From the NCBI RefSeq assembly GCF_964355755.1, contig NC_092677.1:24415175-24479174 (forward strand): 64,000 bases of DNA, written 5' to 3'. The position numbers were made by a program, and so were the translations under genes. Positions 1 through 64,000 of the stretch are shown piece by piece. The stretch comes from Antedon mediterranea. Its lineage: Eukaryota; Animalia; Echinodermata. Positions within the stretch are counted from its first letter, which is position 1. Every line of letters starts with the position of its first letter. The notes beneath the pieces were generated by a model. That model was not told the origin of the DNA and made no database searches. It saw only the letters and a program-made list of their open reading frames with translations.

Positions 1-2416
1 AATATAATAATAATAATATATCAAAAATTTATTAAATAATATTCATCGCATAATATGCAATCTACGATAATTTAATTAATTGATATAACAAATTTATTAA
101 ATACATAACATCATTGGAATAAAAAGAACAAATCACATATCTACACATAATCATAACATCGTATACTCTATCTCTAACAATTTATTCAATCTTCTATCGA
201 CTAAAGCCGAAGTATAGTCGTTATCTCGGGACCGTTCTATGGCCACCACCAGGTAGGCTTACTTCATTAAGGCTTCTATGAATGGATGTACTGGTTGGGA
301 GCAGGAACGCTAGTAGACCAAACCCAGTACCGCTTTGATTACGATCAATCGGGAAATTACCTCATGACGATATATAGGCCTAGGTGCCGACATAGGACTC
401 TAGCAGGAATGTACTTTCTAGTCATTTCTCACATTCAAAATCTACACTTTTGCACTAACAAACTTTTCCTATTTCTACATCCTAAACTGCTTTTTTATTT
501 TTCTACCATCATACCTTCTATATTTTCATCCTTTATCTATTATACGATATAAACAGCATTACACGCATACATCGTAACGCGAGCATTTCATTCTATACGC
601 ATACGCACTTTTATCGAACATAATTTAAACCAAACCAAATCATACATACAACGATAAGACATCAACCGATTCAGTTCAAAACCAGTTTAAGGTAAACATT
701 TTAAATTAAAATTAATTTATGTTTCTATCCACTCTACCATTTTCATATAAAGATATTGTGGAACCACGTCAGGTCAAGTTCAATATTGAATATCGAAACG
801 TGGCAGGCTGAAGGCGCTTGACCTTTGACAAGATCGCCTAAATTTTTAATATATTAACTTTACAATACTTAGTGTTGTATATTCTGGTACAGCCGCTCCA
901 TAATCTCTTTGCTTTTCTTCCTTATATCTATATTTTTTAATTTATACTAACAAATATCTTTTTTATTAATATAATAATAATAATATATCAAAAATTTATT
1001 AAATAATATTCATCGCATAATATGCAATCTACGATAATTTAATTAATTGATATAACAAATTTATTAAATACATAACATCATTGGAATAAAAAGAACAAAT
1101 CACATATCTACACATAATCATAACATCGTATACTCTATCTCTAACAATTTATTCAATCTTCTATCGACTAAAGCCGAAGTATAGTCGTTATCTCGGGACC
1201 GTTCTATGGCCACCACCAGGTAGGCTTACTTCATTAAGGCTTCTATGAATGGATGTACTGGTTGGGAGCAGGAACGCTAGTAGACCAAACCCAGTACCGC
1301 TTTGATTACGATCAATCGGGAAATTACCTCATGACGAAGTATAGTCGTTATCTCGGGACCGTTCTATGGCCACCACCAGGTAGGCTTACTTCATTAAGGC
1401 TTCTATGAATGGATGTACTGGTTGGGAGCAGGAACGCTAGTAGACCAAACCCAGTACCGCTTTGATTACGATCAATCGGGAAATTACCTCATGACTTTCT
1501 AGTCATTTCTCACATTCAAAATCTACACTTTTGCACTAACAAACTTTTCCTATTTCTACATCCTAAACTGCTTTTTTATTTTTCTACCATCATACCTTCT
1601 ATATTTTCTTTCTTTATCTATTATACGATATAAACAGCATTACACGCGTACATCGTAACGCGAGCATTTCATTCTATACGCATACGCACTTTTATCGAAC
1701 ATAATTTAAACCAAACCAAATCATACATACAACGATAAGACATCAACCGATTCAGTTCAAAACCAGTTTAAGGTAAACATTTTAAATTTAAATTAATTTA
1801 TGTTTCTATCCACTCTACCATTTTCATATAAAGATATTGTGGAACCACGTCAGGTCAAGTTCAATATTGAATATCGAAACGTGGCAGGCTGAAGGCGCTT
1901 GACCTTTGACAAGATCGCCTAAATTTTTATATATTAACTTTACAATACTTAGTGTTGTATATTCTGGTACAGCCGCTCCATAATCTCTTGGCTTTTCTTC
2001 CTTATATCTATATTTTTTAATTTATACTAACAAATATCTTTTTTATTAATATAATAATAATAATATATCAAAAATTTATTAAATAATATTCATCGCATAA
2101 TATGCAATCTACGATAATTTAATTAATTGATATAACAAATTTATTAAATACATAACATCATTGGAATAAAAAGAACAAATCACATATCTACACATAATCA
2201 TAACATCATATACTCTATCTCTAACAATTTATTCAATCTTCTATCGACTAAAGCCGAAGTATAGTCGTTATCTCGGGACCGTTCTATGGCCACCACCAGG
2301 TAGGCTTACTTCATTAAGGCTTCTATGAATGGATGTACTGGTTGGGAGCAGGAACGCTAGTAGACCAAACCCAGTACCGTTTTGATTACGATCAATCGGG
2401 AAATTACCTCATGACG
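1..2416. repeat. Tandem satellite, ~967-bp unit (about 2.4 units visible)
   Basis: Sequence at 1 recurs at 968 and 2048. Unit 2 has an internal 160-bp duplication (1176 vs 1336) and a ~47-bp deletion. Unit 3 is truncated at ~2416, where gene-array flank begins. Confidence 0.95.
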
Positions 2417-3569
2417 TTATAGGTGTATAGGAATTATAGATATATTTATTTCAATAAACACCATTGCAACAACAAAAAAAACAAAAACAAAAAACATTAT
2501 GTTTAAATTTTGTTTTTTGAGCTACATTGTTTGTCTGTTGATAAGTGTGTAGTTTAGAAAGATTAGGTTGGTTGATTGTAAAGTATAGTAAATTATCAAA
2601 TTGATTTATTACAAATTAAATATTATATTTGTTATCTTTGTGAATATTTTGTATATAAAAGATACATTTGCATAATTAGTTTCATTATTTATTTAATTTG
2701 TTAAGATATTGAGTGTATCTGACAAAGGACAAACAAAAGGATTTAGTATAGATTGAGATGTGCACAAACTCGGCTAGTAAGATTTACTATCAGTCTGTGT
2801 TTTGTCTTTTAACTTTGTAACTGTGTGTTTGTCTGTATTCAATTCATCCTATGTACGTTTAATTATTCACGTTTTTTTCAAACTTTGCATTTAGATCAAC
2901 AAAATACTTTCTTTATTATCTGTAATAAACAGCTATATACTCAGTCGGAATACTAATAAATATTAGATGGAAAAGAATTATTGTATCTTTATAATTATTT
3001 GGTTCCTACATTGGTTTAAACTTAATGAGATACAACTGAATATTGGAAGCAATATATCGTCAATTAATAGATGATCCTATAACATATGTTTTATGTAATT
3101 TGTCGGATACCACTTTTTCATGGAGTTTACATAAATAATAATATTATCTGACTACATGTGTTTTTGTAATTTTGCAACGTGGCAAATTAATATTGCTTTA
3201 TATTGCTCCACATGTTTAACAATAAGCACCTCACTGATGTGTTGAGTTGGATACAGACTGCATGTTTAGAACCTAAACATGTTCATATCTAAACATGTTT
3301 AAGGCTAAATGTGTGGAAAACGTTGGTACAAATAGATGTTTAAGATCTACACTATTTTTACAGTGATAATATGATTTTTGTTTGCTCGTCTGATTTCGCT
3401 GATGTCATCATCTGCCAGGGATGAATATTTCTATTTGTACAAATAAAACAAAATATTTCGTTGAGACAAGAACTAACTGATTATGTTGTATTCAGTGATA
3501 TTTGAGAAAGTGTTGCCTAACTCAATGGTAATCCTAAACGAATGTGTCCATCATAGAAGGACATACACA

Positions 3570-3650
3570 TGGCTGCGTACAGTCGCGTGCTCAAGTTAGT
3601 GTTTACCGACCAACCGACATGTAGAGTCGCGTTGCACGTGACTAAAAACC
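3570..3650 (-). mobile_element. Short interspersed element with AGTCGCGTGC/GCACGCGACT inverted repeats (Helentron/DINE-like)
   Basis: Sub-terminal inverted repeats around an (accr)n stretch ending in an A run. Present at two unrelated sites per unit (also ~6978-7042 and ~20462-20540). Confidence 0.5.
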
Positions 3651-4307
3651 GAAGCGAAAACCATTTTGACCGTATAAATGGTTTTTTTAACCTAAAATTA
3701 TATTTTAATTTATGGGTCTTGTGCTTTTAAAACTAAATTTCTTTCCATTCATATCCAAAATTTCAACATACTCAAATGGTATTATCTAATTTATATTTAA
3801 ATTGCACGTGCCATAATTAACTCACTCCTTTGTAGATTCATCCTCACACTAAGAGTTTTGTATTTTCAAATAACAGTGCAAAATCCACTCACCTACAGAT
3901 TCATTATATTCCCAACAGTGTCTATTCTCAATTTAATTCCTAGAACTTACATTGCCTGATGCTCAACACTGCTTTGCTTTAAGTATAAATACTGATTTTG
4001 AATTCAGTATAACAACTAGATTCATTTCAGCCACAACAAGCGGTTTTGTTCATATTTAATTCTGAGTAAAAGACGGAGCTGATGCTTCAACCTCTTTGCG
4101 TAAAAAAAAAAATTCTGCAACAAGATACAAGAAACTTTTTTTTTTGTCTTCGTAAAAACAAAGAAATGTCGGTTGTCAGCAAATCCCATTAAAAAGATAC
4201 ATATACATAAACGGACTAAAGAATGACAATTAGTTACTTAGACTACTATTTTTTATATAAACAAAGACTTCTTATTTTTATTAAATAAAAAATATTGTTT
4301 GATTTAA

Positions 4308-4622
4308 AGATGTATTGTACCCCAAAACATAAAAAAATGAAGATTAATTTTTAAAAAGACTTTGAATAGGCCATTTCGCTGTGTTGATTAAGTTAATAAC
4401 TTCTATAGAAAAAAGGATTTTATAATAAAATAAGGTTTTCACTTATAAAAAGACAAATTAGCGGTAAAATTCAACCAAAAACTGGATCGAAAAAAAAATT
4501 ATTTTCCTGAAAAAATGTAATTTAAAGCAAAAAAAAAAAACTTAAATGGTTTTGTTACAATTAACCGTTTCTCTTGTCTTTTTATAAGTGAAATAATTAT
4601 TTTGTTGATTTGTTTTAAAGTA

Positions 4623-4655
<33 letters not shown>

Positions 4656-4660
4656 AACAC

Positions 4661-4694
<34 letters not shown>

Positions 4695-4847
4695 TGGTAG
4701 GACGTGACATAGCGCATTATGCTGAAAGCCTCAATGCGCTTTACATAGACAGAAACATTTAGAAAATTACAAATTAAAAAGGTGGGTTTATAAATAAATA
4801 AATAGCTTTATTAAAACTTTTTCAGTTTTTTGGGGGACAATACATCT
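4308..4847. mobile_element. Non-autonomous TTAA-flanked DNA transposon (Kolobok-like MITE)
   Basis: TTAA-AGATGTATTGTACCCCAAAA ... TTTTGGGGGACAATACATCT-TTAA; AG..CT termini fit Kolobok rather than piggyBac. Copies at 17910-18449, 29780-30281, 43170-43680, 59576-60068. Confidence 0.75.
4624..4750 (-). mobile_element. 3' tail of an L2-type LINE/SINE with (TTA)n microsatellite, nested in the MITE
   Basis: Minus strand reads gtaaagcgcattgag..ataatgcgctat..(tta)n, resembling the L2 3' stem-loop and tail; (AAT)n length differs among units. Confidence 0.55.
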
Positions 4848-5304
4848 TTAACTATTTGTTTGTTTTAAATTAGGGCCTACAGTTATTTCAGGTAAATATT
4901 TTTTTTCGATCCAATTTTTTGAATAACTACTGTATTATGTGACATTAAAATGGCATATTAAAAAACATTTAAAAAAACATTTTCAGGGGGACAATATATT
5001 ATCAAAACCGTTAGTTACACCAGTTAAATATACTCTATATGATGACGTGTTTACGTTTAAAGCTCCACAGGTATATATATGAGACATATTGAATTATCAA
5101 AAGAAAATCAAAGTTCAATAATTAAATCATATTGCCCACAACCTGGTCTGGTAATGTAATTTAATACACTTTAAGTGAATGTCATCTTAAAAATTAATGA
5201 AGACAATCATGAAATAATTAGGTCTAGGTCTATGCATTATATTAGTGAGCTTTTGACAAACTAACGGTTTATTTCTATTACCGATTTAATACGTATGTAA
5301 GAAG

Positions 5305-5392
5305 ATGTTCATCTTTAAAGACGCAAGAATACTAGTACTAGGCCTAGTACTAGAACTATTGCCATTCTGTTTCACAAATAATGCCAGATATG
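5305..5392 (+). CDS. Exon 1: signal peptide MFIFKDARILVLGLVLELLPFCFTNNARY
   Basis: ATG, basic then hydrophobic stretch, phase-1 donor G|GTATGT. Equivalent 88-bp exons at 18908-18995, 30740-30827, 44138-44225, 60526-60613. Confidence 0.8.
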
Positions 5393-5859
5393 GTATGTAT
5401 TAAATGCATTTAACATTTAGAATTAAAGATGTATTGTCCCCCTGAAAAAATAATTCTTACAATTTTTTTTGTTAAATATGCCATTTTAATGTCACCTAAT
5501 ACTGTTGTTACGCTATCCACTTTTAGCAAAAATTAGATCGGGAAAAAAATGTATTTACCTAAAAGCAAAAGATAATAGTCAAATTGGCTGCCAATTTTTT
5601 TTTTTTTATTGAATTTAACCATTTATTTTGTCATTTTATAAGTGAAAACATTTTTTTTATATAATTATGTTCTGTGACCGTCTTCTCACAGTAGGTTAAT
5701 GTTCATCTATTTCTGCATTCTTAAAATAACTATTATCTTTTGTTCATGTTTTATGTTGGTTGATGTTATGAGTTTACTGTACGGTATAAAACATATTTCG
5801 GTTTTTGCCGATTGTTCTCAGGTTTTATGAAATTGTCAAAACTTTGAAAAGTGTTTTTC

Positions 5860-6815
5860 TGTTAGTGTTAGTGTCTAAGATACAACAGTATTGACAACAC
5901 GTAACATTTTGTTAGTGTTTGGTTCTTTTAGTGTTCAAATTTCCACCATACAACAGTGTTGAAAACACGTAGCATTTTGTTCTGCTAGTGTCCATATTCC
6001 AGCAAACAACAGTGTTGAATACGCGTATCATTTTGTTAGTGTTTGGATCTTTTAGTGTCCATGTTTCCACCATACAACAGTGTTGAACACACGATCATTT
6101 TGTTAGTATTTGGTTCTGTTGGTGTCCATGTTTCCACCATACAACAGTGTTGAACACACGATCATTTTGTTAGTATTTGGTTCTGTTGGTGTCCATGTTT
6201 CCACCATACAACAGTGTTGACTAACATTTTGTTAGCGTTTGGTTCTATTAGTGTTAAAGTTTCCATCATACAACAGTGTTGAAAACACGTAGCATTTTGT
6301 TAGTGTTTGGTTCTATTAGTGTTAAAGTTTCCACCATACAACAGTGTTGAAAACACGTAGCATTTTGTTAGTGTTTGGTTCTATTAGTGTTAAAGTTTCC
6401 ACCATACAACAGTGTTGAAAACACGTAGCATTTTGTTAGCGTTTGGTTATATTATTGTTCAAATTTCCACCTTACAACAGTGTTGAACACACGTAGCATT
6501 GTGTTATAAGTGCTTGGTTCTGTTAGTGTCCATGTTTCCACCATACAACAGTGTTGACAAACATTTTGTTAGTGTTTGGTTCTTTTAGTGTCCATGTTTC
6601 CACCATACAACAGTGTTGACAAACATTTTGTTAGTGTTTGGTTCTTTTAGTGTTCAAGTTTCCACCATACAACAGTGTTGAAAACGCATAGCATTTTGTT
6701 AGTGTTTGGTTCTGTTTGTGTCCATGTTTCCACCATACAACAGTGTTGAAAACACGTAGCATTTTGCATCGTGTTTTGTTCTGTTAATGTCCATGTTTCC
6801 ACCCTACAACAGTGT
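5860..6815. repeat. ~60-bp minisatellite in intron 1 (copy 1)
   Basis: Unit ~gtgttgaaaacacgtagcattttgttagtgtttggttctgttagtgtccatgtttccaccatacaaca, about 16 copies. Confidence 0.93.
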
Positions 6816-7320
6816 AACATTTTGTAAATCTGTATACTGTGGTCTAGAGCCTCAATAACGTATCACTGTGTGCGTGTATGGCGAAGCTTATACGTTACCG
6901 GACACAGTCGAATACATTTGTTTTAAAGAAAATCTTATTTTAGAACTTATTAAATTATTATTAACAAGGCATATTCATGGCTGCAGTCGCGTGCTCAAGT
7001 TAGTGTTTACCAACCAACCGACCGAAAAACGCGACTCAAAAGCTAAGCATTAAAAATAATGGGATACTAAAACTCATGATACAATACATTCCAATTAATA
7101 GTTTATGATGCTTTCTGTTTTATTTATTTTAAATTTTAAGGTTGTAACCGTATGTTATGTTGAATGTAAAATTAATTTTAAGAGGATAATTAATATTTAA
7201 AGTCTTGCAAATTTACCATCTTTGAATTATTTTAAAAATAATGTTTGATTTATACAACAGACCTACTGTACAAATTAATTTTTTATTAGTGTTTTTTTAT
7301 TGGTGAACATCGACGAATAG

Positions 7321-7477
7321 GTCTGTATGCCTATACTTCACATACAAAATGTTCAGTCTATCCACAGGGTTGTTATAACAGTGGCATACTACTTAGTGAA
7401 GTAACTTGTTCGCCATGGAACATGAATACAGTTACAGAAATCATTGAGTATAATAAACAAAGCACTATATCAAGTTT
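7321..7477 (+). CDS. Exon 2: Cys-containing LRR N-cap (GLYAYTSHTKCSVYPQGCYNSGILLSEVTCSPWNMNTVTEIIEYNKQSTISSL)
   Basis: tag acceptor and tt|gtaagt donor; 157 bp, phase 1 to phase 2, exactly bridging exon 1 and the LRR exons. Intact also at 46167-46323 and 62487-62643. Confidence 0.82.
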
Positions 7478-8544
7478 GTAAGTATTACAGTGTATGTACT
7501 TATTGTGTGGCCATAGAATATATACAGTATATAATATACACAGTGGGATGACGGGTTCCATATGTTCTAATGGCATGATGACGTTATCCAAATCAAACAT
7601 GAAGATGACAATTTCGGAAAATAATGATTCGAGCTAAAAGATATATGATTTTGAAGAAAATTGGACACGTAGAAGTGCGAAGCGCGCTGTTTTAGATTTG
7701 TATAACTGACAAAAGCTTTCAAAATAAGTTATAAACACCAAGGTCACCTCTAATTACTGAAGGGCTAAAAATATACGGTGTAAGTGAAATTACGCGATCA
7801 ATGTTGTTCAAATTTTTAGGCGTGATGACGTCATTAAAATGAGATTGGTGGAACTACACGATTCAGTAACTTTTATGTTGGTTCAATGGGGTTTGCTATG
7901 TTTTTTAGAGTTTGCGGGGTTTGGTAATTATTTTAAACCAAAAGGTGATGTTTTACCCCAAAAATAAGTAGTTAACAACAATTTTGTGTTTGTTTAACTG
8001 ACACAAAGTTTGTAGTACACTACACGATTCAGTAACTTTTATGTTGGTTCGATAGAGTTTTCTATGTTTCTAAGGTTTGCGGGGTTTACGGTGATTACCA
8101 ATACCCAACATTTGTCAAATAAATCAGAAATCGTCTACAGACCTGTCAAGAGTATCAAGAAAAACAATCAGAATTGTACATCGTCCAAGATAGACCATGA
8201 TTTATTATTTAGGTTTTTCCAAAAACCCGGGTGAAAAGGACTGATTCTGCTGAAGGAGAGAACTGCCTAATAAAGACTACTTTAGTTTAAAAAAAAGAAG
8301 AAAAAAAACATTGCATTTTGTAATTCTCACACTCTTGGCCATTAACGTTTATTTCTGTTTGTTTTTATATTTATTTATTTAAATTTTCTTTTGCATTTCA
8401 CAACTTTAATAAATTAATTATTGATGGTGATTTTGATTGAATAATTAAAAAAAATGTTGATTGTCTTTTTAATTGTTTAATGAATTATTTAGCAGCATAA
8501 TATATGGTATAATTAATAAAACAATATCTTTTACAATTTATAAG

Positions 8545-11500
8545 GGGTTTGAATAACAATCAAATTAGTACATTGACAGCCAATGCATTCGCTGGTTTGG
8601 AATCATTGGAATGGCTGTAAGTGACGTTGATTATGTTTACATACCTATGACGTTAATCATAATGTTATTTACTGCACAATATACACACATTTAACAAAAT
8701 TATTTTAAAACTAGTACATAAATATATGCCAGTGCTTATTGTGTCATATTCTAAATTAAATTCCTCATATTAAACTGTATGAAAGCAAACTTGAGCCTGA
8801 AACTGTAAAGGCTTTCCGTTGCAAAATGTAAAATTAAATGGTGAGTTTAGCAATTATTTGCTGATATGTTCACAATGATGTATAAATGTGTTATTGTCAG
8901 AAGTCTTAATAAATGTGATAGTTCATTGCAAAGCATCCACATCAGCCTATATTTATTTATTTGAATAATTAAAAAAAAATGTTGATTGTCTTTTAATTGT
9001 TTAATGAATTATTTAGCAGTATAATATGGTATAATTAATAAAACTATATCTTTTACATTTAACAACTTTTAAGGTGGTTTTTCGACAATCAAATTAGTAC
9101 ATTGACAGCCAATGCATTCGCTGGTTTGGAATCATTGGAAAAACTGTAAGTGACGTTGTTTATGTTTACATACCTATGACGTTAATCTTAATGTTATTTA
9201 CTGCACAATATACACATATTTAAAAACAATATTTTTAAACTAGTACATAAATATAGGCCAATGCTTATTGTGTCATATTCAAAATGAAATTAGTCAATAT
9301 TAAACTGTATGAAAGCATACTTGAGCCTGAAATTGTAAGGGCTTTCCGTTGCAAAGGTAAATTAAATGGCGAGTTTAGCAATTATTTTCTGTTAATCACA
9401 CAATGATGTATAAATGTGTTATTTTCAGAAATCTTAATAAAGGTGATAATTCATTGCAAAAAATCCACATCAGTCTATATTTAATTTATATTTCAATAAT
9501 ATAAAAATTGTTCATTGTTATATTTAATAAGTATTTAGCAGCATAGTATGCCTGTGGTGTAATGAATAAAACAACAATACATACAATATGTGATGTAAGA
9601 TATATGATGTGTGCTTTTTTAATGAAGTCAAATCGTTCAATTAAATAACAGGAAATATTCAGGTGTTATATAGTATGCTATAATTAATAAAACTATCTTT
9701 TACATTTCATAATTTTGAAGGTGGTTGCAAAGCAATCAAATTACTACATTGACAGCCAATGCATTTGCTGGTTTGGAATCATTGAAAGAACTGTAAGTGT
9801 TATTCTTCATCATATCCACATACGTATTTCCATATATCATGTTTTATACACATTACACATATTTAAAACTAGTACATAAATATAGGACAATGCTTATTGT
9901 GTCATATTCTAAATTAAATTCCTCAATAATAAACTGTATGAAAGCAAACTTGAGCCTGAAACTGTAAAGGCTTTCCGTTGCAAAATGTAAAATTAAATGG
10001 CGAGTTTAGCAATTATTTGCTGATATGGTCACAACGATTGTATAAATGTGTTATTGTCAGAAATCTTAATAAATGTGATAATTCATTGCAAAGCATCCAC
10101 ATCAGCCTATTTATTCATTTGAATAATTAAAAAAAAATGTTGATTTTTTTAAAAAAGTTCCTTAAATCATTGGAATGGCTGTAAGTGACGTTGTTTATGT
10201 TTACATATCTATGACGTTAATCATAATGTTATTTACTGCACAATATACAAATATTTACAAAACAATATGTTAAAGTAAACTTGAGCCTGAAACTGTAAAG
10301 GCTTTCCGTTGCAAAATGTAAATTAAATGGTAAGTTTAGCAATTATTTGTTAAGCACAAAATGATGTATAAAAGTGTTATTGTCAGAAATCTTACTAAAT
10401 GTGATAATTCATTGCAAAGCATCCACATCAACCTATATTTATTAATTTGAATTAAAAATAAATGTTGATTGTCTTGTAATTGTTTAATGAATTATTTAGC
10501 AGCACAATATGGTATAATTAATAAAACTTTCATATTTCACAACTTTTAAGGCAATTGCAAAACAATCAAATTATTGCATTGACAGAGAATGCATTCGCTG
10601 GTTTGAAATCATTGGAATGGCTGTAAGTGACGTTGTTTATGTTTACATACCTATGACGTTAATCATAATGTTATTTACTGCACAATATACACACATTTAA
10701 AAACAATATTTTAAACTAGTACATAAATATAGGCCAATGCTTATTGTGTCATTATTCAAAATGAAATTCGTCAATAATAAACTGTATGAAAGCAAACTTG
10801 AGCCTGAAACTGTAAAGGCTTTCCGTTGCAAAATGTAAATTAAATGGCGAGTTTAGCAATTATTTTCTGTTAATCACACAATGATGATGTATAAATGTGT
10901 TATTGTCAGAAATCTTAATAAAGGTGATAATTCATTGCAAAAAATCCACATCAGCCTATATTTAATTTATATTTCAATAATCTAAAAATGGTTCATTGTT
11001 ATATTTAATAAGTATTTAGCAGCATAGTAGGCCTGTGGTGTAATGAATAAAACAACAATACACACAATATGTATACATAGATATATGATGTGTGCTTTTT
11101 TAATGAAGTCAAATCGTTCAATTAAATAACAGGAAATATTCAGGTGTTATATAGTATGCTATAATTAATAAAACTATCTTTTACATTTCATAATTTTGAA
11201 GGTGGTTACAAAGCAATCAAATTACTACATTGACAGCCAATGCATTTGCTGGTTTGGAATCATTGAAAGAACTGTAAGTGTTATTCTTCATCATATCCAC
11301 ATACGTATTTCCATATATATCATGTTTTATACACATTACACATAAAACTAGTACATAAATATAGGACAATGCTTATTGTGTCATATTCTAAATTAAATAC
11401 CTCAATAATAAACTGTATGAAAGCAAACTTGAGCCTGAAACTATAAAGGCTTTCCGTTGCAAAATGTAAAATTAAATGGCGAGTTTAGCAATTATTTGCT

Positions 11501-13067
11501 GATATGCTCACAATGATGTATAAAAGTGTTATTGTCAGAAATCTTAATAAAGGTGATAATTCATTGCAAAAAATCCACATCAGTCTATATTTAATTTATA
11601 TTTAAATAATCTAAAAATGGTTCATTGTTATATTTAATAAGTATTTAGCAGCATAGTAGGCCTGTGGTGTAATGAATAAAACAACAATACACACAATATG
11701 TATACATAGATATATGGTGTTTGCTTTTTTAATGAAGTCAAATCATTCAATCAAATAACAGGAAATATTCAGGTGTTATATAGTATGCTATAATTAATAA
11801 AAACTATCTTTTACATTTCATAATTATGAAGGTGGTTGTTCAGCAATCAAATTAGTACATTGACAGCCAATGCATTCGCTGGTTTGGAATCATTGAAAGG
11901 CCTGTAAGTGACGTTGTTTATGTTTACCTATGACGTTAATTATAATGTTATTTACTGCACAATATATACGTATTTAAAAACAATAGTTTAAAACTAGTAC
12001 ATACATATAGGCCAATGCTTATTGTGTCATATTCAAAATGAAATTCCTCATATTAAACTGTATGAAAGCAAACTTGAGCCTGAAACTGTAAAGGCTTTCC
12101 GTTGCAAAATGTAAATTAAATTGTGAGTTTAGCAATTATTTGCTGATATGCTCACAATGATTGTATAAATGTGTTATTGTCAAAAATATTAATAAAGGTA
12201 ATAATTCATTGCAAAGCATCCACAGCGGCCTCTATTTATTTATGTAAAATTTTTTTTTTAAAGTTGATTGTCTTTTAATTGTTTAATGAATTATTTAGCA
12301 GTATAATATGGTATAATTAATCAAACTTTCATATTTCACAACTTTGAAGGTTGTTGTTCAACAATCAAATTAGAACATTGACAGCCAATGCATTCGTAGG
12401 CTTGAAATCATTGGATAGTCTGTAAGTGACGTTATTTATGTTTACATACCTATGACGTTAATCATAATGTTATTTACTCCACAATATACACATATTTAAA
12501 AAACAATATTTTTAAACTAGTACATAAATATATAGGCCAATGCTTATTGTGTCATATTCAAAATGAAATTCCGTAATATTAAACTGTATGAAAGCAAACT
12601 TGAGCCTGAAACTATAAAGGCTTTCCGTTCCAAAATGTAAATTAAATGGCGAGTTTAGCAATTATTTTCTGTTAATCACACAATGATGTATAAATGTGTT
12701 ATTTTCAGAAATCTTAATAAAGGTGATAATTCATTGCAAAAAATCCACATCAGTCTATATTTAATTTTTATTTAAATAATCTAAAAATGGTTCATTGTTA
12801 TATTTAATAAGTATTTAGCAGCATAGTAGGCCTGTGGTGTAATGAATAAAACAACAATACTCACAATACATAGATATATGGTGTGTGCTTTTTTAATGAA
12901 GTCAAATCATTCAATCAAATAACATGAAATATTCAGGTGTTATATAGTGTGGTATAATTAATAAAAACTATCTTTTACATTTCATAATTTTGAAGGTGGT
13001 TGGAAAACAATCAAATTAGTACATTGACAGAGAATGCATTTGCTGGTTTGGAATCATTGAAAGACCT
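8545..13067 (+). repeat. LRR exon-cassette array, copy 1 (8 exons plus a truncated remnant at ~10164-10180)
   Basis: 72-bp exons aag|..ct|gtaagt: GLNNNQ..EWL, WFFDNQ..EKL, WLQSNQ..KEL, QLQNNQ..EWL, WLQSNQ..KEL, WLFSNQ..KGL, LLFNNQ..DSL, WLENNQ..KDL. Confidence 0.95.
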
Positions 13068-14453
13068 GTAAGTGTTATTCTTCATCATATCCACATACGT
13101 ACCTCCATACTGTATATCATGTTATATACACATTACACACATTGTACATATACATCGTAACCTTATTTGGTTACTTTTGTCAACATGGATTATTTTCATA
13201 ATAATTCATTATTGAGTAAATCAAAATTATAGTATTTATTAGTTTGTTACCAATATTAGGAATATTTAGCCTGTGAATCAAATTTAAGTTAGTAAGCTAT
13301 AAGATTTTAAAAGAAATGTTTAATTTTATTCGTATTTATTCATTCATTTTGACACACCAGCCCTGGTTTTTATTCTTACAAAGTTATTACAATTTAATCT
13401 CACTCTTATTTGTTGTGACGAAATACCTCTCCTCATAGAATTGACCAATATACATTAACTATTTGCTTAATTAAACAGGTATTTACAGGACAACAATATA
13501 ACTACTATTGATCAAGGCGCCTTCTCTGTTTTTGCCTCATCACTTGGAAAACTGTAAGTAATTTATTCTGAAATTCATATGCAGTTTCTCGAAATAATTA
13601 ATCACTTCAATTAGGTACTTTTCTTATGCTATAAACATGTTATCCAAGAAAAAACGGTATCAACAGGATAGGTTTACATACATTTTTTAAACATGGGTAA
13701 ATTTTTACATTCATTATTGTATCTGGCTCATTCCATGGAGTTGAACATGAGAAAGCATTTTAAAAGTTAATCTAACAACAACTAGAACAAACAACTTTTT
13801 ATATAATTAAACATATAAGTAGAAGGATTATCTTAAGTGCCGACGGTGATAAAAATATTATTTTGAGACTACATTGTATCAGTTAGACACTAAATTGATT
13901 GTGGTATACCTTCATTAATACGATATCACTAAAACGACATCGGTGCTACCCAAATGAGACATACTCGTAGATATTTAGTTACATGTGAGCTACACTCATT
14001 GACACTGATTTGATATTTGTTTCCATATTTATTTTTTTTACAGAGACATCAGACGCAACAATTTACAAGTTTACAGAGAAAGTACTTTTGAAGAATTGAA
14101 ATATATAACAGAATTGTAAGTATTATGTCGGATTTAGAAATTCTTTATATTCATTAAATGATATTTTTATTTTGTTTTAACACAGTTACCAATTCCACAT
14201 GCATGCCGACAGTGGCCCAACAAAATTGTTTATGTAGGCCTACAGCTTTTAGGTTATTTTAAATTTCTCCTTCACTTCTATCTTTTAAATTGGTCGTACA
14301 CGTCATACTTTTACTATACGAGTAGATTTGATTGGCTGTAAAGTAGTCGTTATTCCACCTGTTATAGAACTAAAACCATTATAAACATTGTTATAGTAGG
14401 CTACTACTGTATTTAACAACTTCCATTAAATTCTATTGTTTTTTTTAACATAG

Positions 14454-15375
14454 ATATTCAGATTTGTTTCGTCTCTGTTGCCTTGTTGGAGAAATTGAAG
14501 TATGTGAGCCTACTGATGCATTTGCGTCATGCGCTGACTTACTAAAGAGAGAAGTTCTTAGGATATTGATGATAGTTATTGGACTGTCATCTTTGATTGG
14601 TAACTTGATTGTCATCATATCGCGAAGGATAAACAAAGAAAATAGTTCTACAGTTGATTCTATTCTACTCACTAATCTTGCCGCGTCTGACCTCCTGATG
14701 GCAATTTATTTGCTGATCATCGCAGGTGCGGATATACACTACAGAGGAAGGTACGCGAAGGTTGCCAGCGAATGGAAAAACAGCTTTCTCTGCTCTTTTT
14801 CCGGTGCTATTTCAACACTGTCTGGGCAGTGTTCCGTGTCAACCTTGATGCTTATGAGTGTTAACCGTGCTATAAACATCGTCTATCCATTCAGCACCAA
14901 ACGGCTCAAACGTACGAAATGCAAAATTATCATCGGAATTGCTTGGCTGGTATGGCTTTTTATTAGTTTTCTTCCACTGGTAGCTAACAAGTCACATGTT
15001 GGCATACCGTATTTTGGCGAGAACTACTACGGAAAACAGAGTGTGTGTCTCGCGTTGCCACTAACACGACATCGATTACCAGGCTGGGAGTACGCCACTG
15101 CCATATTCATCGCATTCAATGGCTTGGGGTTTTTTGTTATCGCAGCAAGTTATCTGACGATTTTCCTCTCCGTTAAGAGATCTGCAATCACGGCTAACAG
15201 AATGCAGAGACGAGAAGAGGAAATCAAAATGGCCGTGAAACTAGGGTTTATTGTTTTCACCGATTTCTGTTGCTGGTTTCCCATCATAGTAATGGGAATT
15301 TGTTCAGAGATGGAGTGGTGGAGAATTCCTGATGATATATACGTTTGGGCAGCAACATTTATTAATTCCCATTAA
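14454..15375 (+). CDS. Hinge + 7TM terminal exon, copy 1 (truncated in TM7)
   Basis: ORF 14464-15375: LFRLCC..CEPTDAFASCADLL hinge, GN (TM1), NLAASD (TM2), FTDFCCWFP (TM6); lacks NPxxY. Confidence 0.9.
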
Positions 15376-15622
15376 CTCATCAGTAAACCCATATCTTTAC
15401 ACAATTATCTATATGTGTAAAAGCGAGCGCAGGCCATAAAGAGCTGACATTCCCCGTGCTTTCTCAGTTTATTTATTTACTACATTTATTTATTCAATTT
15501 TGATTCACAAGGGTAGCTCTAACAGGTGTACTAGTACAGCTATCTTGAAGAGGCCCTTTTAAAAACATTATACAATTATACAAAAAGACATTCAAACATC
15601 AAATTACAAATAGATCCATAAA

Positions 15623-15696
15623 GCCTGTTTTCCTGTCGATCGTTAAGTTGCGCTAAGTTGCGTTGACATATTCAACGATTTGACAGGAAAAGGGGG
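15623..15696. repeat. Small hairpin/MITE-like element in the 3' flank
   Basis: ttcctgtcgatcgtt..aacgatttgacaggaa inverted arms around a variable number of 10-bp (t)aagttgcgy repeats; also near 27003, 40420, 56808. Confidence 0.55.
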
Positions 15697-18224
15697 TAAA
15701 AAATCAACGTTACAAATCGTTAAAGTCTGAAATCATAAAATTACAAGTAGATTCATAAAGTTAAAATTCAGGTTTTTAAAAAGTTAAAACATTACAAGTT
15801 AAAATATTAAAATTTACGGAGTAATTTATTTTTGCAAACTACTCCATCAAGAAACTAAAAGAAAATTACTACATTTGAGTTTTGAACTCTGCACTTTTAT
15901 TTTTTACTTGTTATTCTTGATTCTAGTGTTTTTATCAGATATTATTCGGAGTTTGTATTGGGTACACTGTGACGGGTACAAGTAGTACCATTAGGGTGTG
16001 TTCCATGTATATATAGGAATTATAGGTGTAAAGGAATTATAGATATATTTATTTCAATAAACACCATTGCAACAACAAAAAAAACAAAAAAAAACACATT
16101 ATGTTTAAATTTTGTTTTTTGAGCTACATTGTTTGTCTGTTGATAAGTGTGTAGTTTAGAAAGATTAGGTTGGTTGATTGTAAAGTATAGTAAATTATCA
16201 AATTGATTTATTACAAATTAAATATTATATTTGTTATCTTTGTGAATATTTTGTATATAAAGATACATTTGAATAATTAGTTTCATTATTTATTTAATTT
16301 GTTAAGATATTGAGTGTATCTGACAAAGGACAAACAAAAGGATTTAGTATAGATTGAGATGTGCACAAACTCGGCTAGTAAGATTTACTATCAGTCTTGT
16401 GTTTTGTCTTTTAACTTTGTAACTGTGTGTTTGTCTGTATTCAATTCATCCTATGTACGTTTAATTATTCACGTTTTTTTCAAACTTTGCATTTAGATCA
16501 ACAAAATACTTTCTTTATTATCTGTAATAAACAGCTATATACTCAGTCGGAATACTAATAAATATTAGATGGAAAAGAATTATTGTATCTTTATAATTAT
16601 TTGGTTCCTACATTGGTTTAAACTTAATGAGATACAACTGAATATTGGAAGCAATATATCGTCAATTAATAGATGATCCTATAACATATGTTTTATGTAA
16701 TTTGTCGGATACCACTTTTTCATGGAGTTTACATAAATAATAATATTATCTGACTACATGTGTTTTTGTAATTTTGCAACGTGGCAAATTAATATTGCTT
16801 TATATTGCTCCACATGTTTAACAATAAGCACCTCACTGATGTGTTGAGTTGGATACAGACTGCATGTTTAGAACCTAAACATGTTCATATCTAAACATGT
16901 TTAAGGCTAAATGTGTGGAAAACGTTGGTACAAATAGATGTTTAAGATCTACACTATTTTTACAGTGATAATATGATTTTTGTTTGCTCGTCTGATTTCG
17001 CTGATGTCATCATCTGCCAGGGATGAATATTTCTATTTGTACAAATAAAACAAAATATTTCGTTGAGACAAGAACTAACTGATTATGTTGTATTCAGTGA
17101 TATTTGAGAAAGTGTTGCCTAACTCAATGGTAATCCTAAACGAATGTGTCCATCATAGAAGGACATACACATGGCTGCGTACAGTCGCGTGCTCAAGTTA
17201 GTGTTTACCGACCAACCGACATGTAGAGTCGCGTTGCACGTGACTAAAAACCGAAGCGAAAACCATTTTGACCGTATAAATGGTTTTTTTAACCTAAAAT
17301 TATATTTTAATTTATGGGTCTTGTGCTTTTAAAACTAAATTTCTTTCCATTCATATCCAAAATTTCAACATACTCAAATGGTATTATCTAATTTATATTT
17401 AAATTGCACGTGCCATAATTAACTCACTCCTTTGTAGATTCATCCTCACACTAAGAGTTTTGTATTTTCAAATAACAGTGCAAAATCCACTCACCTACAG
17501 ATTCATTATATTCCCAACAGTGTCTATTCTCAATTTAATTCCTAGAACTTACATTGCCTGATGCTCAACACTGCTTTGCTTTAAGTATAAATACTGATTT
17601 TGAATTCAGTATAACAACTAGATTCATTTCAGCCACAACAAGCGGTTTTGTTCATATTTAATTCTGAGTAAAAGACGGAGCTGATGCTTCAACCTCTTTG
17701 CGTAAAAAAAAAAATTCTGCAACAAGATACAAGAAACTTTTTTTTTTGTCTTCGTAAAAACAAAGAAATGTCGGTTGTCAGCAAATCCCATTAAAAAGAT
17801 ACATATACATAAACGGACTAAAGAATGACAATTAGTTACTTAGACTACTATTTTTTATATAAACAAAGACTTCTTATTTTTATTAAATAAAAAATATTGT
17901 TTGATTTAAAGATGTATTGTACCCCAAAACATAAAAAAATGAAGATTAATTTTTAAAAAGACTTTGAATAGGCCATTTCGCTGTGTTGATTAAGTTAATA
18001 ACTTCTATAGAAAAAAGGATTTTATAATAAAATAAGGTTTTCACTTATAAAAAGACAAATTAGCGGTAAAATTCAACCAAAAACTGGATCGAAAAAAAAA
18101 TTATTTTCCTGAAAAAATGTAATTTAAAGCAAAAAAAAAAAACTTAAATGGTTTTGTTACAATTAACCGTTTCTCTTGTCTTTTTATAAGTGAAATAATT
18201 ATTTTGTTGATTTGTTTTAAAGTA

Positions 18225-18257
<33 letters not shown>

Positions 18258-18262
18258 AACAC

Positions 18263-18296
<34 letters not shown>

Positions 18297-19171
18297 TGGT
18301 AGGACGTGACATAGCGCATTATGCTGAAAGCCTCAATGCGCTTTACATAGACAGAAACGATTAGAAAATTACAAATTAAAAAGGTGGGTTTATAAATAAA
18401 TAAATAGCTTTATTAAAACTTTTTTAGTTTTTTGGGGGACAATACATCTTTAACTATTTGTTTGTTTTAAATTAGGGCCTACAGTTTTTTCAGGTAAATT
18501 TTTTTTTTCGATCCAATTTTTTGAATAACTACTGTATTATGTGACATTAAAATGGCATATTAAAAAACATTTAAAAAAAACATTTTCAGGGGGACAATAT
18601 CTTATCAAAACCGTTAGTTACACCAGTTAAATATACTCTATATGATGACGTGTTTATGTTTAAAGCTCCACAGGTATATATATGAGACATATTGAATTAT
18701 CAAAAGAAAAGCAAAGTTCAATAATTAAATCATATTGCCCACAACCTGGTCTGGTAATGTAATTTAATACACTTTAAGTGAATGTCATCTCAAAAATTAA
18801 TGAAGACAATCATGAAATAATTAGGCCTAGGTCTATGCATTATATTAGTGAGCTTTTGACAAACTAACGGTTTATTTCTATTACCGATTTAATACGTATG
18901 TAAGAAGATGTTCATCTTTAAAGACGCAAGAATACTAGTACTAGGCCTAGTACTAGAACTATTGCCATTCTGTCTCACAAATAATGCCAGACCTGGTATG
19001 TATTAAATGCATTTAAAATTTAGAACTAAGTGACTGCTAAACATGAACTATCATCACTATCTAAGTAGGCCTGTGTCTGAATAATCATGGGCAATGTCAG
19101 ATATTTTAGATACTATTATCTGTTCTGGGACCGTCTTCTCACATCTATTTCTGCATTCTTATAATAACTAT

Positions 19172-19847
19172 TTCGCTTTTTAGTGATGCTGTCATTGTCC
19201 ACAGTTCACAATTATACAGAAAGATGCTTGTAATGTATACGTTGAAGACTCTCATTTCCAGGTTTATTGTTATTTTTCTATTTTGGAGTATGTGATTTAT
19301 CTTGCTGAAAGCTGCTAATGCGAGACATTTTCTGTTATTAACATCCTCTCTGGTTCCCAATTTACTTCCAAGGAATTTGCAGTTTCGCCAGTCTCCATTT
19401 CCTTTCCTTTTTATTTTAAAATCTTCTGTTTTTGACGGGTTAACTTTTAGATTATAGTCTATCACTATATCACTAAAAAGCGAAATAGATGTCTTTCAAA
19501 GAAAATTCCTAAAGAGAATAATAGGTATAAGGTGGCCGGAGAAAATAAAAAATGAAGATTTGTACAAAAGAACAGGAGAAATTGAGTGGAGTAAGAACGT
19601 AAAGAAAAGAAGACTGACATGGTATGGTCACCTGCTCCGTTTAAATGAAAACACACCAGCTAAGATCGCACTCGGAGAGGCTCAGAGAAAGACCAAAAGG
19701 AAGACCAAAAACAACATGGATGGCAAACATAAAAAAGGAAACAGAACTGTTCACACGCGGACCTATACACATGCTTGCTCAAAAACGTACTGAGTGTCGA
19801 ACACAAGTGAGACACGCAATGTCTAACGACGATTAGCGTTTTGGGAG
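19172..19847. mobile_element. 5'-truncated, 5'-inverted RTE-like non-LTR retrotransposon in intron 1 of copy 2
   Basis: Minus part encodes KVNPSKTE..KFLGS..SIFLYNCELWTMT; plus part continues ..KKRRLTWYGHLLRL..RPKGRPKTTW (RT C-terminal region). TSD ATAATAACTAT at 19161-19171 and 19848-19858. Absent from the other copies. Confidence 0.88.
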
Positions 19848-20029
19848 ATAATAACTATATCTTTCGTTCATACTTTATGTTGGGTCATTTTTTTTACTAA
19901 TTAATACTGTACTGTGTAAAACATAGATGTTTCGGTTTTTTACTATTGTTCTCAGGTTTTGTGAAATTGTCAAAACTTTATACAGATAAACCGCATATCA
20001 AGGTATTCAATCTTGTTTCAAAGTGTTTT

Positions 20030-20302
20030 TCTGTTAGTGTTCAAATGTCCACGATACAACAGTATTGACAACACGTAACATTTGTTTAGTGTTTGGTTCT
20101 GTTAGTGTTCAAGTTTCCATCATACAACAGTGTTGAAAGCGCGTAGCATTTTGTTAGTGTTTGAATACACGATCAGGTTTTTGTATCGTGTTTGGTTCTG
20201 TCAGTGTCCATGTTTCCACCGTACAACAGTGTTGAATACACGATCAGGTTTTTGCATCGTGTTTGGTTCTGTCAGTGTCCATGTTTCCACCATACAGCAG
20301 TG
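20030..20302. repeat. ~60-bp minisatellite, short version (copy 2)
   Basis: Same unit, about 4-5 copies. Confidence 0.88.
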
Positions 20303-21549
20303 TAACATTAATCTGTATCCTGTGGTATACAGCCGCAATAACGTATCACTGTGTGCGTATATGGCGAAGTCTATACGGTACCGGACACAGTCGAATACAT
20401 TTATTTTAAAGAAAATCTTATTTTGGAACTTATTAAATTATTATTAACAAGGCCATATGCATGGCTGCAGTCGCGTGCTCAAGTTAGTGTTTACCAACCA
20501 ACCGACCGACATAGTGAGCGCGTTGCACGCGACTCAAAAGCTAAGCATTAAACTATTGGGAACTCATGATACAATACATTCCAATTAATTGTTTATGATG
20601 CTTTCTGTTTTCTTCATTTTTAATTTTAAGGGTTTAACCGTATTTTATGTTGAACATAAAATTTTAAGAGGATAATTATTAATAACAGTTTTGCAAATTT
20701 GCCATCTATGATTTATTCTAAAAGTTGTATTCATGTAAATATAATGTTTGATTTATACATACCTACTGTACAAAATAATTTTGGACTAATGTTTTTTTTT
20801 ATTGGTGAACATCGACGAATAGTTCTGTATAGACTTCACAAACAAAATGTTCAGTTTATCCACAGGGTTGCTATGACCACAAGATTGTTTTATCGCTTAA
20901 TGGTGTAGGTTGTTCGCCATGGAACATGAATACAGTTGCAGAACTCATTAAGTATAATAAACAAAGCACCATATTATCATTGTAAGTATTGAAGTGTACA
21001 TGCGGTTGCTTTTAAGTAAATACAGAATTTACGTTTTTTGGTGATAAACCGCTAACTTTGTTTATTTCTCAATGTAGAGGGTATTGCTAAACCGAAAACT
21101 TTAAAAAAACATAGTAAACCCCATCGAACCAACATAAAAAAGTAGAATTTATTTCGTCACTTTGACGAATTGATCATTGTGATAAAAAAAATATATTAAA
21201 ATTTGAGCGCAAAGCGTTGTAGTGCTGCTGAGTTGTGCCTATTGTGTAGTCTAGTCATAGAATATATAAGGACTATGTTTTAATGGCATGATGACGTTAT
21301 CCAAATCAAAGAAAGAAAATTACAGAATTGTAAATTGTCCAAGATAGACCATGATTTATTACTGAGATTTTTTCAAAAACACGGGTGAAATGGACTGATA
21401 CTGCTAAGAGAGAGAAATGCCTAATAAAGAAAAAAAAAGCATTGTATTTTGTAATTCTCACACTCTAGGCCCTTAATGTTTATTTCTGTTTGTTTTTATA
21501 TTTCTTTAATGAATAATTAAACTTTCTTTTACATTTCATAACTTTAAAG

Positions 21550-23883
21550 AGGTTTGTACAGCAATAACATTAGTACATTGACAGAGAATGCATTCGCTGG
21601 TTTGGAATCATTGGAATTACTGTAAGTGACGTTGTTTATGTTTACATACCTATGACGTTACTGCACAAATATACACATTATTATTTAAAAACAATACTGT
21701 AATTTAAAACTAGTAGTAGTACATAAATATATAGGCCAAATGCTTATTTGTGTCATATTTTAAATTAAATTCTTCATTCTTCCGTTGCAAAATGTAAATT
21801 AAATGGTGAGTTTATTTGCTGATAAGCACAAACGGATGTATAAAAGTATTATTGTCAGAAATCTTAATAAATGTGATAATTCATTTAAAAAAATCCACAT
21901 CAATCTATATTTATTTATTTGAAAAAAATGTTGATTGTCTTTGAATTGTTTAATGAATTATTTAGTAGTATTAGTATGCATGGTATATAATTAATGAAAC
22001 TATATATCTTTTACATTTCACAACTTTTAAGGCAATTGCAAAACAATCAAATTAGAACATTGACAGAGAATGCATTCGCTGGTTTGAAATCATTGGAAGT
22101 ACTGTAAGTGACGTTGTTTATGTTTACATACCTATGACGTTAATCTTAATGTTATTTACTGCACAATAAACACATATTTAAAAACAATATTTTAAAACTA
22201 GTACATAAATATATAGGCCAATGCTTATTGTGTCATATTCAAAATGAAATTCCTCAATATTAAACTGTATGAAAGCAAACTTGAGCCTGAAACTGTAAAG
22301 GCTTTCCGTTACAAAATGTAAATTAAATGGCTAGTTTAGCAATTATTTTCTGTTAATCACACAATGATTGTATAAATGTGTTATTGTCAGAAATCTTAAT
22401 AAAGGTGATAATTCATTGCAAAAAATCCACATCAGTCTATATTTAATTTATATTTCAATAATCTAAAAATGTTTCATTGTTATATTTAATAAGTATTTAG
22501 CAGCATAGTAGGCCTGTGGTGTAATGAATAAAACAACAATACATACAATATGTGATGTAAGATATATGATGTGTGCTTTTTTAATGAAATCAAATCGTTC
22601 AATCAAATAACAGGAAATATTCAGGTGTTATATAGTATGGTATAATTAATAAAAACTATCTTTTACATTTCATAATTTTGAAGGTGGTTGTACAACAATC
22701 AAATTAGTACATTGACAGCCAATGCATTTGCTGGTTTGGAATCATTGGAATGGCTGTAAGTGACGTTGTTTATGTTTACATACCTATGACGTTAATCCTA
22801 ATGTTATTTAGCACAATATACACATATTTACAAAACAATATTTTAAAACTAGTACATAAATATATAGGCCAATGCTTATTGTGTCATATTCTAAATGAAA
22901 TTCCTCAATATTAAACTGTATGAAAGCAAACTTGTGCCTGAAACTGTAAAGGCTTTCCGTTGCAAAATGTAAATTAAATGGTGAGTTTAGCAATTATTTG
23001 CTGATATGCTCACAATGATGTATAAAAGTGTTATTGTCAGAAATCACAATAAAGGTGATAATTCATTGCAAAGCATCCACATCAGCCTACATTTATTCAT
23101 GAATTATTTAGCAGTATAATATGGTATAATTAATAAAACTGTCATATTTCACAACTTTAAAGGTCGTTAAGGAGAAATCAAATTAGTACATTGACAGAGA
23201 ATGCATTCGCTGGTTTGAAATCATTAAGAGAACTGTAAGTGACGTTGTTTATGTTTACATATGACGTTAATCCTAATGTTATTTACTGCACAATATACAC
23301 ATATTTAAAAAACAATATTTTTAAACTAGTACATAAATATATAGGCCAATGCTTATTGTGTCATATTCAAAATAAAATTCCTCAATATTAAACTGTATGA
23401 AAGCAAACTTGAGCCTGAAACTGTAAAGGCTTTCCGTTGCAAAATGTAAATTTATATGGTGAGTTTAGCAATTATTTACTGATATGCTCACAATGATGTA
23501 TAAAAGTGTTATTGTCCGAAATCTTAATAAAGGTGATAATTCATTGCAAAAAATCCACATCAGTCTATATTTAATTTATATTTCAATAATCTAAAAATGG
23601 TTCATTGTTATATTTAATAAGTATTTAGCAGCATAGTAGGCCTGTGGTGTAATGAATAAAACAACAATACACACAATATGTATACATAGATATATGGTGT
23701 GTGCTTTTTTAATGAAGTCAAATCATTCAATCAAATAACATGAAATATTCAGGTGTTATATAGTATGGTATAATTAATAAAAACTATCTTTTACATTTCA
23801 TAATTTTGAAGGTGGTTGCAAAACAATCAAATTAGTACATTGACAGAGAATGCATTTGCTGGTTTGGAATCATTGAAATACCT
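21550..23883 (+). repeat. LRR exon-cassette array, copy 2 (5 exons)
   Basis: GLYSNN..ELL, QLQNNQ..EVL, WLYNNQ..EWL, SLRRNQ..REL, WLQNNQ..KYL; all 72 bp with AG/GT ends. Confidence 0.95.
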
Positions 23884-24630
23884 GTAAGTGTTATTCTTCA
23901 TCATATCCACATACGTACCTCCATACTGTATATCATGTTATATACACATTACACACATTGTACATATACATCGTAACCTTATTTTGTTACTTTTGTCAAC
24001 ATGGATTATTTTCATAATAATTCACTATTGAGTAAATCAAAATTATAATATTTATTAGTTTGTTACCAATATTAGGAATATTTAGCCTGTGAATCAAATT
24101 TAAGTTAGTAAGCTATAAGATTTAAAAAGAAATTTTTAATTTTATTCGTATTTATTCATTCATTTTGACACACCAGCCCTAATTTTTATTTTTACAAAGT
24201 TATTACAATTTAATCTCACTCTTATTTGTTGTGACGAAATACCTCTCCTCATAGAATTGACCAATATACATTAACTATAGCTTAATTAAACAGGTATTTA
24301 CAGGACAACAATATAACTACTATTGATCAAGGCGCCTTCTCTGTTTTTGCCTCATCACTTGGAAAACTGTAAGTAATTTATTCTGAAATTCATATGCAGT
24401 TTCTCGAAATAATTAATCACTTCAATTAGGTACTTTTCTTATGCTATAAACATGTTATCCAAGAAAAAACGGTATCAACAGGATAGGTTTACATACATTT
24501 TTTAAACATGGGTAAATTTTTACATTCATTATTGTATCTGGCTCATTCCATGGAGTTGAACATGAGAAAGCATTTTAAAAGTTAATATAACAAGTAGAAC
24601 AAACAACTTAAGTGGATTTACACTAATAAT

Positions 24631-25218
24631 TACTTTGTATCTGTAACGTTAAAATATATACCAATGATAGATACATATAAAGTAGAAGGATTATCTTCGT
24701 GAGGTGGTTTCCCGAATGATCGTAAAATCAAAAACGGTAATGTGTATGACCAACTAGCGTTATTGTCACCGGCTAGTCATCCATTCATAGAAGTACTGAT
24801 GTAGTAGCCTACCTGTACGGAGACCATAGAATGTGACCCGAGGCATGACTAACTACGACTTTAGATGATAGGAAGTTGAGAAAAAATGTTACGAGTAGTT
24901 GTACGACATGAAGATGTTTATGAAATTATGTCAATAATGTTTACACACTAGGCATACAAATAGTAATGTTTGTTAGTAAAAATAATTTTGAGTTAATAAG
25001 AATAAGATATAAGAAAGAAAAGCAAAGAGACTATGGAGCGGCTATTCCTGAATATACAATACTAAAGTATCGTAGATTTAAATTATAAATTTTAGGCGAT
25101 CTTGTCAAAGGTCAAGCGCCATATAGCCTGCCACGTTTCGATATTCAATATTGAACTTGACCTTACTTTGTATCTGTAACGTTAAGGATAGATACATATA
25201 AAGTAGAAGGATTATCTT
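24631..25218 (-). repeat. Intronic block homologous (inverted, diverged) to the 967-bp satellite, copy 2
   Basis: Reverse complement of ~25030-25163 matches 771-905 (aggtcaagttcaatattgaatatcgaaacgtggcaggct..cttgacctttgacaagatcgcctaaa); bounded by ~55-65-bp direct repeats. Confidence 0.8.
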
Positions 25219-25835
25219 AAGTGCCGACGGTGATAAAAATATTATTTTGAGACTACATTGCATCAGTTAGACACTAAATTGATTGTGGTATACCTTCATG
25301 AATACGATATCACTAAAACGACATCGGTGCTATCCAAATGAGACATACTCGTAGATATTTAGTTACATGTGAGCTACACTCATTGACACTGATTTGATAT
25401 TTGTTTCCATATTTATTTTTTTACAGAGACATCAGACGCAACAATTTACAAGTATACAGAGAAAGTACTTTTGAAGAATTGAAATATATAACAGAATTGT
25501 AAGTATTATGTCGGATTTAGAAATTCTTTATATTCATTAAATGATATTTTTATTTTGTTTTAACACAGTTACCAATTCCACATGCATGCCGACAGTGGCC
25601 CAACAAAATTGTTTATGTAGGCCTACAGCTTTTAGGTTATTTTAAATTTCTCCTTCACTTCTATCTTTTAAATTGGTCGTACACGTCATACTTTTACTAT
25701 ACGAGTAGATTTGATTGGCTGTAAAGCAGTCGTTATTCCACCTGTTATAGAACTAAAACCATTATAAACATTGTTATAGTAGGCTACTACTGTATTTAAC
25801 AACTTCCATTAAATTCAATTGTTTTTTTAACATAG

Positions 25836-26820
25836 ATATTCAGATTTGTTTCGTCTCTGTTGTGTTGTTGGAGAAATTGAAGTATGTGAGCCTACTGATG
25901 CTTTTGCGTCATGCGCTGACTTACTAAAGAGAGAAGTTCTTAGGATATTGATGTTAGTTATTGGACTGTCATCTTTGATTGGTAACTTTTTTGTCATCAT
26001 ATCGCGAAGGATAAACAAAGAAAATAGGTCTACAGTTGATTCTATTCTACTCACTAATCTTGCCGCGGCTGACTTGCTGATGGCAATTTATTTGCTGATC
26101 ATCGCAGGTGCGGATATACACTACAGAGGAAGGTACGCGAAGGTTGCCAGCGAATGGAAAAACAGCTTTCTCTGCTCTTTTTCCGGTGCTATTTCAACAC
26201 TGTCTGGGCAGTGTTCCGTGTCAACCTTGATGCTTATGAGTATTAACCGTGCTATAAACATCGTCTATCCATTCAGCACCAAACTGCTCAAACGTACGAA
26301 ATGCAAAATTATCATCGGTATTGCTTGGCTGGTATGGCTTTTTATTAGTTTCCTTCCACTGGTAGCTAACAAGTCACATGTCGGCATACCGTATTTTGGC
26401 GAGAACTACTACGGAAAACAAAGTGTGTGTCTCGCGTTGCCACTAACACGACATCGATTACCAGGCTGGGAGTACGCCACTGCCATATTCATCGCATTCA
26501 ATGGCTTGGGGTTTTTTGTTATCGCAGCAAGTTATCTGACGATTTTCCTCTCCGTTAAGAGATCTGCAATCACGGCTAACAGAATGCAGAGACGAGAAGA
26601 GGAAATCAAAATGGCCATGAAACTAGGGTTTATTGTTTTCACCGATTTCTGTTGCTGGTTTCCCATCATAGTAATGGGAATTTGTTCAGAGATGGAGTGG
26701 TGGAGAATTCCTGATGATATATACGTTTGGGCAGCAACATTTATAATTCCCATTAACTCATCAGTAAACCCATATCTTTACACAATTATCTATATGTGTA
26801 AAAGCGAGCGCAGGCCATAA
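25836..26820 (+). CDS. Hinge + 7TM terminal exon, copy 2 (rhodopsin-class, LGR type C/GRL101-like)
   Basis: 324-aa ORF with seven hydrophobic segments, VCLALP in ECL2, FTDFCCWFP, PINSSVNPYLY; catag acceptor. Confidence 0.95.
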
Positions 26821-28262
26821 CGCTGACATTCCCCGTGCATTCTCAGTTTATTTATTTACTACATTTATTTATTCAATTTTGATTCACAAGGGTAGCTCTA
26901 ACAGGTGTACTAGTACAGCTGTCTTGAAGAGGCCCTTTTAAAAACATTATACAATTATACAAAAAGACATTAAAACATCAAATTACAAATAGATCCATAA
27001 AGCCTGTTTTCCTGTCGATCATTAAGTTGCGTTGAGTTGCGCTAAGTTGCGTTGAGTTGACATATTCAACGATTTGACAGGAAAAGGGGGTAAAAAATCA
27101 ACGTTACAAATCGTTAAAGTCTGAAATCATAAAATTACAAGTAGATTCATAAAGTTAAAATTCAGGTTTTTAAGAAGTTAAAACATTACAAGTTAAAATA
27201 TTAAAATTTACGGAGTAATTTATTTTTGCAAACTACTCCATCAAGAAACTAAAAGAAAATTAATACATTTGAGTTTTGAACTCTGCACTTTTATTTTTTA
27301 CTTGTTATTCTTGATTCTAGTGTTTTTATCAGATATTATTCGGAGTTTGTATTGGGTACACTGTGACGGGTACAAGTAGTACCATTAGGGTGTGTTCCAT
27401 GTATATATAGGAATTATAGGTGTAAAGGAATTATAGATATATTTATTTCAATAAACACCATTGCAACAACAAAAAAACAAAAACAAAAAACATTATGTTT
27501 AAATTTTGTTTTTTGAGCTACATTGTTTGTCTGTTGATAAGTGTGTAGTTTAGAAAGATTAGGTTGGTTGATTGTAAAGTATAGTAAATTATCAAATTGA
27601 TTTATTACAAAATAAATATTATATTTGTTATCTTTGTGAATATTTTGTATATAAAGATACATTTGAATAATTAGTTTCATTATTTATTTAATTTGTTAAG
27701 ATATTGAGTGTATCTGACAAAGGACAAACAAAAAGATTTAGTATAGATTGAGATGTGCACAAACTCGGCTAGTAAGATTTACTATCAGTCTTGTGTTTTG
27801 TCTTTTAACTTTGTAACTGTGTGTTTGTCTGTATTCAATTCATCCTATGTACGTTTAATTATTCACGTTTTTATTCAAACTTTGCATTTAGATCAACAAA
27901 ATACTTTCTTTATTATCTGTAATAAACAGCTATATACTCAGTCGGAATACTAATAAATATTAGATGGAAAAGAATTATTGTATCTTTATAATTATTTGGT
28001 TCTTACATTGGTTTAAACTTAATGAGATACAACTGAATATTGGAAGCAATATATCGTCAATTAATAGATGATCCTATAACATATGTTTTTTGTAATTTGT
28101 CGGATACCACTTTTTCATGGAGTTTACATAAATAATAATATTATCTGACTACATGTATTTTTGTAATTTTGCAATTAGTGATAGTTAAATCCAATGAATA
28201 ATTAAAATCACCAACGCGACCAATTTCCTAAGAAATTAGAAATGTATTTATTATTCTTATTA

Positions 28263-28834
28263 CACTGTAAAATATTGTTTAGATCTTAAACATCTATTTT
28301 GTACCAACTTTTTCATCTTTATTTTATTATTTATTTTTTTTATTTTTATTTTATTCAGTTCACAACCAACAGCGATGAAACCGCCACTAACAGGTTGGAT
28401 ATAAACATAATAAACTATAATAATAAATTCAAAGAAGCAACAAAAACATAAACAAAGATTGGAACATTATAGCGTGTTTAAAACCTAAACGTGTTTATAG
28501 CTACATTTTGTTTTCCTCCACTCGTTTAGCAGTCAACATGTAACTATTATGTTCAGTCAACATGTTTAGGTACGTGTTTAGCGTTGCGTGCAGCGCATAT
28601 GATTTTACTGTGGCGGAAAAAAAGCTCCACACATGAGCTCCACACGTGGCAAATTAATATTGCTTTATATTGCTCCACATGTTTAACAATAAGCATGTCA
28701 CTGATGTGTTGAGTTGGATACAGACTGCATGTTTAAAACCAAAACATGTTCATATCTAAACATGTTTAAGGCTAAATGTGTGGAAAACGCTGGTACAAAT
28801 AGATGTTTAAGATCTAAACACTATTTTTACAGTG
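28263..28834. mobile_element. Non-autonomous CACTG..CAGTG element (EnSpm/CACTA-like MITE)
   Basis: Long TIRs cactgtaaaa..tgtttagatcttaaacatctattt / aaatagatgtttaagatctaaaca..ttttacagtg. Full copies also at 41652-42223 and 58058-58629; only right ends remain at ~3178-3365 and ~16780-16966. Confidence 0.75.
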
Positions 28835-31274
28835 ATAATATGATTTTTGTTTGCTCGTCTGATTTCGCTGATGTCATCATCTGCCAGGGATGAATATTTC
28901 TATTTGTACAAATAAAACAAAATATTTCGTTGAGACAAGAACTAACTGATTATGTTGTATTCAGTGATATTTGAGAAAGTGTTGCCTAACTCAATGGTAA
29001 TCCTAAACGAATGTGTCCATCATAGAAGGACATACACATGGCTGCGTACAGTCGCGTGCTCAAGTTAGTGTTTACCGACCAACCGACATGTAGAGTCGCG
29101 TTGCACGTGACTAAAAACCGAAGCGAAAACCATTTTGACCGTATAAATGGTTTTTTTAACCTAAAATTATATTTTAATTTATGGGTCTCCTCTTGTGCTT
29201 TTAAAACTAAATTTCTTTCCATTCATATCCAAAATTTCAACATACTCAAATGATATTATCTAATTTATATTTAAATTGCACGTGCCATAATTAACTCACT
29301 CCTTTGTAGATTCATCCTCACCCTAAGAGTTTTGTATTTTCAAATAACAATGCAAAGTCCACTCACCTACAGATTCATTATATTCCCAACAGTGTCTATT
29401 CTCAATTTAATTCCTAGAACTTACATTGCCTGATGCTCAACACTGCTTTGCTTTAAGTATAAATACTGATTTTGAATTCAGTATAACAACTAGATTCATT
29501 TCAGCCACAACAAGCGGTTTTGTTCATATTTAATTCTGAGTAAAAGACGCAGCTGATGCTTCAACCTCTTTACGTAAAAAAAGAAATTCTGCAACAAGAT
29601 ACAAGAAACTTTTTTTTGTCTTCGTAAAAACAAAGAAATGTCGGTTGTCAGCAAATTCCATTAAAAAGATACATATACATAAACGGACTAAAGAATGAAA
29701 ATTAGTTACTTAGACTACTATTTTTTATATAAACAAAGACTTCTTATTTTTATTAAATAAAAAATATTGTTTGATTTAAAGATGTATTGTACCCCAAAAC
29801 ATAAAAAAATGAAGATTAATTTTTAAAAAGACTTTGAATAGGCCATTTCGCAGTGTTGATTAAGTTAATAACTTCTATAGAAAAAAGGATTTTATAATAA
29901 AATAAGGTTTTCACTTATAAAAAGACAAATTAGCGGTAAAATTCAACCAAAAACTGGATCGAAAAAAAAAATATTTTTCTGAAAAAATGTAATTTAAAGC
30001 AAAAAAAAAAAAACTTAAATGGTTTTGTTACAATTAACCGTTTCTCTTGTCTTTTTATAAGTGAAATAATTATTTTGTTGATTTGTTTTAAAGTAAATAA
30101 TAATAATAATAATAATAATAATAACTGGTAGGCCTACTTGATATAGCGCATTATGCTGAAAGCCTCAATGCGCTTTACATAGACAGAAACATTTAGAAAA
30201 TTACAAATTAAAAAGGTGGGTTTATAAATAAATAAACAGCTTTATTAAAACTTTTTTAGTTTTTCGGGGGACAATACATCTTTAACTATTTGTTTGTTTT
30301 AAATTAGGGCCTACAGTTTTTTCAGGTAAATATTTTTTTTCGATCCAATTTTTTGAATAACTACTGTATTATGTGACATTAAAATGGCATATTAAAAAAC
30401 ATTTAAAAAAACATTTTCAGGGGGACAATATCTTATCAAAACCGTTAGTTACACCAGTTAAATATACTCTATATGGTGACGTGTTTACGTTTAAAGCTCC
30501 ACAGGTATATATATGAGACATATTGAATTATCAAAAGAAAAGCAAAGTTCAATAATTAAATCATATTGCCCACAACCTGGTCTGGTAATGTAATTTAATA
30601 CACTTTAAGTGAATGTCATCTTAAAAAATTAATGAAGACAATCATGAAATAATTAGGCCTAGGTCTATGCATTATATTAGTGAGCTTTTGACAAACTAAC
30701 GGTTTATTTCTATTACCGATTTAATACGTATGTAAGAAGATGTTCATCTTTAAAGACGCAAGAATACTAGTACTAGGCCTAGTACTAGAACTATTGCCAT
30801 TCTGTTTCACAAATAATGCCAGACCTGGTATGTATTAAATGCATTTAACATTTAGAATTAAAGATGTATTGTCCCCCTGAAAAAATAATTCTTACAATTT
30901 TTTTTGTTAAATATGCCATTTTAATGTCACCTAATACTGTTGTTACGCTATCCACTTTTAGCAAAAATTAGATCGGGAAAAAAATGTATTTACCTAAAAG
31001 CAAAAGATAATTTTTTTTTTTTTTATTGAATTTAACCATTTATTTTGTCATTTTATAAGTGAAAACATTTTTTTTATATAATTATGTTCTGTGACCGTCT
31101 TCTCACAGTAGGTTAATGTTCATCTATTTCTGCATTCTTAAAATAACTATTATCTTTTGTTCATGTTTTATGTTGGTTGATGTTATGAGTTTACTGTACG
31201 GTATAAAACATATTTCGGTTTTTGCCGATTGTTCTCAGGTTTTATGAAATTGTCAAAACTTTGAAAAGTGTTTT

Positions 31275-32308
31275 TCTGTTAGTGTTAGTGTCTAAGATAC
31301 AACAGTATTGACAACACGTAACATTTTGTTAGTGTTTGGTTCTTTTAGTGTTCAAATTTCCACCATACAACAGTGTTGAAAACACGTAGCATTTTGTTCT
31401 GCTAGTGTCCATATTCCAGCAAACAACAGTGTTGAAAACGCGTATCATTTTGTTAGTGTTTGGATCTTTTAGTGTCCATGTTTCCACCATACAACAGTGT
31501 TGAACACACGATCATTTTGTTAGTATTTGGTTCTGTTGGTGTCCATGTTTCCACCATACAACAGTGTTGAACACACGATCATTTTGTTAGTATTTGGTTC
31601 TGTTGGTGTCCATGTTTCCACCATACAACAGTGTTGACTAACATTTTGTTAGCGTTTGGTTCTATTAGTGTTAAAGTTTCCATCATACAACAGTGTTGAA
31701 AACACGTAGCATTTTGTTAGTGTTTGGTTCTATTAGTGTTAAAGTTTCCACCATACAACAGTGTTGAAAACACGTAGCATTTTGTTAGCGTTTGGTTATA
31801 TTATTGTTCAAATTTCTACCTTACAACAGTGTTGAACACACGTAGCATTTTGTTAGTGTTTGGTTCTATTAGTGTTAAAGTTTCCACCATACAACAGTGT
31901 TGAAAACACGTAGCATTTTGTTAGCGTTTGGTTATATTATTGTTCAAATTTCCACCTTACAACAGTGTTGAACACACGTAGCATTGTGTTATAAGTGCTT
32001 GGTTCTGTTAGTGTCCATGTTTCCACCATACAACAGTGTTGACAAACATTTTGTTAGTGTTTGGTTCTTTTAGTGTTCAAGTTTCTACCATACAACAGTG
32101 TTGAAAACGCATAGCATTTTGTTAGCGTTTGGTTCTGTTAGTGTTCAAGTTTCCACCATACAACAGTGTTGAAAACGCATAGCATTTTGTTAGCGTTTGG
32201 TTCTGTTAGTGTTCATGTTTCCACCATACAACAGTGTTGAAAACACGTAGCATTTTGCATCGTGTTTTGGTCTGTTAATGTCCATGTTTCCACCCTACAA
32301 CAGTGTAA
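31275..32308. repeat. ~60-bp minisatellite (copy 3)
   Basis: Same unit, about 17 copies. Confidence 0.92.
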
Positions 32309-33157
32309 CAATCTGTATACTGTGGTCTAGAGCCTCAATAACGTATAACTGTGTGCGTGTATGGCGAAGCTTATACGTTACCGGACACAGTCGAATACAT
32401 TTGTTTTAAAGAAAATCTTATTTTAGAACTTATTAAATTATTATTAACAAGGCATATCCATGGCTGCAGTCGCGTGCTCAAGTTAGTGTTTACCAACCAA
32501 CCGACCGAAAAACGCGACTCAAAAGCTAAGCATTAAACTATTGGGAACTCATGATACAATACATTCCAATTAATTGTTTATGATGCTTTCTGTTTTCTTT
32601 ATTTTAAATTTTAAGGTTTTAACCATATTTTATGTTGAATATAAAATTAATTTTAAGAGGATAATTCATATTTAAAGTTTTGCAAATTTACCATCTTTGA
32701 ATTATTTAAAAAATAATGTTTGATTTATGCAACAGACCTACTGTAAAAATTAATTTTTGATTAGTGTTTTTTTATTGGTGAACATCGAACAAATATACAC
32801 ATTATTATTTAAAAACAATACTGTAATTTAAAACTAGTAGTATAGTACATAAATATATAGGCCAAATGCTTATTTGTGTCATATTTTAAATTAAATTCTT
32901 CATTCTTCCGTTGCAAAATGTAAATTAAATGGTGAGTTTATTTGCTGATAAGCACAAACGGATGTATAAAAGTATTATTGTCAGAAATCTTAATAAATGT
33001 GATAATTCATTTCAAAAAATCCACACCAATCTATATTTATTTATTTGAAAAAAATGTTGATTGTCTTTGAATTGTTTAATGAATTATTTAGTAGTATTAG
33101 TATGCATGGTATATAATTAATGAAACTATATATCTTTTACATTTCACAACTTTTAAG

Positions 33158-36100
33158 GGATTTGCAAAACAATCAAATTAGAACATTGACAGAGAATGCA
33201 TTCGCTGGTTTGAAATCATTGGAAGGACTGTAAGTGACGTTGTTTATGTTTACATACCTATGACGTTAATCCTAATGTTATTTACTGCACAATATACACA
33301 CATTTAAAAACATTATTTTAAAACTAGTACATAAATATAGGCCAATGCTTATTGTGTCATATTCTAAATTAAATTCGTCAATATTAAACTGTATGAAAGC
33401 AAACTTGAGCTTGAAACTGTAAAGGCTTTCCGTTGCAAAATGTAAATTAAATTGTGAGTTTAGCAATTATTTGCTGATATGCTCACAATGATAAATGTGT
33501 TATTGTCAGAAATCTTAATAAATGTGATAATTCATTGCAAAAAATCCACATCAATATATATTTAATTTATATTTCAATAATCTAAAAATGGTTCATTATT
33601 ATATTTAATGAGTATTTAGCAGTATAGTAGGCCTGTGGTGTAATGAATAAAACAACAATATACACAATATGTATACATAGATATATGATGTGTGCTTTTT
33701 TAATGAAATCAAATCGTTCAATCAAATAACAGGAAATATTCAGGTGTTATATAGTATGCTATAATTAATAAAACTATCTTTTACATTTTATAATTTTGAA
33801 GGTGGTTGGACAACAATCAAATTAGTACATTGACAGCCAATGCATTTGCTGGTTTGGAATCATTAGGAGGACTGTAAGTGACGTTGTTTATGTTTACATA
33901 CCTATGACGTAAATCTTAATGTTATTTACTCCACAATATACACATATTTAAAAACAATATTTTAAAACTAGTACATAAATATATGCCAATGCTTATTGTG
34001 TCATATTCTAAATTAAATTCCTCATATTAAACTGTATGAAAGCAAACTTGAGCATGAAACTGTAAAGGCTTTCCGTTACAAAATGTAAATTAAATGGTGA
34101 GTTTAGCAATTATTTGTTGCTGATATGGTCACAATGATGTATAAAAGTGTTATTGTCAGAAATCTTAATAAATGTGATAATTCATTGCAAAAAAATCCAC
34201 ATCAGTCTATATTTAATCATTTTAATAATTAAAAAAATGTTGATTGTCTTTTAATTGTTTAATGAATTATTTAGCAGTATAATATGGTATAATTAATAAA
34301 ACTTTCATATTTCACAACTTTTAAGGGGGTTGCAGTACAATCAAATTAGAACATTGACAGAGAATACATTCGCAGGTTTGGAATCATTGGAATGGCTGTA
34401 AGTGACGTTGTTTATGTTTACATACCTATGACGTTAATCATAATGTTATTTACTCCACAATATACACATATTTAAAAAACAATATTTTTAAACTAGTACA
34501 TAAATATATAGGCCAATGCTTATTGTGTCATATTCAAAATGAAATTCCTCAATATTAAACTGTATGAAAGCAAACTTGAGCCTGAAACTGTAAAGGCTTT
34601 CCGTTGCAAAATGTAAATTAAATGGCGAGTTTAGCAATTATTTTCTGTTAATCACACAATGATGTATAAATGTGTTATTGTCAGAAATCTTAATAAATGT
34701 GATAATTCATTGCAAAGTATCCACATCAGTCTATATTTAATTTATATTTCAATAATCTAAAAATGGTTCATTGTTATATTTAATAAGTATTTAGCAGCAT
34801 AGTAGGCCTGTGGTGTAATGAATAAAACAACAATATACACAATATGTATACATAGATATATGATGTGTGCTTTTTTAATGAAATCAAATCGTTCAATCAA
34901 ATAACAGGAAATATTCAGGTGTTATATAGTATGCTATAATTAATAAAACTATCTTTTACATTTTATAATTTTGAAGGTGGTTGGACAACAATCAAATTAG
35001 TACATTGACAGCCAATGCATTTGCTGGTTTGGAATCATTAGGAGGACTGTAAGTGACGTTGTTTATGTTTACATACCTATGACGTAAATCTTAATGTTAT
35101 TTACTCCACAATATACACATATTTAAAAACAATATTTTAAAACTAGTACATAAATATATGCCAATGCTTATTGTGTCATATTCTAAATTAAATTCCTCAT
35201 ATTAAACTGTATGAAAGCAAACTTGAGCATGAAACTGTAAAGGCTTTCCGTTACAAAATGTAAATTAAATGGTGAGTTTAGCAATTATTTGTTGCTGATA
35301 TGGTCACAATGATGTATAAAAGTGTTATTGTCAGAAATCTTAATAAATGTGATAATTCATTGCAAAAAAATCCACATCAGTCTATATTTAATCATTTTAA
35401 TAATTAAAAAAATGTTGATTGTCTTTTAATTGTTTAATGAATTATTTAGCAGTATAATATGGTATAATTAATAAAACTTTCATATTTCACAACTTTTAAG
35501 GGGGTTGCAGTACAATCAAATTAGAACATTGACAGAGAATACATTCGCAGGTTTGGAATCATTGGAATGGCTGTAAGTGACGTTGTTTATGTTTACATAC
35601 CTATGACGTTAATCATAATGTTATTTACTCCACAATATACACATATTTAAAAAACAATATTTTTAAACTAGTACATAAATATATAGGCCAATGCTTATTG
35701 TGTCATATTCAAAATGAAATTCCTCAATATTAAACTGTATGAAAGCAAACTTGAGCCTGAAACTGTAAAGGCTTTCCGTTGCAAAATGTAAATTAAATGG
35801 CGAGTTTAGCAATTATTTTCTGTTAATCACACAATGATGTATAAATGTGTTATTGTCAGAAATCTTAATAAATGTGATAATTCATTGCAAAGTATCCACA
35901 TCAGTCTATATTTAATTTATATTTCAATAATCTAAAAATGGTTCATTGTTATATTTAATAAGTATTTAGCAGCATAGTAAGCCTGTGGTGTAATGAATAA
36001 AACAACAATACATACAATATGTGATGTAAGATATATGATGTGTGCTTTTTTAATGAAATCAAATCGTTCAATCAAATAACAGGAAATATTCAGGTGTTAT

Positions 36101-37867
36101 ATAGTATGGTATAATTAATAAAACTATCTTTTACATTTCATAATTATGAAGGTGGTTGTACAGCAATCAAATTAGTACATTGACAGCCAATGCATTCGCT
36201 GGTTTGGAATCATTGAAATACCTGTAAGTGACGTTGTTTATGTTTACCTATGACGTTAATTATAATGTTATTTACTGCACAATATATACATATTTAAAAA
36301 CAATAGTTTAAAACTAGTACATACAAATAGGCCAATGCTTATTGTGTCATATTCAAAATGAAATTCTCCTATATTAAACTGTATGAAAGCAAACTTGAGC
36401 ATGAAAGTGAAAAGGCTTTCCGTTACAAAATGTAAATTAAATTGTGAGTTTAGCAATTATTTGCTGATATGCTCACAATGATTGTATAAATGTGTTATTG
36501 TCAGAAATATTAATAAAGGTGATAATTGATTGCAAAGCATCCACATCAGCCTATATTTATTTATTTGAATAATTAAAAAAAATGTTGATTGTCTTTTAAT
36601 TGTTTAATGAAATATTTAGCAGTATAATATGGTATAATTAATAAAACTTTCATATTTCACAACTTTGAAGGAGGTTGCAAAACAATCAAATTAGAACATT
36701 GACAGAGAATGCATTCGCTGGTTTGAAATCATTGGAACGTCTGTAAGTGACGTTGTTTATGTTTACATACCTATGAAGTTAATCCTAATGTTATTTAGTG
36801 CACAATATACACATATTTAAAAACAATATTTTAAAACTAGTACATAAATATATAGGCCAATGCTTATTGTGTCATATTCTAAATGAAATTCCTCAATATT
36901 AAACTGTATGAAAGCAAACTTGAGCCTGAAACTGTAAAGGCTTTCCGTTGCAAAATGTAAATTAAATGGTGAGTTTAGCAATTATTTGCTGATATGCTCA
37001 CAATGATGTATAAAAGTGTTATTGTCAGAAATCACAATAAAGGTGATAATTCATTGCAAAGCATCCACATCAGCCTATATTTATTCATGAATTATTTAGC
37101 AGTATAATATGGTATAATTAATAAAACTGTCATATTTCACAACTTTAAAGGTCGTTAAGCAGAAATCAAATTAGTACATTGACAGAGAATGCATTCGCTG
37201 GTTTGAAATCATTAAGAGAACTGTAAGTGACGTTGTTTATGTTTACATATGACGTTAATCCTAATGTTATTTACTGCACAATATACACATATTTACAAAA
37301 CAATATTTTAAACTAGTACATAAATATAGACCAATGCTTATTGTGTCATATTCTAAATTAAATTCCTTAATATTAAACTGTATGAAAGCAAACTTGAGCC
37401 TGAAACTGTAAATGCTTTCCGTTGCAAAATGTAAATTAAATGGCGAGTTTAGCAATTATTTTCTGTTAATCACACAATGATGTATAAAAGTGTTATTGTC
37501 AGAAATCTTAATAAAGGTGATAATTCATTGCAAAGCATCCACATCAGCCTATATTTAATTTATATTTTAATAATCTAAAAATGGTTCATTGTTATATTTA
37601 ATAAGTATTTAGCAGCATAGTAGGCCTGTGGTGTAATGAATAAAACAACAATACACACAATATGTATACATAGATATATGGTGTGTGCTTTTTTAATGAA
37701 GTCAAATCATTCAATCAAATAACATGAAATATTCAGGTGTTATATAGTATGGTATAATTAATAAAAACTATCTTTTACATTTCATAATTTTGAAGGTGGT
37801 TGCAAAACAATCAAATTAGTACATTGACAGAGAATGCATTTGCTGGTTTGGAATCATTGAAAGACCT
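33158..37867 (+). repeat. LRR exon-cassette array, copy 3 (9 exons)
   Basis: DLQNN..EGL, WLDNN..GGL, GLQYN..EWL, WLDNN..GGL, GLQYN..EWL, WLYSN..KYL, RLQNN..ERL, SLSRN..REL, WLQNN..KDL. Confidence 0.95.
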
Positions 37868-39249
37868 GTAAGTGTTATTCTTCATCATATCCACATACGT
37901 ACCTCCATACTGTATATCATGTTATATACACATTACACACATTGTACATATACATCGTAACCTTATTTTGTTACTTTTGTCAACATGGATTATTTTCATA
38001 ATAATTCATTATTGAGTAAATCAAAATTATAGTATTTATTAGTTTGTTACCATTATTAGGAATATTTAGCCTGTGAATCAAATTTAAGTTAGTAAGCTAT
38101 AAGATTTAAAAAGAAATTTTTAATTTTATTCGTATTTATTCATTCATTTTGACACACCAGCCCTGGTTTTTATTCTTACAAAGTTATTACAATTTAATCT
38201 CACTCTTATTTGTTGTGACGAAATACCTCTCCTCATAGAATTGACCAATATACATTAACTATTAGCTTAATTAAACAGGTATTTACAGGACAACAAAATA
38301 ACTACTATTGATCAAGGCGCCTTCTCTGTTTTTGCCTTATCACTTGGAAAACTGTAAGTAATTTATTCTGAAATTCATGCAGTTTCTCGAAATAATTAAT
38401 CACTTCAATTAGGTACTTTTCTTATGCTATAAACATGTTATCCAAGAAAAAACGGTATCAACAGGATAGGTTTACATACATTTTTTAAACATGGGTAAAT
38501 TTTTACATTCATTATCGTATCTGGCTCATTCCATGGAGTTGAACATGAGAAAGCATTTTAAAAGTTAATCTAACAAGTAGAACAAACAACTTTTTATATA
38601 ATTAAACATATAAGTAGAAGGATTATCTTAAGTGCCGACGGTGATAAAAATATTATTTTGAGACTACATTGCATCAGTTAGACACTAAATTGATTGTGGT
38701 ATACCTTCATTAATACGATATCACTAAAACGACATCGGTGCTATCCAAATGAGACATACTCGTAGATATTTAGTTACATGTGAGCTACACTCATTGACAC
38801 TGATTTCATATTTGTTTCCATATTTATTTTTTTTTTTACAGAGACATCAGACGCAACAATTTACAAGTTTACAGAGAAAGTACTTTTGAAGAATTGAAAT
38901 AATAACAGAATTGTAAGTATTATGTCGGATTTAGAAATTCTTTATATTCATTAAATGATATTTTTATTTTGTTTTAACACAGTTACCAATTCCACATGCA
39001 TGCCGACAGTGGCCCAACAAAATTGTTTATGTAGGCCTACAGCTTTTAGGTTATTTTAAATTTCTCCTTCACTTCTATCTTTTAAATTGGTCGTACACGT
39101 CATACTTTTACTATACGAGTAGATTTGATTGGCTGTAAAGCAGTCGTTATTCCACCTGTTATAGAACTAAAACCATTATAAACATTGTTATAGTAGGCTA
39201 CTACTGTATTTAACAACTTCCATTAAATTCAATTGTTTTTTTAACATAG

Positions 39250-40234
39250 ATATTCAGATTTGTTTCGTCTCTGTTGTGTTGTTGGAGAAATTGAAGTATG
39301 TGAGCCTACTGATGCTTTTGCGTCCTGCGCTGACTTACTAAAGAGAGAAGTTCTTAGGATATTGATGATAGTTATTGGACTGTCATCTTTTATCGGTAAC
39401 TTGATTGTCATCATATCGCGAAGGATAAACAAAGAAAATAGGTCTACAGTTGATTCTATTCTACTCACTAATCTTGCCGCGGCTGACTTGCTGATGGCAA
39501 TTTATTTGCTGATCATCGCAGGTGCAGATATACACTACAGAGGAAGGTACGCGAAGGTTGCCAGCGAATGGAAAAACAGCTTTCTCTGCTCTTTTTCCGG
39601 TGCTATTTCAACACTGTCTGGGCAGTGTTCCGTGTCAACCTTGATGGTTATGAGTATTAACCGTGCTATAAACATCGTCTATCCATTCAGCACCAAACGG
39701 CTCAAACGTACGAAATGCAAAATTATCATCGGTATTGCTTGGCTGGTATGGCTTTTTGTTAGTTTCCTTCCACTGGTAGCTAACAAGTCACATGTCGGCA
39801 TACCATATTTTGGCGAGAACTACTACGGAAAACAAAGTGTGTGTCTCGCGTTGCCACTAACACGACATCGATTACCAGGCTGGGAGTACGCCACGGCCAT
39901 ATTCATCGCATTCAATGGCTTGGGTTTTTTTGTTATCACAGCAAGTTATTTGACGATTTTCCTCTCCGTTAAGAGATCTGCAATCACGGCTAACAGAATG
40001 CAGAGACGAGAAGAGGAAATCAAAATGGCCGTGAAACTAGGGTTTATTGTTTTCACCGATTTCTGTTGCTGGTTTCCCATCATAGTAATGGGAATTTGTT
40101 CAGAGATGGAGTGGTGGAGAATTCCTGATGATATATACGTTTGGGCAGCAACATTTATAATTCCCATTAACTCATCAGTAAACCCATATCTTTACACAAT
40201 TATTTATATGTGTAAAAGCGAGCGTAGGCCATAA
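39250..40234 (+). CDS. Hinge + 7TM terminal exon, copy 3
   Basis: Intact 324-aa ORF 39260-40234, near-identical to the other copies. Confidence 0.93.
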
Positions 40235-43200
40235 AGCTGACATTCCTCGTGCATTCTCAGTTTATTTATTTACTACATTTATTTATTCAATTTTGATTCA
40301 CAAGGGTAGCTCTAACAGGTGTACGAGTACAGCTGTCTTGAATAGGCCCTTTTAAAAACATTATACAATTATACAAAAAGACATTCAAACATCAAATTAC
40401 AAGTAGATCCATAAAGCCTGTTCCTGTCGATCGTTAAGTTGCGTTGAGTTGCGCTAAGTTGCGTTGACATATTCAACGATTTGACAGGAAAAGGGGGTAA
40501 AAAATCAACGTTACAAATCGTTAAAGTCTGAAATCATAAAATTACAAGTAGATTCATAAAGTTAAAATTCAGGTTTTTAAGAAGTTAAAACATTACAAGT
40601 TAAAATATTAAAATTTACGGAGTAATTTATTTTTGCAAACTACTCCATCAAGAAACTAAAAGAAAATTAATACATTTGAGTTTTGAACTCTGCACTTTTA
40701 TTTTTTACTTGTTATTCTTGATTCTAGTGTTTTTATCAGATATTATTTGGAGTTTGTATTGGGTACACTGTGACGGGTACAAGTAGTACCATTAGGGTGT
40801 GTTCCATGTATATATAGGAATTATAGGTGTAAAGGAATTATAGATATATTTATTTCAATAAACACCATTGCAACAACAAAAAAACAAAAACAAAAAACAT
40901 TATGTTTAAATTTTGTTTTTTGAGCTACATTGTTTGTCTGTTGATAAGTGTGTAGTTTAGAAAGATTAGGTTGGTTGATTGTAAAGTATAGTAAATTATC
41001 AAATTGATTTATTACAAAATAAATATTATATTTGTTATCTTTGTGAATATTTTGTATATAAAGATACATTTGAATAATTAGTTTCATTATTTATTTAATT
41101 TGTTAAGATATTGAGTGTATCTCACAAAGGACAAACAATAAGATTTAGTATAGATTGGCTAGTAAGATTTACTATCAGTCTGTGTTTTATCTTTTAACTT
41201 TGTAACTGTGTGTTTGTCTGTATTCAATTCATCCTATGTACGTTTAATTATTCACGTTTTTATTCAAACTTTGCATTTAGATCAACAAAATACTTTCTTT
41301 ATTATCTGTAATAAACAGCTATATACTCTGTCGGAATACTAATAAATATTAGATGGAAAAGAATTATTGTATCTTTATAATTATTTGGTTCCTACATTAG
41401 TTTAAACTTAATGAGATGCAACTGAATATTGGAAGCAATATATCGTCAATTAATAGATGATCCTATAACATATGTTTTTTGTAATTTGTCGGATACCACT
41501 TTTTCATGGAGTTTACATAAATAATAATATTATCTGACTACATGTGTTTTTGTAATTTTGCAATTAGTGATAGTTAAATCCAATGAATAATTAAAATCAC
41601 CAACGCGACCAATTTCCTAAGAAATTAGAAATGTATTTATTATTCTTATTACACTGTAAAATATTGTTTAGATCTTAAACATCTATTTTGTACCCACTTT
41701 TTCATCTTTATTTTATTATTTATTTTATTTATTTTTATTTTATTCAGTTCACAACCAACAGCGATGAAACCGCCACTAACAGGTTGGATATAAACATAAT
41801 AAACTATAATAATAAATTCAAAGAAGCAACAAAAACATAAACAAAGATTGGAACATTATAGCGTGTTTAAAACATAAACGTGTTTATAGCTACATTTTGT
41901 TTTCCTCCACTCGTTTAGCAGTCAACATGTAACTATTATGTTCAGTCAACATGTTTAGGTACGTGTTTAGCGTTGCGTGCAGCGCATATGATTTTACTGT
42001 GGCGGAAAAAAAGCTCCACACATGAGCTCCACACGTGGCAAATTAATATTGCTTTATATTGCTCCACATGTTTAACAATAAGCATGTCACTGATGTGTTG
42101 AGTTGGATACAGACTGCATGTTTAGAACCTAAACATGTTCATATCTAAACATGTTTAAGGCTAAATGTGTGGAAAACGTTGGTACAAATAGATGTTTAAG
42201 ATCTAAACACTATTTTTACAGTGATAATATGATTTTTGTTTGCTCGTCTGATTTCGCTGATGTCATCATCTGCCAGGGATGAATATTTCTATTTGTACAA
42301 ATAAAACAAAATATTTCGTTGAGACAAGAACTAACTGATTATGTTGTATTCAGTGATTTTGAGAAAGTGTTGCCTAACTCAATGGTAATCCTAAACGAAT
42401 GTGTCCATCATAGAAGGACATACACATGGCTGCGTACAGTCGCGTGCTCAAGTTAGTGTTTACCGACCAACCGACATGTAGAGTCGCGTTGCACGTGACT
42501 AAAAACCGAAGCGAAAACCATTTTGACCGTATAAATGGTTTTTTTAACCTAAAATTATATTTTAATTTATGGGTCTCCTCTTGTGCTTTTAAAACTAAAT
42601 TTCTTTCCATTCATATCCAAAATTTCAACATACTCAAATGATATTATCTAATTTATATTTAAATTGCACGTGCCATAATTAACTCACTCCTTTGTAGATT
42701 CATCCTCACCCTAAGAGTTTTGTATTTTCAAATAACAATGCAAAATCCACTCACCTACAGATTCATTATATTCCCAACAGTGTCTATTCTCAATTTAATT
42801 CCTAGAACTTACATTGCCTGATGCTCAACACTGCTTTGCTTTAAGTATAAATACTGATTTTGAATTCAGTATAACAACTAGATTCATTTCAGCCACAACA
42901 AGCGGTTTTGTTCATATTTAATTCTGAGTAAAAGACGGAGCTGATGCTTCAACCTCTTTGCGTAAAAAAAAAAATTCTGCAACAAGATACAAGAAACTTT
43001 TTTTTTTGTCTTCGTAAAAACAAAGAAATGTCGGTTGTCAGCAAATCCCATTAAAAAGATACATATACATAAACGGACTAAAGAATGAAAATTAGTTACT
43101 TAGACTACTATTTTTTATATAAACAAAGACTTCTTATTTTTATTAAATAAAAAATATTGTTTGATTTAAAGATGTATTGTACCCCAAAACATAAAAAAAT

Positions 43201-43482
43201 GAAGATTAATTTTTAAAAAGACTTTGAATAGGCCATTTCGCAGTGTTGATTAAGTTAATAACTTCTATAGAAAAAAGGATTTTATAATAAAATAAGGTTT
43301 TCACTTATAAAAAGACAAATTAGCGGTAAAATTCAACCGAAAACTGGATCGAAAAAAAAAATATTTTCCTGAAAAAATGTAATTTAAAGCAAAAAAAAAA
43401 CTTAAATGGTTTTGTTACAATTAACCGTTTCTCTTGTCTTTTTATAAGTGAAATAATTATTTTGTTGATTTGTTTTAAAGTA

Positions 43483-43524
<42 letters not shown>

Positions 43525-44137
43525 TGGTAGGCCTACTTGATATAGCGCATTATGCTGAAAGCCTCAATGCGCTTTACATAGACAGAAACATTTAGAAAAT
43601 TACAAATTAAAAAGGTGGGTTTATAAATAAATAAATAGCTTTATTAAAACTTTTTCAGTTTTTCGGGGGACAATACATCTTTAACTATTTGTTTGTTTTA
43701 AGTTAGGGCCTACAGTTTTTTCAGGTAAATATTTTTTTTCGATCCAATTTTTTGAATAACTACTGTATTATGTGACATTAAAATGGCATATCAAAAAACA
43801 TTTAAAAAAACATTTTCAGGGGGACAATATCTTATCAAAACCGTTAGTTACACCAGTTAAATATACTCTATATGATGACGTGTTTACGTTTAAAGCTCCA
43901 CAGGTATATATATGAGACATATTGAATTATCAAAAGAAAAGCAAAGTTCAATAATTAAATCATATTGCCCACAACCTGGTCTGGTAATGTAATTTAATAC
44001 ACTTTAAGTGAATGTCATCTTAAAAATTAATGAAGACAATCATGAAATAAGTAGGCCTAGGTCTATGCATTATATTAGTGAGCTTTTGACAAACTAACGG
44101 TTTATTTCTATTACCGATTTAATACGTATGTAAGAAG

Positions 44138-47100
44138 ATGTTCATCTTTAAAGACGCAAGAATACTAGTACTAGGCCTAGTACTAGAACTATTGCCATTC
44201 TGTTTCACAAATAATGCCAGACCTGGTATGTATTAAATGCATTTAACATTTAGAATTAAAGATGTATTGTCCCCCTGAAAAAATAATTCTTACAATTTTT
44301 TTTGTTAAATATGCCATTTTAATTTCACCTAATACTGTTGTTACGCTATCCACTTTTAGCAAAAATTAGATCGGGAAAAAAATGTATTTACCTAAAAGCA
44401 AAAGATAATAGTCAAATTGGCTGCCAAATTTTTTTTTTTTTATTGAATTTAACCATTTATTTTGTCATTTTATAAGTGAAAACATTTTTTTTATATAATT
44501 ATGTTCTGTGACCGTCTTCTAACAGTAGGTTAATGTTCATCTATTTCTGCATTCTTAAAATAACTATTATCTTTTGTTCATGTTTTATGTTGGTTGATGT
44601 TATGAGTTTACTGTACGGTATAAAACATATTTCGGTTTTTGCCGATTGTTCTCAGGTTTTATGAAATTGTCAAAACTTTGGAAAGTGTTTTTCTGTTAGT
44701 GTTAGTGTCCAAGATACAACAGTATTGACAACACGTAACATTTTGTTAGTGTTTGGTTCTTTTAGTGTTCAAATTTCCACCATACAACAGTGTTGAAAAC
44801 ACGTAGCATTTTGTTCTGCTAGTGTCCATATTCCAGCAAACAACAGTGTTGAATACGCGTATCATTTTGTTAGTGTTTGGATCTTTTAGTGTCCATGTTT
44901 CCACCATACAACAGTGTTGAACACACGATCATTTTGTTAGTATTTGGTTCTGTTGGTGTCCATGTTTCCACCATACAACAGTGTTGAACACACGATCATT
45001 TTGTTAGTATTTGGTTCTGTTGGTGTCCATGTTTCCACCATACAACAGTGTTGACTAACATTTTGTTAGCGTTTGGTTCTATTAGTGTTAAAGTTTCCAT
45101 CATACAACAGTGTTGAAAACACGTAGCATTTTGTTAGTGTTTGGTTCTATTAGTGTTAAAGTTTCCACCATACAACAGTGTTGAAAACACGTAGCATTTT
45201 GTTAGTGTTTGGTTCTATTAGTGTTAAAGTTTCCACCATACAACAGTGTTGAAAACACGTAGCATTTTGTTAGCGTTTGGTTATATTATTGTTCAAATTT
45301 CCACCTTACAGCAGTGTTGAACACACGTAGCATTGTGTTATAAGTGCTTGGTTCTGTTAGTGTCCATGTTTCCACCATACAACAGTGTTGACAAACATTT
45401 TGTTAGTGTTTGGTTCTTTTAGTGTTCAAGTTTCCACCATACAACAGTGTTGAAAACGCATAGCATTTTGTTAGTGTTGGGTTCTGTTTGTGTCCATGTT
45501 CCAATTCATACATAGCAGTGTTGAAAACAACATGTAGCATTTTGTTAGCGTTTGGTTCTGTTAGTGTCCATGTTTCCACCATACAACAGTGTTGAAAACA
45601 CGTAGCATTTTGCATCGTGTTTTGTTCTGTTAATGTCCATGTTTCCACCCTACAACAGTGTAACATTTTGTAAATCTGTATACTGTGGTCTAGAGCCTCA
45701 ATAACGTATAACTGTGTGCGTGTATGGCGAAGCTTATACGTTACCGGACACAGTCGAATACATTTGTTTTAAAGAAAATCTTATTTTAGAACTTATTAAA
45801 TTATTATTAACAAGGCATATTCATGGCTGCAGTCGCGTGCTCAAGTTAGTGTTTACCAGCCAACCCACCGAAAAACGCGACTCAAAAGCTAAGCATTAAA
45901 ACTAATGGGATACTAAAACTCATGATACAATACATTCCAATTAATAGTTTATGATGCATTCTGTTTTCTTTATTTTAAATTTTAAGGTTGTAACCGTATG
46001 TTATGTTGAATATAAAATTAATTTTAAGAGGATAATTAATATTTAAAGTTTTGCAAATTTACCATCTTTGAATTATTTTAAAAATAATGTTTGATTTATA
46101 CAACAGACCTACTGTACAAATTAATTTTTTATTAGTGTTTTTTTATTGGTGAACATCGACGAATAGGTCTGTATGCCTATACTTCACATACAAAATGTTC
46201 AGTCTATCCACAGGGTTGTTATAACAGTGACATACTACTTAGTGAAGTAACTTGTTTGCCATGGAACATGAATACAGTTACAGAACTCATTAAGTATAAT
46301 AAACAAAGCACCATATTATCATTGTAAGTATTGAAGTGTACATGCGGTTGCTTTTAAGTAAATACAGAATTTACTTTTTTTGGTGATAAACCGCTAACTT
46401 TGTTTATTTCTCAATGTAGAGGGTATTGCTAAACCGAAAACCTTAAAAAACATAGCAAACCCCATCGAACCAACATAAAAAAGTAGAATTTATTTCGTCA
46501 CTTTGACGAATTGATCATTGTGATAAAAAAATACATTAAAATTTGAGCGCAAAGCGTTGTAGTGCTGCTGAGTTGTGCCTATTGTGTAGTCTAGTCATAG
46601 AATATATAAAGTATATAATATACACGGGTCCCATATATGTTCTAATGGCATGATGACGTTATCCAAATCAAAGAAAAAAAATTACAGAATTGTAAATCGT
46701 CCAAAATAGACCATGATTTATTACTGAGATTTTTTCAAAAACACGGGTGAAATGGACTGATACTGCTAAGGGAGAGAAATGCCTAATAAAGTCTACTTTA
46801 GTTAAAAAATAAGAAAAAAAAAAGCATTGTATTTTGTAATTCTCACACTCTAGGCCCTTAACGTTAATTTTCTCTTCGTTTAGCAATTATTTACCGAGAA
46901 GCACAAAATGATGTATACAAGTGTTATTTTCAGAAATCTTAATAAATGTGATAATTTATTGTAAAGCGTTTACAACCAGCCTATATTTAAATTATATTTC
47001 ATTAATCTAAAAACGGTTCATTGTTATATTAAATAAGTATTTAGCAGCATAGTAGGCCTGTGGTGTAATGAATAAAACAACAACACACACAATAAGTGAT

Positions 47101-50100
47101 GTAAGATATATGATGTGTGCTTTTTTAATGAAATCAAATCGTTCAATCAAATAACAGAAAATATTCAGGTGTTATTATAGTATGGTATAATTAATAAAAC
47201 TATCTTTTACATTTCATAATTTTGAAGGTGGTTGCAAAGCAATCAAATTACTACATTGACAGCCAATGCATTTGCTGGTTTGGAATCATTGAAAGAACTG
47301 TAAGTGTTATTCTTCATCATATCCACATACGTATTTCCATATCATGTTTTATACACATTACACATATTTAAAACTAGTACATAAATATAGGACAATGCTT
47401 ATTGTGTCATATTCTAAATTAAATTCCTCAATAATAAACTGTCTGAAAGAAAACTTGAGCCTGAAACTGTAAAGGCTTTACGTTGCAAAATGTAAAATTA
47501 AATGGTGAGTTTAACAATTATTTGCTGATATGCTCACAATGATGTATAAAAAGTGTTATTGTCAGAAATCTTAATAAATGTGATAATTCATTGCAAAGCA
47601 TCCACATCAGTCTATATTTATTCATTTTAATAATTAAAAAAATGTTGATTGTCTTTTAATTGTTTAATGAATTATTTAGCAGTATAATATGTAGTATGGT
47701 ATCATGAATACAACTTTTTTTTATATTTCACAACTTTGAAGGTACTTGGAGTACAATCAAATTAGTACATTGACAGAGAATGCATTCGCTGGTTTGGAAT
47801 CATTGAAAGGACTGTAAGTGACGTTGTTTATGTTTACATACCTATGAAGTTAATATTAATGTTATTTACTGCACAATATACATATTTAAAAACAATATTT
47901 TAAAACTAGTACATAAATATAGGCCAATGCTTATTGTGTCATATTCTAAATTGAATTGCTCAACATTAAACTGTATGAAAGCAAACTTGAGCCTGAAACT
48001 GTAAAGGCTTTCCGTTGCAAAATGTAAATTAAATGGCGAGTTTAGCAATTATTTGCTGTTAATCACACAATGATGTATAAATGTGTTATTGTCAGAAATC
48101 CTAATAAATGTGATTAATTCATTTCAAAAAATCCACATCAATCTATATTTATTTATTTGAAAAAAATGTTGATTGTCTTTGAATTGTTTAATGAATTATT
48201 TAGTAGTATTAGTATGCATGGTATATAATTAATGAAACTATATATCTTTTACATTTAACAACTTTTAAGGTGGTTGTACAACAATCAAATTAGAACATTG
48301 ACAGAGAATGCATTCGCTGGTTTGAAATCATTGGAAAGTCTGTAAGTGACGTTTATTATGTTTAAATATCTATGACGTTAATCCTAAAGTTATTTACTGC
48401 ACAATATACACACATTTAAAAACATTATTTTAAAACTAGTACATAAATATAGGCCAATGCTTATTGTGTCATATTCTAAATTAAATTCCTCAATAATAAA
48501 CTGTATGAAAGCAAACTTGAGCATGAAACTGAAAAGACTTTCCGTTGCAAAATGTAAAATTAAATGGTAAGTTTAGCAATTATTTACTGATATGCTCACA
48601 ATGATTGTATAAATGTGTTATTGTCAGAAATATTAATAAAGGTGATAATTGATTGCAAAGCATTAACATCATCCTATATTTATTTATTTGAATAATTTAA
48701 AAAAATGTTGATTGTCTTTTAATTGTTTAATGAATTATTTAGCAGTATAATATGGTTTAATTAATCAAACTTTCATATTTCACAACTTTGAAGGGGGTTG
48801 CAGTACAATCAAATTAGTACATTGACAGAGAATACATTCGCTGGTTTGGAATCATTGGAAGAACTGTAAGTGTTATTGATTATGTTTACATACCTATGAA
48901 GTTAATCATAATGTTATTTACTGCACAATATACACACATTTAAAAACATTATTTTAAAACTAGTACATAAATATAGGCCAATGCTTATTGTGTCATATTC
49001 TAAATTAAATTCCTCAATAATAAACTGTATGAAAGCAAACTTGAGCATGAAACTGAAAAGACTTTCCGTTGCAAAATGTAAAATTAAATGGTAAGTTTAG
49101 CAATTATTTACTGATATGCTCACAATGATTGTATAAATGTGTTATTGTCAGAAATATTAATAAAGGTGATAATTGATTGCAAAGCATTAACATCATCCTA
49201 TATTTATTTATTTGAATAATTTAAAAAAATGTTGATTGTCTTTTAATTGTTTAATGAATTATTTAGCAGTATAATATGGTTTAATTAATCAAACTTTCAT
49301 ATTTCACAACTTTGAAGGATGTTGCATTACAATCAAATTAGTACATTGACAGAGAATACATTCGCTGGTTTGGAATCATTGGAAGAACTGTAAGTGTTAT
49401 TGATTATGTTTACATACCTATGAAGTTAATCATAATGTTATTTACTGCACAATATACACACATTTAAAAACATTATTTTAAAACTAGTACATAAATATAG
49501 GCCAATGCTTATTGTGTCATATTCAAAATGAAATTCCTCAATAATAAACTGTATGAAAGCAAACTTGAGCATGAAACTGAAAAGGCTTTCCGTTGCAAAA
49601 TGTAAATTAAATGGCGATTTTAGCAATTATTTTCTGTTAATCACACAATGATGTATAAATGTGTTATTGTCAGAAATATTAATAAAGGTGATAATTGATT
49701 GCAAAGCATCCACATCAGCCTATATTTATTTATTTGAATAATTAAAAAAAATGTTGATTGTCTTTTAATTGTTTAATGAATTATTTAGCAGTATAATATG
49801 GTATAATTAATAAAACTTTCATATTTCACAACTTTGAAGGAGGTTGGAGTACAATCAAATTACAACATTGACAGCCAATGTATTCGCTGGTTTGGAATCA
49901 TTGGAAAGGCTGTAAGTGACGTTGATTATGTTTACATACCTATGACATTAATCATAATGTTATTTACTGCACAATAAACACATATTTAAAAACAATATTT
50001 TAAAACTAGTACATAAATATAGACCAATGCTTATTGTGTCATATTCAAAATGAAATTCCGTAATATTAAACTGTATGAAAGCAAACTTGAGCATGAAAGT

Positions 50101-53100
50101 GAAAAGGCTTTCCGTTACAAAATGTAAATTAAATTGTGAGTTTAGCAATTATTTGCTGATATGCTCACAATGATTGTATAAATGTGTTATTGTCAGAAAT
50201 ATTAATAAAGGTGATAATTGATTGCAAAGCATCCACATCAGCCTATATTTATTTATTTGAATAATTAAAAAAAATGTTGATTGTCTTTTAATTGTTTAAT
50301 GAATTATTTAGCAGTATAATATGGTATAATTAATAAAACTTTCATATTTCACAACTTTTAAGGTGGTTGCAGTACAATCAAATTAAAACATTGACAGAGA
50401 ATGCATTCGCTGGTTTGAAATCATTGGAATGGCTGTAAGTGACGTTGTTTATGTTTACATACCTATGAAATTAATCCTAATGTTATTTAGTGCACAATAT
50501 ACACATATTTAAAAACAATATTTTTAAACTAGTACATAAATATATAGGCCAATGCTTATTGTGTCATATTCAAAATGAAATTCCTCATATTAAACTGTAT
50601 GAAAGCAAACTTGAGCTTGAAACTGTAAAGGCTTTCCGTTGCAAAATGTAAATTAAATTGTGAGTTTAGCAATTATTTGCTGATATGCTCACAATGATGT
50701 ATAAATGTGTTATTGTCAGAAATCTTAATAAAGGTGATAATTCATTGCAAAAAATCCACATCAGTCTATATTTAATTTATATTTCAATAATCTAAAAATG
50801 GTTCATTGTTATATTTAATAAGTATTTAGCAGCATAGTAGGCCTGTGGTGTAATGAATAAAACAACAATACACACAATATGTATACATAGATATATGGTG
50901 TGTGCTTTTTTAATGAAGTCATATCGTTCAATCAAATATTCAGGTGTTATATAGTATGGTATAATTAATAAAACTATCTTTTACATTTCATAATTTTGAA
51001 GGTGGTTGAAAAGGAATCAAATTAGTACATTGACAGAGTATGCATTTGCTGGATTGGAATCATTGAAACAACTGTAAGTGTTATTCTACATCATATCCAC
51101 ATACGTACCTCCATACTGTATATCATGTTATATACACATTACACACATTGTACATACACCGTAACCTTATTTGGTTACTTTTGTCGACATGAATTATTTT
51201 CATAATAATTCATTATTGAGTAAATCAAAATTATAGTATTTATTAGTTTGTTACCAATATTAGGAATATTTAGCATTGTTATAGCCTGTGAATCAAATTT
51301 AAGTAAGTAAGCTATAAGATTTAATAAGAAATTTTAACTTTATTCGTATTTATTCATTCATTTTGACACACCAGCCCTGGTATTTATTCTTACAAAGGTT
51401 TTACAATTTAATCTCACTCTTATTTGCTGTGACGAAATACCTCTCCTCATATACACACAATGTTTAAAAACAATATTTTAAAACTAGTACATAAAAGGCC
51501 AATTAAATTGTGTCATATTCAAAATAAAATTCCTCAACTGTAAAGCAAATTTGAGCCTGAAACTGTAAAGGCTTTAGGAAAATAAGTAAATAGCCTTTAC
51601 ATACCCTATTTTAAATTCTAAAAAGTCTGAAAAAATCTTCAAGTGCAGTCGTGATCGATTAGTGTATTTGACCAATGTAAACATATGAAGTGAATTTGTG
51701 CCTGAAACTGACAAGACTTTCCGTTACAAAATGTAAATTATATAGAGTGTTTACCAATTATTTGATAATATTCACACAATGTATTATTGTTATTGTCAGA
51801 AATATTCTTAATTCATGGCCTATATTTAATTAATCCAATAATCTAAAAATCAGTCATTGTATTCAATTGGATATTTGGCTAAAACTATCTTTTACATTTG
51901 AAAACTTTAAAGGTTGTTAAGCAATAATCAAATTAGTACATTGACAGAGAATGCATTCGCTGGTTTGAAATCATTGGAAAAGCTGTAAGTGACGTTGTTT
52001 ATGTTTACATACCTATGACGTTAATCGTAATGTTATTTACTGCACAATAAACACATATTTAAAAACAATATTTTAAAACTTATACATAAATATATGCCAA
52101 TGCTTATTGTGTCATATTCAAAATTAAATTCCTTAATATTAAACTGTATGAAAGCAAACTTGAGCGTGAAACTGTAAAGGCTTTCCGTTACAAAATGTAA
52201 ATTAAATGGTGAGTTTAGCAATTATTTGCTGATATGCTCACAATGATGTATAAAAGTGTTATTGTCAGAAATCACAATAAAGGTGATAATTCATTGCAAA
52301 AAATCCACATCAGCCTATTTATTTATTTGAATAATTAAAAAAAATGTTGATTGTCTTTTAATTGTTTAATGAATTATTTAGCAGTATAATAATATGGTTT
52401 AATTATTAATAAAACTATATCTTTTACATTTAACAACTTTTAAGGTGGTTGTACAACAATCAAATTAGTACATTGACAGCCAATGCCTTCGCTGGTTTGG
52501 AATCGTTGAAAGAACTGTAAGTGACGTTGTTTATGTTTACATACCTATGAAGTTAATCATAATGTTATTTACTGCACAATATATACATATTTAAAAACAA
52601 TATTTTAAAACTAGTACATTATAGGCCAATGTTTATTGTGTCATTATTCAAAATGAAATTCCTCAATATTAAACTGTATGAAAAAAACTTGAGCCTGAAA
52701 CTGAAAAGGCTTTCCGTTGCAAAATGTAAATTAAATGGTGAGTTTAGCAATTATTTGCTGATAATCACACAATGATGTATAAATGTGTTATTGTCAGAAA
52801 TATTAATAAAGGTGATAATGCATTGCAAAGTATCCACATCAGCCTATATTTATTCATTTTAATAATTTAAAAAATTTTGATTGTCTTTTAATTGTTTAAT
52901 GTTATTTAGCAGCTTAATATGGTATAATAATAAAACTATATCATTTATATTTCACAACTTTTAAGATATTTGCAAAACAATCAAATTAGTACATTGACAG
53001 CCAATACATTCGCTGGTTTGAAATCATTGGATAGTCTGTAAGTGACGTTGTTTATGTTTACATACCTATGAAGTTAATCCTAATGTTATTTACTCCACAA

Positions 53101-56100
53101 TATACACATATTTAAAAACAATATTTTAAAACTAATACATAAATATAGGCCAATGGTTATTGTGTCATATTCAAAATGAAATTTCTCAATATTAAATTGT
53201 ATGAAAGCAAACTTGAGCCTGAAACTGAAAAGGCTTTTCGTTGCAAAATGTAAATTTATATGGTGAGTTTAGCAATTATTTACTGATATGCTCACAATGA
53301 TGTATAAAAGTGTTATTGTCCGAAATCTTAATAAAGGTGATAATTCATTGCAAAAAATCCACATCAGTCTATATTTAATTTATATTTCAATAATCTAAAA
53401 ATGGTTCATTGTTATATTTAATAAGTATTTAGCAGCATAGTAGGCCTGTGGTGTAATGAATAAAACAACAATACACACAATATGTATACATAGATATATG
53501 GTGTGTGCTTTTTTAATGAAGTCAAATCATTCAATCAAATAACATGAAATATTCAGGTGTTATATAGTATGGTATAATTAATAAAAACTATCTTTTACAT
53601 TTCATAATTTTGAAGGTGGTTGGAAAACAATCAAATTAGTACATTGACAGAGAATGCATTTGCTGGTTTGGAATCATTGAAAGACCTGTAAGTGTTATTC
53701 TACATCATATCCACATACGTACCTCCATACTGTATATCATGTTATATACACATTACACACATTGTACATACATCGTAACCTTATTTTGTTACTTTTGTCA
53801 ACATGGATTATTTTCATAATAATTCATTTTTGAGTAAATCAAAATTATAGTATTTATTAGTTTGTTACCAATATTAGGAATATTTAGCCTGTGAATCAAA
53901 TTTAAGTCAGTAAGCTATAAGATTTAAAAAGAAATTTTTAATTTTATTCGTATTTATTTATTCATTTTGACACACCAGCCCTGGTTTTTATTCTTACAAA
54001 GTTATTACAATTTAATCTCACTCTTATTTGTTGTGACGAAATACCTCTCCTCATAGAATTGACCAATATACATTAACTATTAGCTTAATTAAACAGGTAT
54101 TTACAGGACAACAATATAACTACTATTGATCAAGGCGCCTTCTCTGTTTTTGCCTTATCACTTGGAAAACTGTAAGTAATTTATTCTGAAATTCATGCAG
54201 TTTCTCGAAATAATTAATCACTTCAATTAGGTACTTTTCTTATGCTATAAACATGTTATCCAAGAAAAAACGGTATCAACAGGATAGGTTTACATACATT
54301 TTTTAAACATGGGTAAATGTTTACATTCATTATTGTATCTGGCTCATTCCATGGAGTTGAAAATGAGAAAGCATTTTAAAAGTTAATATAACAAGTAGAA
54401 CAAACAACTTAAGTGGATTTACACTAATAATTACTTTGTATCTGTAACGTTAAAATATATACCAATGATAGATACATATAAAGTAGAAGGATTATCTTCG
54501 TGAGGTGGTTTCCCGAATGATCGTAAAATCAAAAACGGTACTGTGTATGACCAACTAGCGTTATTGTCACCGGCTAGTCATCCATTCATAGAAGTACTGA
54601 TGTAGTAGCCTACCTGTACGGAGACCATAGAATGTGACCCGAGGCATGACTAACTACGACTTTAGATGATAGGAAGTTGAGAAAAAATGTTACGAGTAGT
54701 TGTACGACATGAAGATGTTTATGAAATTATGTCAATAATGTTTACACACTAGGCATACAAATAGTAATGTTTGTTAGTAAAAATAATTTTGAGTTAATAA
54801 GAATAAGATATAAGAAAGAAAAGCAAAGAGACTATGGAGCGGCTATTCCTGAATATACAATACTAAAGTATCGTAGATTTAAATAATAAATTTTAGGCGA
54901 TCTTGTCAAAGGTCAAGCGCCATATAGCCTGCCACGTTTCGATATTCAATATTGAACTTGACCTTACTTTGTATCTGTAACGTTAAGGATAGATACATAT
55001 AAAGTAGAAGGATTATCTTAAGTGCCGACGGTGATAAAAATATTATTTTGAGACTACATTGCATCAGTTAGACACTATATTGATTGTGGTATACCTTCAT
55101 TAATACGATATCACTAAAACGACATCGGTGCTATCCAAATGAGACATACTCGTAGATATTTAGTTACATGTGAGCTACACTCATTGACACTGATTTGATA
55201 TTTGTTTCCATATTTATTTTTTTTACAGAGACATCAGACGCAACAATTTACAAGTTTACAGAGAAAGTACTTTTGAACAATTGAAATATATAACAGAATT
55301 GTAAGTATTATGTCGGATTTAGAAATTCTTTATATTCATTAAATTATATTTTTATTTTGTTTTAACACAGTTACCAATTCCACATGCATGCCGACAGTGG
55401 CCCAACAAAATTGTTTATGTAGGCCTACAGCTTTTAGGTTATTTTAAATTTCTCCTTCACTTCTATCTTTTAAATTGGTCGTACACGTCATACTTTTACT
55501 ATACGAGTAGATTTGATTGGCTGTAAAGCAGTTGTTATTCCACCTGTTATAGAACTAAAACCATTATAAACATTGTTATAGTAGGCTACTACTGTATTTA
55601 ACAACTTCCATTAAATTCAATTGTTTTTTTAACATAGATATTCAGATTTGTTTCGTCTCTGTTGTGTTGTTGGAGAAATTGAAGTATGTGAGCCTACTGA
55701 TGCTTTTGCGTCCTGCGCTGACTTACTAAAGAGAGAAGTTCTTAGGATATTGATGATAGTTATTGGACTGTCATCTTTTATCGGTAACTTGATTGTCATC
55801 ATATCGCGAAGGATAAACAAAGAAAATAGGTCTACAGTTGATTCTATTCTACTCACTAATCTTGCCGCGGCTGACTTGCTGATGGCAATTTATTTGCTGA
55901 TCATCGCAGGTGCAGATATACACTACAGAGGAAGGTACGCGAAGGTTGCCAGCGAATGGAAAAACAGCTTTCTCTGCTCTTTTTCCGGTGCTATTTCAAC
56001 ACTGTCTGGGCAGTGTTCCGTGTCAACCTTGATGGTTATGAGTATTAACCGTGCTATAAACATCGTCTATCCATTCAGCACCAAACGGCTCAAACGTACG

Positions 56101-56622
56101 AAATGCAAAATTATCATCGGTATTGGTTGGCTGGTATGGCTTTTTATTAGTTTCCTTCCACTGGTAGCTAACAAGTCACATGTCGGCATACCATATTTTG
56201 GCGAGAACTACTACGGAAAACAAAGTGTGTGTCTCGCGTTGCCACTAACACGACATCGATTACCAGGCTGGGAGTACGCCACGGCCATATTCATCGCATT
56301 CAATGGCTTGGGTTTGTTTGTTATCACAGCAAGTTATTTGACGATTTTCCTCTCCGTTAAGAGATCTGCAATCACGGCTAACAGAATGCAGAGACGAGAA
56401 GAGGAAATCAAAATGGCCGTGAAACTAGGGTTTATTGTTTTCACCGATTTCTGTTGCTGGTTTCCCATCATAGTAATGGGAATTTGTTCAGAGATGGAGT
56501 GGTGGAAAATTCCTGATGATATATACGTTTGGGCAGCAACATTTATAATTCCCATTAACTCATCAGTAAACCCATATCTTTACACAATTATCTATATGTG
56601 TAAAAGCGAGCGCAGGCCATAA
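44138..56622 (+). CDS. LRR-GPCR copy 4, intact, 17 exons, 746 aa (12 variable + 2 fixed LRR exons, 7TM), GRL101/RXFP-like
   Basis: Exons 44138-44225, 46167-46323; 72-bp exons starting 47228, 47742, 48270, 48794, 49318, 49840, 50363, 51002, 51913, 52445, 52966, 53616; then 54097-54171, 55229-55300, 55638-56622. Total 2241 nt = 747 codons; no internal stop seen. Confidence 0.9.
44693..45662. repeat. ~60-bp minisatellite (copy 4)
   Basis: Same unit, about 16 copies. Confidence 0.92.
47228..53687 (+). repeat. LRR exon-cassette array, copy 4 (12 exons)
   Basis: WLQSN..KEL, YLEYN..KGL, WLYNN..ESL, GLQYN..EEL, MLHYN..EEL, RLEYN..ERL, WLQYN..EWL, WLKRN..KQL, LLSNN..EKL, WLYNN..KEL, YLQNN..DSL, WLENN..KDL. 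Confidence 0.95.
54432..55019 (-). repeat. Intronic satellite-related block, copy 4
   Basis: Near-identical to 24631-25218. Confidence 0.8.
55638..56622 (+). CDS. Hinge + 7TM terminal exon, copy 4
   Basis: Intact 324-aa ORF 55648-56622. Confidence 0.95.
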
Positions 56623-59600
56623 AGCTGACATTCCTCGTGCATTCTCAGTTTATTTATTTACTACATTTATTTATTCAATTTTGATTCACAAGGGTAGCTC
56701 TAACAGGTGTACTAGTACAGCTGTCTTGAAGAGGCCCTTTTAAAAACATTATACAATTATACAAAAAGACATTCAAACATCAAATTACAAGTAGATCCAT
56801 AAAGCCTGTTCCTGTCGATCGTTAAGTTGCGTTGAGTTGCGCTAAGTTGCGTTGACATATTCAACGATTTGACAGGAAAAGGGGGTAAAAAATCAACGTT
56901 ACAAATCGTTAAAGTCTGAAATCATAAAATTACAAGTAGATTCATAAAGTTAAAATTCAGGTTTTTAAAAAGTTAAAACATTACAAGTTAAAATATTAAA
57001 ATTTACGGAGTAATTTATTTTTGCAAACTACTCCATCAAGAAACTAAAAGAAAATTAATACATTTGAATTTTGAACTCTGCACTTTTATTTTTTACTTGT
57101 TATTCTTGATTCTAGTGTTTTTATCAGATATTATTTGGAGTCTGTATTGGGTACACTGTGACGGGTACAAGTAGTACCATTATGGTGTGTTCCATGTATA
57201 TATAGGAATTATAGGTGTATAGGAATTATAGATATATTTATTTCAATAAACACCATTGCAACAACAAAAAAACAAAAACAAAAAACATTATGTTTAAATT
57301 TTGTTTTTTGAGCTACATTGTTTGTCTGTTGATAAGTGTGTAGTTTAGAAAGATTAGGTTGGTTGATTGTAAAGTATAGTAAATTATCAAATTGATTTAT
57401 TACAAATTAAATATTATATTTGTTATCTTTGTGAATATTTTGTATATAAAGATACATTTGCATAATTAGTTTCATTATTTATTTAATTTGTTAAGATATT
57501 GAGTGTATCTCACAAAGGACAAACAAAAGGATTTAGTATAGATTGAGATGTGCACAAACTCGGCTAGTAAGATTTACTATCAGTCTTGTGTTTTGTCTTT
57601 TAACTTTGTAACTGTGTGTTTGTCTGTATTCAATTCATCCTATGTACGTTTAATTATTCACGTTTTTATTCAAACTTTGCATTTAGATCAACAAAATACT
57701 TTCTTTATTATCTGTAATAAACAGCTATATACTCAGTCGGAATACTAATAAATATTAGATGGAAAAGAATTATTGTATCTTTATAATTATTTGGTTCCTA
57801 CATTGGTTTAAACTTAATGAGATACAACTGAATATTGGAAGCAATATATCGTCAATTAATAGATGATCCTATAACATATGTTTTTTGTAATTTGTCGGAT
57901 ACCACTTTTTCATGGAGTTTACATAAATAATAATATTATCTGACTACATGTGTTTGTGTAATTTTGCAATTAGTGATAGTTAAATCCAATGAATAATTAA
58001 AATCATCAACGCGACCAATTTCCTAAGAAATTAGAAATGTATTTATTATTCTTATTACACTGTAACATATTGTTTAGATCTTAAACATCTATTTTGTACC
58101 CACTTTTTCATCTTTATTTTATTATTTATTTTATTTATTTTTATTTTATTCAGTTCACAACCAACAGCGATGAAACCGCCACTAACAGGTTGGATATAAA
58201 CATAATAAACTATAATAATAAATTCAAAGAAGCAACAAAAACATAAACAAAGATTGGAACATTATAGCGTGTTTAAAACCTAAACGTGTTTATAGCTACA
58301 TTTTGTTTTCCTTCACTCGTTTAGCAGTCAACATGTAACTATTATGTTCAGTCAACATGTTTAGGTACGTGTTTAGCGTTGCGTACAGCGCATATGATTT
58401 TACTGTGGCGGAAAAAAAGCTCCACACATGAGCTCCACACGTGGCAAATTAATATTGCTTTATATTGCTCCACATGTTTAACAATAAGCACGTCACTGAT
58501 GTGTTGAGTTGGATAGAGACTGCATGTTTAGAACCTAAACATGTTCATATCTAAACATGTTTAAGGCTAAATGTGTGGAAAACGTTGGTACAAATAGATG
58601 TTTAAGATCTAAACACTATTTTTACAGTGATAATATGATTTTTGTTTGCTCGTCTGATTTCACTGATGTCATCATCTGCCAGGGATGAATATTTCTATTT
58701 GTACAAATAAAACAAAATATTTCGTTGAGACAAGAACTAACTGATTATGTTGTATTCAGTGATATTTGAGAAAGTGTTGCCTAACTCAATGGTAATCCTA
58801 AACGAATGTGTCCATCATAGAAGGACATACACATGGCTGCGTACAGTCGCGTGCTCAAGTTAGTGTTTACCGACCAACCGACATGTAGAGTCGCGTTGCA
58901 CGTGACTAAAAACCGAAGCGAAAACCATTTTGACCGTATAAATGGTTTTTTAACCTAAAATTATATTTTAATTTATGGGTCTCCTCTTGTGCTTTTAAAA
59001 CTAAATTTCTTTCCATTCATATCCAAAATTTCAACATACTCAAATGATATTATCTAATTTATATTTAAATTGCACGTGCCATAATTAACTCACTCTTTTG
59101 TAGATTCATCCTCACCCTAAGAGTTTTGTATTTTCAAATAACAATGCAAAATCCACTCACCTACAGATTCATTATATTCCCAACAGTGTCTATTCTCAAT
59201 TTAATTCCTAGAACTTACATTGCCTGATGCTCAACACTGCTTTGCTTTAAGTATAAATACTGATTTTGAATTCAGTATAACAACTAGATTCATTTCAGCC
59301 ACAACAAGCGGTTTTGTTCATATTTAATTCTGAGTAAAAGACGGAGCTGATGCTTCAACCTCTTTGCGTAAAAAAAAAAATTCTGCAACAACATACAAGA
59401 AACTTTTTTTTTTGTCTTCGTAAAAACAAAGAAATGTCGGTTGTCAGCAAATCCCATTAAAAAGATACATATACATAAACGGACTAAAGAATGACAATTA
59501 GTTACTTAGACTACTATTTTTTATATAAACAAAGACTTCTTATTTTTATTAAATAAAAAATATTGTTTGATTTAAAGATGTATTGTACCCCAAAACATAA

Positions 59601-60525
59601 AAAAATGAAGATTAATTTTTAAAAAGACTTTGAATAGGCCATTTCGCAGTGTTGATTAAGTTAATAACTTCTATAGAAAAAAGGATTTTATAATAAAATA
59701 AGGTTTTCACTTATAAAAAGACAAATTAGCGGTAAAATTCAACCAAAAACTGGATCGAAAAAAAAAATATTTTCCTGAAAAAATTTAATTTAAAGCAAAA
59801 AAAAAAAAACTTAAATGGTTTTGTTACAATTAACCGTTTCTCTTGTCTTTTTATAAGTGAAATAATTATTTTGTTGATTTGTTTTAAAGTAAATAATAAT
59901 AATAATAATAACTGGTAGGCTTACTTGATATAGCGCATTATGCTGAAAGCCTCAATGCGCTTTACATAGACAGAAACATTTAGAAAATTACAAATTAAAA
60001 AGGTGGGTTTATAAATAAATAAATAGCTTTATTAAAACTTTTTCAGTTTTTCGGGGGACAATACATCTTTAACTATTTGTTTGTTTTAAATTAGGGCCTA
60101 CAGTTTTTTCAGGTAAATTTTTTTTTTCGATCCAATTTTTTGAATAACTACTGTATTATGTGACATTAAAATGGCATATTAAAAAACATTTAAAAAAACA
60201 TTTTCAGGGGGACAATATATTATCAAAACCGTTAGTTACACCAGTTAAATATACTCTATATGATGACGTGTTTACGTTTGAAGCTCCACAGGTATATATA
60301 TGAGACATATTGAATTATCAAAAGAAAAGCAAAGTTCAATAATTAAATCATATTGCCCACAACCTGGTCTGGTAATGTAATTTAATACACTTTAAGTGAA
60401 TGTCATCTTAAAAATTAATGAAGACAATCATGAAATAATTAGGCCTAGGTCTATGCATTATATTAGTGAGCTTTTGACAAACTAACGGTTTATTTCTATT
60501 ACCGATTTAATACGTATGTAAGAAG

Positions 60526-63500
60526 ATGTTCATCTTTAAAGACGCAAGAATACTAGTACTAGGCCTAGTACTAGAACTATTGCCATTCTGTTTCACAAAT
60601 AATGCCAGACCTGGTATGTATTAAATGCATTTAACATTTAGAATTAAAGATGTATTGTCCCCCTGAAAAAATAATTCTTACAATTTTTTTTGTTAAATAT
60701 GCCATTTTAATGTCACCTAATACTGTTGTTACGCTATCCACTTTTAGCAAAAATTAGATTGGGAAAAAAATGTATTTACCTAAAAGCAAAAGATAATAGT
60801 CAAATTGGCTGCCATTTTTTTTTTTTTTTATTGAATTTAACCATTTATTTTGTCATTTTATAAGTGAAAACATTTTTTTTATATAATTATGTTCTGTGAC
60901 CGTCTTCTCACAGTAGGTTAATGTTCATCTATTTCTGCATTCTTAAAATAACTATTATCTTTGTTCATGTTTTATGTTGGTTGATGTTATGAGTTTACTG
61001 TACGGTATAAAACATATTTCGGTTTTTGCCGATTGTTCTCAGGTTTTATGAAATTGTCAAAACTTTGAAAAGTGTTTTTCTGTTAGTGTTAGTGTCCAAG
61101 ATACAACAGTATTGACAACACGTAACATTTTGTTAGTGTTTGGTTCTTTTAGTGTTCAAATTTCCACCATACAACAGTGTTGAAAACACGTAGCATTTTG
61201 TTCTGCTAGTGTCCATATTCCAGCAAACAACAGTGTTGAATACGCGTATCATTTTGTTAGTGTTTGGATCTTTTAGTGTCCATGTTTCCACCATACAACA
61301 GTGTTGAACACACGATCATTTTGTTAGTATTTGGTTCTGTTGGTGTCCATGTTTCCACCATACAACAGTGTTGAACACACGATCATTTTGTTAGTATTTG
61401 GTTCTGTTGGTGTCCATGTTTCCACCATACAACAGTGTTGACTAACATTTTGTTAGCGTTTGGTTCTATTAGTGTTAAAGTTTCCATCATACAACAGTGT
61501 TGAAAACACGTAGCATTTTGTTAGTGTTTGGTTCTATTAGTGTTAAAGTTTCCACCATACAACAGTGTTGAAAACACGTAGCATTTTGTTAGCGTTTGGT
61601 TATATTATTGTTCAAATTTCCACCTTACAACAGTGTTGAACACACGTAGCATTGTGTTATAAGTGCTTGGTTCTGTTAGTGTCCATGTTTCCACCATACA
61701 ACAGTGTTGACAAACATTTTGTTAGTGTTTGGTTCTGTTAGTGTTCAAGTTTCCACCATACAACAGTGTTGAAAACGCATAGCATTTTGTTAGTGTTTGG
61801 TTCTGTTTGTGTCCATGTTCCAATTCATACATAGCAGTGTTGAAAACAACATGTAGCATTTTGTTAGCGTTTGGTTCTGTTAGTGTCCATGTTTCCACCA
61901 TACAACAGTGTTGAAAACACGTAGCATTTTGCATCGTGTTTTGTTCTGTTAATGTCCATGTTTCCACCCTACAACAGTGTAACATTTTGTAAATCTGTAT
62001 ACTGTGGTCTAGAGCCTCAATAACGTATCACTGTGTGCGTGTATGGCGAAGCTTATACGTTACCGGACACAAGTCGAATACATTTGTTTTAAAGAAAATC
62101 TTATTTTAGAACTTATTAAATTATTATTAACAAGGCATATTCATGGCTGCAGTCGCGTGCTCAAGTTAGTGTTTACCAACCAACCGACCGAAAAACGCGA
62201 CTCAAAAGCTAAGCATTAAAACTAATGGGATACTAAAACTCATGATACAATACATTCTAATTAATAGTTTATGATACTTTCTGTTTTCTTTATTTTAAAT
62301 TTTAAGGTTGTAACCGTATGTTATGTTGAATGTAAAATTAATTTTAAGAGGATAATTAATATTTAAAGTCTTGCAAATTTACCATCTTTGAATTATTTTA
62401 AAAATAATGTTTGATTTATACAACAGACCTACTGTACAAATTAATTTTTTATTAGTGTTTTTTTATTGGTGAACATCGACGAATAGGTCTGTATGCCTAT
62501 ACTTCACATACAAAATGTTCAGTCTATCCACAGGGTTGTTATAACAGTGGCATACTACTTAGTGAAGTAACTTGTTTGCCATGGAACATGAATACAGTTA
62601 CAGAACTCATTGAGTATAATAAACAAAGCACTATATCAAAATTGTAAGTATTACAGTGTATGTACTTATTGTGTAGCCATAGAATATATACAGTATATAA
62701 TATACATAGTGAGATTACGGGTTCCATATGTTCTAATGGCATGATGACGTTATCCAAATCAAACATGAAGATGACAATTTCGGAAAATAATGATTCGAGC
62801 TAAAAGATATATGATTTTGAAGAAAATTGGACACGTAGAAGCGCGAAGCGCGCTGTTTTAGATTTGTATAACTGACAAAAGCTTTCAAAATAAGTTATAA
62901 ACACCAAGGTCACCTCTAATTACTGAAGGGCTAAAAATATACGGTGTAAGTGAAATTACGCGATCAATGTTGTTCAAATTTTTAGGCGTGATGACGTCAT
63001 TAAAATGAGATTGGTGGAACTACACGATTCAGTAACTTTTATGTTGGTTCAATGGGGTTTGCTATGTTTTTTTAGAGTTTGCGGGGTTTGGTAATTATTT
63101 TAAACCAAAAGGTGATGTTTTACCCCAAAAATAAGTAGTTAACAACAATTTTGTGTTTGTTTAATTGACACAAAGTTTGTAGTACACTACACGATTCAGT
63201 AACTTTTATGTTGGTTTGATGGAGTTTTCTATGTTTCTAAGGTTTGCGGGGTTTACGGTGATTACCAATACCCAATGTATACATTTGTCAAATAAATCAG
63301 AAATGGTCTACAGACCTGTCAAGAGTATCAAGAAAAACAATCAGAATTGTACATCGTCCAAGATAGACCATTATTTATTATTTAGGTTTTTCCAAAAACC
63401 CGGGTGAAAAGGACTGATTCTGCTGAAGGAGAGAACTGCCTAATAAAGACTACATTAGTTTTAAAAAAAGAAGAAAAAAAAAACATTGCATTTTGTAATT

Positions 63501-63791
63501 CTCACACTCTTGGCCCTTAACGTTTATTTCTGTTTGTTTTTATATTTATTTATTTAAATTTTCTTTTGCATTTCACAACTTTAATAAATTAATTATTGAT
63601 GGTGATTTTGATTGAATAATTAAAAAAAATGTTGATTGTCTTTTTAATTGTTTAATGAATTATTTAGCAGCATAATATATGGTATAATTAATAAAACAAT
63701 ATCTTTTACAACTTATAAGGGGTTTGAATAACAATGAAATTAGTACATTGACAGCCAATGCATTCTCTGGTTTGGAATCATTGGAATGGCT
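60526..63791 (+). CDS. LRR-GPCR copy 5, 5' part (continues beyond window)
   Basis: Exons 60526-60613, 62487-62643, 63720-63791 (GLNNNEISTLTANAFSGLESLEWL), in frame; introns resemble copy 1. Confidence 0.85.
61080..61981. repeat. ~60-bp minisatellite (copy 5)
   Basis: Same unit, about 15 copies. Confidence 0.92.
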
Positions 63792-64000
63792 GTAAGTGAC
63801 GTTGATTATGTTTACATACCTATGACGTTAATCATAATGTTGTTTACTGCACAATATACACACATTTAACAAAATTATTTTAAAACTAGTACATAAATAT
63901 ATGCCAGTGCTTATTGTGTCATATTCTAAATTAAATTCCTCATATTAAACTGTATGAAAGCAAACTTGAGCCTGAAACTGTAAAGGCTTTCCGTTGCAAA

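Follow-up and report, generated by a model that had tools for sequence, protein, structure and literature searches.

Background

The variable LRR receptors known to date rely on TIR domains, kinases, GTPases or associated chains for signalling, and LGRs are usually treated as fixed hormone receptors. Crinoids are, to our knowledge, the earliest-branching echinoderm class, and we know of hardly any work on their immune receptors. The VLRs of lampreys and hagfish have a variable concave face on an LRR solenoid, a feature shared by the crinoid genes described here. Both also use 24-residue LRR modules on a fixed scaffold; however, VLR genes are reported to be incomplete in the germline and to be somatically assembled with cytidine deaminases (PMC13428168), whereas the crinoid genes are complete, with modules separated by introns and a GPCR as output. 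The closest mechanism is that of the ROCO LRR-GTPases of the brown alga Ectocarpus, which share with the crinoid genes one 24-residue LRR per 72-nt exon, recombination within and between genes, paralogs that are near-identical outside the LRR domain, and birth and death (PMC3341825). The ROCO output is a ROC-COR GTPase domain and that of the animal genes a 7TM.

The 7TM and hinge resemble those of the relaxin-receptor/GRL101 group. GRL101-type (type C2) LGRs have undergone a comparable lineage-specific tandem expansion in apple snails (PMC6573481), and two GRL101-like transcripts are among the differentially expressed genes reported in a snail (PMC13619432). The crinoid genes differ from this type in having no LDLa, a short cytoplasmic tail and a variable number of homogenised one-exon LRRs, and from RXFP1/2 (type C1), with a single LDLa and a fixed LRR number, in having 5-12 variable plus two fixed LRR exons. 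One GRL101 gene and no further LGRs have been reported for crinoids, and an insulin/relaxin-like ligand of GRL101 is itself a hypothesis (PMC8286064, in the part available to us). Lineage-specific expansions of orphan LRR-bearing GPCRs are also described for Trichoplax, with 46 LGRs (one with 34 LRRs; PMC9545775), and for octopus adhesion GPCRs with LRRs, which are of another GPCR class (PMC6408891); these concern other lineages, and cassette homogenisation with concave-face variation is not described in the accessible parts of the two reports.

Here we report on a 64-kb window, i.e. the whole stretch of DNA analysed (Antedon mediterranea NC_092677.1, positions 24,415,175-24,479,174, forward strand). 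We consider it probable that it holds a tandem cluster of an LDLa-less GRL101 offshoot of crinoids, in which germline-shuffled and likely selected ectodomains on a near-constant 7TM recognise foreign macromolecules. The locus does not stand alone but is one cluster of a genome-wide crinoid family.

Organisation of the gene array

A motif search on both strands identified 35 exons that are exactly 72 bp long, are bounded by AG and GTAAGT, and each encode a single 24-residue LRR in phase 2-2. The pattern is far beyond chance because all 35 motif matches have an acceptor and a donor site and are open over their 72 nt; 31 of the exons (hereafter cassettes) are unique as DNA and 30 as protein. They are distributed as 8, 5, 9, 12 and at least 1 over five tandem genes (ATGs at 5305, 18908, 30740, 44138 and 60526), the last count being a lower bound set by the window end. 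The five genes and their single-LRR exons had been proposed in a sequence-only reading, and the mapped exons bear this out, as they do the proposed differences in cassette number, order and surface residues, the last mainly at five concave-strand positions. That reading had also called the signal, fixed-LRR and 7TM exons nearly identical, which holds for their overall identity of 96-99% among units (signal exon 83-86 of 86 nt; first and second fixed LRR exons 73-75 of 75 and 70-71 of 72; 7TM exon 955-975 of 981 nt); a 71-bp fixed exon in gene 3 and a frameshifted 7TM in gene 1 were not noted there. Exon 2, the N-terminal cap, is variable as well (98-117 identical of 121-127 nt).

Gene 1 (5305-15439, + strand, as are all features below) comprises a signal exon (5305-5392), a cap exon (7357-7477), eight variable exons (8545-13067; starts 8545, 9074, 9721, 10551, 11202, 11832, 12350 and 12996), fixed LRR exons at 13479-13553 and 14044-14115, and a 7TM exon from 14454. 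One extra base at approximately 15362 causes a frameshift that truncates TM7, and the gene is probably a pseudogene unless this 1-bp insertion is an assembly error. At 10165-10220 lies the remnant of a deleted cassette, with the last 16 nt of the exon and the donor site and without the acceptor. Gene 2 (18908-26820) has a signal exon at 18908-18995, a cap exon at 20855-20981, five variable exons (21550-23883; starts 21550, 22032, 22684, 23163 and 23812), fixed exons at 24294-24368 and 25427-25498, and a 7TM exon at 25836-26820. Gene 4 (44138-56622) has its signal and cap exons at 44138-44225 and 46203-46323, twelve variable exons (47228-53687; starts 47228, 47742, 48270, 48794, 49318, 49840, 50363, 51002, 51913, 52445, 52966 and 53616), fixed exons at 54097-54171 and 55229-55300, and a 7TM exon at 55638-56622; the intron after its eighth cassette (51074-51912) starts with a shortened copy of the intron usually found before the first fixed exon. 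The models of genes 2 and 4 are intact: they use canonical splice sites, and their frames stay open over 568 and 734 aa, respectively.

Gene 3 (30740-40234) is a pseudogene. Its cap exon is deleted (junction at approximately 32788), and because exon 2 is missing the modelled frame meets a stop at codon 40. Nine variable exons follow (33158-37867; starts 33158, 33802, 34326, 34977, 35501, 36152, 36671, 37151 and 37796), then fixed exons at 38279-38353 and 38842-38912, the second being the 71-bp exon with a frameshift, and a 7TM exon (39250-40234) whose frame is still open. Two cassettes of this gene are duplicated (33733-34907 versus 34908-36082), with 5 differences in 1174 nt, and the duplication appears to be recent. 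Gene 5 (60526-64000) is cut by the window end after a signal exon (60526-60613), a cap exon (62523-62643) and a first variable exon (63720-63791), whose nearest relative is the first cassette of gene 1. Since half of the four complete copies (genes 1 and 3) are broken, the locus is a birth-and-death array.

The region is highly repetitive, and assembly errors could account for the 1-bp indels and for the two-cassette duplication of gene 3; the array itself could be an artefact of collapsed or duplicated repeats or of mixed haplotypes. Such an artefact is highly improbable: the copies differ by 1-3% in their constant parts and have private insertions and deletions, most cassettes are unique, and an independent A. 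mediterranea assembly has the same cassette intron and the same architecture.

The 7TM and its relatives

The 7TM matches Pfam 7tm_1 above the cut-off (E 1.4e-30) and has NPxxY and CWxP-type motifs; its best solved relative is RXFP1 (E 3e-47), and it is 96% identical to the A. mediterranea protein P0045, the RefSeq name of the relatives being "GRL101-like". A signal peptide, an LRR ectodomain and a Cys-rich hinge are predicted on one chain both in the gene models and in the RefSeq relatives. The phylogeny was computed with a quick method and midpoint rooting, without RXFP or glycoprotein-receptor rows, and 2 of 97 proteins were omitted for short alignments. Within these limits, 46 rows form a crinoid clade (SH-aLRT 99). 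LDLa-bearing rows branch off at its base, and nested in it is a clade of 43 rows without LDLa (SH-aLRT 99) that contains 32 Antedon-type rows and 10 Anneissia rows (SH-aLRT 99 each). The placement agrees with the earlier assignment to the GRL101/RXFP type and indicates that the 7TM descends from GRL101-type receptors. The Antedon share of the clade includes 28 RefSeq rows on 8 scaffolds, and the clade appears to have expanded separately in Antedon and Anneissia.

No LDLa motif was found in the six frames of the window, and tblastn with the LDLa region of P0002 gave no match there. The tail after NPxxY measures 11-42 aa in 16 proteins of the nested clade versus 151-171 aa in three LDLa-bearing crinoid rows. 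These data indicate that the clade lost two features of GRL101-type receptors, namely their LDLa modules and their long tail.

Exchange of cassettes within and between genes

Inside the exon, 24 of 35 framework site pairs fail the four-gamete test. For 26 of the 35 cassettes the nearest relative lies in another gene, and the correlation between upstream and downstream flanks is weak (rho 0.18). The intron that separates the two fixed exons groups genes 1 and 3 (approximately 490 bp) and genes 2 and 4 (approximately 1058 bp), whereas the 7TM groups genes 3 and 4 (6 differences in 980 nt). Cassettes have thus been exchanged within and between genes, with cassettes and gene segments forming mosaics, and these patterns support the earlier proposal of diversification by germline unequal crossover and conversion.

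The family is present in two feather-star genera; its subfamilies each have a homogenised LRR scaffold of their own, whereas the variable positions are the same in all of them. Codon 11 is Thr in 35 of 35 window cassettes and Ala in both cassettes of P0045, a split that points to concerted evolution. In Anneissia, two RefSeq isoforms extend from a signal-like start across the LRRs into the 7TM, and the sole difference between them is one 24-aa LRR.

Skipping of one LRR is thus annotated in a relative, and each of the 35 exons is frame-symmetric and has intact splice sites, including the exons of the two broken genes, which are potential donors; both observations could be read as somatic diversification, in which cassettes are rearranged or combinatorially skipped per cell to give a VLR-like or Dscam-like repertoire. 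We regard this as very unlikely, since every feature seen is explained by germline processes and genes 2 and 4 are complete as assembled. All cassettes lie on the + strand in coding orientation and none on the - strand, and apart from the partial remnant in gene 1 no orphan or inverted cassette was found outside the genes in the window, unlike lamprey VLR loci (PMC13428168, as far as the source could be consulted) and in contrast to Ectocarpus ROCO loci, where introns are reported to hold silent and inverted exons (PMC3341825). The window holds no sign of VLR-like somatic assembly. The likeness to VLRs drawn earlier therefore stands for the protein design and does not extend to the genes, which are complete in the assembly without a reservoir of donor cassettes in the window.

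Variable positions and selection

Codons 1, 3, 4, 22 and 23 of the cassette have entropies of 1.7-3.1 bits (mean 2.37), versus a mean of 0.29 bits at the other 19 codons. These five codons sit at the concave strand and carry most of the variation. In an AlphaFold model of P0086, a relative from Antedon (mean pLDDT 85.4), the residues that correspond to codon 23, the split Leu and codon 1 lie within the 12 repeated strands. The exon border falls in the middle of the concave strand, and therefore each new pair of neighbouring cassettes would form a new strand.

Young cassette pairs were chosen by low flank divergence (9 tree edges, with 8 differences in 2079 flank positions). Along these edges there are 7 replacements per 118 sites at the five codons versus 1 silent change per 125 exon sites (Fisher p = 0.03), while the framework has 2 replacements per 378 sites; with 13 edges the figures are 16.5 per 171 versus 4.5 per 181 (p = 0.005). 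Independence among the edges is incomplete (an E/Q change enters the count twice), and a replacement excess can also be imitated by short tracts converted from other cassettes. With these reservations there is a signal suggestive of positive selection at the five codons among young cassette pairs. Over all pairs of the 31 unique exons (Nei-Gojobori), pN/pS at the five codons is 0.46/0.53, i.e. approximately 0.9 and not above 1, with few silent sites that are near saturation. For comparison, diversifying selection is reported for the ROCO genes (PMC3341825).

The overall ratio, the two broken copies among four and the variability of exposed positions in ordinary LRR proteins would also fit neutral turnover, in which frame-symmetric cassettes grow and shrink in number by recombination, the scaffold alone is constrained and exposed positions drift in decaying, redundant hormone-type receptors. 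We consider this explanation unlikely. Among young pairs the rate of change at the five codons is approximately 12-16 times that of the flanking introns and also exceeds that of silent exon sites, a pattern that drift by itself would not produce; the 7TM has a pN/pS of 0.19-0.46 in five of six gene pairs; and the design persists in the separate subfamilies of the two genera. Counting against our main reading, genes 3 and 4 have 4 replacements and 0 silent changes in the 7TM.

Transcript data, mechanism and ligand

Contigs of four out of ten matching sequencing runs, none recorded as RNA, gave no exon-exon joint on gene 4 among the 15 of 99 joints shown, and no spliced read across a variable exon was present in these contigs on that gene. 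One 324-nt contig of X10 has its start precisely at the acceptor of the 7TM exon (55638), with a further 53 letters unaligned, as a spliced transcript would; it was not counted as one, X10 also having intronic pieces.

According to the reading that we prefer, an ectodomain with one exon per LRR would be reshuffled by recombination, likely germline unequal crossover and gene conversion, and selection would likely favour new residues on the predicted concave binding face. All exons would be spliced into one mRNA, each intact copy would be specific for a different foreign macromolecule, and signalling would proceed via the nearly constant 7TM, presumably through a G protein. The array likely constitutes a rapidly evolving, germline-encoded repertoire of sensors of foreign molecules. 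As to the ligand, we tentatively favour non-self molecules from microbes, parasites or symbionts, a reading that itself falls somewhat short of probable, over a protein cue from conspecifics or food, which we hold to be a lesser possibility.

The same diversification could serve receptors of the epidermis that detect protein cues of conspecifics, gametes or food and not microbes or parasites, with a chemosensory or reproductive role. Published GRL101-type expression indeed points to sensory organs and not to immune cells: apple snails have 29-132 tandem GRL101 genes, many of them expressed in tentacles and labial palps (PMC6573481), and GRL101-like transcripts are enriched in the sensory tentacles of starfish (PMC6267866) and in the tentacles of triton (PMC13403566). 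The snail, starfish and triton reports, in the parts available, give neither a ligand nor ectodomain shuffling, the constant 7TM speaks against small odorants, and rapid turnover with pseudogenes fits an arms race at least as well; we therefore rate the sensory role as rather improbable. Recognition of foreign macromolecules, if true, would add a GPCR route to variable recognition, through a crinoid LGR family with shuffled and selected LRR cassettes, and the family qualifies the published view of a minimal crinoid LGR set. In its broadest and more doubtful form, a hormone-type GPCR would have become, in crinoids, a non-self repertoire that is polymorphic and genome-wide: dozens of LDLa-less GRL101 paralogs with VLR-like surfaces, recombined from germline exon cassettes and varied further by exon skipping, would act as immune or allorecognition receptors with direct G-protein signalling in a deuterostome. 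The constant 7TM means that one signalling assay is usable for all ectodomain variants.

We found no description of this crinoid family in the literature; automatic annotation is poor on these genes, which may explain why the family was missed. One RefSeq model begins inside the cassette intron, and the short open frame in that intron, which forms the RefSeq N-terminus of P0045, was rejected as an exon, since it recurs in the introns of most cassettes and is often broken. VLRA is among the sequence matches of P0086, and a fold search with its model returned LGR4 and glycoprotein-hormone receptors and nothing new. The LRR arrays of P0009, P0012, P0032 and P0039 are less homogeneous and are also variable at exposed positions; such positions vary in any LRR array.

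Organisation of the receptor gene cluster

The window (GC content 30%) is animal DNA and holds five tandem class-A GPCR units of approximately 11-16 kb each, with ATGs at 5305, 18908, 30740, 44138 and 60526 (genes 1-5), the fifth being cut by the window end. Using a motif and splice-site scan of the window we identified 35 LRR-motif exons of 72 bp with AG...GTAAGT ends (cassettes), that is 8, 5, 9, 12 and 1 per unit; a blastn control gave 36 cassette places, where the 36th is a partial remnant at 10165-10220. The exon scan and blastn bear out the sequence-only reading of five tandem units with these numbers of single-LRR exons (at least one in gene 5), and the shuffled-LRR receptor cluster is real. 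Every unit has an 88 bp signal exon, a cap exon of 121 or 127 bp (lost in gene 3), two fixed LRR exons of 75 and 72 bp after the variable exons (one is 71 bp in gene 3) and a single exon for the hinge and 7TM. The gene 2 cap exon (20855-20981) is two codons longer than, and approximately 20% unlike, the other cap exons; hence, the N-terminal cap is variable too.

Two of the four complete copies are intact, since gene 1 has one surplus base in TM7 and gene 3, apart from its 71 bp fixed exon, lacks the cap exon due to a deletion that fuses intron 1 with a cassette intron. The translated lengths are 568 (gene 2) and 734 (gene 4) amino acids. Two RefSeq isoform models from Anneissia, in which LRRs are joined to the 7TM and which differ by one 24-residue repeat, provide indirect support for the predicted splicing of the LRR exons to the 7TM.

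Exchange among cassettes and genes

The four-gamete test fails for 24 of 35 framework site pairs, the nearest relative resides in a different gene for 26 of the 35 cassettes, and upstream and downstream flanks are almost uncoupled, which together show exchange within exons and between genes. Traces of recent unequal crossovers remain: gene 3 carries a duplication of two cassettes whose copies show 5 differences over 1174 nt, the fourth and fifth cassettes of gene 4 have identical flanks, and cassette 8 of gene 4 is a stranded terminal-type cassette followed by a truncated pre-fixed-exon intron. Whole genes are also mosaic: one intron groups genes 1 and 3 and genes 2 and 4, while the 7TM groups genes 3 and 4. 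Because the genes are complete, and no inverted or orphan cassettes are present in the window, nothing requires somatic rearrangement to explain the locus.

Codon 11 encodes Thr in all 35 cassettes and Ala in both cassettes of the A. mediterranea protein XP_071959546.1 (P0045), a contrast that fits homogenisation after the two lineages split. Residues 1-25 of P0045 correspond to a translated cassette intron (100% identical to 34539-34613), and the RefSeq model is therefore truncated and mis-started.

Variable positions and probable selection

Mean entropy among the window cassettes is 2.37 bits at codons 1, 3, 4, 22 and 23 vs 0.29 at the other 19 positions, with codons 8, 12, 14 and 19 as secondary variable sites. 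LRR strands of this kind make up the concave, ligand-binding face. In the predicted structure of P0086, an Antedon relative, the positions corresponding to codon 23, to the split Leu and to codon 1 lie on the repeated strands, and the cassette border thus cuts the concave strand; 24 different 5' and 16 different 3' motifs combine across exon borders in the window.

For the five codons, pN/pS over all cassette pairs was 0.46/0.53, which is not by itself evidence of positive selection. For the youngest pairs (flanks 0.4% apart) five-codon replacements were 7/118 vs 1/125 at silent exon sites (p=0.03), with framework replacements at 2/378 sites, and in a wider set (flanks 0.8% apart) 16.5/171 vs 4.5/181 (p=0.005); as pairs were picked on flank similarity, edges are partly dependent and short conversions could add to the signal, we consider positive selection on these codons likely, not proven.

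Relatives and origin of the family

When the 7TM exon was used as a query in protein searches, 44 matches were to longer proteins and 34 to proteins of similar length. The closest was P0045 (96%), followed by other Antedon proteins (64-81%, among the similar-length set) and Anneissia japonica (60-63%), annotated as GRL101-like, and these similarities make an Antedon feather star the most likely source of the window; the nearest solved structure is RXFP1. A quick tree, rooted at its midpoint and without a vertebrate outgroup, had 99 rows (95 of 97 retrieved proteins and the 7TMs of four window genes). It places the window genes within a clade of crinoid proteins, the basal ones of which bear LDLa modules. 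Nested herein is a clade of 43 rows without LDLa, where many RefSeq models are truncated such that the absence is firm only for P0001, P0053 and P0094 (signal-like start) and the window, in which neither motif scan nor tblastn detected LDLa. The nested clade, which also lost the long cytoplasmic tail, includes an Antedon group of 28 RefSeq rows on eight scaffolds plus the four window rows, and Anneissia with a group of ten rows plus one unplaced row. Other Antedon subfamilies show the same design, each with its own scaffold, and P0086 has 11 detected repeats (mean identity 79%), variable at the same five positions as the window cassettes. A second clade of 18 LDLa-less LGRs (P0018, P0023, P0027-P0033, P0035-P0041, P0043 and P0044), with up to ~20 LRRs, is less homogenised (repeat identity 40-47% in two proteins checked) and is possibly another lineage-specific expansion.

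The GRL101-type receptor class and the LRR-shuffling mechanism are each already known. In the parts of the papers available to us, one GRL101 gene and no further LGRs were found in crinoids (PMC8286064), related systems are treated (ROCO LRR exons, PMC3341825 and PMC11378527; Trichoplax LGRs, PMC9545775; octopus adhesion GPCRs, PMC6408891; VLRs, PMC13428168; see also PMC4079206), and PMC13619432 and PMC11521371 were not informative. No description of a crinoid LDLa-less GRL101 family was found in the literature searched (subscription papers outside its scope), and the two together, in a GRL101 branch that lacks LDLa and has expanded across the genomes of crinoids, appear to be undescribed.

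Putative function

That the LRR face varies on a constant 7TM suggests that the ligands are macromolecules. Conflict with foreign organisms would drive receptor diversification, and we rank this reading first because turnover, pseudogenes and the replacement excess fit. A sensory role, where the same diversification would serve to detect conspecific, gamete or food protein cues, agrees with GRL101-type expression from sensory organs of snails (PMC6573481, PMC13403566) and starfish (PMC6267866), as given in the available parts of these reports, and is ranked below conflict with foreign organisms.

Repeats and non-coding elements

Directly upstream of the first gene unit is a tandem repeat (1-2416; unit ~1.1 kb) with a 160-bp element richer in GC, doubled at 1175-1495, and a 93-aa open frame (271-549) without Pfam match. 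Intron 1 of all five genes carries a 68-bp minisatellite of ~14-16 copies, short in gene 2 (5880-6815, 20022-20303, 31267-32306, 44684-45661 and 61071-61980 in genes 1-5). Two oppositely oriented open frames at 19148-19790, only in intron 1 of gene 2, had no Pfam match above cut-off and resemble an inverted, truncated LINE reverse-transcriptase fragment. Finally, a ~570-bp insertion lies between the fixed LRR exons of gene 4 (~54248-55101) and in the matching intron of gene 2, and very high contig depth in sequencing runs suggests that it is a high-copy element.

Follow-up and report, generated by a model that had tools for sequence, protein, structure and literature searches.

LGRs are conserved, mostly single-copy hormone receptors, and crinoids are the earliest-branching echinoderm class. 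VLRs vary at the x positions of their LRRs and lack a 7TM domain; their germline gene is incomplete and is filled in somatic cells with non-exonic cassettes that flank it. Sea urchin TLR ectodomains are largely intronless and are therefore without exon-level modules. In ambulacrarians, one ortholog per LGR sub-branch has been reported (PMC8286064), and the LRR-region introns of gonadotropin receptors are reported as phase-2 (PMC11378527). The VLRs of lampreys and hagfish have 24-residue LRRs and bind through the concave face (PMC4731796). Brown-algal ROCO genes form clustered arrays with one LRR per 72-bp phase-2 exon, and are reported to show exon shuffling, alternatively spliced LRR exons and concave-face positive selection (Zambounis 2012, PMC3341825; Teng 2024, PMC11378527). 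Expansion of LRR genes, pseudogenes and positive selection on concave strands are reported for echinoderms in the sea urchin TLR families (PMC3367398). In the snail Biomphalaria sudanica, the SudRes2 region, associated with schistosome resistance, holds a dense cluster of 12 GRL101-like paralogs with presence/absence variation and truncation. CTL and LDL domains are present in these genes, the top variants are those of an adjoining gene, and neither LRR exon shuffling nor site selection is among the features reported there (PMC12297450).

The window analysed here, a stretch of 64,000 nucleotides from Antedon mediterranea, holds a tandem cluster of feather-star-type, LRR-bearing, rhodopsin-class GPCR genes (Table 1). 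Four genes are complete and one, with at least 1 variable LRR exon, is partial. An ungapped scan of positions 8545-63791 found exactly 35 copies of the variable exon, all on the + strand and all laid out as AG, 72 nt, GTAAGT. Each reads as 1 nt, 23 codons and 2 nt (phase-2), so the exons are symmetric, and their introns are homologous. The original prediction of 35 exons without a stop or indel was borne out, with frame and splice sites kept in 35/35; 31 of the nucleotide and 30 of the protein sequences, not 35, are distinct. Its lists of residues at the x positions of the LxxLxLxxN motif matched ours exactly (x1, 9 aa; x2, 10; x3, 5; x5, 11), and 53 of the 175 x residues are W, Y, F or R. Variation extends to x4 and codon 8, with 5 aa each, and to codon 12 (A/E), and in the second exon of copy 1 Phe replaces one framework Leu.

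Table 1. Features of the receptor cluster (positions within the window).
Feature	Position	Strand	Remarks
Gene copy 1, 8 variable 72-nt LRR exons	8545..13067	+	starts 8545, 9074, 9721, 10551, 11202, 11832, 12350, 12996
36th LRR exon remnant, in copy 1	~10165-10182	+	5'-truncated
Gene copy 2, 5 variable LRR exons	21550..23883	+	predicted frame open, 568 aa
Gene copy 3, 9 variable LRR exons	33158..37867	+	two exons duplicated exactly (e2e3 = e4e5); probably a broken gene
Gene copy 4, 12 variable LRR exons	47228..53687	+	predicted frame open, 734 aa
Gene copy 5, variable LRR exon 1	63720..63791	+	window ends thereafter
Candidate signal-peptide exon, copy 4	44138..44225	+	88 nt, phase 1; from hydrophobic ATG-to-GT scan and frame joins
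Candidate signal-peptide exon, other copies	5305, 18908, 30740, 60526	+	putative
Candidate LRRNT-like exon, copy 4	46203..46323	+	phase 1 to 2; putative
Candidate LRRNT-like exon, other copies	7357, 20855, 62523	+	
Fixed 75-nt LRR exon, copy 4	54097..54171	+	also 13479, 24294, 38279; identical peptide in XP_071959546
Fixed final 72-nt LRR exon, copy 4	55229..55300	+	also 14044, 25427
Hinge + 7TM exon, copy 4	55638..56622	+	7tm_1, E 1.4e-30; also 25836-26820, 39250-40234
7TM exon, copy 1	14454..15439	+	TM7 frameshift, frame stops ~15375

In copies 2 and 4 the frames are open from the LRR ectodomain through a Cys-rich hinge to the 7TM domain, and the predicted joins match the exon chain of XP_071959546. 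Splicing is probably as modelled, given the NCBI model of this 95% relative. Of 10 sequencing runs listed, none is recorded as RNA; contigs from four runs covered 53300-57000, with no GT..AG joint among 15 of their 21 joints and with introns covered in the run presumed to be RNA, and they do not bear on expression. We discarded a short putative exon between the last LRR and 7TM exons, since these two are directly joined in the model of the relative. Among the 76 proteins compared, the top phmmer match of the candidate LRRNT-like exon was P0033 (E 0.11).

The 7TM domain is Pfam 7tm_1 and, together with the hinge, is 95% identical to P0032, an Antedon mediterranea 'GRL101-like' protein; the closest record is XP_071959546.1, whose annotated exon chain is that of the window genes. 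In a PDB sequence search the best match was RXFP1 (7tmw, E 1e-47), with RXFP1, LHCGR, FSHR and TSHR as the top matches, and the structure model of a paralog matched LGR4, FSHR and TSHR. By these comparisons the genes are LGRs of the type C or GRL101-related kind, with a rhodopsin-class 7TM domain nearest those of the relaxin and glycoprotein-hormone receptors. They share 7TM and hinge with GRL101-like and type C LGRs (Lymnaea GRL101, RXFP1/2), but are LDLa-less and multi-copy, with repeats that vary in number and are homogenised. No LDLa-like ORF was found upstream within the window, although the gene models are uncertain at their 5' ends, and no LDLa Pfam domain or motif occurs in any of the 22 rows of the crinoid clade. 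This clade (100/99) contained the window genes and was separate from the rows of Physella, Lottia, Glandiceps and Ptychodera in a midpoint-rooted tree that did not include Lymnaea GRL101 itself. GRL101 proper (type C2) has multiple N-terminal LDLa repeats and is a single-copy ortholog that groups with mollusc GRL101; the window genes match it in neither respect. A literature search found no description of such a receptor cluster in crinoids.

How does this cluster compare with the variable LRR systems above? The parallel with VLRs drawn at the outset holds as an analogy but not as kinship, since the exons belong to LGR-type GPCR genes. Unlike VLR cassettes, the 35 modules are exons of complete genes, all on one strand and all with their splice sites intact, and the C-terminus is a 7TM domain, whereas VLRs are GPI-anchored, secreted or single-pass with a stalk. 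A VLR-type cassette locus was rejected because all 35 modules are spliceable same-strand exons within genes. Sea urchin TLRs share the LRR expansion with the window genes but differ in their TIR signalling. With ROCO arrays the cluster shares a single LRR per 72-nt phase-2 exon, with number and order varying among clustered paralogs. Unlike those arrays, the window cluster has no opposite-strand LRR exons, and ROCO proteins are intracellular Roc-COR GTPases, whereas the window genes encode predicted cell-surface 7TM receptors. On the best reading, the cluster is no VLR and would work in the manner of the ROCO arrays of brown algae.

At the five x codons pi was 0.47 per base, compared to 0.078 in the introns (249 columns from 29/35 units, leaving out five with a terminal-type intron and the first exon of copy 2). 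This is a 6-fold excess, or 9-fold with JC correction. In 200,000 random draws of five intron triplets the mean never rose above 0.30, well short of that of x1-x5, and a control using the top 4 of 23 codons gave 0.52, where the null reached at most 0.405. Between close pairs picked by their flanks alone (15 of 34 edges of a flank-only spanning tree, flank distance at most 3%), the x codons differed at 31/225 nt, which is 9.6 times the flank rate, while the framework differed at the flank rate (12/810 nt). The claimed hypervariability thus stands well above the intron level by each measure. The framework, however, had been described as near-invariant even at synonymous sites, and we rejected this: its 4-fold sites have a pi of 0.067 (6 sites), no more invariant than the introns, and the invariance therefore reflects recent duplication.

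Codon models gave a similar picture. M8 fitted better than M7 (LRT 84) and M8a (LRT 79), with an omega of 9.25. Its positive class contained x1, x2 and x5 (posterior 1.0 each), as predicted, but neither x3, which had been predicted too, nor x4. The pooled omega (5.1), LRT (49) and number of distinct residues (40) exceeded their null maxima (3.98, 22.1 and 23), and 0/120 neutral simulations with recombination reached the observed signal. Intron-anchored site rates (x1 30, x2 30, x5 80, the grid limit; x3 5, x4 5, codon 8 3, codon 12 5) were not used as estimates because we treated them as inflated by recombination. Positive selection on the x codons is thus shown when introns, flanks or synonymous sites of the framework serve as the reference, but weakly within the codons themselves.

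The LRR exons include mosaics, with four gametes in 32/45 biallelic site pairs, and their number and order differ by gene. As the intron splits the strand motif into x4-x5-L and x1-L-x2-x3-N, each strand face is made of two adjacent exons, and a new neighbour makes a new face; 27/30 junction faces are distinct. Linkage of x4x5 to x1-x3 of the next exon was not tighter than within an exon (0/6 across-intron tests significant). The x residues had been placed at the exposed strand positions. Their strand position holds on the structure model of paralog P0067 (XP_071956026), a stand-in for the spliced window protein, where x5-L-x1 lies on each strand, and their side chains would point to the concave face.

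We propose, with a probability of about 0.58, that the cluster combines shuffled one-repeat LRR modules with selection on predicted concave-face codons, most likely for fast-changing non-self ligands. The 35 exons would be interchangeable modules of a tandem LRR-GPCR cluster, which unequal crossing-over and short gene conversion likely multiplied and reordered. Selection likely favours novel residues at the predicted concave-face codons, and it is likely because of selection for new binding specificities that these codons differ so far above the introns. Each gene, with its distinct set of LRR exons, would offer its own binding surface and may signal through its 7TM domain. Germline exon shuffling and diversifying selection are probably at work here in an LGR-type receptor for non-self recognition, which would make the cluster a candidate variable non-self receptor family.

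The same shuffling and selection could instead serve environmental, conspecific or gamete-surface cues, in chemosensation or in mate or allo-recognition. This is possible, though we think it considerably less likely. The receptor is a rhodopsin-class GPCR, and sequence cannot name its ligand. The 7TM domain is near-constant among copies (only 6-18 differences per 328 codons in copies 2-4), unlike that of odorant receptors, which have a variable 7TM pocket. In a starfish, a GRL101 is overexpressed in the sensory tentacles (PMC6267866), which favours a sensory role, but immune LRR receptors, candidate or known, are those that combine change in repeat number with selection on the concave face (PMC3341825, PMC11378527, PMC3367398).

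It is unlikely that the x codons are simply unconstrained, their rate raised by local mutational bias or by short conversion from older, diverged donors elsewhere in the genome, with no ongoing positive selection. The signal is weak, however, when selection is measured within the x codons themselves. Given their own synonymous rate, which across trees and models rose 3.6- to 27-fold above that of the framework, alpha=beta was not rejected in 8/8 fits (p 0.13-0.91), so that the ROCO-type concave-face signal seen against introns and under M7/M8, the tests that the ROCO studies used, was no longer significant; pairwise pN/pS at x1-x5 was 1.06. On coalescent trees 1/44 selection-only replicates reached the observed synonymous surplus (9) and 1/44 the observed alpha ratio (4.4), and both values fitted a codon-local hot spot better than selection alone; on the data-derived tree the selection-only model fitted (P 0.26-0.70). 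Several bases had changed in 19/46 codon differences between close pairs. Against this, 21 of the x-codon differences between close pairs were nonsynonymous and 1 was synonymous, and only 1/27 single-base x differences was synonymous, compared to 18% expected (p 0.03, on edges that are not independent). A point mutation in an x codon would create a stop in 15% of cases, yet none of these codons is a stop. Most of the synonymous sites interspersed among the x codons do not vary (8/12 Leu, Asn and Ile sites checked between or beside them had no synonymous variant), and on this basis we rejected regional hypermutation across the exon ends. The Antedon paralog XP_071956026, with 11 repeats and a different framework, is variable at these positions too (entropy of 1.96 at x and 0.39 at the other sites), and diverse donors would need explaining in turn.

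A decaying segmental duplication or assembly artefact, without working variable receptors, might be suspected from the lesions in 2/4 complete copies, which also count against the explanation proposed above: the TM7 frameshift of copy 1, and those of copy 3, which has lost its LRRNT-like exon to a deletion near 32787 and whose final fixed LRR exon (38842) is frameshifted at 71 nt. Yet this is highly improbable, as the lesions lie outside the 35 variable LRR exons, every one of which keeps its frame and splice sites, the frames of copies 2 and 4 are open, the copies are 1-3% apart in unique flanks, the annotated 95% relative has a matching exon chain, and 7/8 alleles in a contig from another sequencing run recur in other window copies.

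A wider reading, which we regard as doubtful, is a genome-wide, VLR-analogous GPCR system in crinoids, in which many LDLa-less LGRs on several chromosomes, each a cassette of symmetric LRR exons with a diversified binding face, would combine germline reshuffling of these exons with per-cell exon skipping for immune or allo-recognition. Every new exon junction would, in such a system, make a new strand face.

If selection on shuffled modules for non-self ligands is the right explanation, GPCR signalling would be added to the few designs of variable receptor known from invertebrates, and the exon design of brown-algal ROCO genes would be repeated on an unrelated signalling domain. With a near-constant 7TM domain and framework and five variable codons per repeat, the family would offer a clean natural test bed for the evolution of LRR specificity. 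The cluster would also lend weight to the link, in snails, between a GRL101-like cluster and parasite resistance.

The window is a tandem array with units of roughly 11–16 kb, in which a 72-nt LRR exon recurs 35 times on the forward strand, a count given both by a motif scan of all six frames and by an ungapped search. Each exon is flanked by AG and GTAAGT and reads as 1 nt, 23 codons and 2 nt (phase 2 at both ends). None has a stop or an indel, as the original prediction had claimed of 35 intact exons. Copies 1 to 4 hold 8, 5, 9 and 12 of them, with the last being the fifth gene's first; a 36th is a remnant with its 5′ part missing. In complete copies, the variable array is followed by fixed LRR exons of 75 nt and 72 nt, and a single hinge-7TM exon. 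We infer two candidate 5′ exons, for a signal peptide (phase 1) and an LRRNT-like cap (phase 1 to 2); with both, the predicted frames of copy 2 (568 aa) and copy 4 (734 aa) are open. The TM7 region of copy 1 is frameshifted, and copy 3 is without the LRRNT-like exon and has one exon of 71 nt. In the middle of the LRRNT-like exon, copy 2 is strongly unlike copies 1, 4 and 5, carrying 6 inserted nucleotides and numerous altered residues, which suggests that the cap has diversified as well.

The 7TM domain is Pfam 7tm_1, with RXFP1 as top PDB sequence match. The closest protein (95% identity) is XP_071959546.1 of Antedon mediterranea (feather star), labelled GRL101-like, whose NCBI model has the same repeat chain running into the 7TM. 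The first exon of that model is a conserved ATG-to-GT frame found in the array introns; it is probably a prediction artefact, although an internal start is possible. Named crinoid proteins made up 19 of 28 matches in a near-length search. In a midpoint-rooted tree of 39 7TM rows (copy 1 omitted because of its frameshift), one clade (100/99) unites 26 crinoid rows, three of them from the window; within it, 22 rows without the LDLa motif group (99/100) separately from mollusc and hemichordate rows. From these matches and this grouping, the window genes are GRL101-related LGRs without LDLa that expanded in crinoids. LDLa-less LRR-7TM proteins outside this clade occur in scallops (P0005, P0019, P0025) and other animals (P0026, P0028), where as many as 24 repeats of 24 residues were detected, and are possibly parallel expansions.

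The window also contains repeats. One of ~1.08 kb is arranged in tandem at the start of the window. An insert of ~570–590 nt that looks similar to it separates the fixed 75-nt and 72-nt LRR exons further in copies 2 and 4 (introns of 1058 and 1057 nt) and is absent from that intron in copies 1 and 3 (490 and 488 nt). The insert is covered at very high depth by other sequencing runs, with an empty-site joint in two, and is a high-copy mobile element. On the opposite strand, upstream of copy 2, a pair of ORF fragments had no Pfam match; we take them to resemble the C-terminus of a LINE reverse transcriptase. Every copy carries a minisatellite of variable length (units roughly 32–64 nt) between the candidate signal-peptide and LRRNT-like exons.

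Coordinates of features in the window
Feature	Position	Copy
Variable LRR exons (35)	8545-63791	1-5
Exon remnant	~10165-10182	
Tandem ~1.08-kb repeat	1-2416	
LRRNT-like exon	7357-7477	1
LRRNT-like exon	20855-20981	2
ATG-to-GT frame, array intron (example)	12045-12115	
ORF fragments	19148-19790	
Insert	24600-25190	2
Insert	54410-55002	4
Hybrid intron	51074-51912	4
Minisatellite	5857-6815	
Minisatellite	20100-20300	
Minisatellite	31274-32306	
Minisatellite	44684-45661	
Minisatellite	61071-61980	

The 35 exons comprise 31 distinct DNA and 30 distinct protein sequences. Variation is concentrated at the five codons x1–x5, predicted to be exposed and set beforehand by the LRR motif (amino-acid entropies 2.4, 2.7, 1.8, 1.7 and 3.1 bits), and the residues listed in the original prediction for x1, x2, x3 and x5 match the exons exactly. 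Ten of the 18 other codons, the framework, are invariant in protein, with moderate variation at codons 8, 12, 14 and 19. The framework was claimed to be nearly invariant even at synonymous sites; it is quiet, but its 4-fold π (0.067) is close to that of introns (0.078; measured in the 29 of 35 units whose downstream introns are homologous) rather than distinctly lower, and its quietness therefore reflects recent common ancestry. Mean π at x codons was 0.47, well above the aligned introns, and none of 200,000 random draws of intron triplet sets exceeded 0.30.

Close pairs, taken as edges of a spanning tree built on flanks alone, behaved similarly. At a 3% cut-off (15 of 34 edges), x codons differed at 31 of 225 bases (21 nonsynonymous codon changes against 1 synonymous), a rate 9.6-fold that of the flanks, while the framework changed at the flank rate (12 in 810). 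At 5% (23 edges), there were 45 nonsynonymous changes to 1 synonymous, and 19 differences were multi-base. Single-base differences in close pairs were synonymous in 1 of 27 cases, where 18% would be expected (p = 0.03, on edges that are not independent). Stops are absent from x codons, where ~15% of point mutations would create one. For the 31 distinct exons, M8 was favoured over M7 (LRT 83.7) and M8a (LRT 79.3) with ω = 9.25, using an in-house implementation with branch lengths scaled, not re-optimised. Posteriors were 1.0 at x1, x2 and x5 and 0.95 at codon 12, but near 0 at x3 and x4, so under M8 the predicted dN/dS > 1 was recovered at three positions and not at x3. A pooled test (ω = 5.1, LRT 49, 40 distinct residues) lay above all 120 neutral simulations, run with block or free recombination (null maxima 3.98, 22.1 and 23).

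What produces this excess? Regional hypermutation is argued against by the interleaved synonymous sites, which are mostly invariant. Against positive selection within the codons, x codons given their own synonymous rate had α 3.6- to 27-fold above the framework, α = β was rejected in 0 of 8 such fits, and pairwise pN/pS was 1.06. On coalescent trees, the synonymous surplus lay nearer a hot spot than selection (22 replicates per scenario); on a data-derived tree, selection alone was compatible (P = 0.26–0.70, 300 replicates per setting). The raised α probably reflects saturation together with short conversions moving whole codons between units. The hypervariability is real, and dN/dS > 1 within x codons is only weakly shown.

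Shuffling is evident among the units. Of 45 pairs of biallelic sites, 32 showed all four gametes. A unit's closest match often changed depending on whether its upstream flank, its exon or its downstream flank was compared, and matches crossed gene copies; copy 3 has an exact duplication of two exons. The intron cuts inside the second Leu of LxxLxLxxN, so each strand face combines x4–x5 of one exon with x1–x3 of the next; 27 of 30 junction faces were distinct. Exon borders inside the β-sheet are described for human NLR genes in an excerpt of PMC6642158. The intron after c4e8 (variable exon 8 of copy 4) starts as the terminal type, the kind that ordinarily precedes the fixed 75-nt exon, is interrupted a little before that exon and resumes as an array intron; from its sequence, this hybrid looks to record an unequal crossing-over by which copy 4 grew longer. 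Codon 11 is Thr in all 35 exons and Ala in both variable repeats of XP_071959546.1, consistent with concerted evolution.

LRRs generally have higher entropy at x positions, and this held in all 11 proteins with enough repeats (14 examined). The most uniform framework was that of the paralog P0067 (XP_071956026.1), with 11 repeats, a different framework, and entropy of 1.96 at x versus 0.39 elsewhere. Its AlphaFold model (pLDDT 85), which matched LGR4, FSHR and TSHR structurally, has a three-residue strand per 24 residues, spanning x5-L-x1. From known LRR geometry, rather than coordinates, we assume that the side chains of x5 and x1 point towards solvent on the concave face and that x2–x3 lie in the following loop.

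Each ingredient of this design is already known. Judging from excerpts, ambulacrarians have a single ortholog per LGR sub-branch (PMC8286064), Ciona expanded LDLa-GPCRs without LRRs (PMC2396169), and octopus expanded adhesion-GPCRs, with LRRs in 5 of 22 (PMC6408891). The accessible part of a feather star genome paper (PMC13079724) makes no mention of GRL101, leucine, GPCR or expanded. In the covered portions of the full-text, mostly open-access literature, we found no account of a rhodopsin-class LGR that combines them; the crinoid expansion could be listed in supplementary gene-family tables.

We propose, with a probability of about 0.58, germline shuffling with selection on a binding face and a constant 7TM relay, used most likely in non-self recognition. 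Unequal crossing-over and conversion among exon–intron units would alter repeat number and order while also homogenising framework and introns; selection would retain new residues on the predicted binding face, and the constant 7TM would relay the signal. Sensory or reproductive ligands, for which part of PMC6267866 can be cited, are a less probable alternative. As excerpts describe them, ROCO arrays (PMC3341825, PMC11378527), the TLRs of sea urchins (PMC3367398) and a snail GRL101-like cluster (PMC12297450) offer analogies that would make non-self recognition the likeliest use of these receptors.

Follow-up and report, generated by a model that had tools for sequence, protein, structure and literature searches.

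Two neighbouring exon cassettes in a window of 64,000 nucleotides from the crinoid Antedon mediterranea (contig NC_092677.1; the window is the whole stretch analysed) raise the question of how two copies of a sequence can be identical, intron included, except in codons assigned to a ligand-binding face. When the window is compared with itself at a lag of 524 bases, only three mismatches (48795, 48796 and 48803) are found across the 612 bases from 48389 to 49000, the nearest mismatches that bound this tract at the same lag being 48388 and 49001. Each copy of the tract contains one 72-bp exon with AG/GT borders (Table 1). From copy A to copy B, the mismatches change GGG to ATG (G to M) and CAG to CAT (Q to H); in the LxxLxLxxNxL motif, these codons occupy positions 5 and 7. 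An earlier note on this DNA had described a duplicate of some 600 bp with three substitutions only, all of them nonsynonymous and in binding-face codons; the comparison agrees on every point, and intronic mismatches comparable to the exonic ones were looked for in the aligned pair, which has none in 612 bases outside the three exon bases.

The other 597 bases of the pair show no difference, which bounds their neutral divergence at 0.5% or less (95% bound). If change were uniform, the probability that all three changes land in the 15 face bases among 612 would be 1.5e-5, and the probability that they all fall within 9 bases would be about 6e-4. The clustering that the same note had pointed to is weaker once the roughly 10-fold face excess of the whole array (see below) is assumed: the probability of three face changes rises to about 0.008 per pair, or roughly 8% over ten pairs. 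The observation on the pair is real and well beyond chance, and the contrast between its G-L-Q and M-L-H exons is the sharpest instance of an array-wide pattern and no one-off.

The predicted receptor genes of the window

The window holds 35 cassette exons of 72 bp with one LRR each, 31 of them distinct, in five tandem genes that carry 8, 5, 9, 12 and 1 cassettes respectively, gene 5 being cut by the window end. Outside the cassette arrays, the gene-sized units are 95-99% alike. Four of them terminate in a long exon that encodes a cysteine-bearing hinge and a rhodopsin-family 7TM domain. This 7TM exon matches PF00001 with an E value of 1.4e-30 (107 bits against a cut-off of 30.5), and the closest solved structure to the hinge-7TM part is human RXFP1 (PDB 7tmw, E 1e-47); the alignment begins at query residue 1, and the cysteines of an RXFP-like hinge are visible in the exon translation. 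Gene 4, the host of the pair, is modelled with 17 exons, all of them with AG/GT borders, and a predicted product of 734 aa that contains no stop, carries 3 cysteines among residues 1-75 and keeps the LRR ectodomain in frame with the 7TM part. Judging from its sequence, the host gene is likely to encode an LRR-GPCR, that is, an LGR of the rhodopsin family.

Of the four complete genes, two seem to be damaged, a point that counts against the reading preferred below. Gene 1 has a one-base insertion between 15340 and 15400, and gene 3 has no cap exon around 32790 and a short terminal LRR exon at 38842-38912. These defects may represent birth-and-death turnover or consensus errors, and broken copies could still serve as donors of sequence.

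Several other repeats accompany the genes. Each predicted first intron contains a 68-bp minisatellite, repeated about 14-16 times (5880-6815, 31267-32306, 44684-45661 and 61071-61980), with a remnant at 20022-20303, and an AAT microsatellite lies upstream of the signal exon. The first intron of gene 2 contains two open frames (19145-19793), which we take to resemble the tail fragment of a non-LTR retrotransposon reverse transcriptase. Positions 1-2416 of the window are occupied by a separate tandem repeat with a period of about 1 kb and an inner 160-bp duplication, at the left edge of the array.

Table 1. Features of the duplicate pair, its host gene and the neighbouring genes (window coordinates)
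Feature	Position	Strand	Basis or remark
Copy A of the near-identical tract (612 bp, period 524)	48389..49000	+	three mismatches against copy B
Copy B of the 612-bp tract	48913..49524	+	lag-524 comparison
72-bp phase-2 LRR exon, G-L-Q version, likely ancestral	48794..48865	+	5' block and rare exon-base-41 allele common to 34326 and 35501
72-bp phase-2 LRR exon, M-L-H version, likely derived, window-unique	49318..49389	+	sequence comparison
Putative unequal-crossover interval, 88 bp	48913..49000	.	overlap of the two chimeric intron parts
Patch matching 47228-type cassette, at most 19 bp, spans splice donor	48859..48877	+	diagnostic intron +8..+10; repeated at 49383-49401
Predicted signal-peptide exon, gene 4, phase 1	44138..44225	+	sequence-only prediction; copies at 5305, 18908, 30740, 60526
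N-terminal cap (LRRNT-like) exon, gene 4	46203..46323	+	weak tblastn match to Antedon P0005
Gene 4 array, 12 cassette exons	47228..53687	+	starts in next line
Gene 4 cassette starts	47228, 47742, 48270, 48794, 49318, 49840, 50363, 51002, 51913, 52445, 52966, 53616	+	
Two fixed terminal LRR exons, gene 4	54097-54171, 55229-55300	+	
Hinge and seven-transmembrane exon, gene 4	55638..56622	+	rhodopsin family, relaxin-receptor-like
Gene 1, 8 cassettes	5305..15439	+	one-base frameshift in last helix: pseudogene or consensus error
Gene 2, 5 cassettes	18908..26820	+	modelled as intact 568-aa receptor
Gene 3, 9 cassettes, likely pseudogene	30740..40234	+	cap exon absent, 71-bp terminal LRR exon; carries G-L-Q-Y cassettes
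Gene 5, cut at window end after first cassette (63720)	60526..64000	+	

Variation of the binding face across the array

Which positions of the LRR motif form the concave face is established knowledge. The assignment used here rests on the motif and on the accessible part of PMC3341825; a fold of the Antedon protein P0003 predicted without an alignment had a mean pLDDT of 40 and was left unused. Close pairs of cassettes were picked on the distal intron and compared on held-out intron sites. Among 10 non-overlapping close pairs, 17/150 face bases differ, against 10/900 held-out intron bases and 4/570 other exon bases. Leaving out the G-L-Q/M-L-H pair, the counts are 14/135 for the face and 10/810 for the held-out intron (Fisher p 4e-7, a value made optimistic by shared history). 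At the codons of the five concave-face positions, differences are about 10 times as frequent as at held-out intron sites, and these codons carry an excess of amino-acid changes: across 12 close pairs, 15 of the 16 face-codon changes are nonsynonymous, and 6 of the 16 alter two or three bases at once. A previous version of the close-pair test (23/180 against 27/2606) was discarded because its pairs had been selected on the same intron bases that were compared.

The motif positions with the greatest amino-acid entropy are 3, 7, 5, 8 and 2 (3.2, 2.8, 2.5, 1.9 and 1.7 bits), and at 9 of the 18 remaining codon positions the residue never changes. Variation does not extend beyond exon bases 2-13 and 64-70, and 8 of the 15 face sites show all four bases. 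As an intron splits each beta-strand, 30 junctions yield 27 different strand sequences. Motif position 3, encoded by the last codon of the cassette, has 14 codons among the 31 distinct exons, often with at least 30 identical bases on either side. E, W, N, Q, Y, K, S, G and R make up most of the face residues, P and C are absent from them, and no stop is found in the 35 cassettes, against about 0.41 expected per exon under free combination of the face bases. Synonymous diversity is raised in face codons (13% of same-residue pairs) and next to them (24%) relative to the rest of the exon (6%), and the all-pairs pN/pS at the face is 0.88, a ratio that was not used as a test of selection because the face codons are saturated and have been hit repeatedly. 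Both values speak against a simple reading by selection; they fit long-lived variants or, equally, a locally raised mutation rate.

Origin of the duplicate and direction of change

The intron between the two exons of the pair is a two-part chimera: its first 135 bases are those of the downstream intron and its last 405 those of the upstream intron. This is the product that one unequal crossover within the overlap of both parts (Table 1) would be expected to leave. Elsewhere in the array, gene 3 contains a perfect 1181-bp tandem duplication of two cassettes (33624-34804, extending to 35979, lag 1175) with zero differences, which provides a control for the pair.

The cassettes are mosaics. At intron positions +8 to +10, 25 of the 35 cassettes have one triplet and 8 have a second one, which in them is part of a distinct intron type. 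The pair carries this second triplet inside flanks of the first type, in a tract of 3-19 bp that at its maximum takes in the last face codon, and the nearest cassette matching the patch is the one at 47228 in the same gene. From such patterns, short conversions are likely to occur in the array. All four gametes are seen at 43-62% of exon site pairs, whatever the distance, a figure to which recurrent mutation can contribute. Isolated multi-base clusters exist in introns too (33/61 patterns, many of them at one place), so block exchange would not be confined to exons.

The earlier note had found no donor for the ATG and CAT codons among the other exons of the window, and a wider search leads to the same result. 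The 9-mer that spans both codons has a single occurrence in the window when both strands are searched, and no M-L-H donor was found there, the closest 5' blocks of other exons (6/34) being three bases off. A local template was also sought in the window with five 8-mers across the changes, which gave one second match only, on the minus strand at 32727. Two other sources were rejected: a quasi-palindromic origin of ATG..CAT, as the stem has just 3 bases, and adenine-specific mutagenesis of the retroelement type, as non-A bases are equally variable.

The G-L-Q-Y version of the exon is present also at 34326 and 35501 in gene 3, and these copies share with the G-L-Q-Y cassette of the pair a rare allele at exon base 41. 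Given this shared allele, M-L-H is likely the derived state and G-L-Q the ancestral one. The gene 3 copies also mean that an in-window donor is available for the reverse direction, and it is possible that copy A received G-L-Q as a patch, from a donor of the gene 3 type and with a tract of up to about 27 bases.

Evaluation of the possible explanations

Several scenarios may explain how copy B came to differ. One of them invokes three separate point mutations in copy B after the duplication, each favoured by strong diversifying selection and with no donor involved. The face excess and the nonsynonymous bias of the whole array are in agreement with it, as are the failure to find a donor in the window and the fact that nearly every face codon is one step from another at its position (1/49 isolated). 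Nevertheless, to place three hits in 15 bases the rate would have to be 40 or more times the neutral one, when the array as a whole shows an excess of about 10-fold, and this stepwise scenario seems rather unlikely. Clustered mutation is an established minor class. A single multi-nucleotide mutation, made by error-prone repair synthesis at the five-G run of the acceptor and then retained, could account for three changes within 9 bases that all start from G, two of them in the G run, and for the missing donor in the window. Yet this type of event is rare, whereas multi-base swaps of face codons are common here (6/16), and the intronic patch with its in-window match points to templated exchange; we regard such an origin as decidedly unlikely. 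The possibility that a targeted mutator, or a somatic templated process, diversifies the exon edges so that face codons vary by individual or by cell could draw on the restriction of the variation to exon bases 2-13 and 64-70 and on the raised synonymous variation there. Against it stand the lack of a single-base bias, since all bases vary, the zero stops in 35 cassettes, the genome-complete genes, the window containing neither an incomplete gene nor a donor array set apart from the genes, and the fact that selection and exchange account for the same pattern elsewhere (PMC1805685, as far as its accessible part goes). It is highly improbable. A related, quite improbable reading would see in these genes a VLR-like crinoid repertoire built on a GPCR chassis: templated micro-conversion over less than about 30 bases, possibly somatic and with broken copies as donors, would rewrite ligand-facing codons at the exon edges, and in-frame skipping of 72-bp exons would recombine half-strands across introns, multiplying the binding surfaces. 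If true, diversification of a somatic or targeted kind would be highly interesting.

The pair could also be an artefact of the assembly, with two alleles of one cassette placed in tandem, or with consensus errors. The region is repetitive and the one-base frameshifts of genes 1 and 3 may themselves be errors. Ten public runs cover part of the region, all as contigs, none recorded as RNA and with a best word share of 0.53; four were compared at 49100-49600. In three of these, 124-194 contigs cover that interval and many alternative letters occur at face bases. Among the differences listed, where letters are not linked to individual contigs, every aligned contig of three runs that covers 49281 has a different letter and, in one run (organism B), every aligned contig over 49320 has G; taken together, these letters speak neither for nor against M-L-H. 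These run contigs, which do not have the private intron base of the pair, lend the artefact some support; they also show a large and variable cassette family in two organisms, and either this haplotype may be absent from the samples or filtering may have removed contigs of this kind. In a run guessed to be RNA, 3 contigs fitted in part; they contain intron sequence and show no spliced joint, and the run is uninformative on expression. On the other side, the differences are substitutions and include no homopolymer indels, the reading frame is preserved, the sites concerned are variable in all cassettes, a genuine tandem duplication should leave a chimeric intron of this type, and the contrast would need explaining even if the two copies were alleles. 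For these reasons, an artefact is unlikely, and we give it very little weight.

It remains to weigh a duplicate that was altered by exchange. We consider it fairly probable that the pair is a recent unequal-crossover duplicate later modified by one short conversion patch, within a tandem family of crinoid LRR-GPCRs under diversifying selection. A recent unequal crossover would have placed duplicates of a one-repeat exon cassette side by side; copy B would then have gained its three changes as one gene-conversion patch of 9 to about 27 bases, whose source cassette would lie outside the window, and the M-L-H patch would have been retained by selection that favours new binding surfaces. More generally, exchange between copies would keep introns and scaffold codons alike, variants of the concave beta-sheet would be retained, and the outcome would be receptors with differing repeat numbers and combinations. 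One event for the three changes is favoured by the low probability of three independent hits (about 0.008 per pair at the 10-fold excess), short of being required or proven. That selection and conversion act jointly is favoured by the face excess over held-out introns, the multi-base codon swaps and the intronic micro-patch of the pair. Among the mechanisms that the earlier note had put forward, diversifying selection and short-tract conversion thus gain support from the array-wide data, and nothing positive speaks for targeted mutation.

Placement among related receptors and possible role

The closest of 36 database relatives are crinoid proteins named "GRL101-like", with 60% identity over the 7TM for P0001 of Anneissia and 55-58% for P0002-P0005 of Antedon. 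In the 7TM tree, the genes of the window form a sister group to P0003 and P0005 of Antedon (support 0.999) within a crinoid clade (support 1.0); this tree took in no reference Lymnaea GRL101 or RXFP sequence, and two of the grouped crinoid proteins are LDLa-rich. When all 36 relatives, some of them LDLa-rich, were used as tblastn queries, the top 45 hits outside the cassettes included no match to an LDLa module, which argues that the genes of the window are not GRL101 proper (type C2 LGR). The LRRs of P0003 and P0005 are also homogenised, one of these proteins having a near-exact three-repeat duplication, so this behaviour is likely common among crinoids. Homogenised LRR runs are also seen in P0014 and P0015 of scallops. 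P0005 has in addition an extra N-terminal region and a C-terminal stretch resembling a fused retroelement, the latter probably an annotation artefact.

The likely role of these receptors would be the recognition of variable foreign or non-self ligands, signalled through the GPCR. Immune or symbiont sensing appears somewhat probable, and a chemosensory or reproductive function is a more doubtful candidate. The hints come from other genes. In Biomphalaria sudanica, a snail GRL101-like cluster (SudRes2) lies in a region associated with schistosome resistance (accessible part of PMC12297450), which hints at an immune role; in a starfish, the sensory tentacles show enrichment of a GRL101-like gene (accessible part of PMC6267866), an expression that hints at chemosensation. 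If the immune role is true, a GPCR class would be added to the recognition repertoire of echinoderms, in line with the association of the snail cluster with parasite resistance. The pair itself would capture the process at about one step, and it offers a natural experiment, as its two repeats differ in just two predicted surface residues.

Comparison with known systems

The general design of the array is already known from the ROCO genes of brown algae and the het genes of Podospora, which limits the surprise; our searches of the open-licence literature (supplements aside) turned up no description of a comparable array for a GPCR of crinoids or of other echinoderms, although the gene-family tables of echinoderm genome papers could include this family. 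The nearest 7TM relatives, the crinoid and invertebrate GRL101-like LGRs, also form tandem clusters with copy-number and structural variation. Unlike them, the genes of the window have neither LDLa nor C-type-lectin modules, and the accessible part of PMC12297450 describes for these LGRs no long array of homogenised LRRs whose face codons are hypervariable.

The likeness to the brown-algal ROCO genes extends to one 24-residue LRR per 72-nt phase-2 exon, a variable number of repeats, tandem genes with pseudogenes, and four motif positions that diversify in both (PMC3341825 and PMC11378527, each for its accessible part). In the Ectocarpus 72-nt LRR exons, the positively selected sites given in the available text of PMC3341825 are 15, 17, 19 and 20, on the concave face, and these are the four most variable positions of the window (3, 5, 7 and 8). 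However, ROCO is an intracellular ROC-COR GTPase, whereas the repeats of the window are predicted to be extracellular and are fused to a relaxin-receptor-like GPCR; the C-terminal exon encodes this GPCR and no ROC-COR GTPase domain. Inverted LRR exons as in ROCO arrays were also looked for, with no minus-strand match in the window at up to 36 mismatches, and the introns of the window are homogenised along with the exons, in contrast to ROCO. The WD-repeat genes het-d and het-e of Podospora share the concerted evolution of repeats within and between genes, and positive selection acts there on four surface codons per repeat (PMC1805685, accessible part). These fungal genes are intracellular, of the NLR type, made of WD repeats and of known allorecognition function; those of the window have LRRs and a putative function in recognition. 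The array belongs to neither of these two families.

The variable lymphocyte receptors (VLRs) of jawless fish arise by somatic assembly, in which an incomplete gene receives donor cassettes. They resemble the array in their 24-residue LRR modules with a variable concave face (PMC3341825, accessible part), and differ from it in that the genes of the window are complete in the genome (two of them model as complete), with cassettes separated by introns within the genes and with a 7TM domain. Human RXFP1, the best solved relative of the hinge-7TM part, and the glycoprotein-hormone receptors are single-copy and conserved, with divergent fixed repeats, and RXFP1 has one LDLa module; phase-2 exons with one LRR are reported for gonadotropin receptors too (accessible part of PMC11378527). 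A survey likewise gives one GRL101 orthologue per ambulacrarian species (accessible part of PMC8286064). LGRs are thus usually regarded as few, conserved hormone receptors, and the cluster would be an LGR offshoot that evolves like a recognition-gene family, gaining and losing repeats by crossover and diversifying its binding face at positions that match those of the candidate immune receptors of brown algae.
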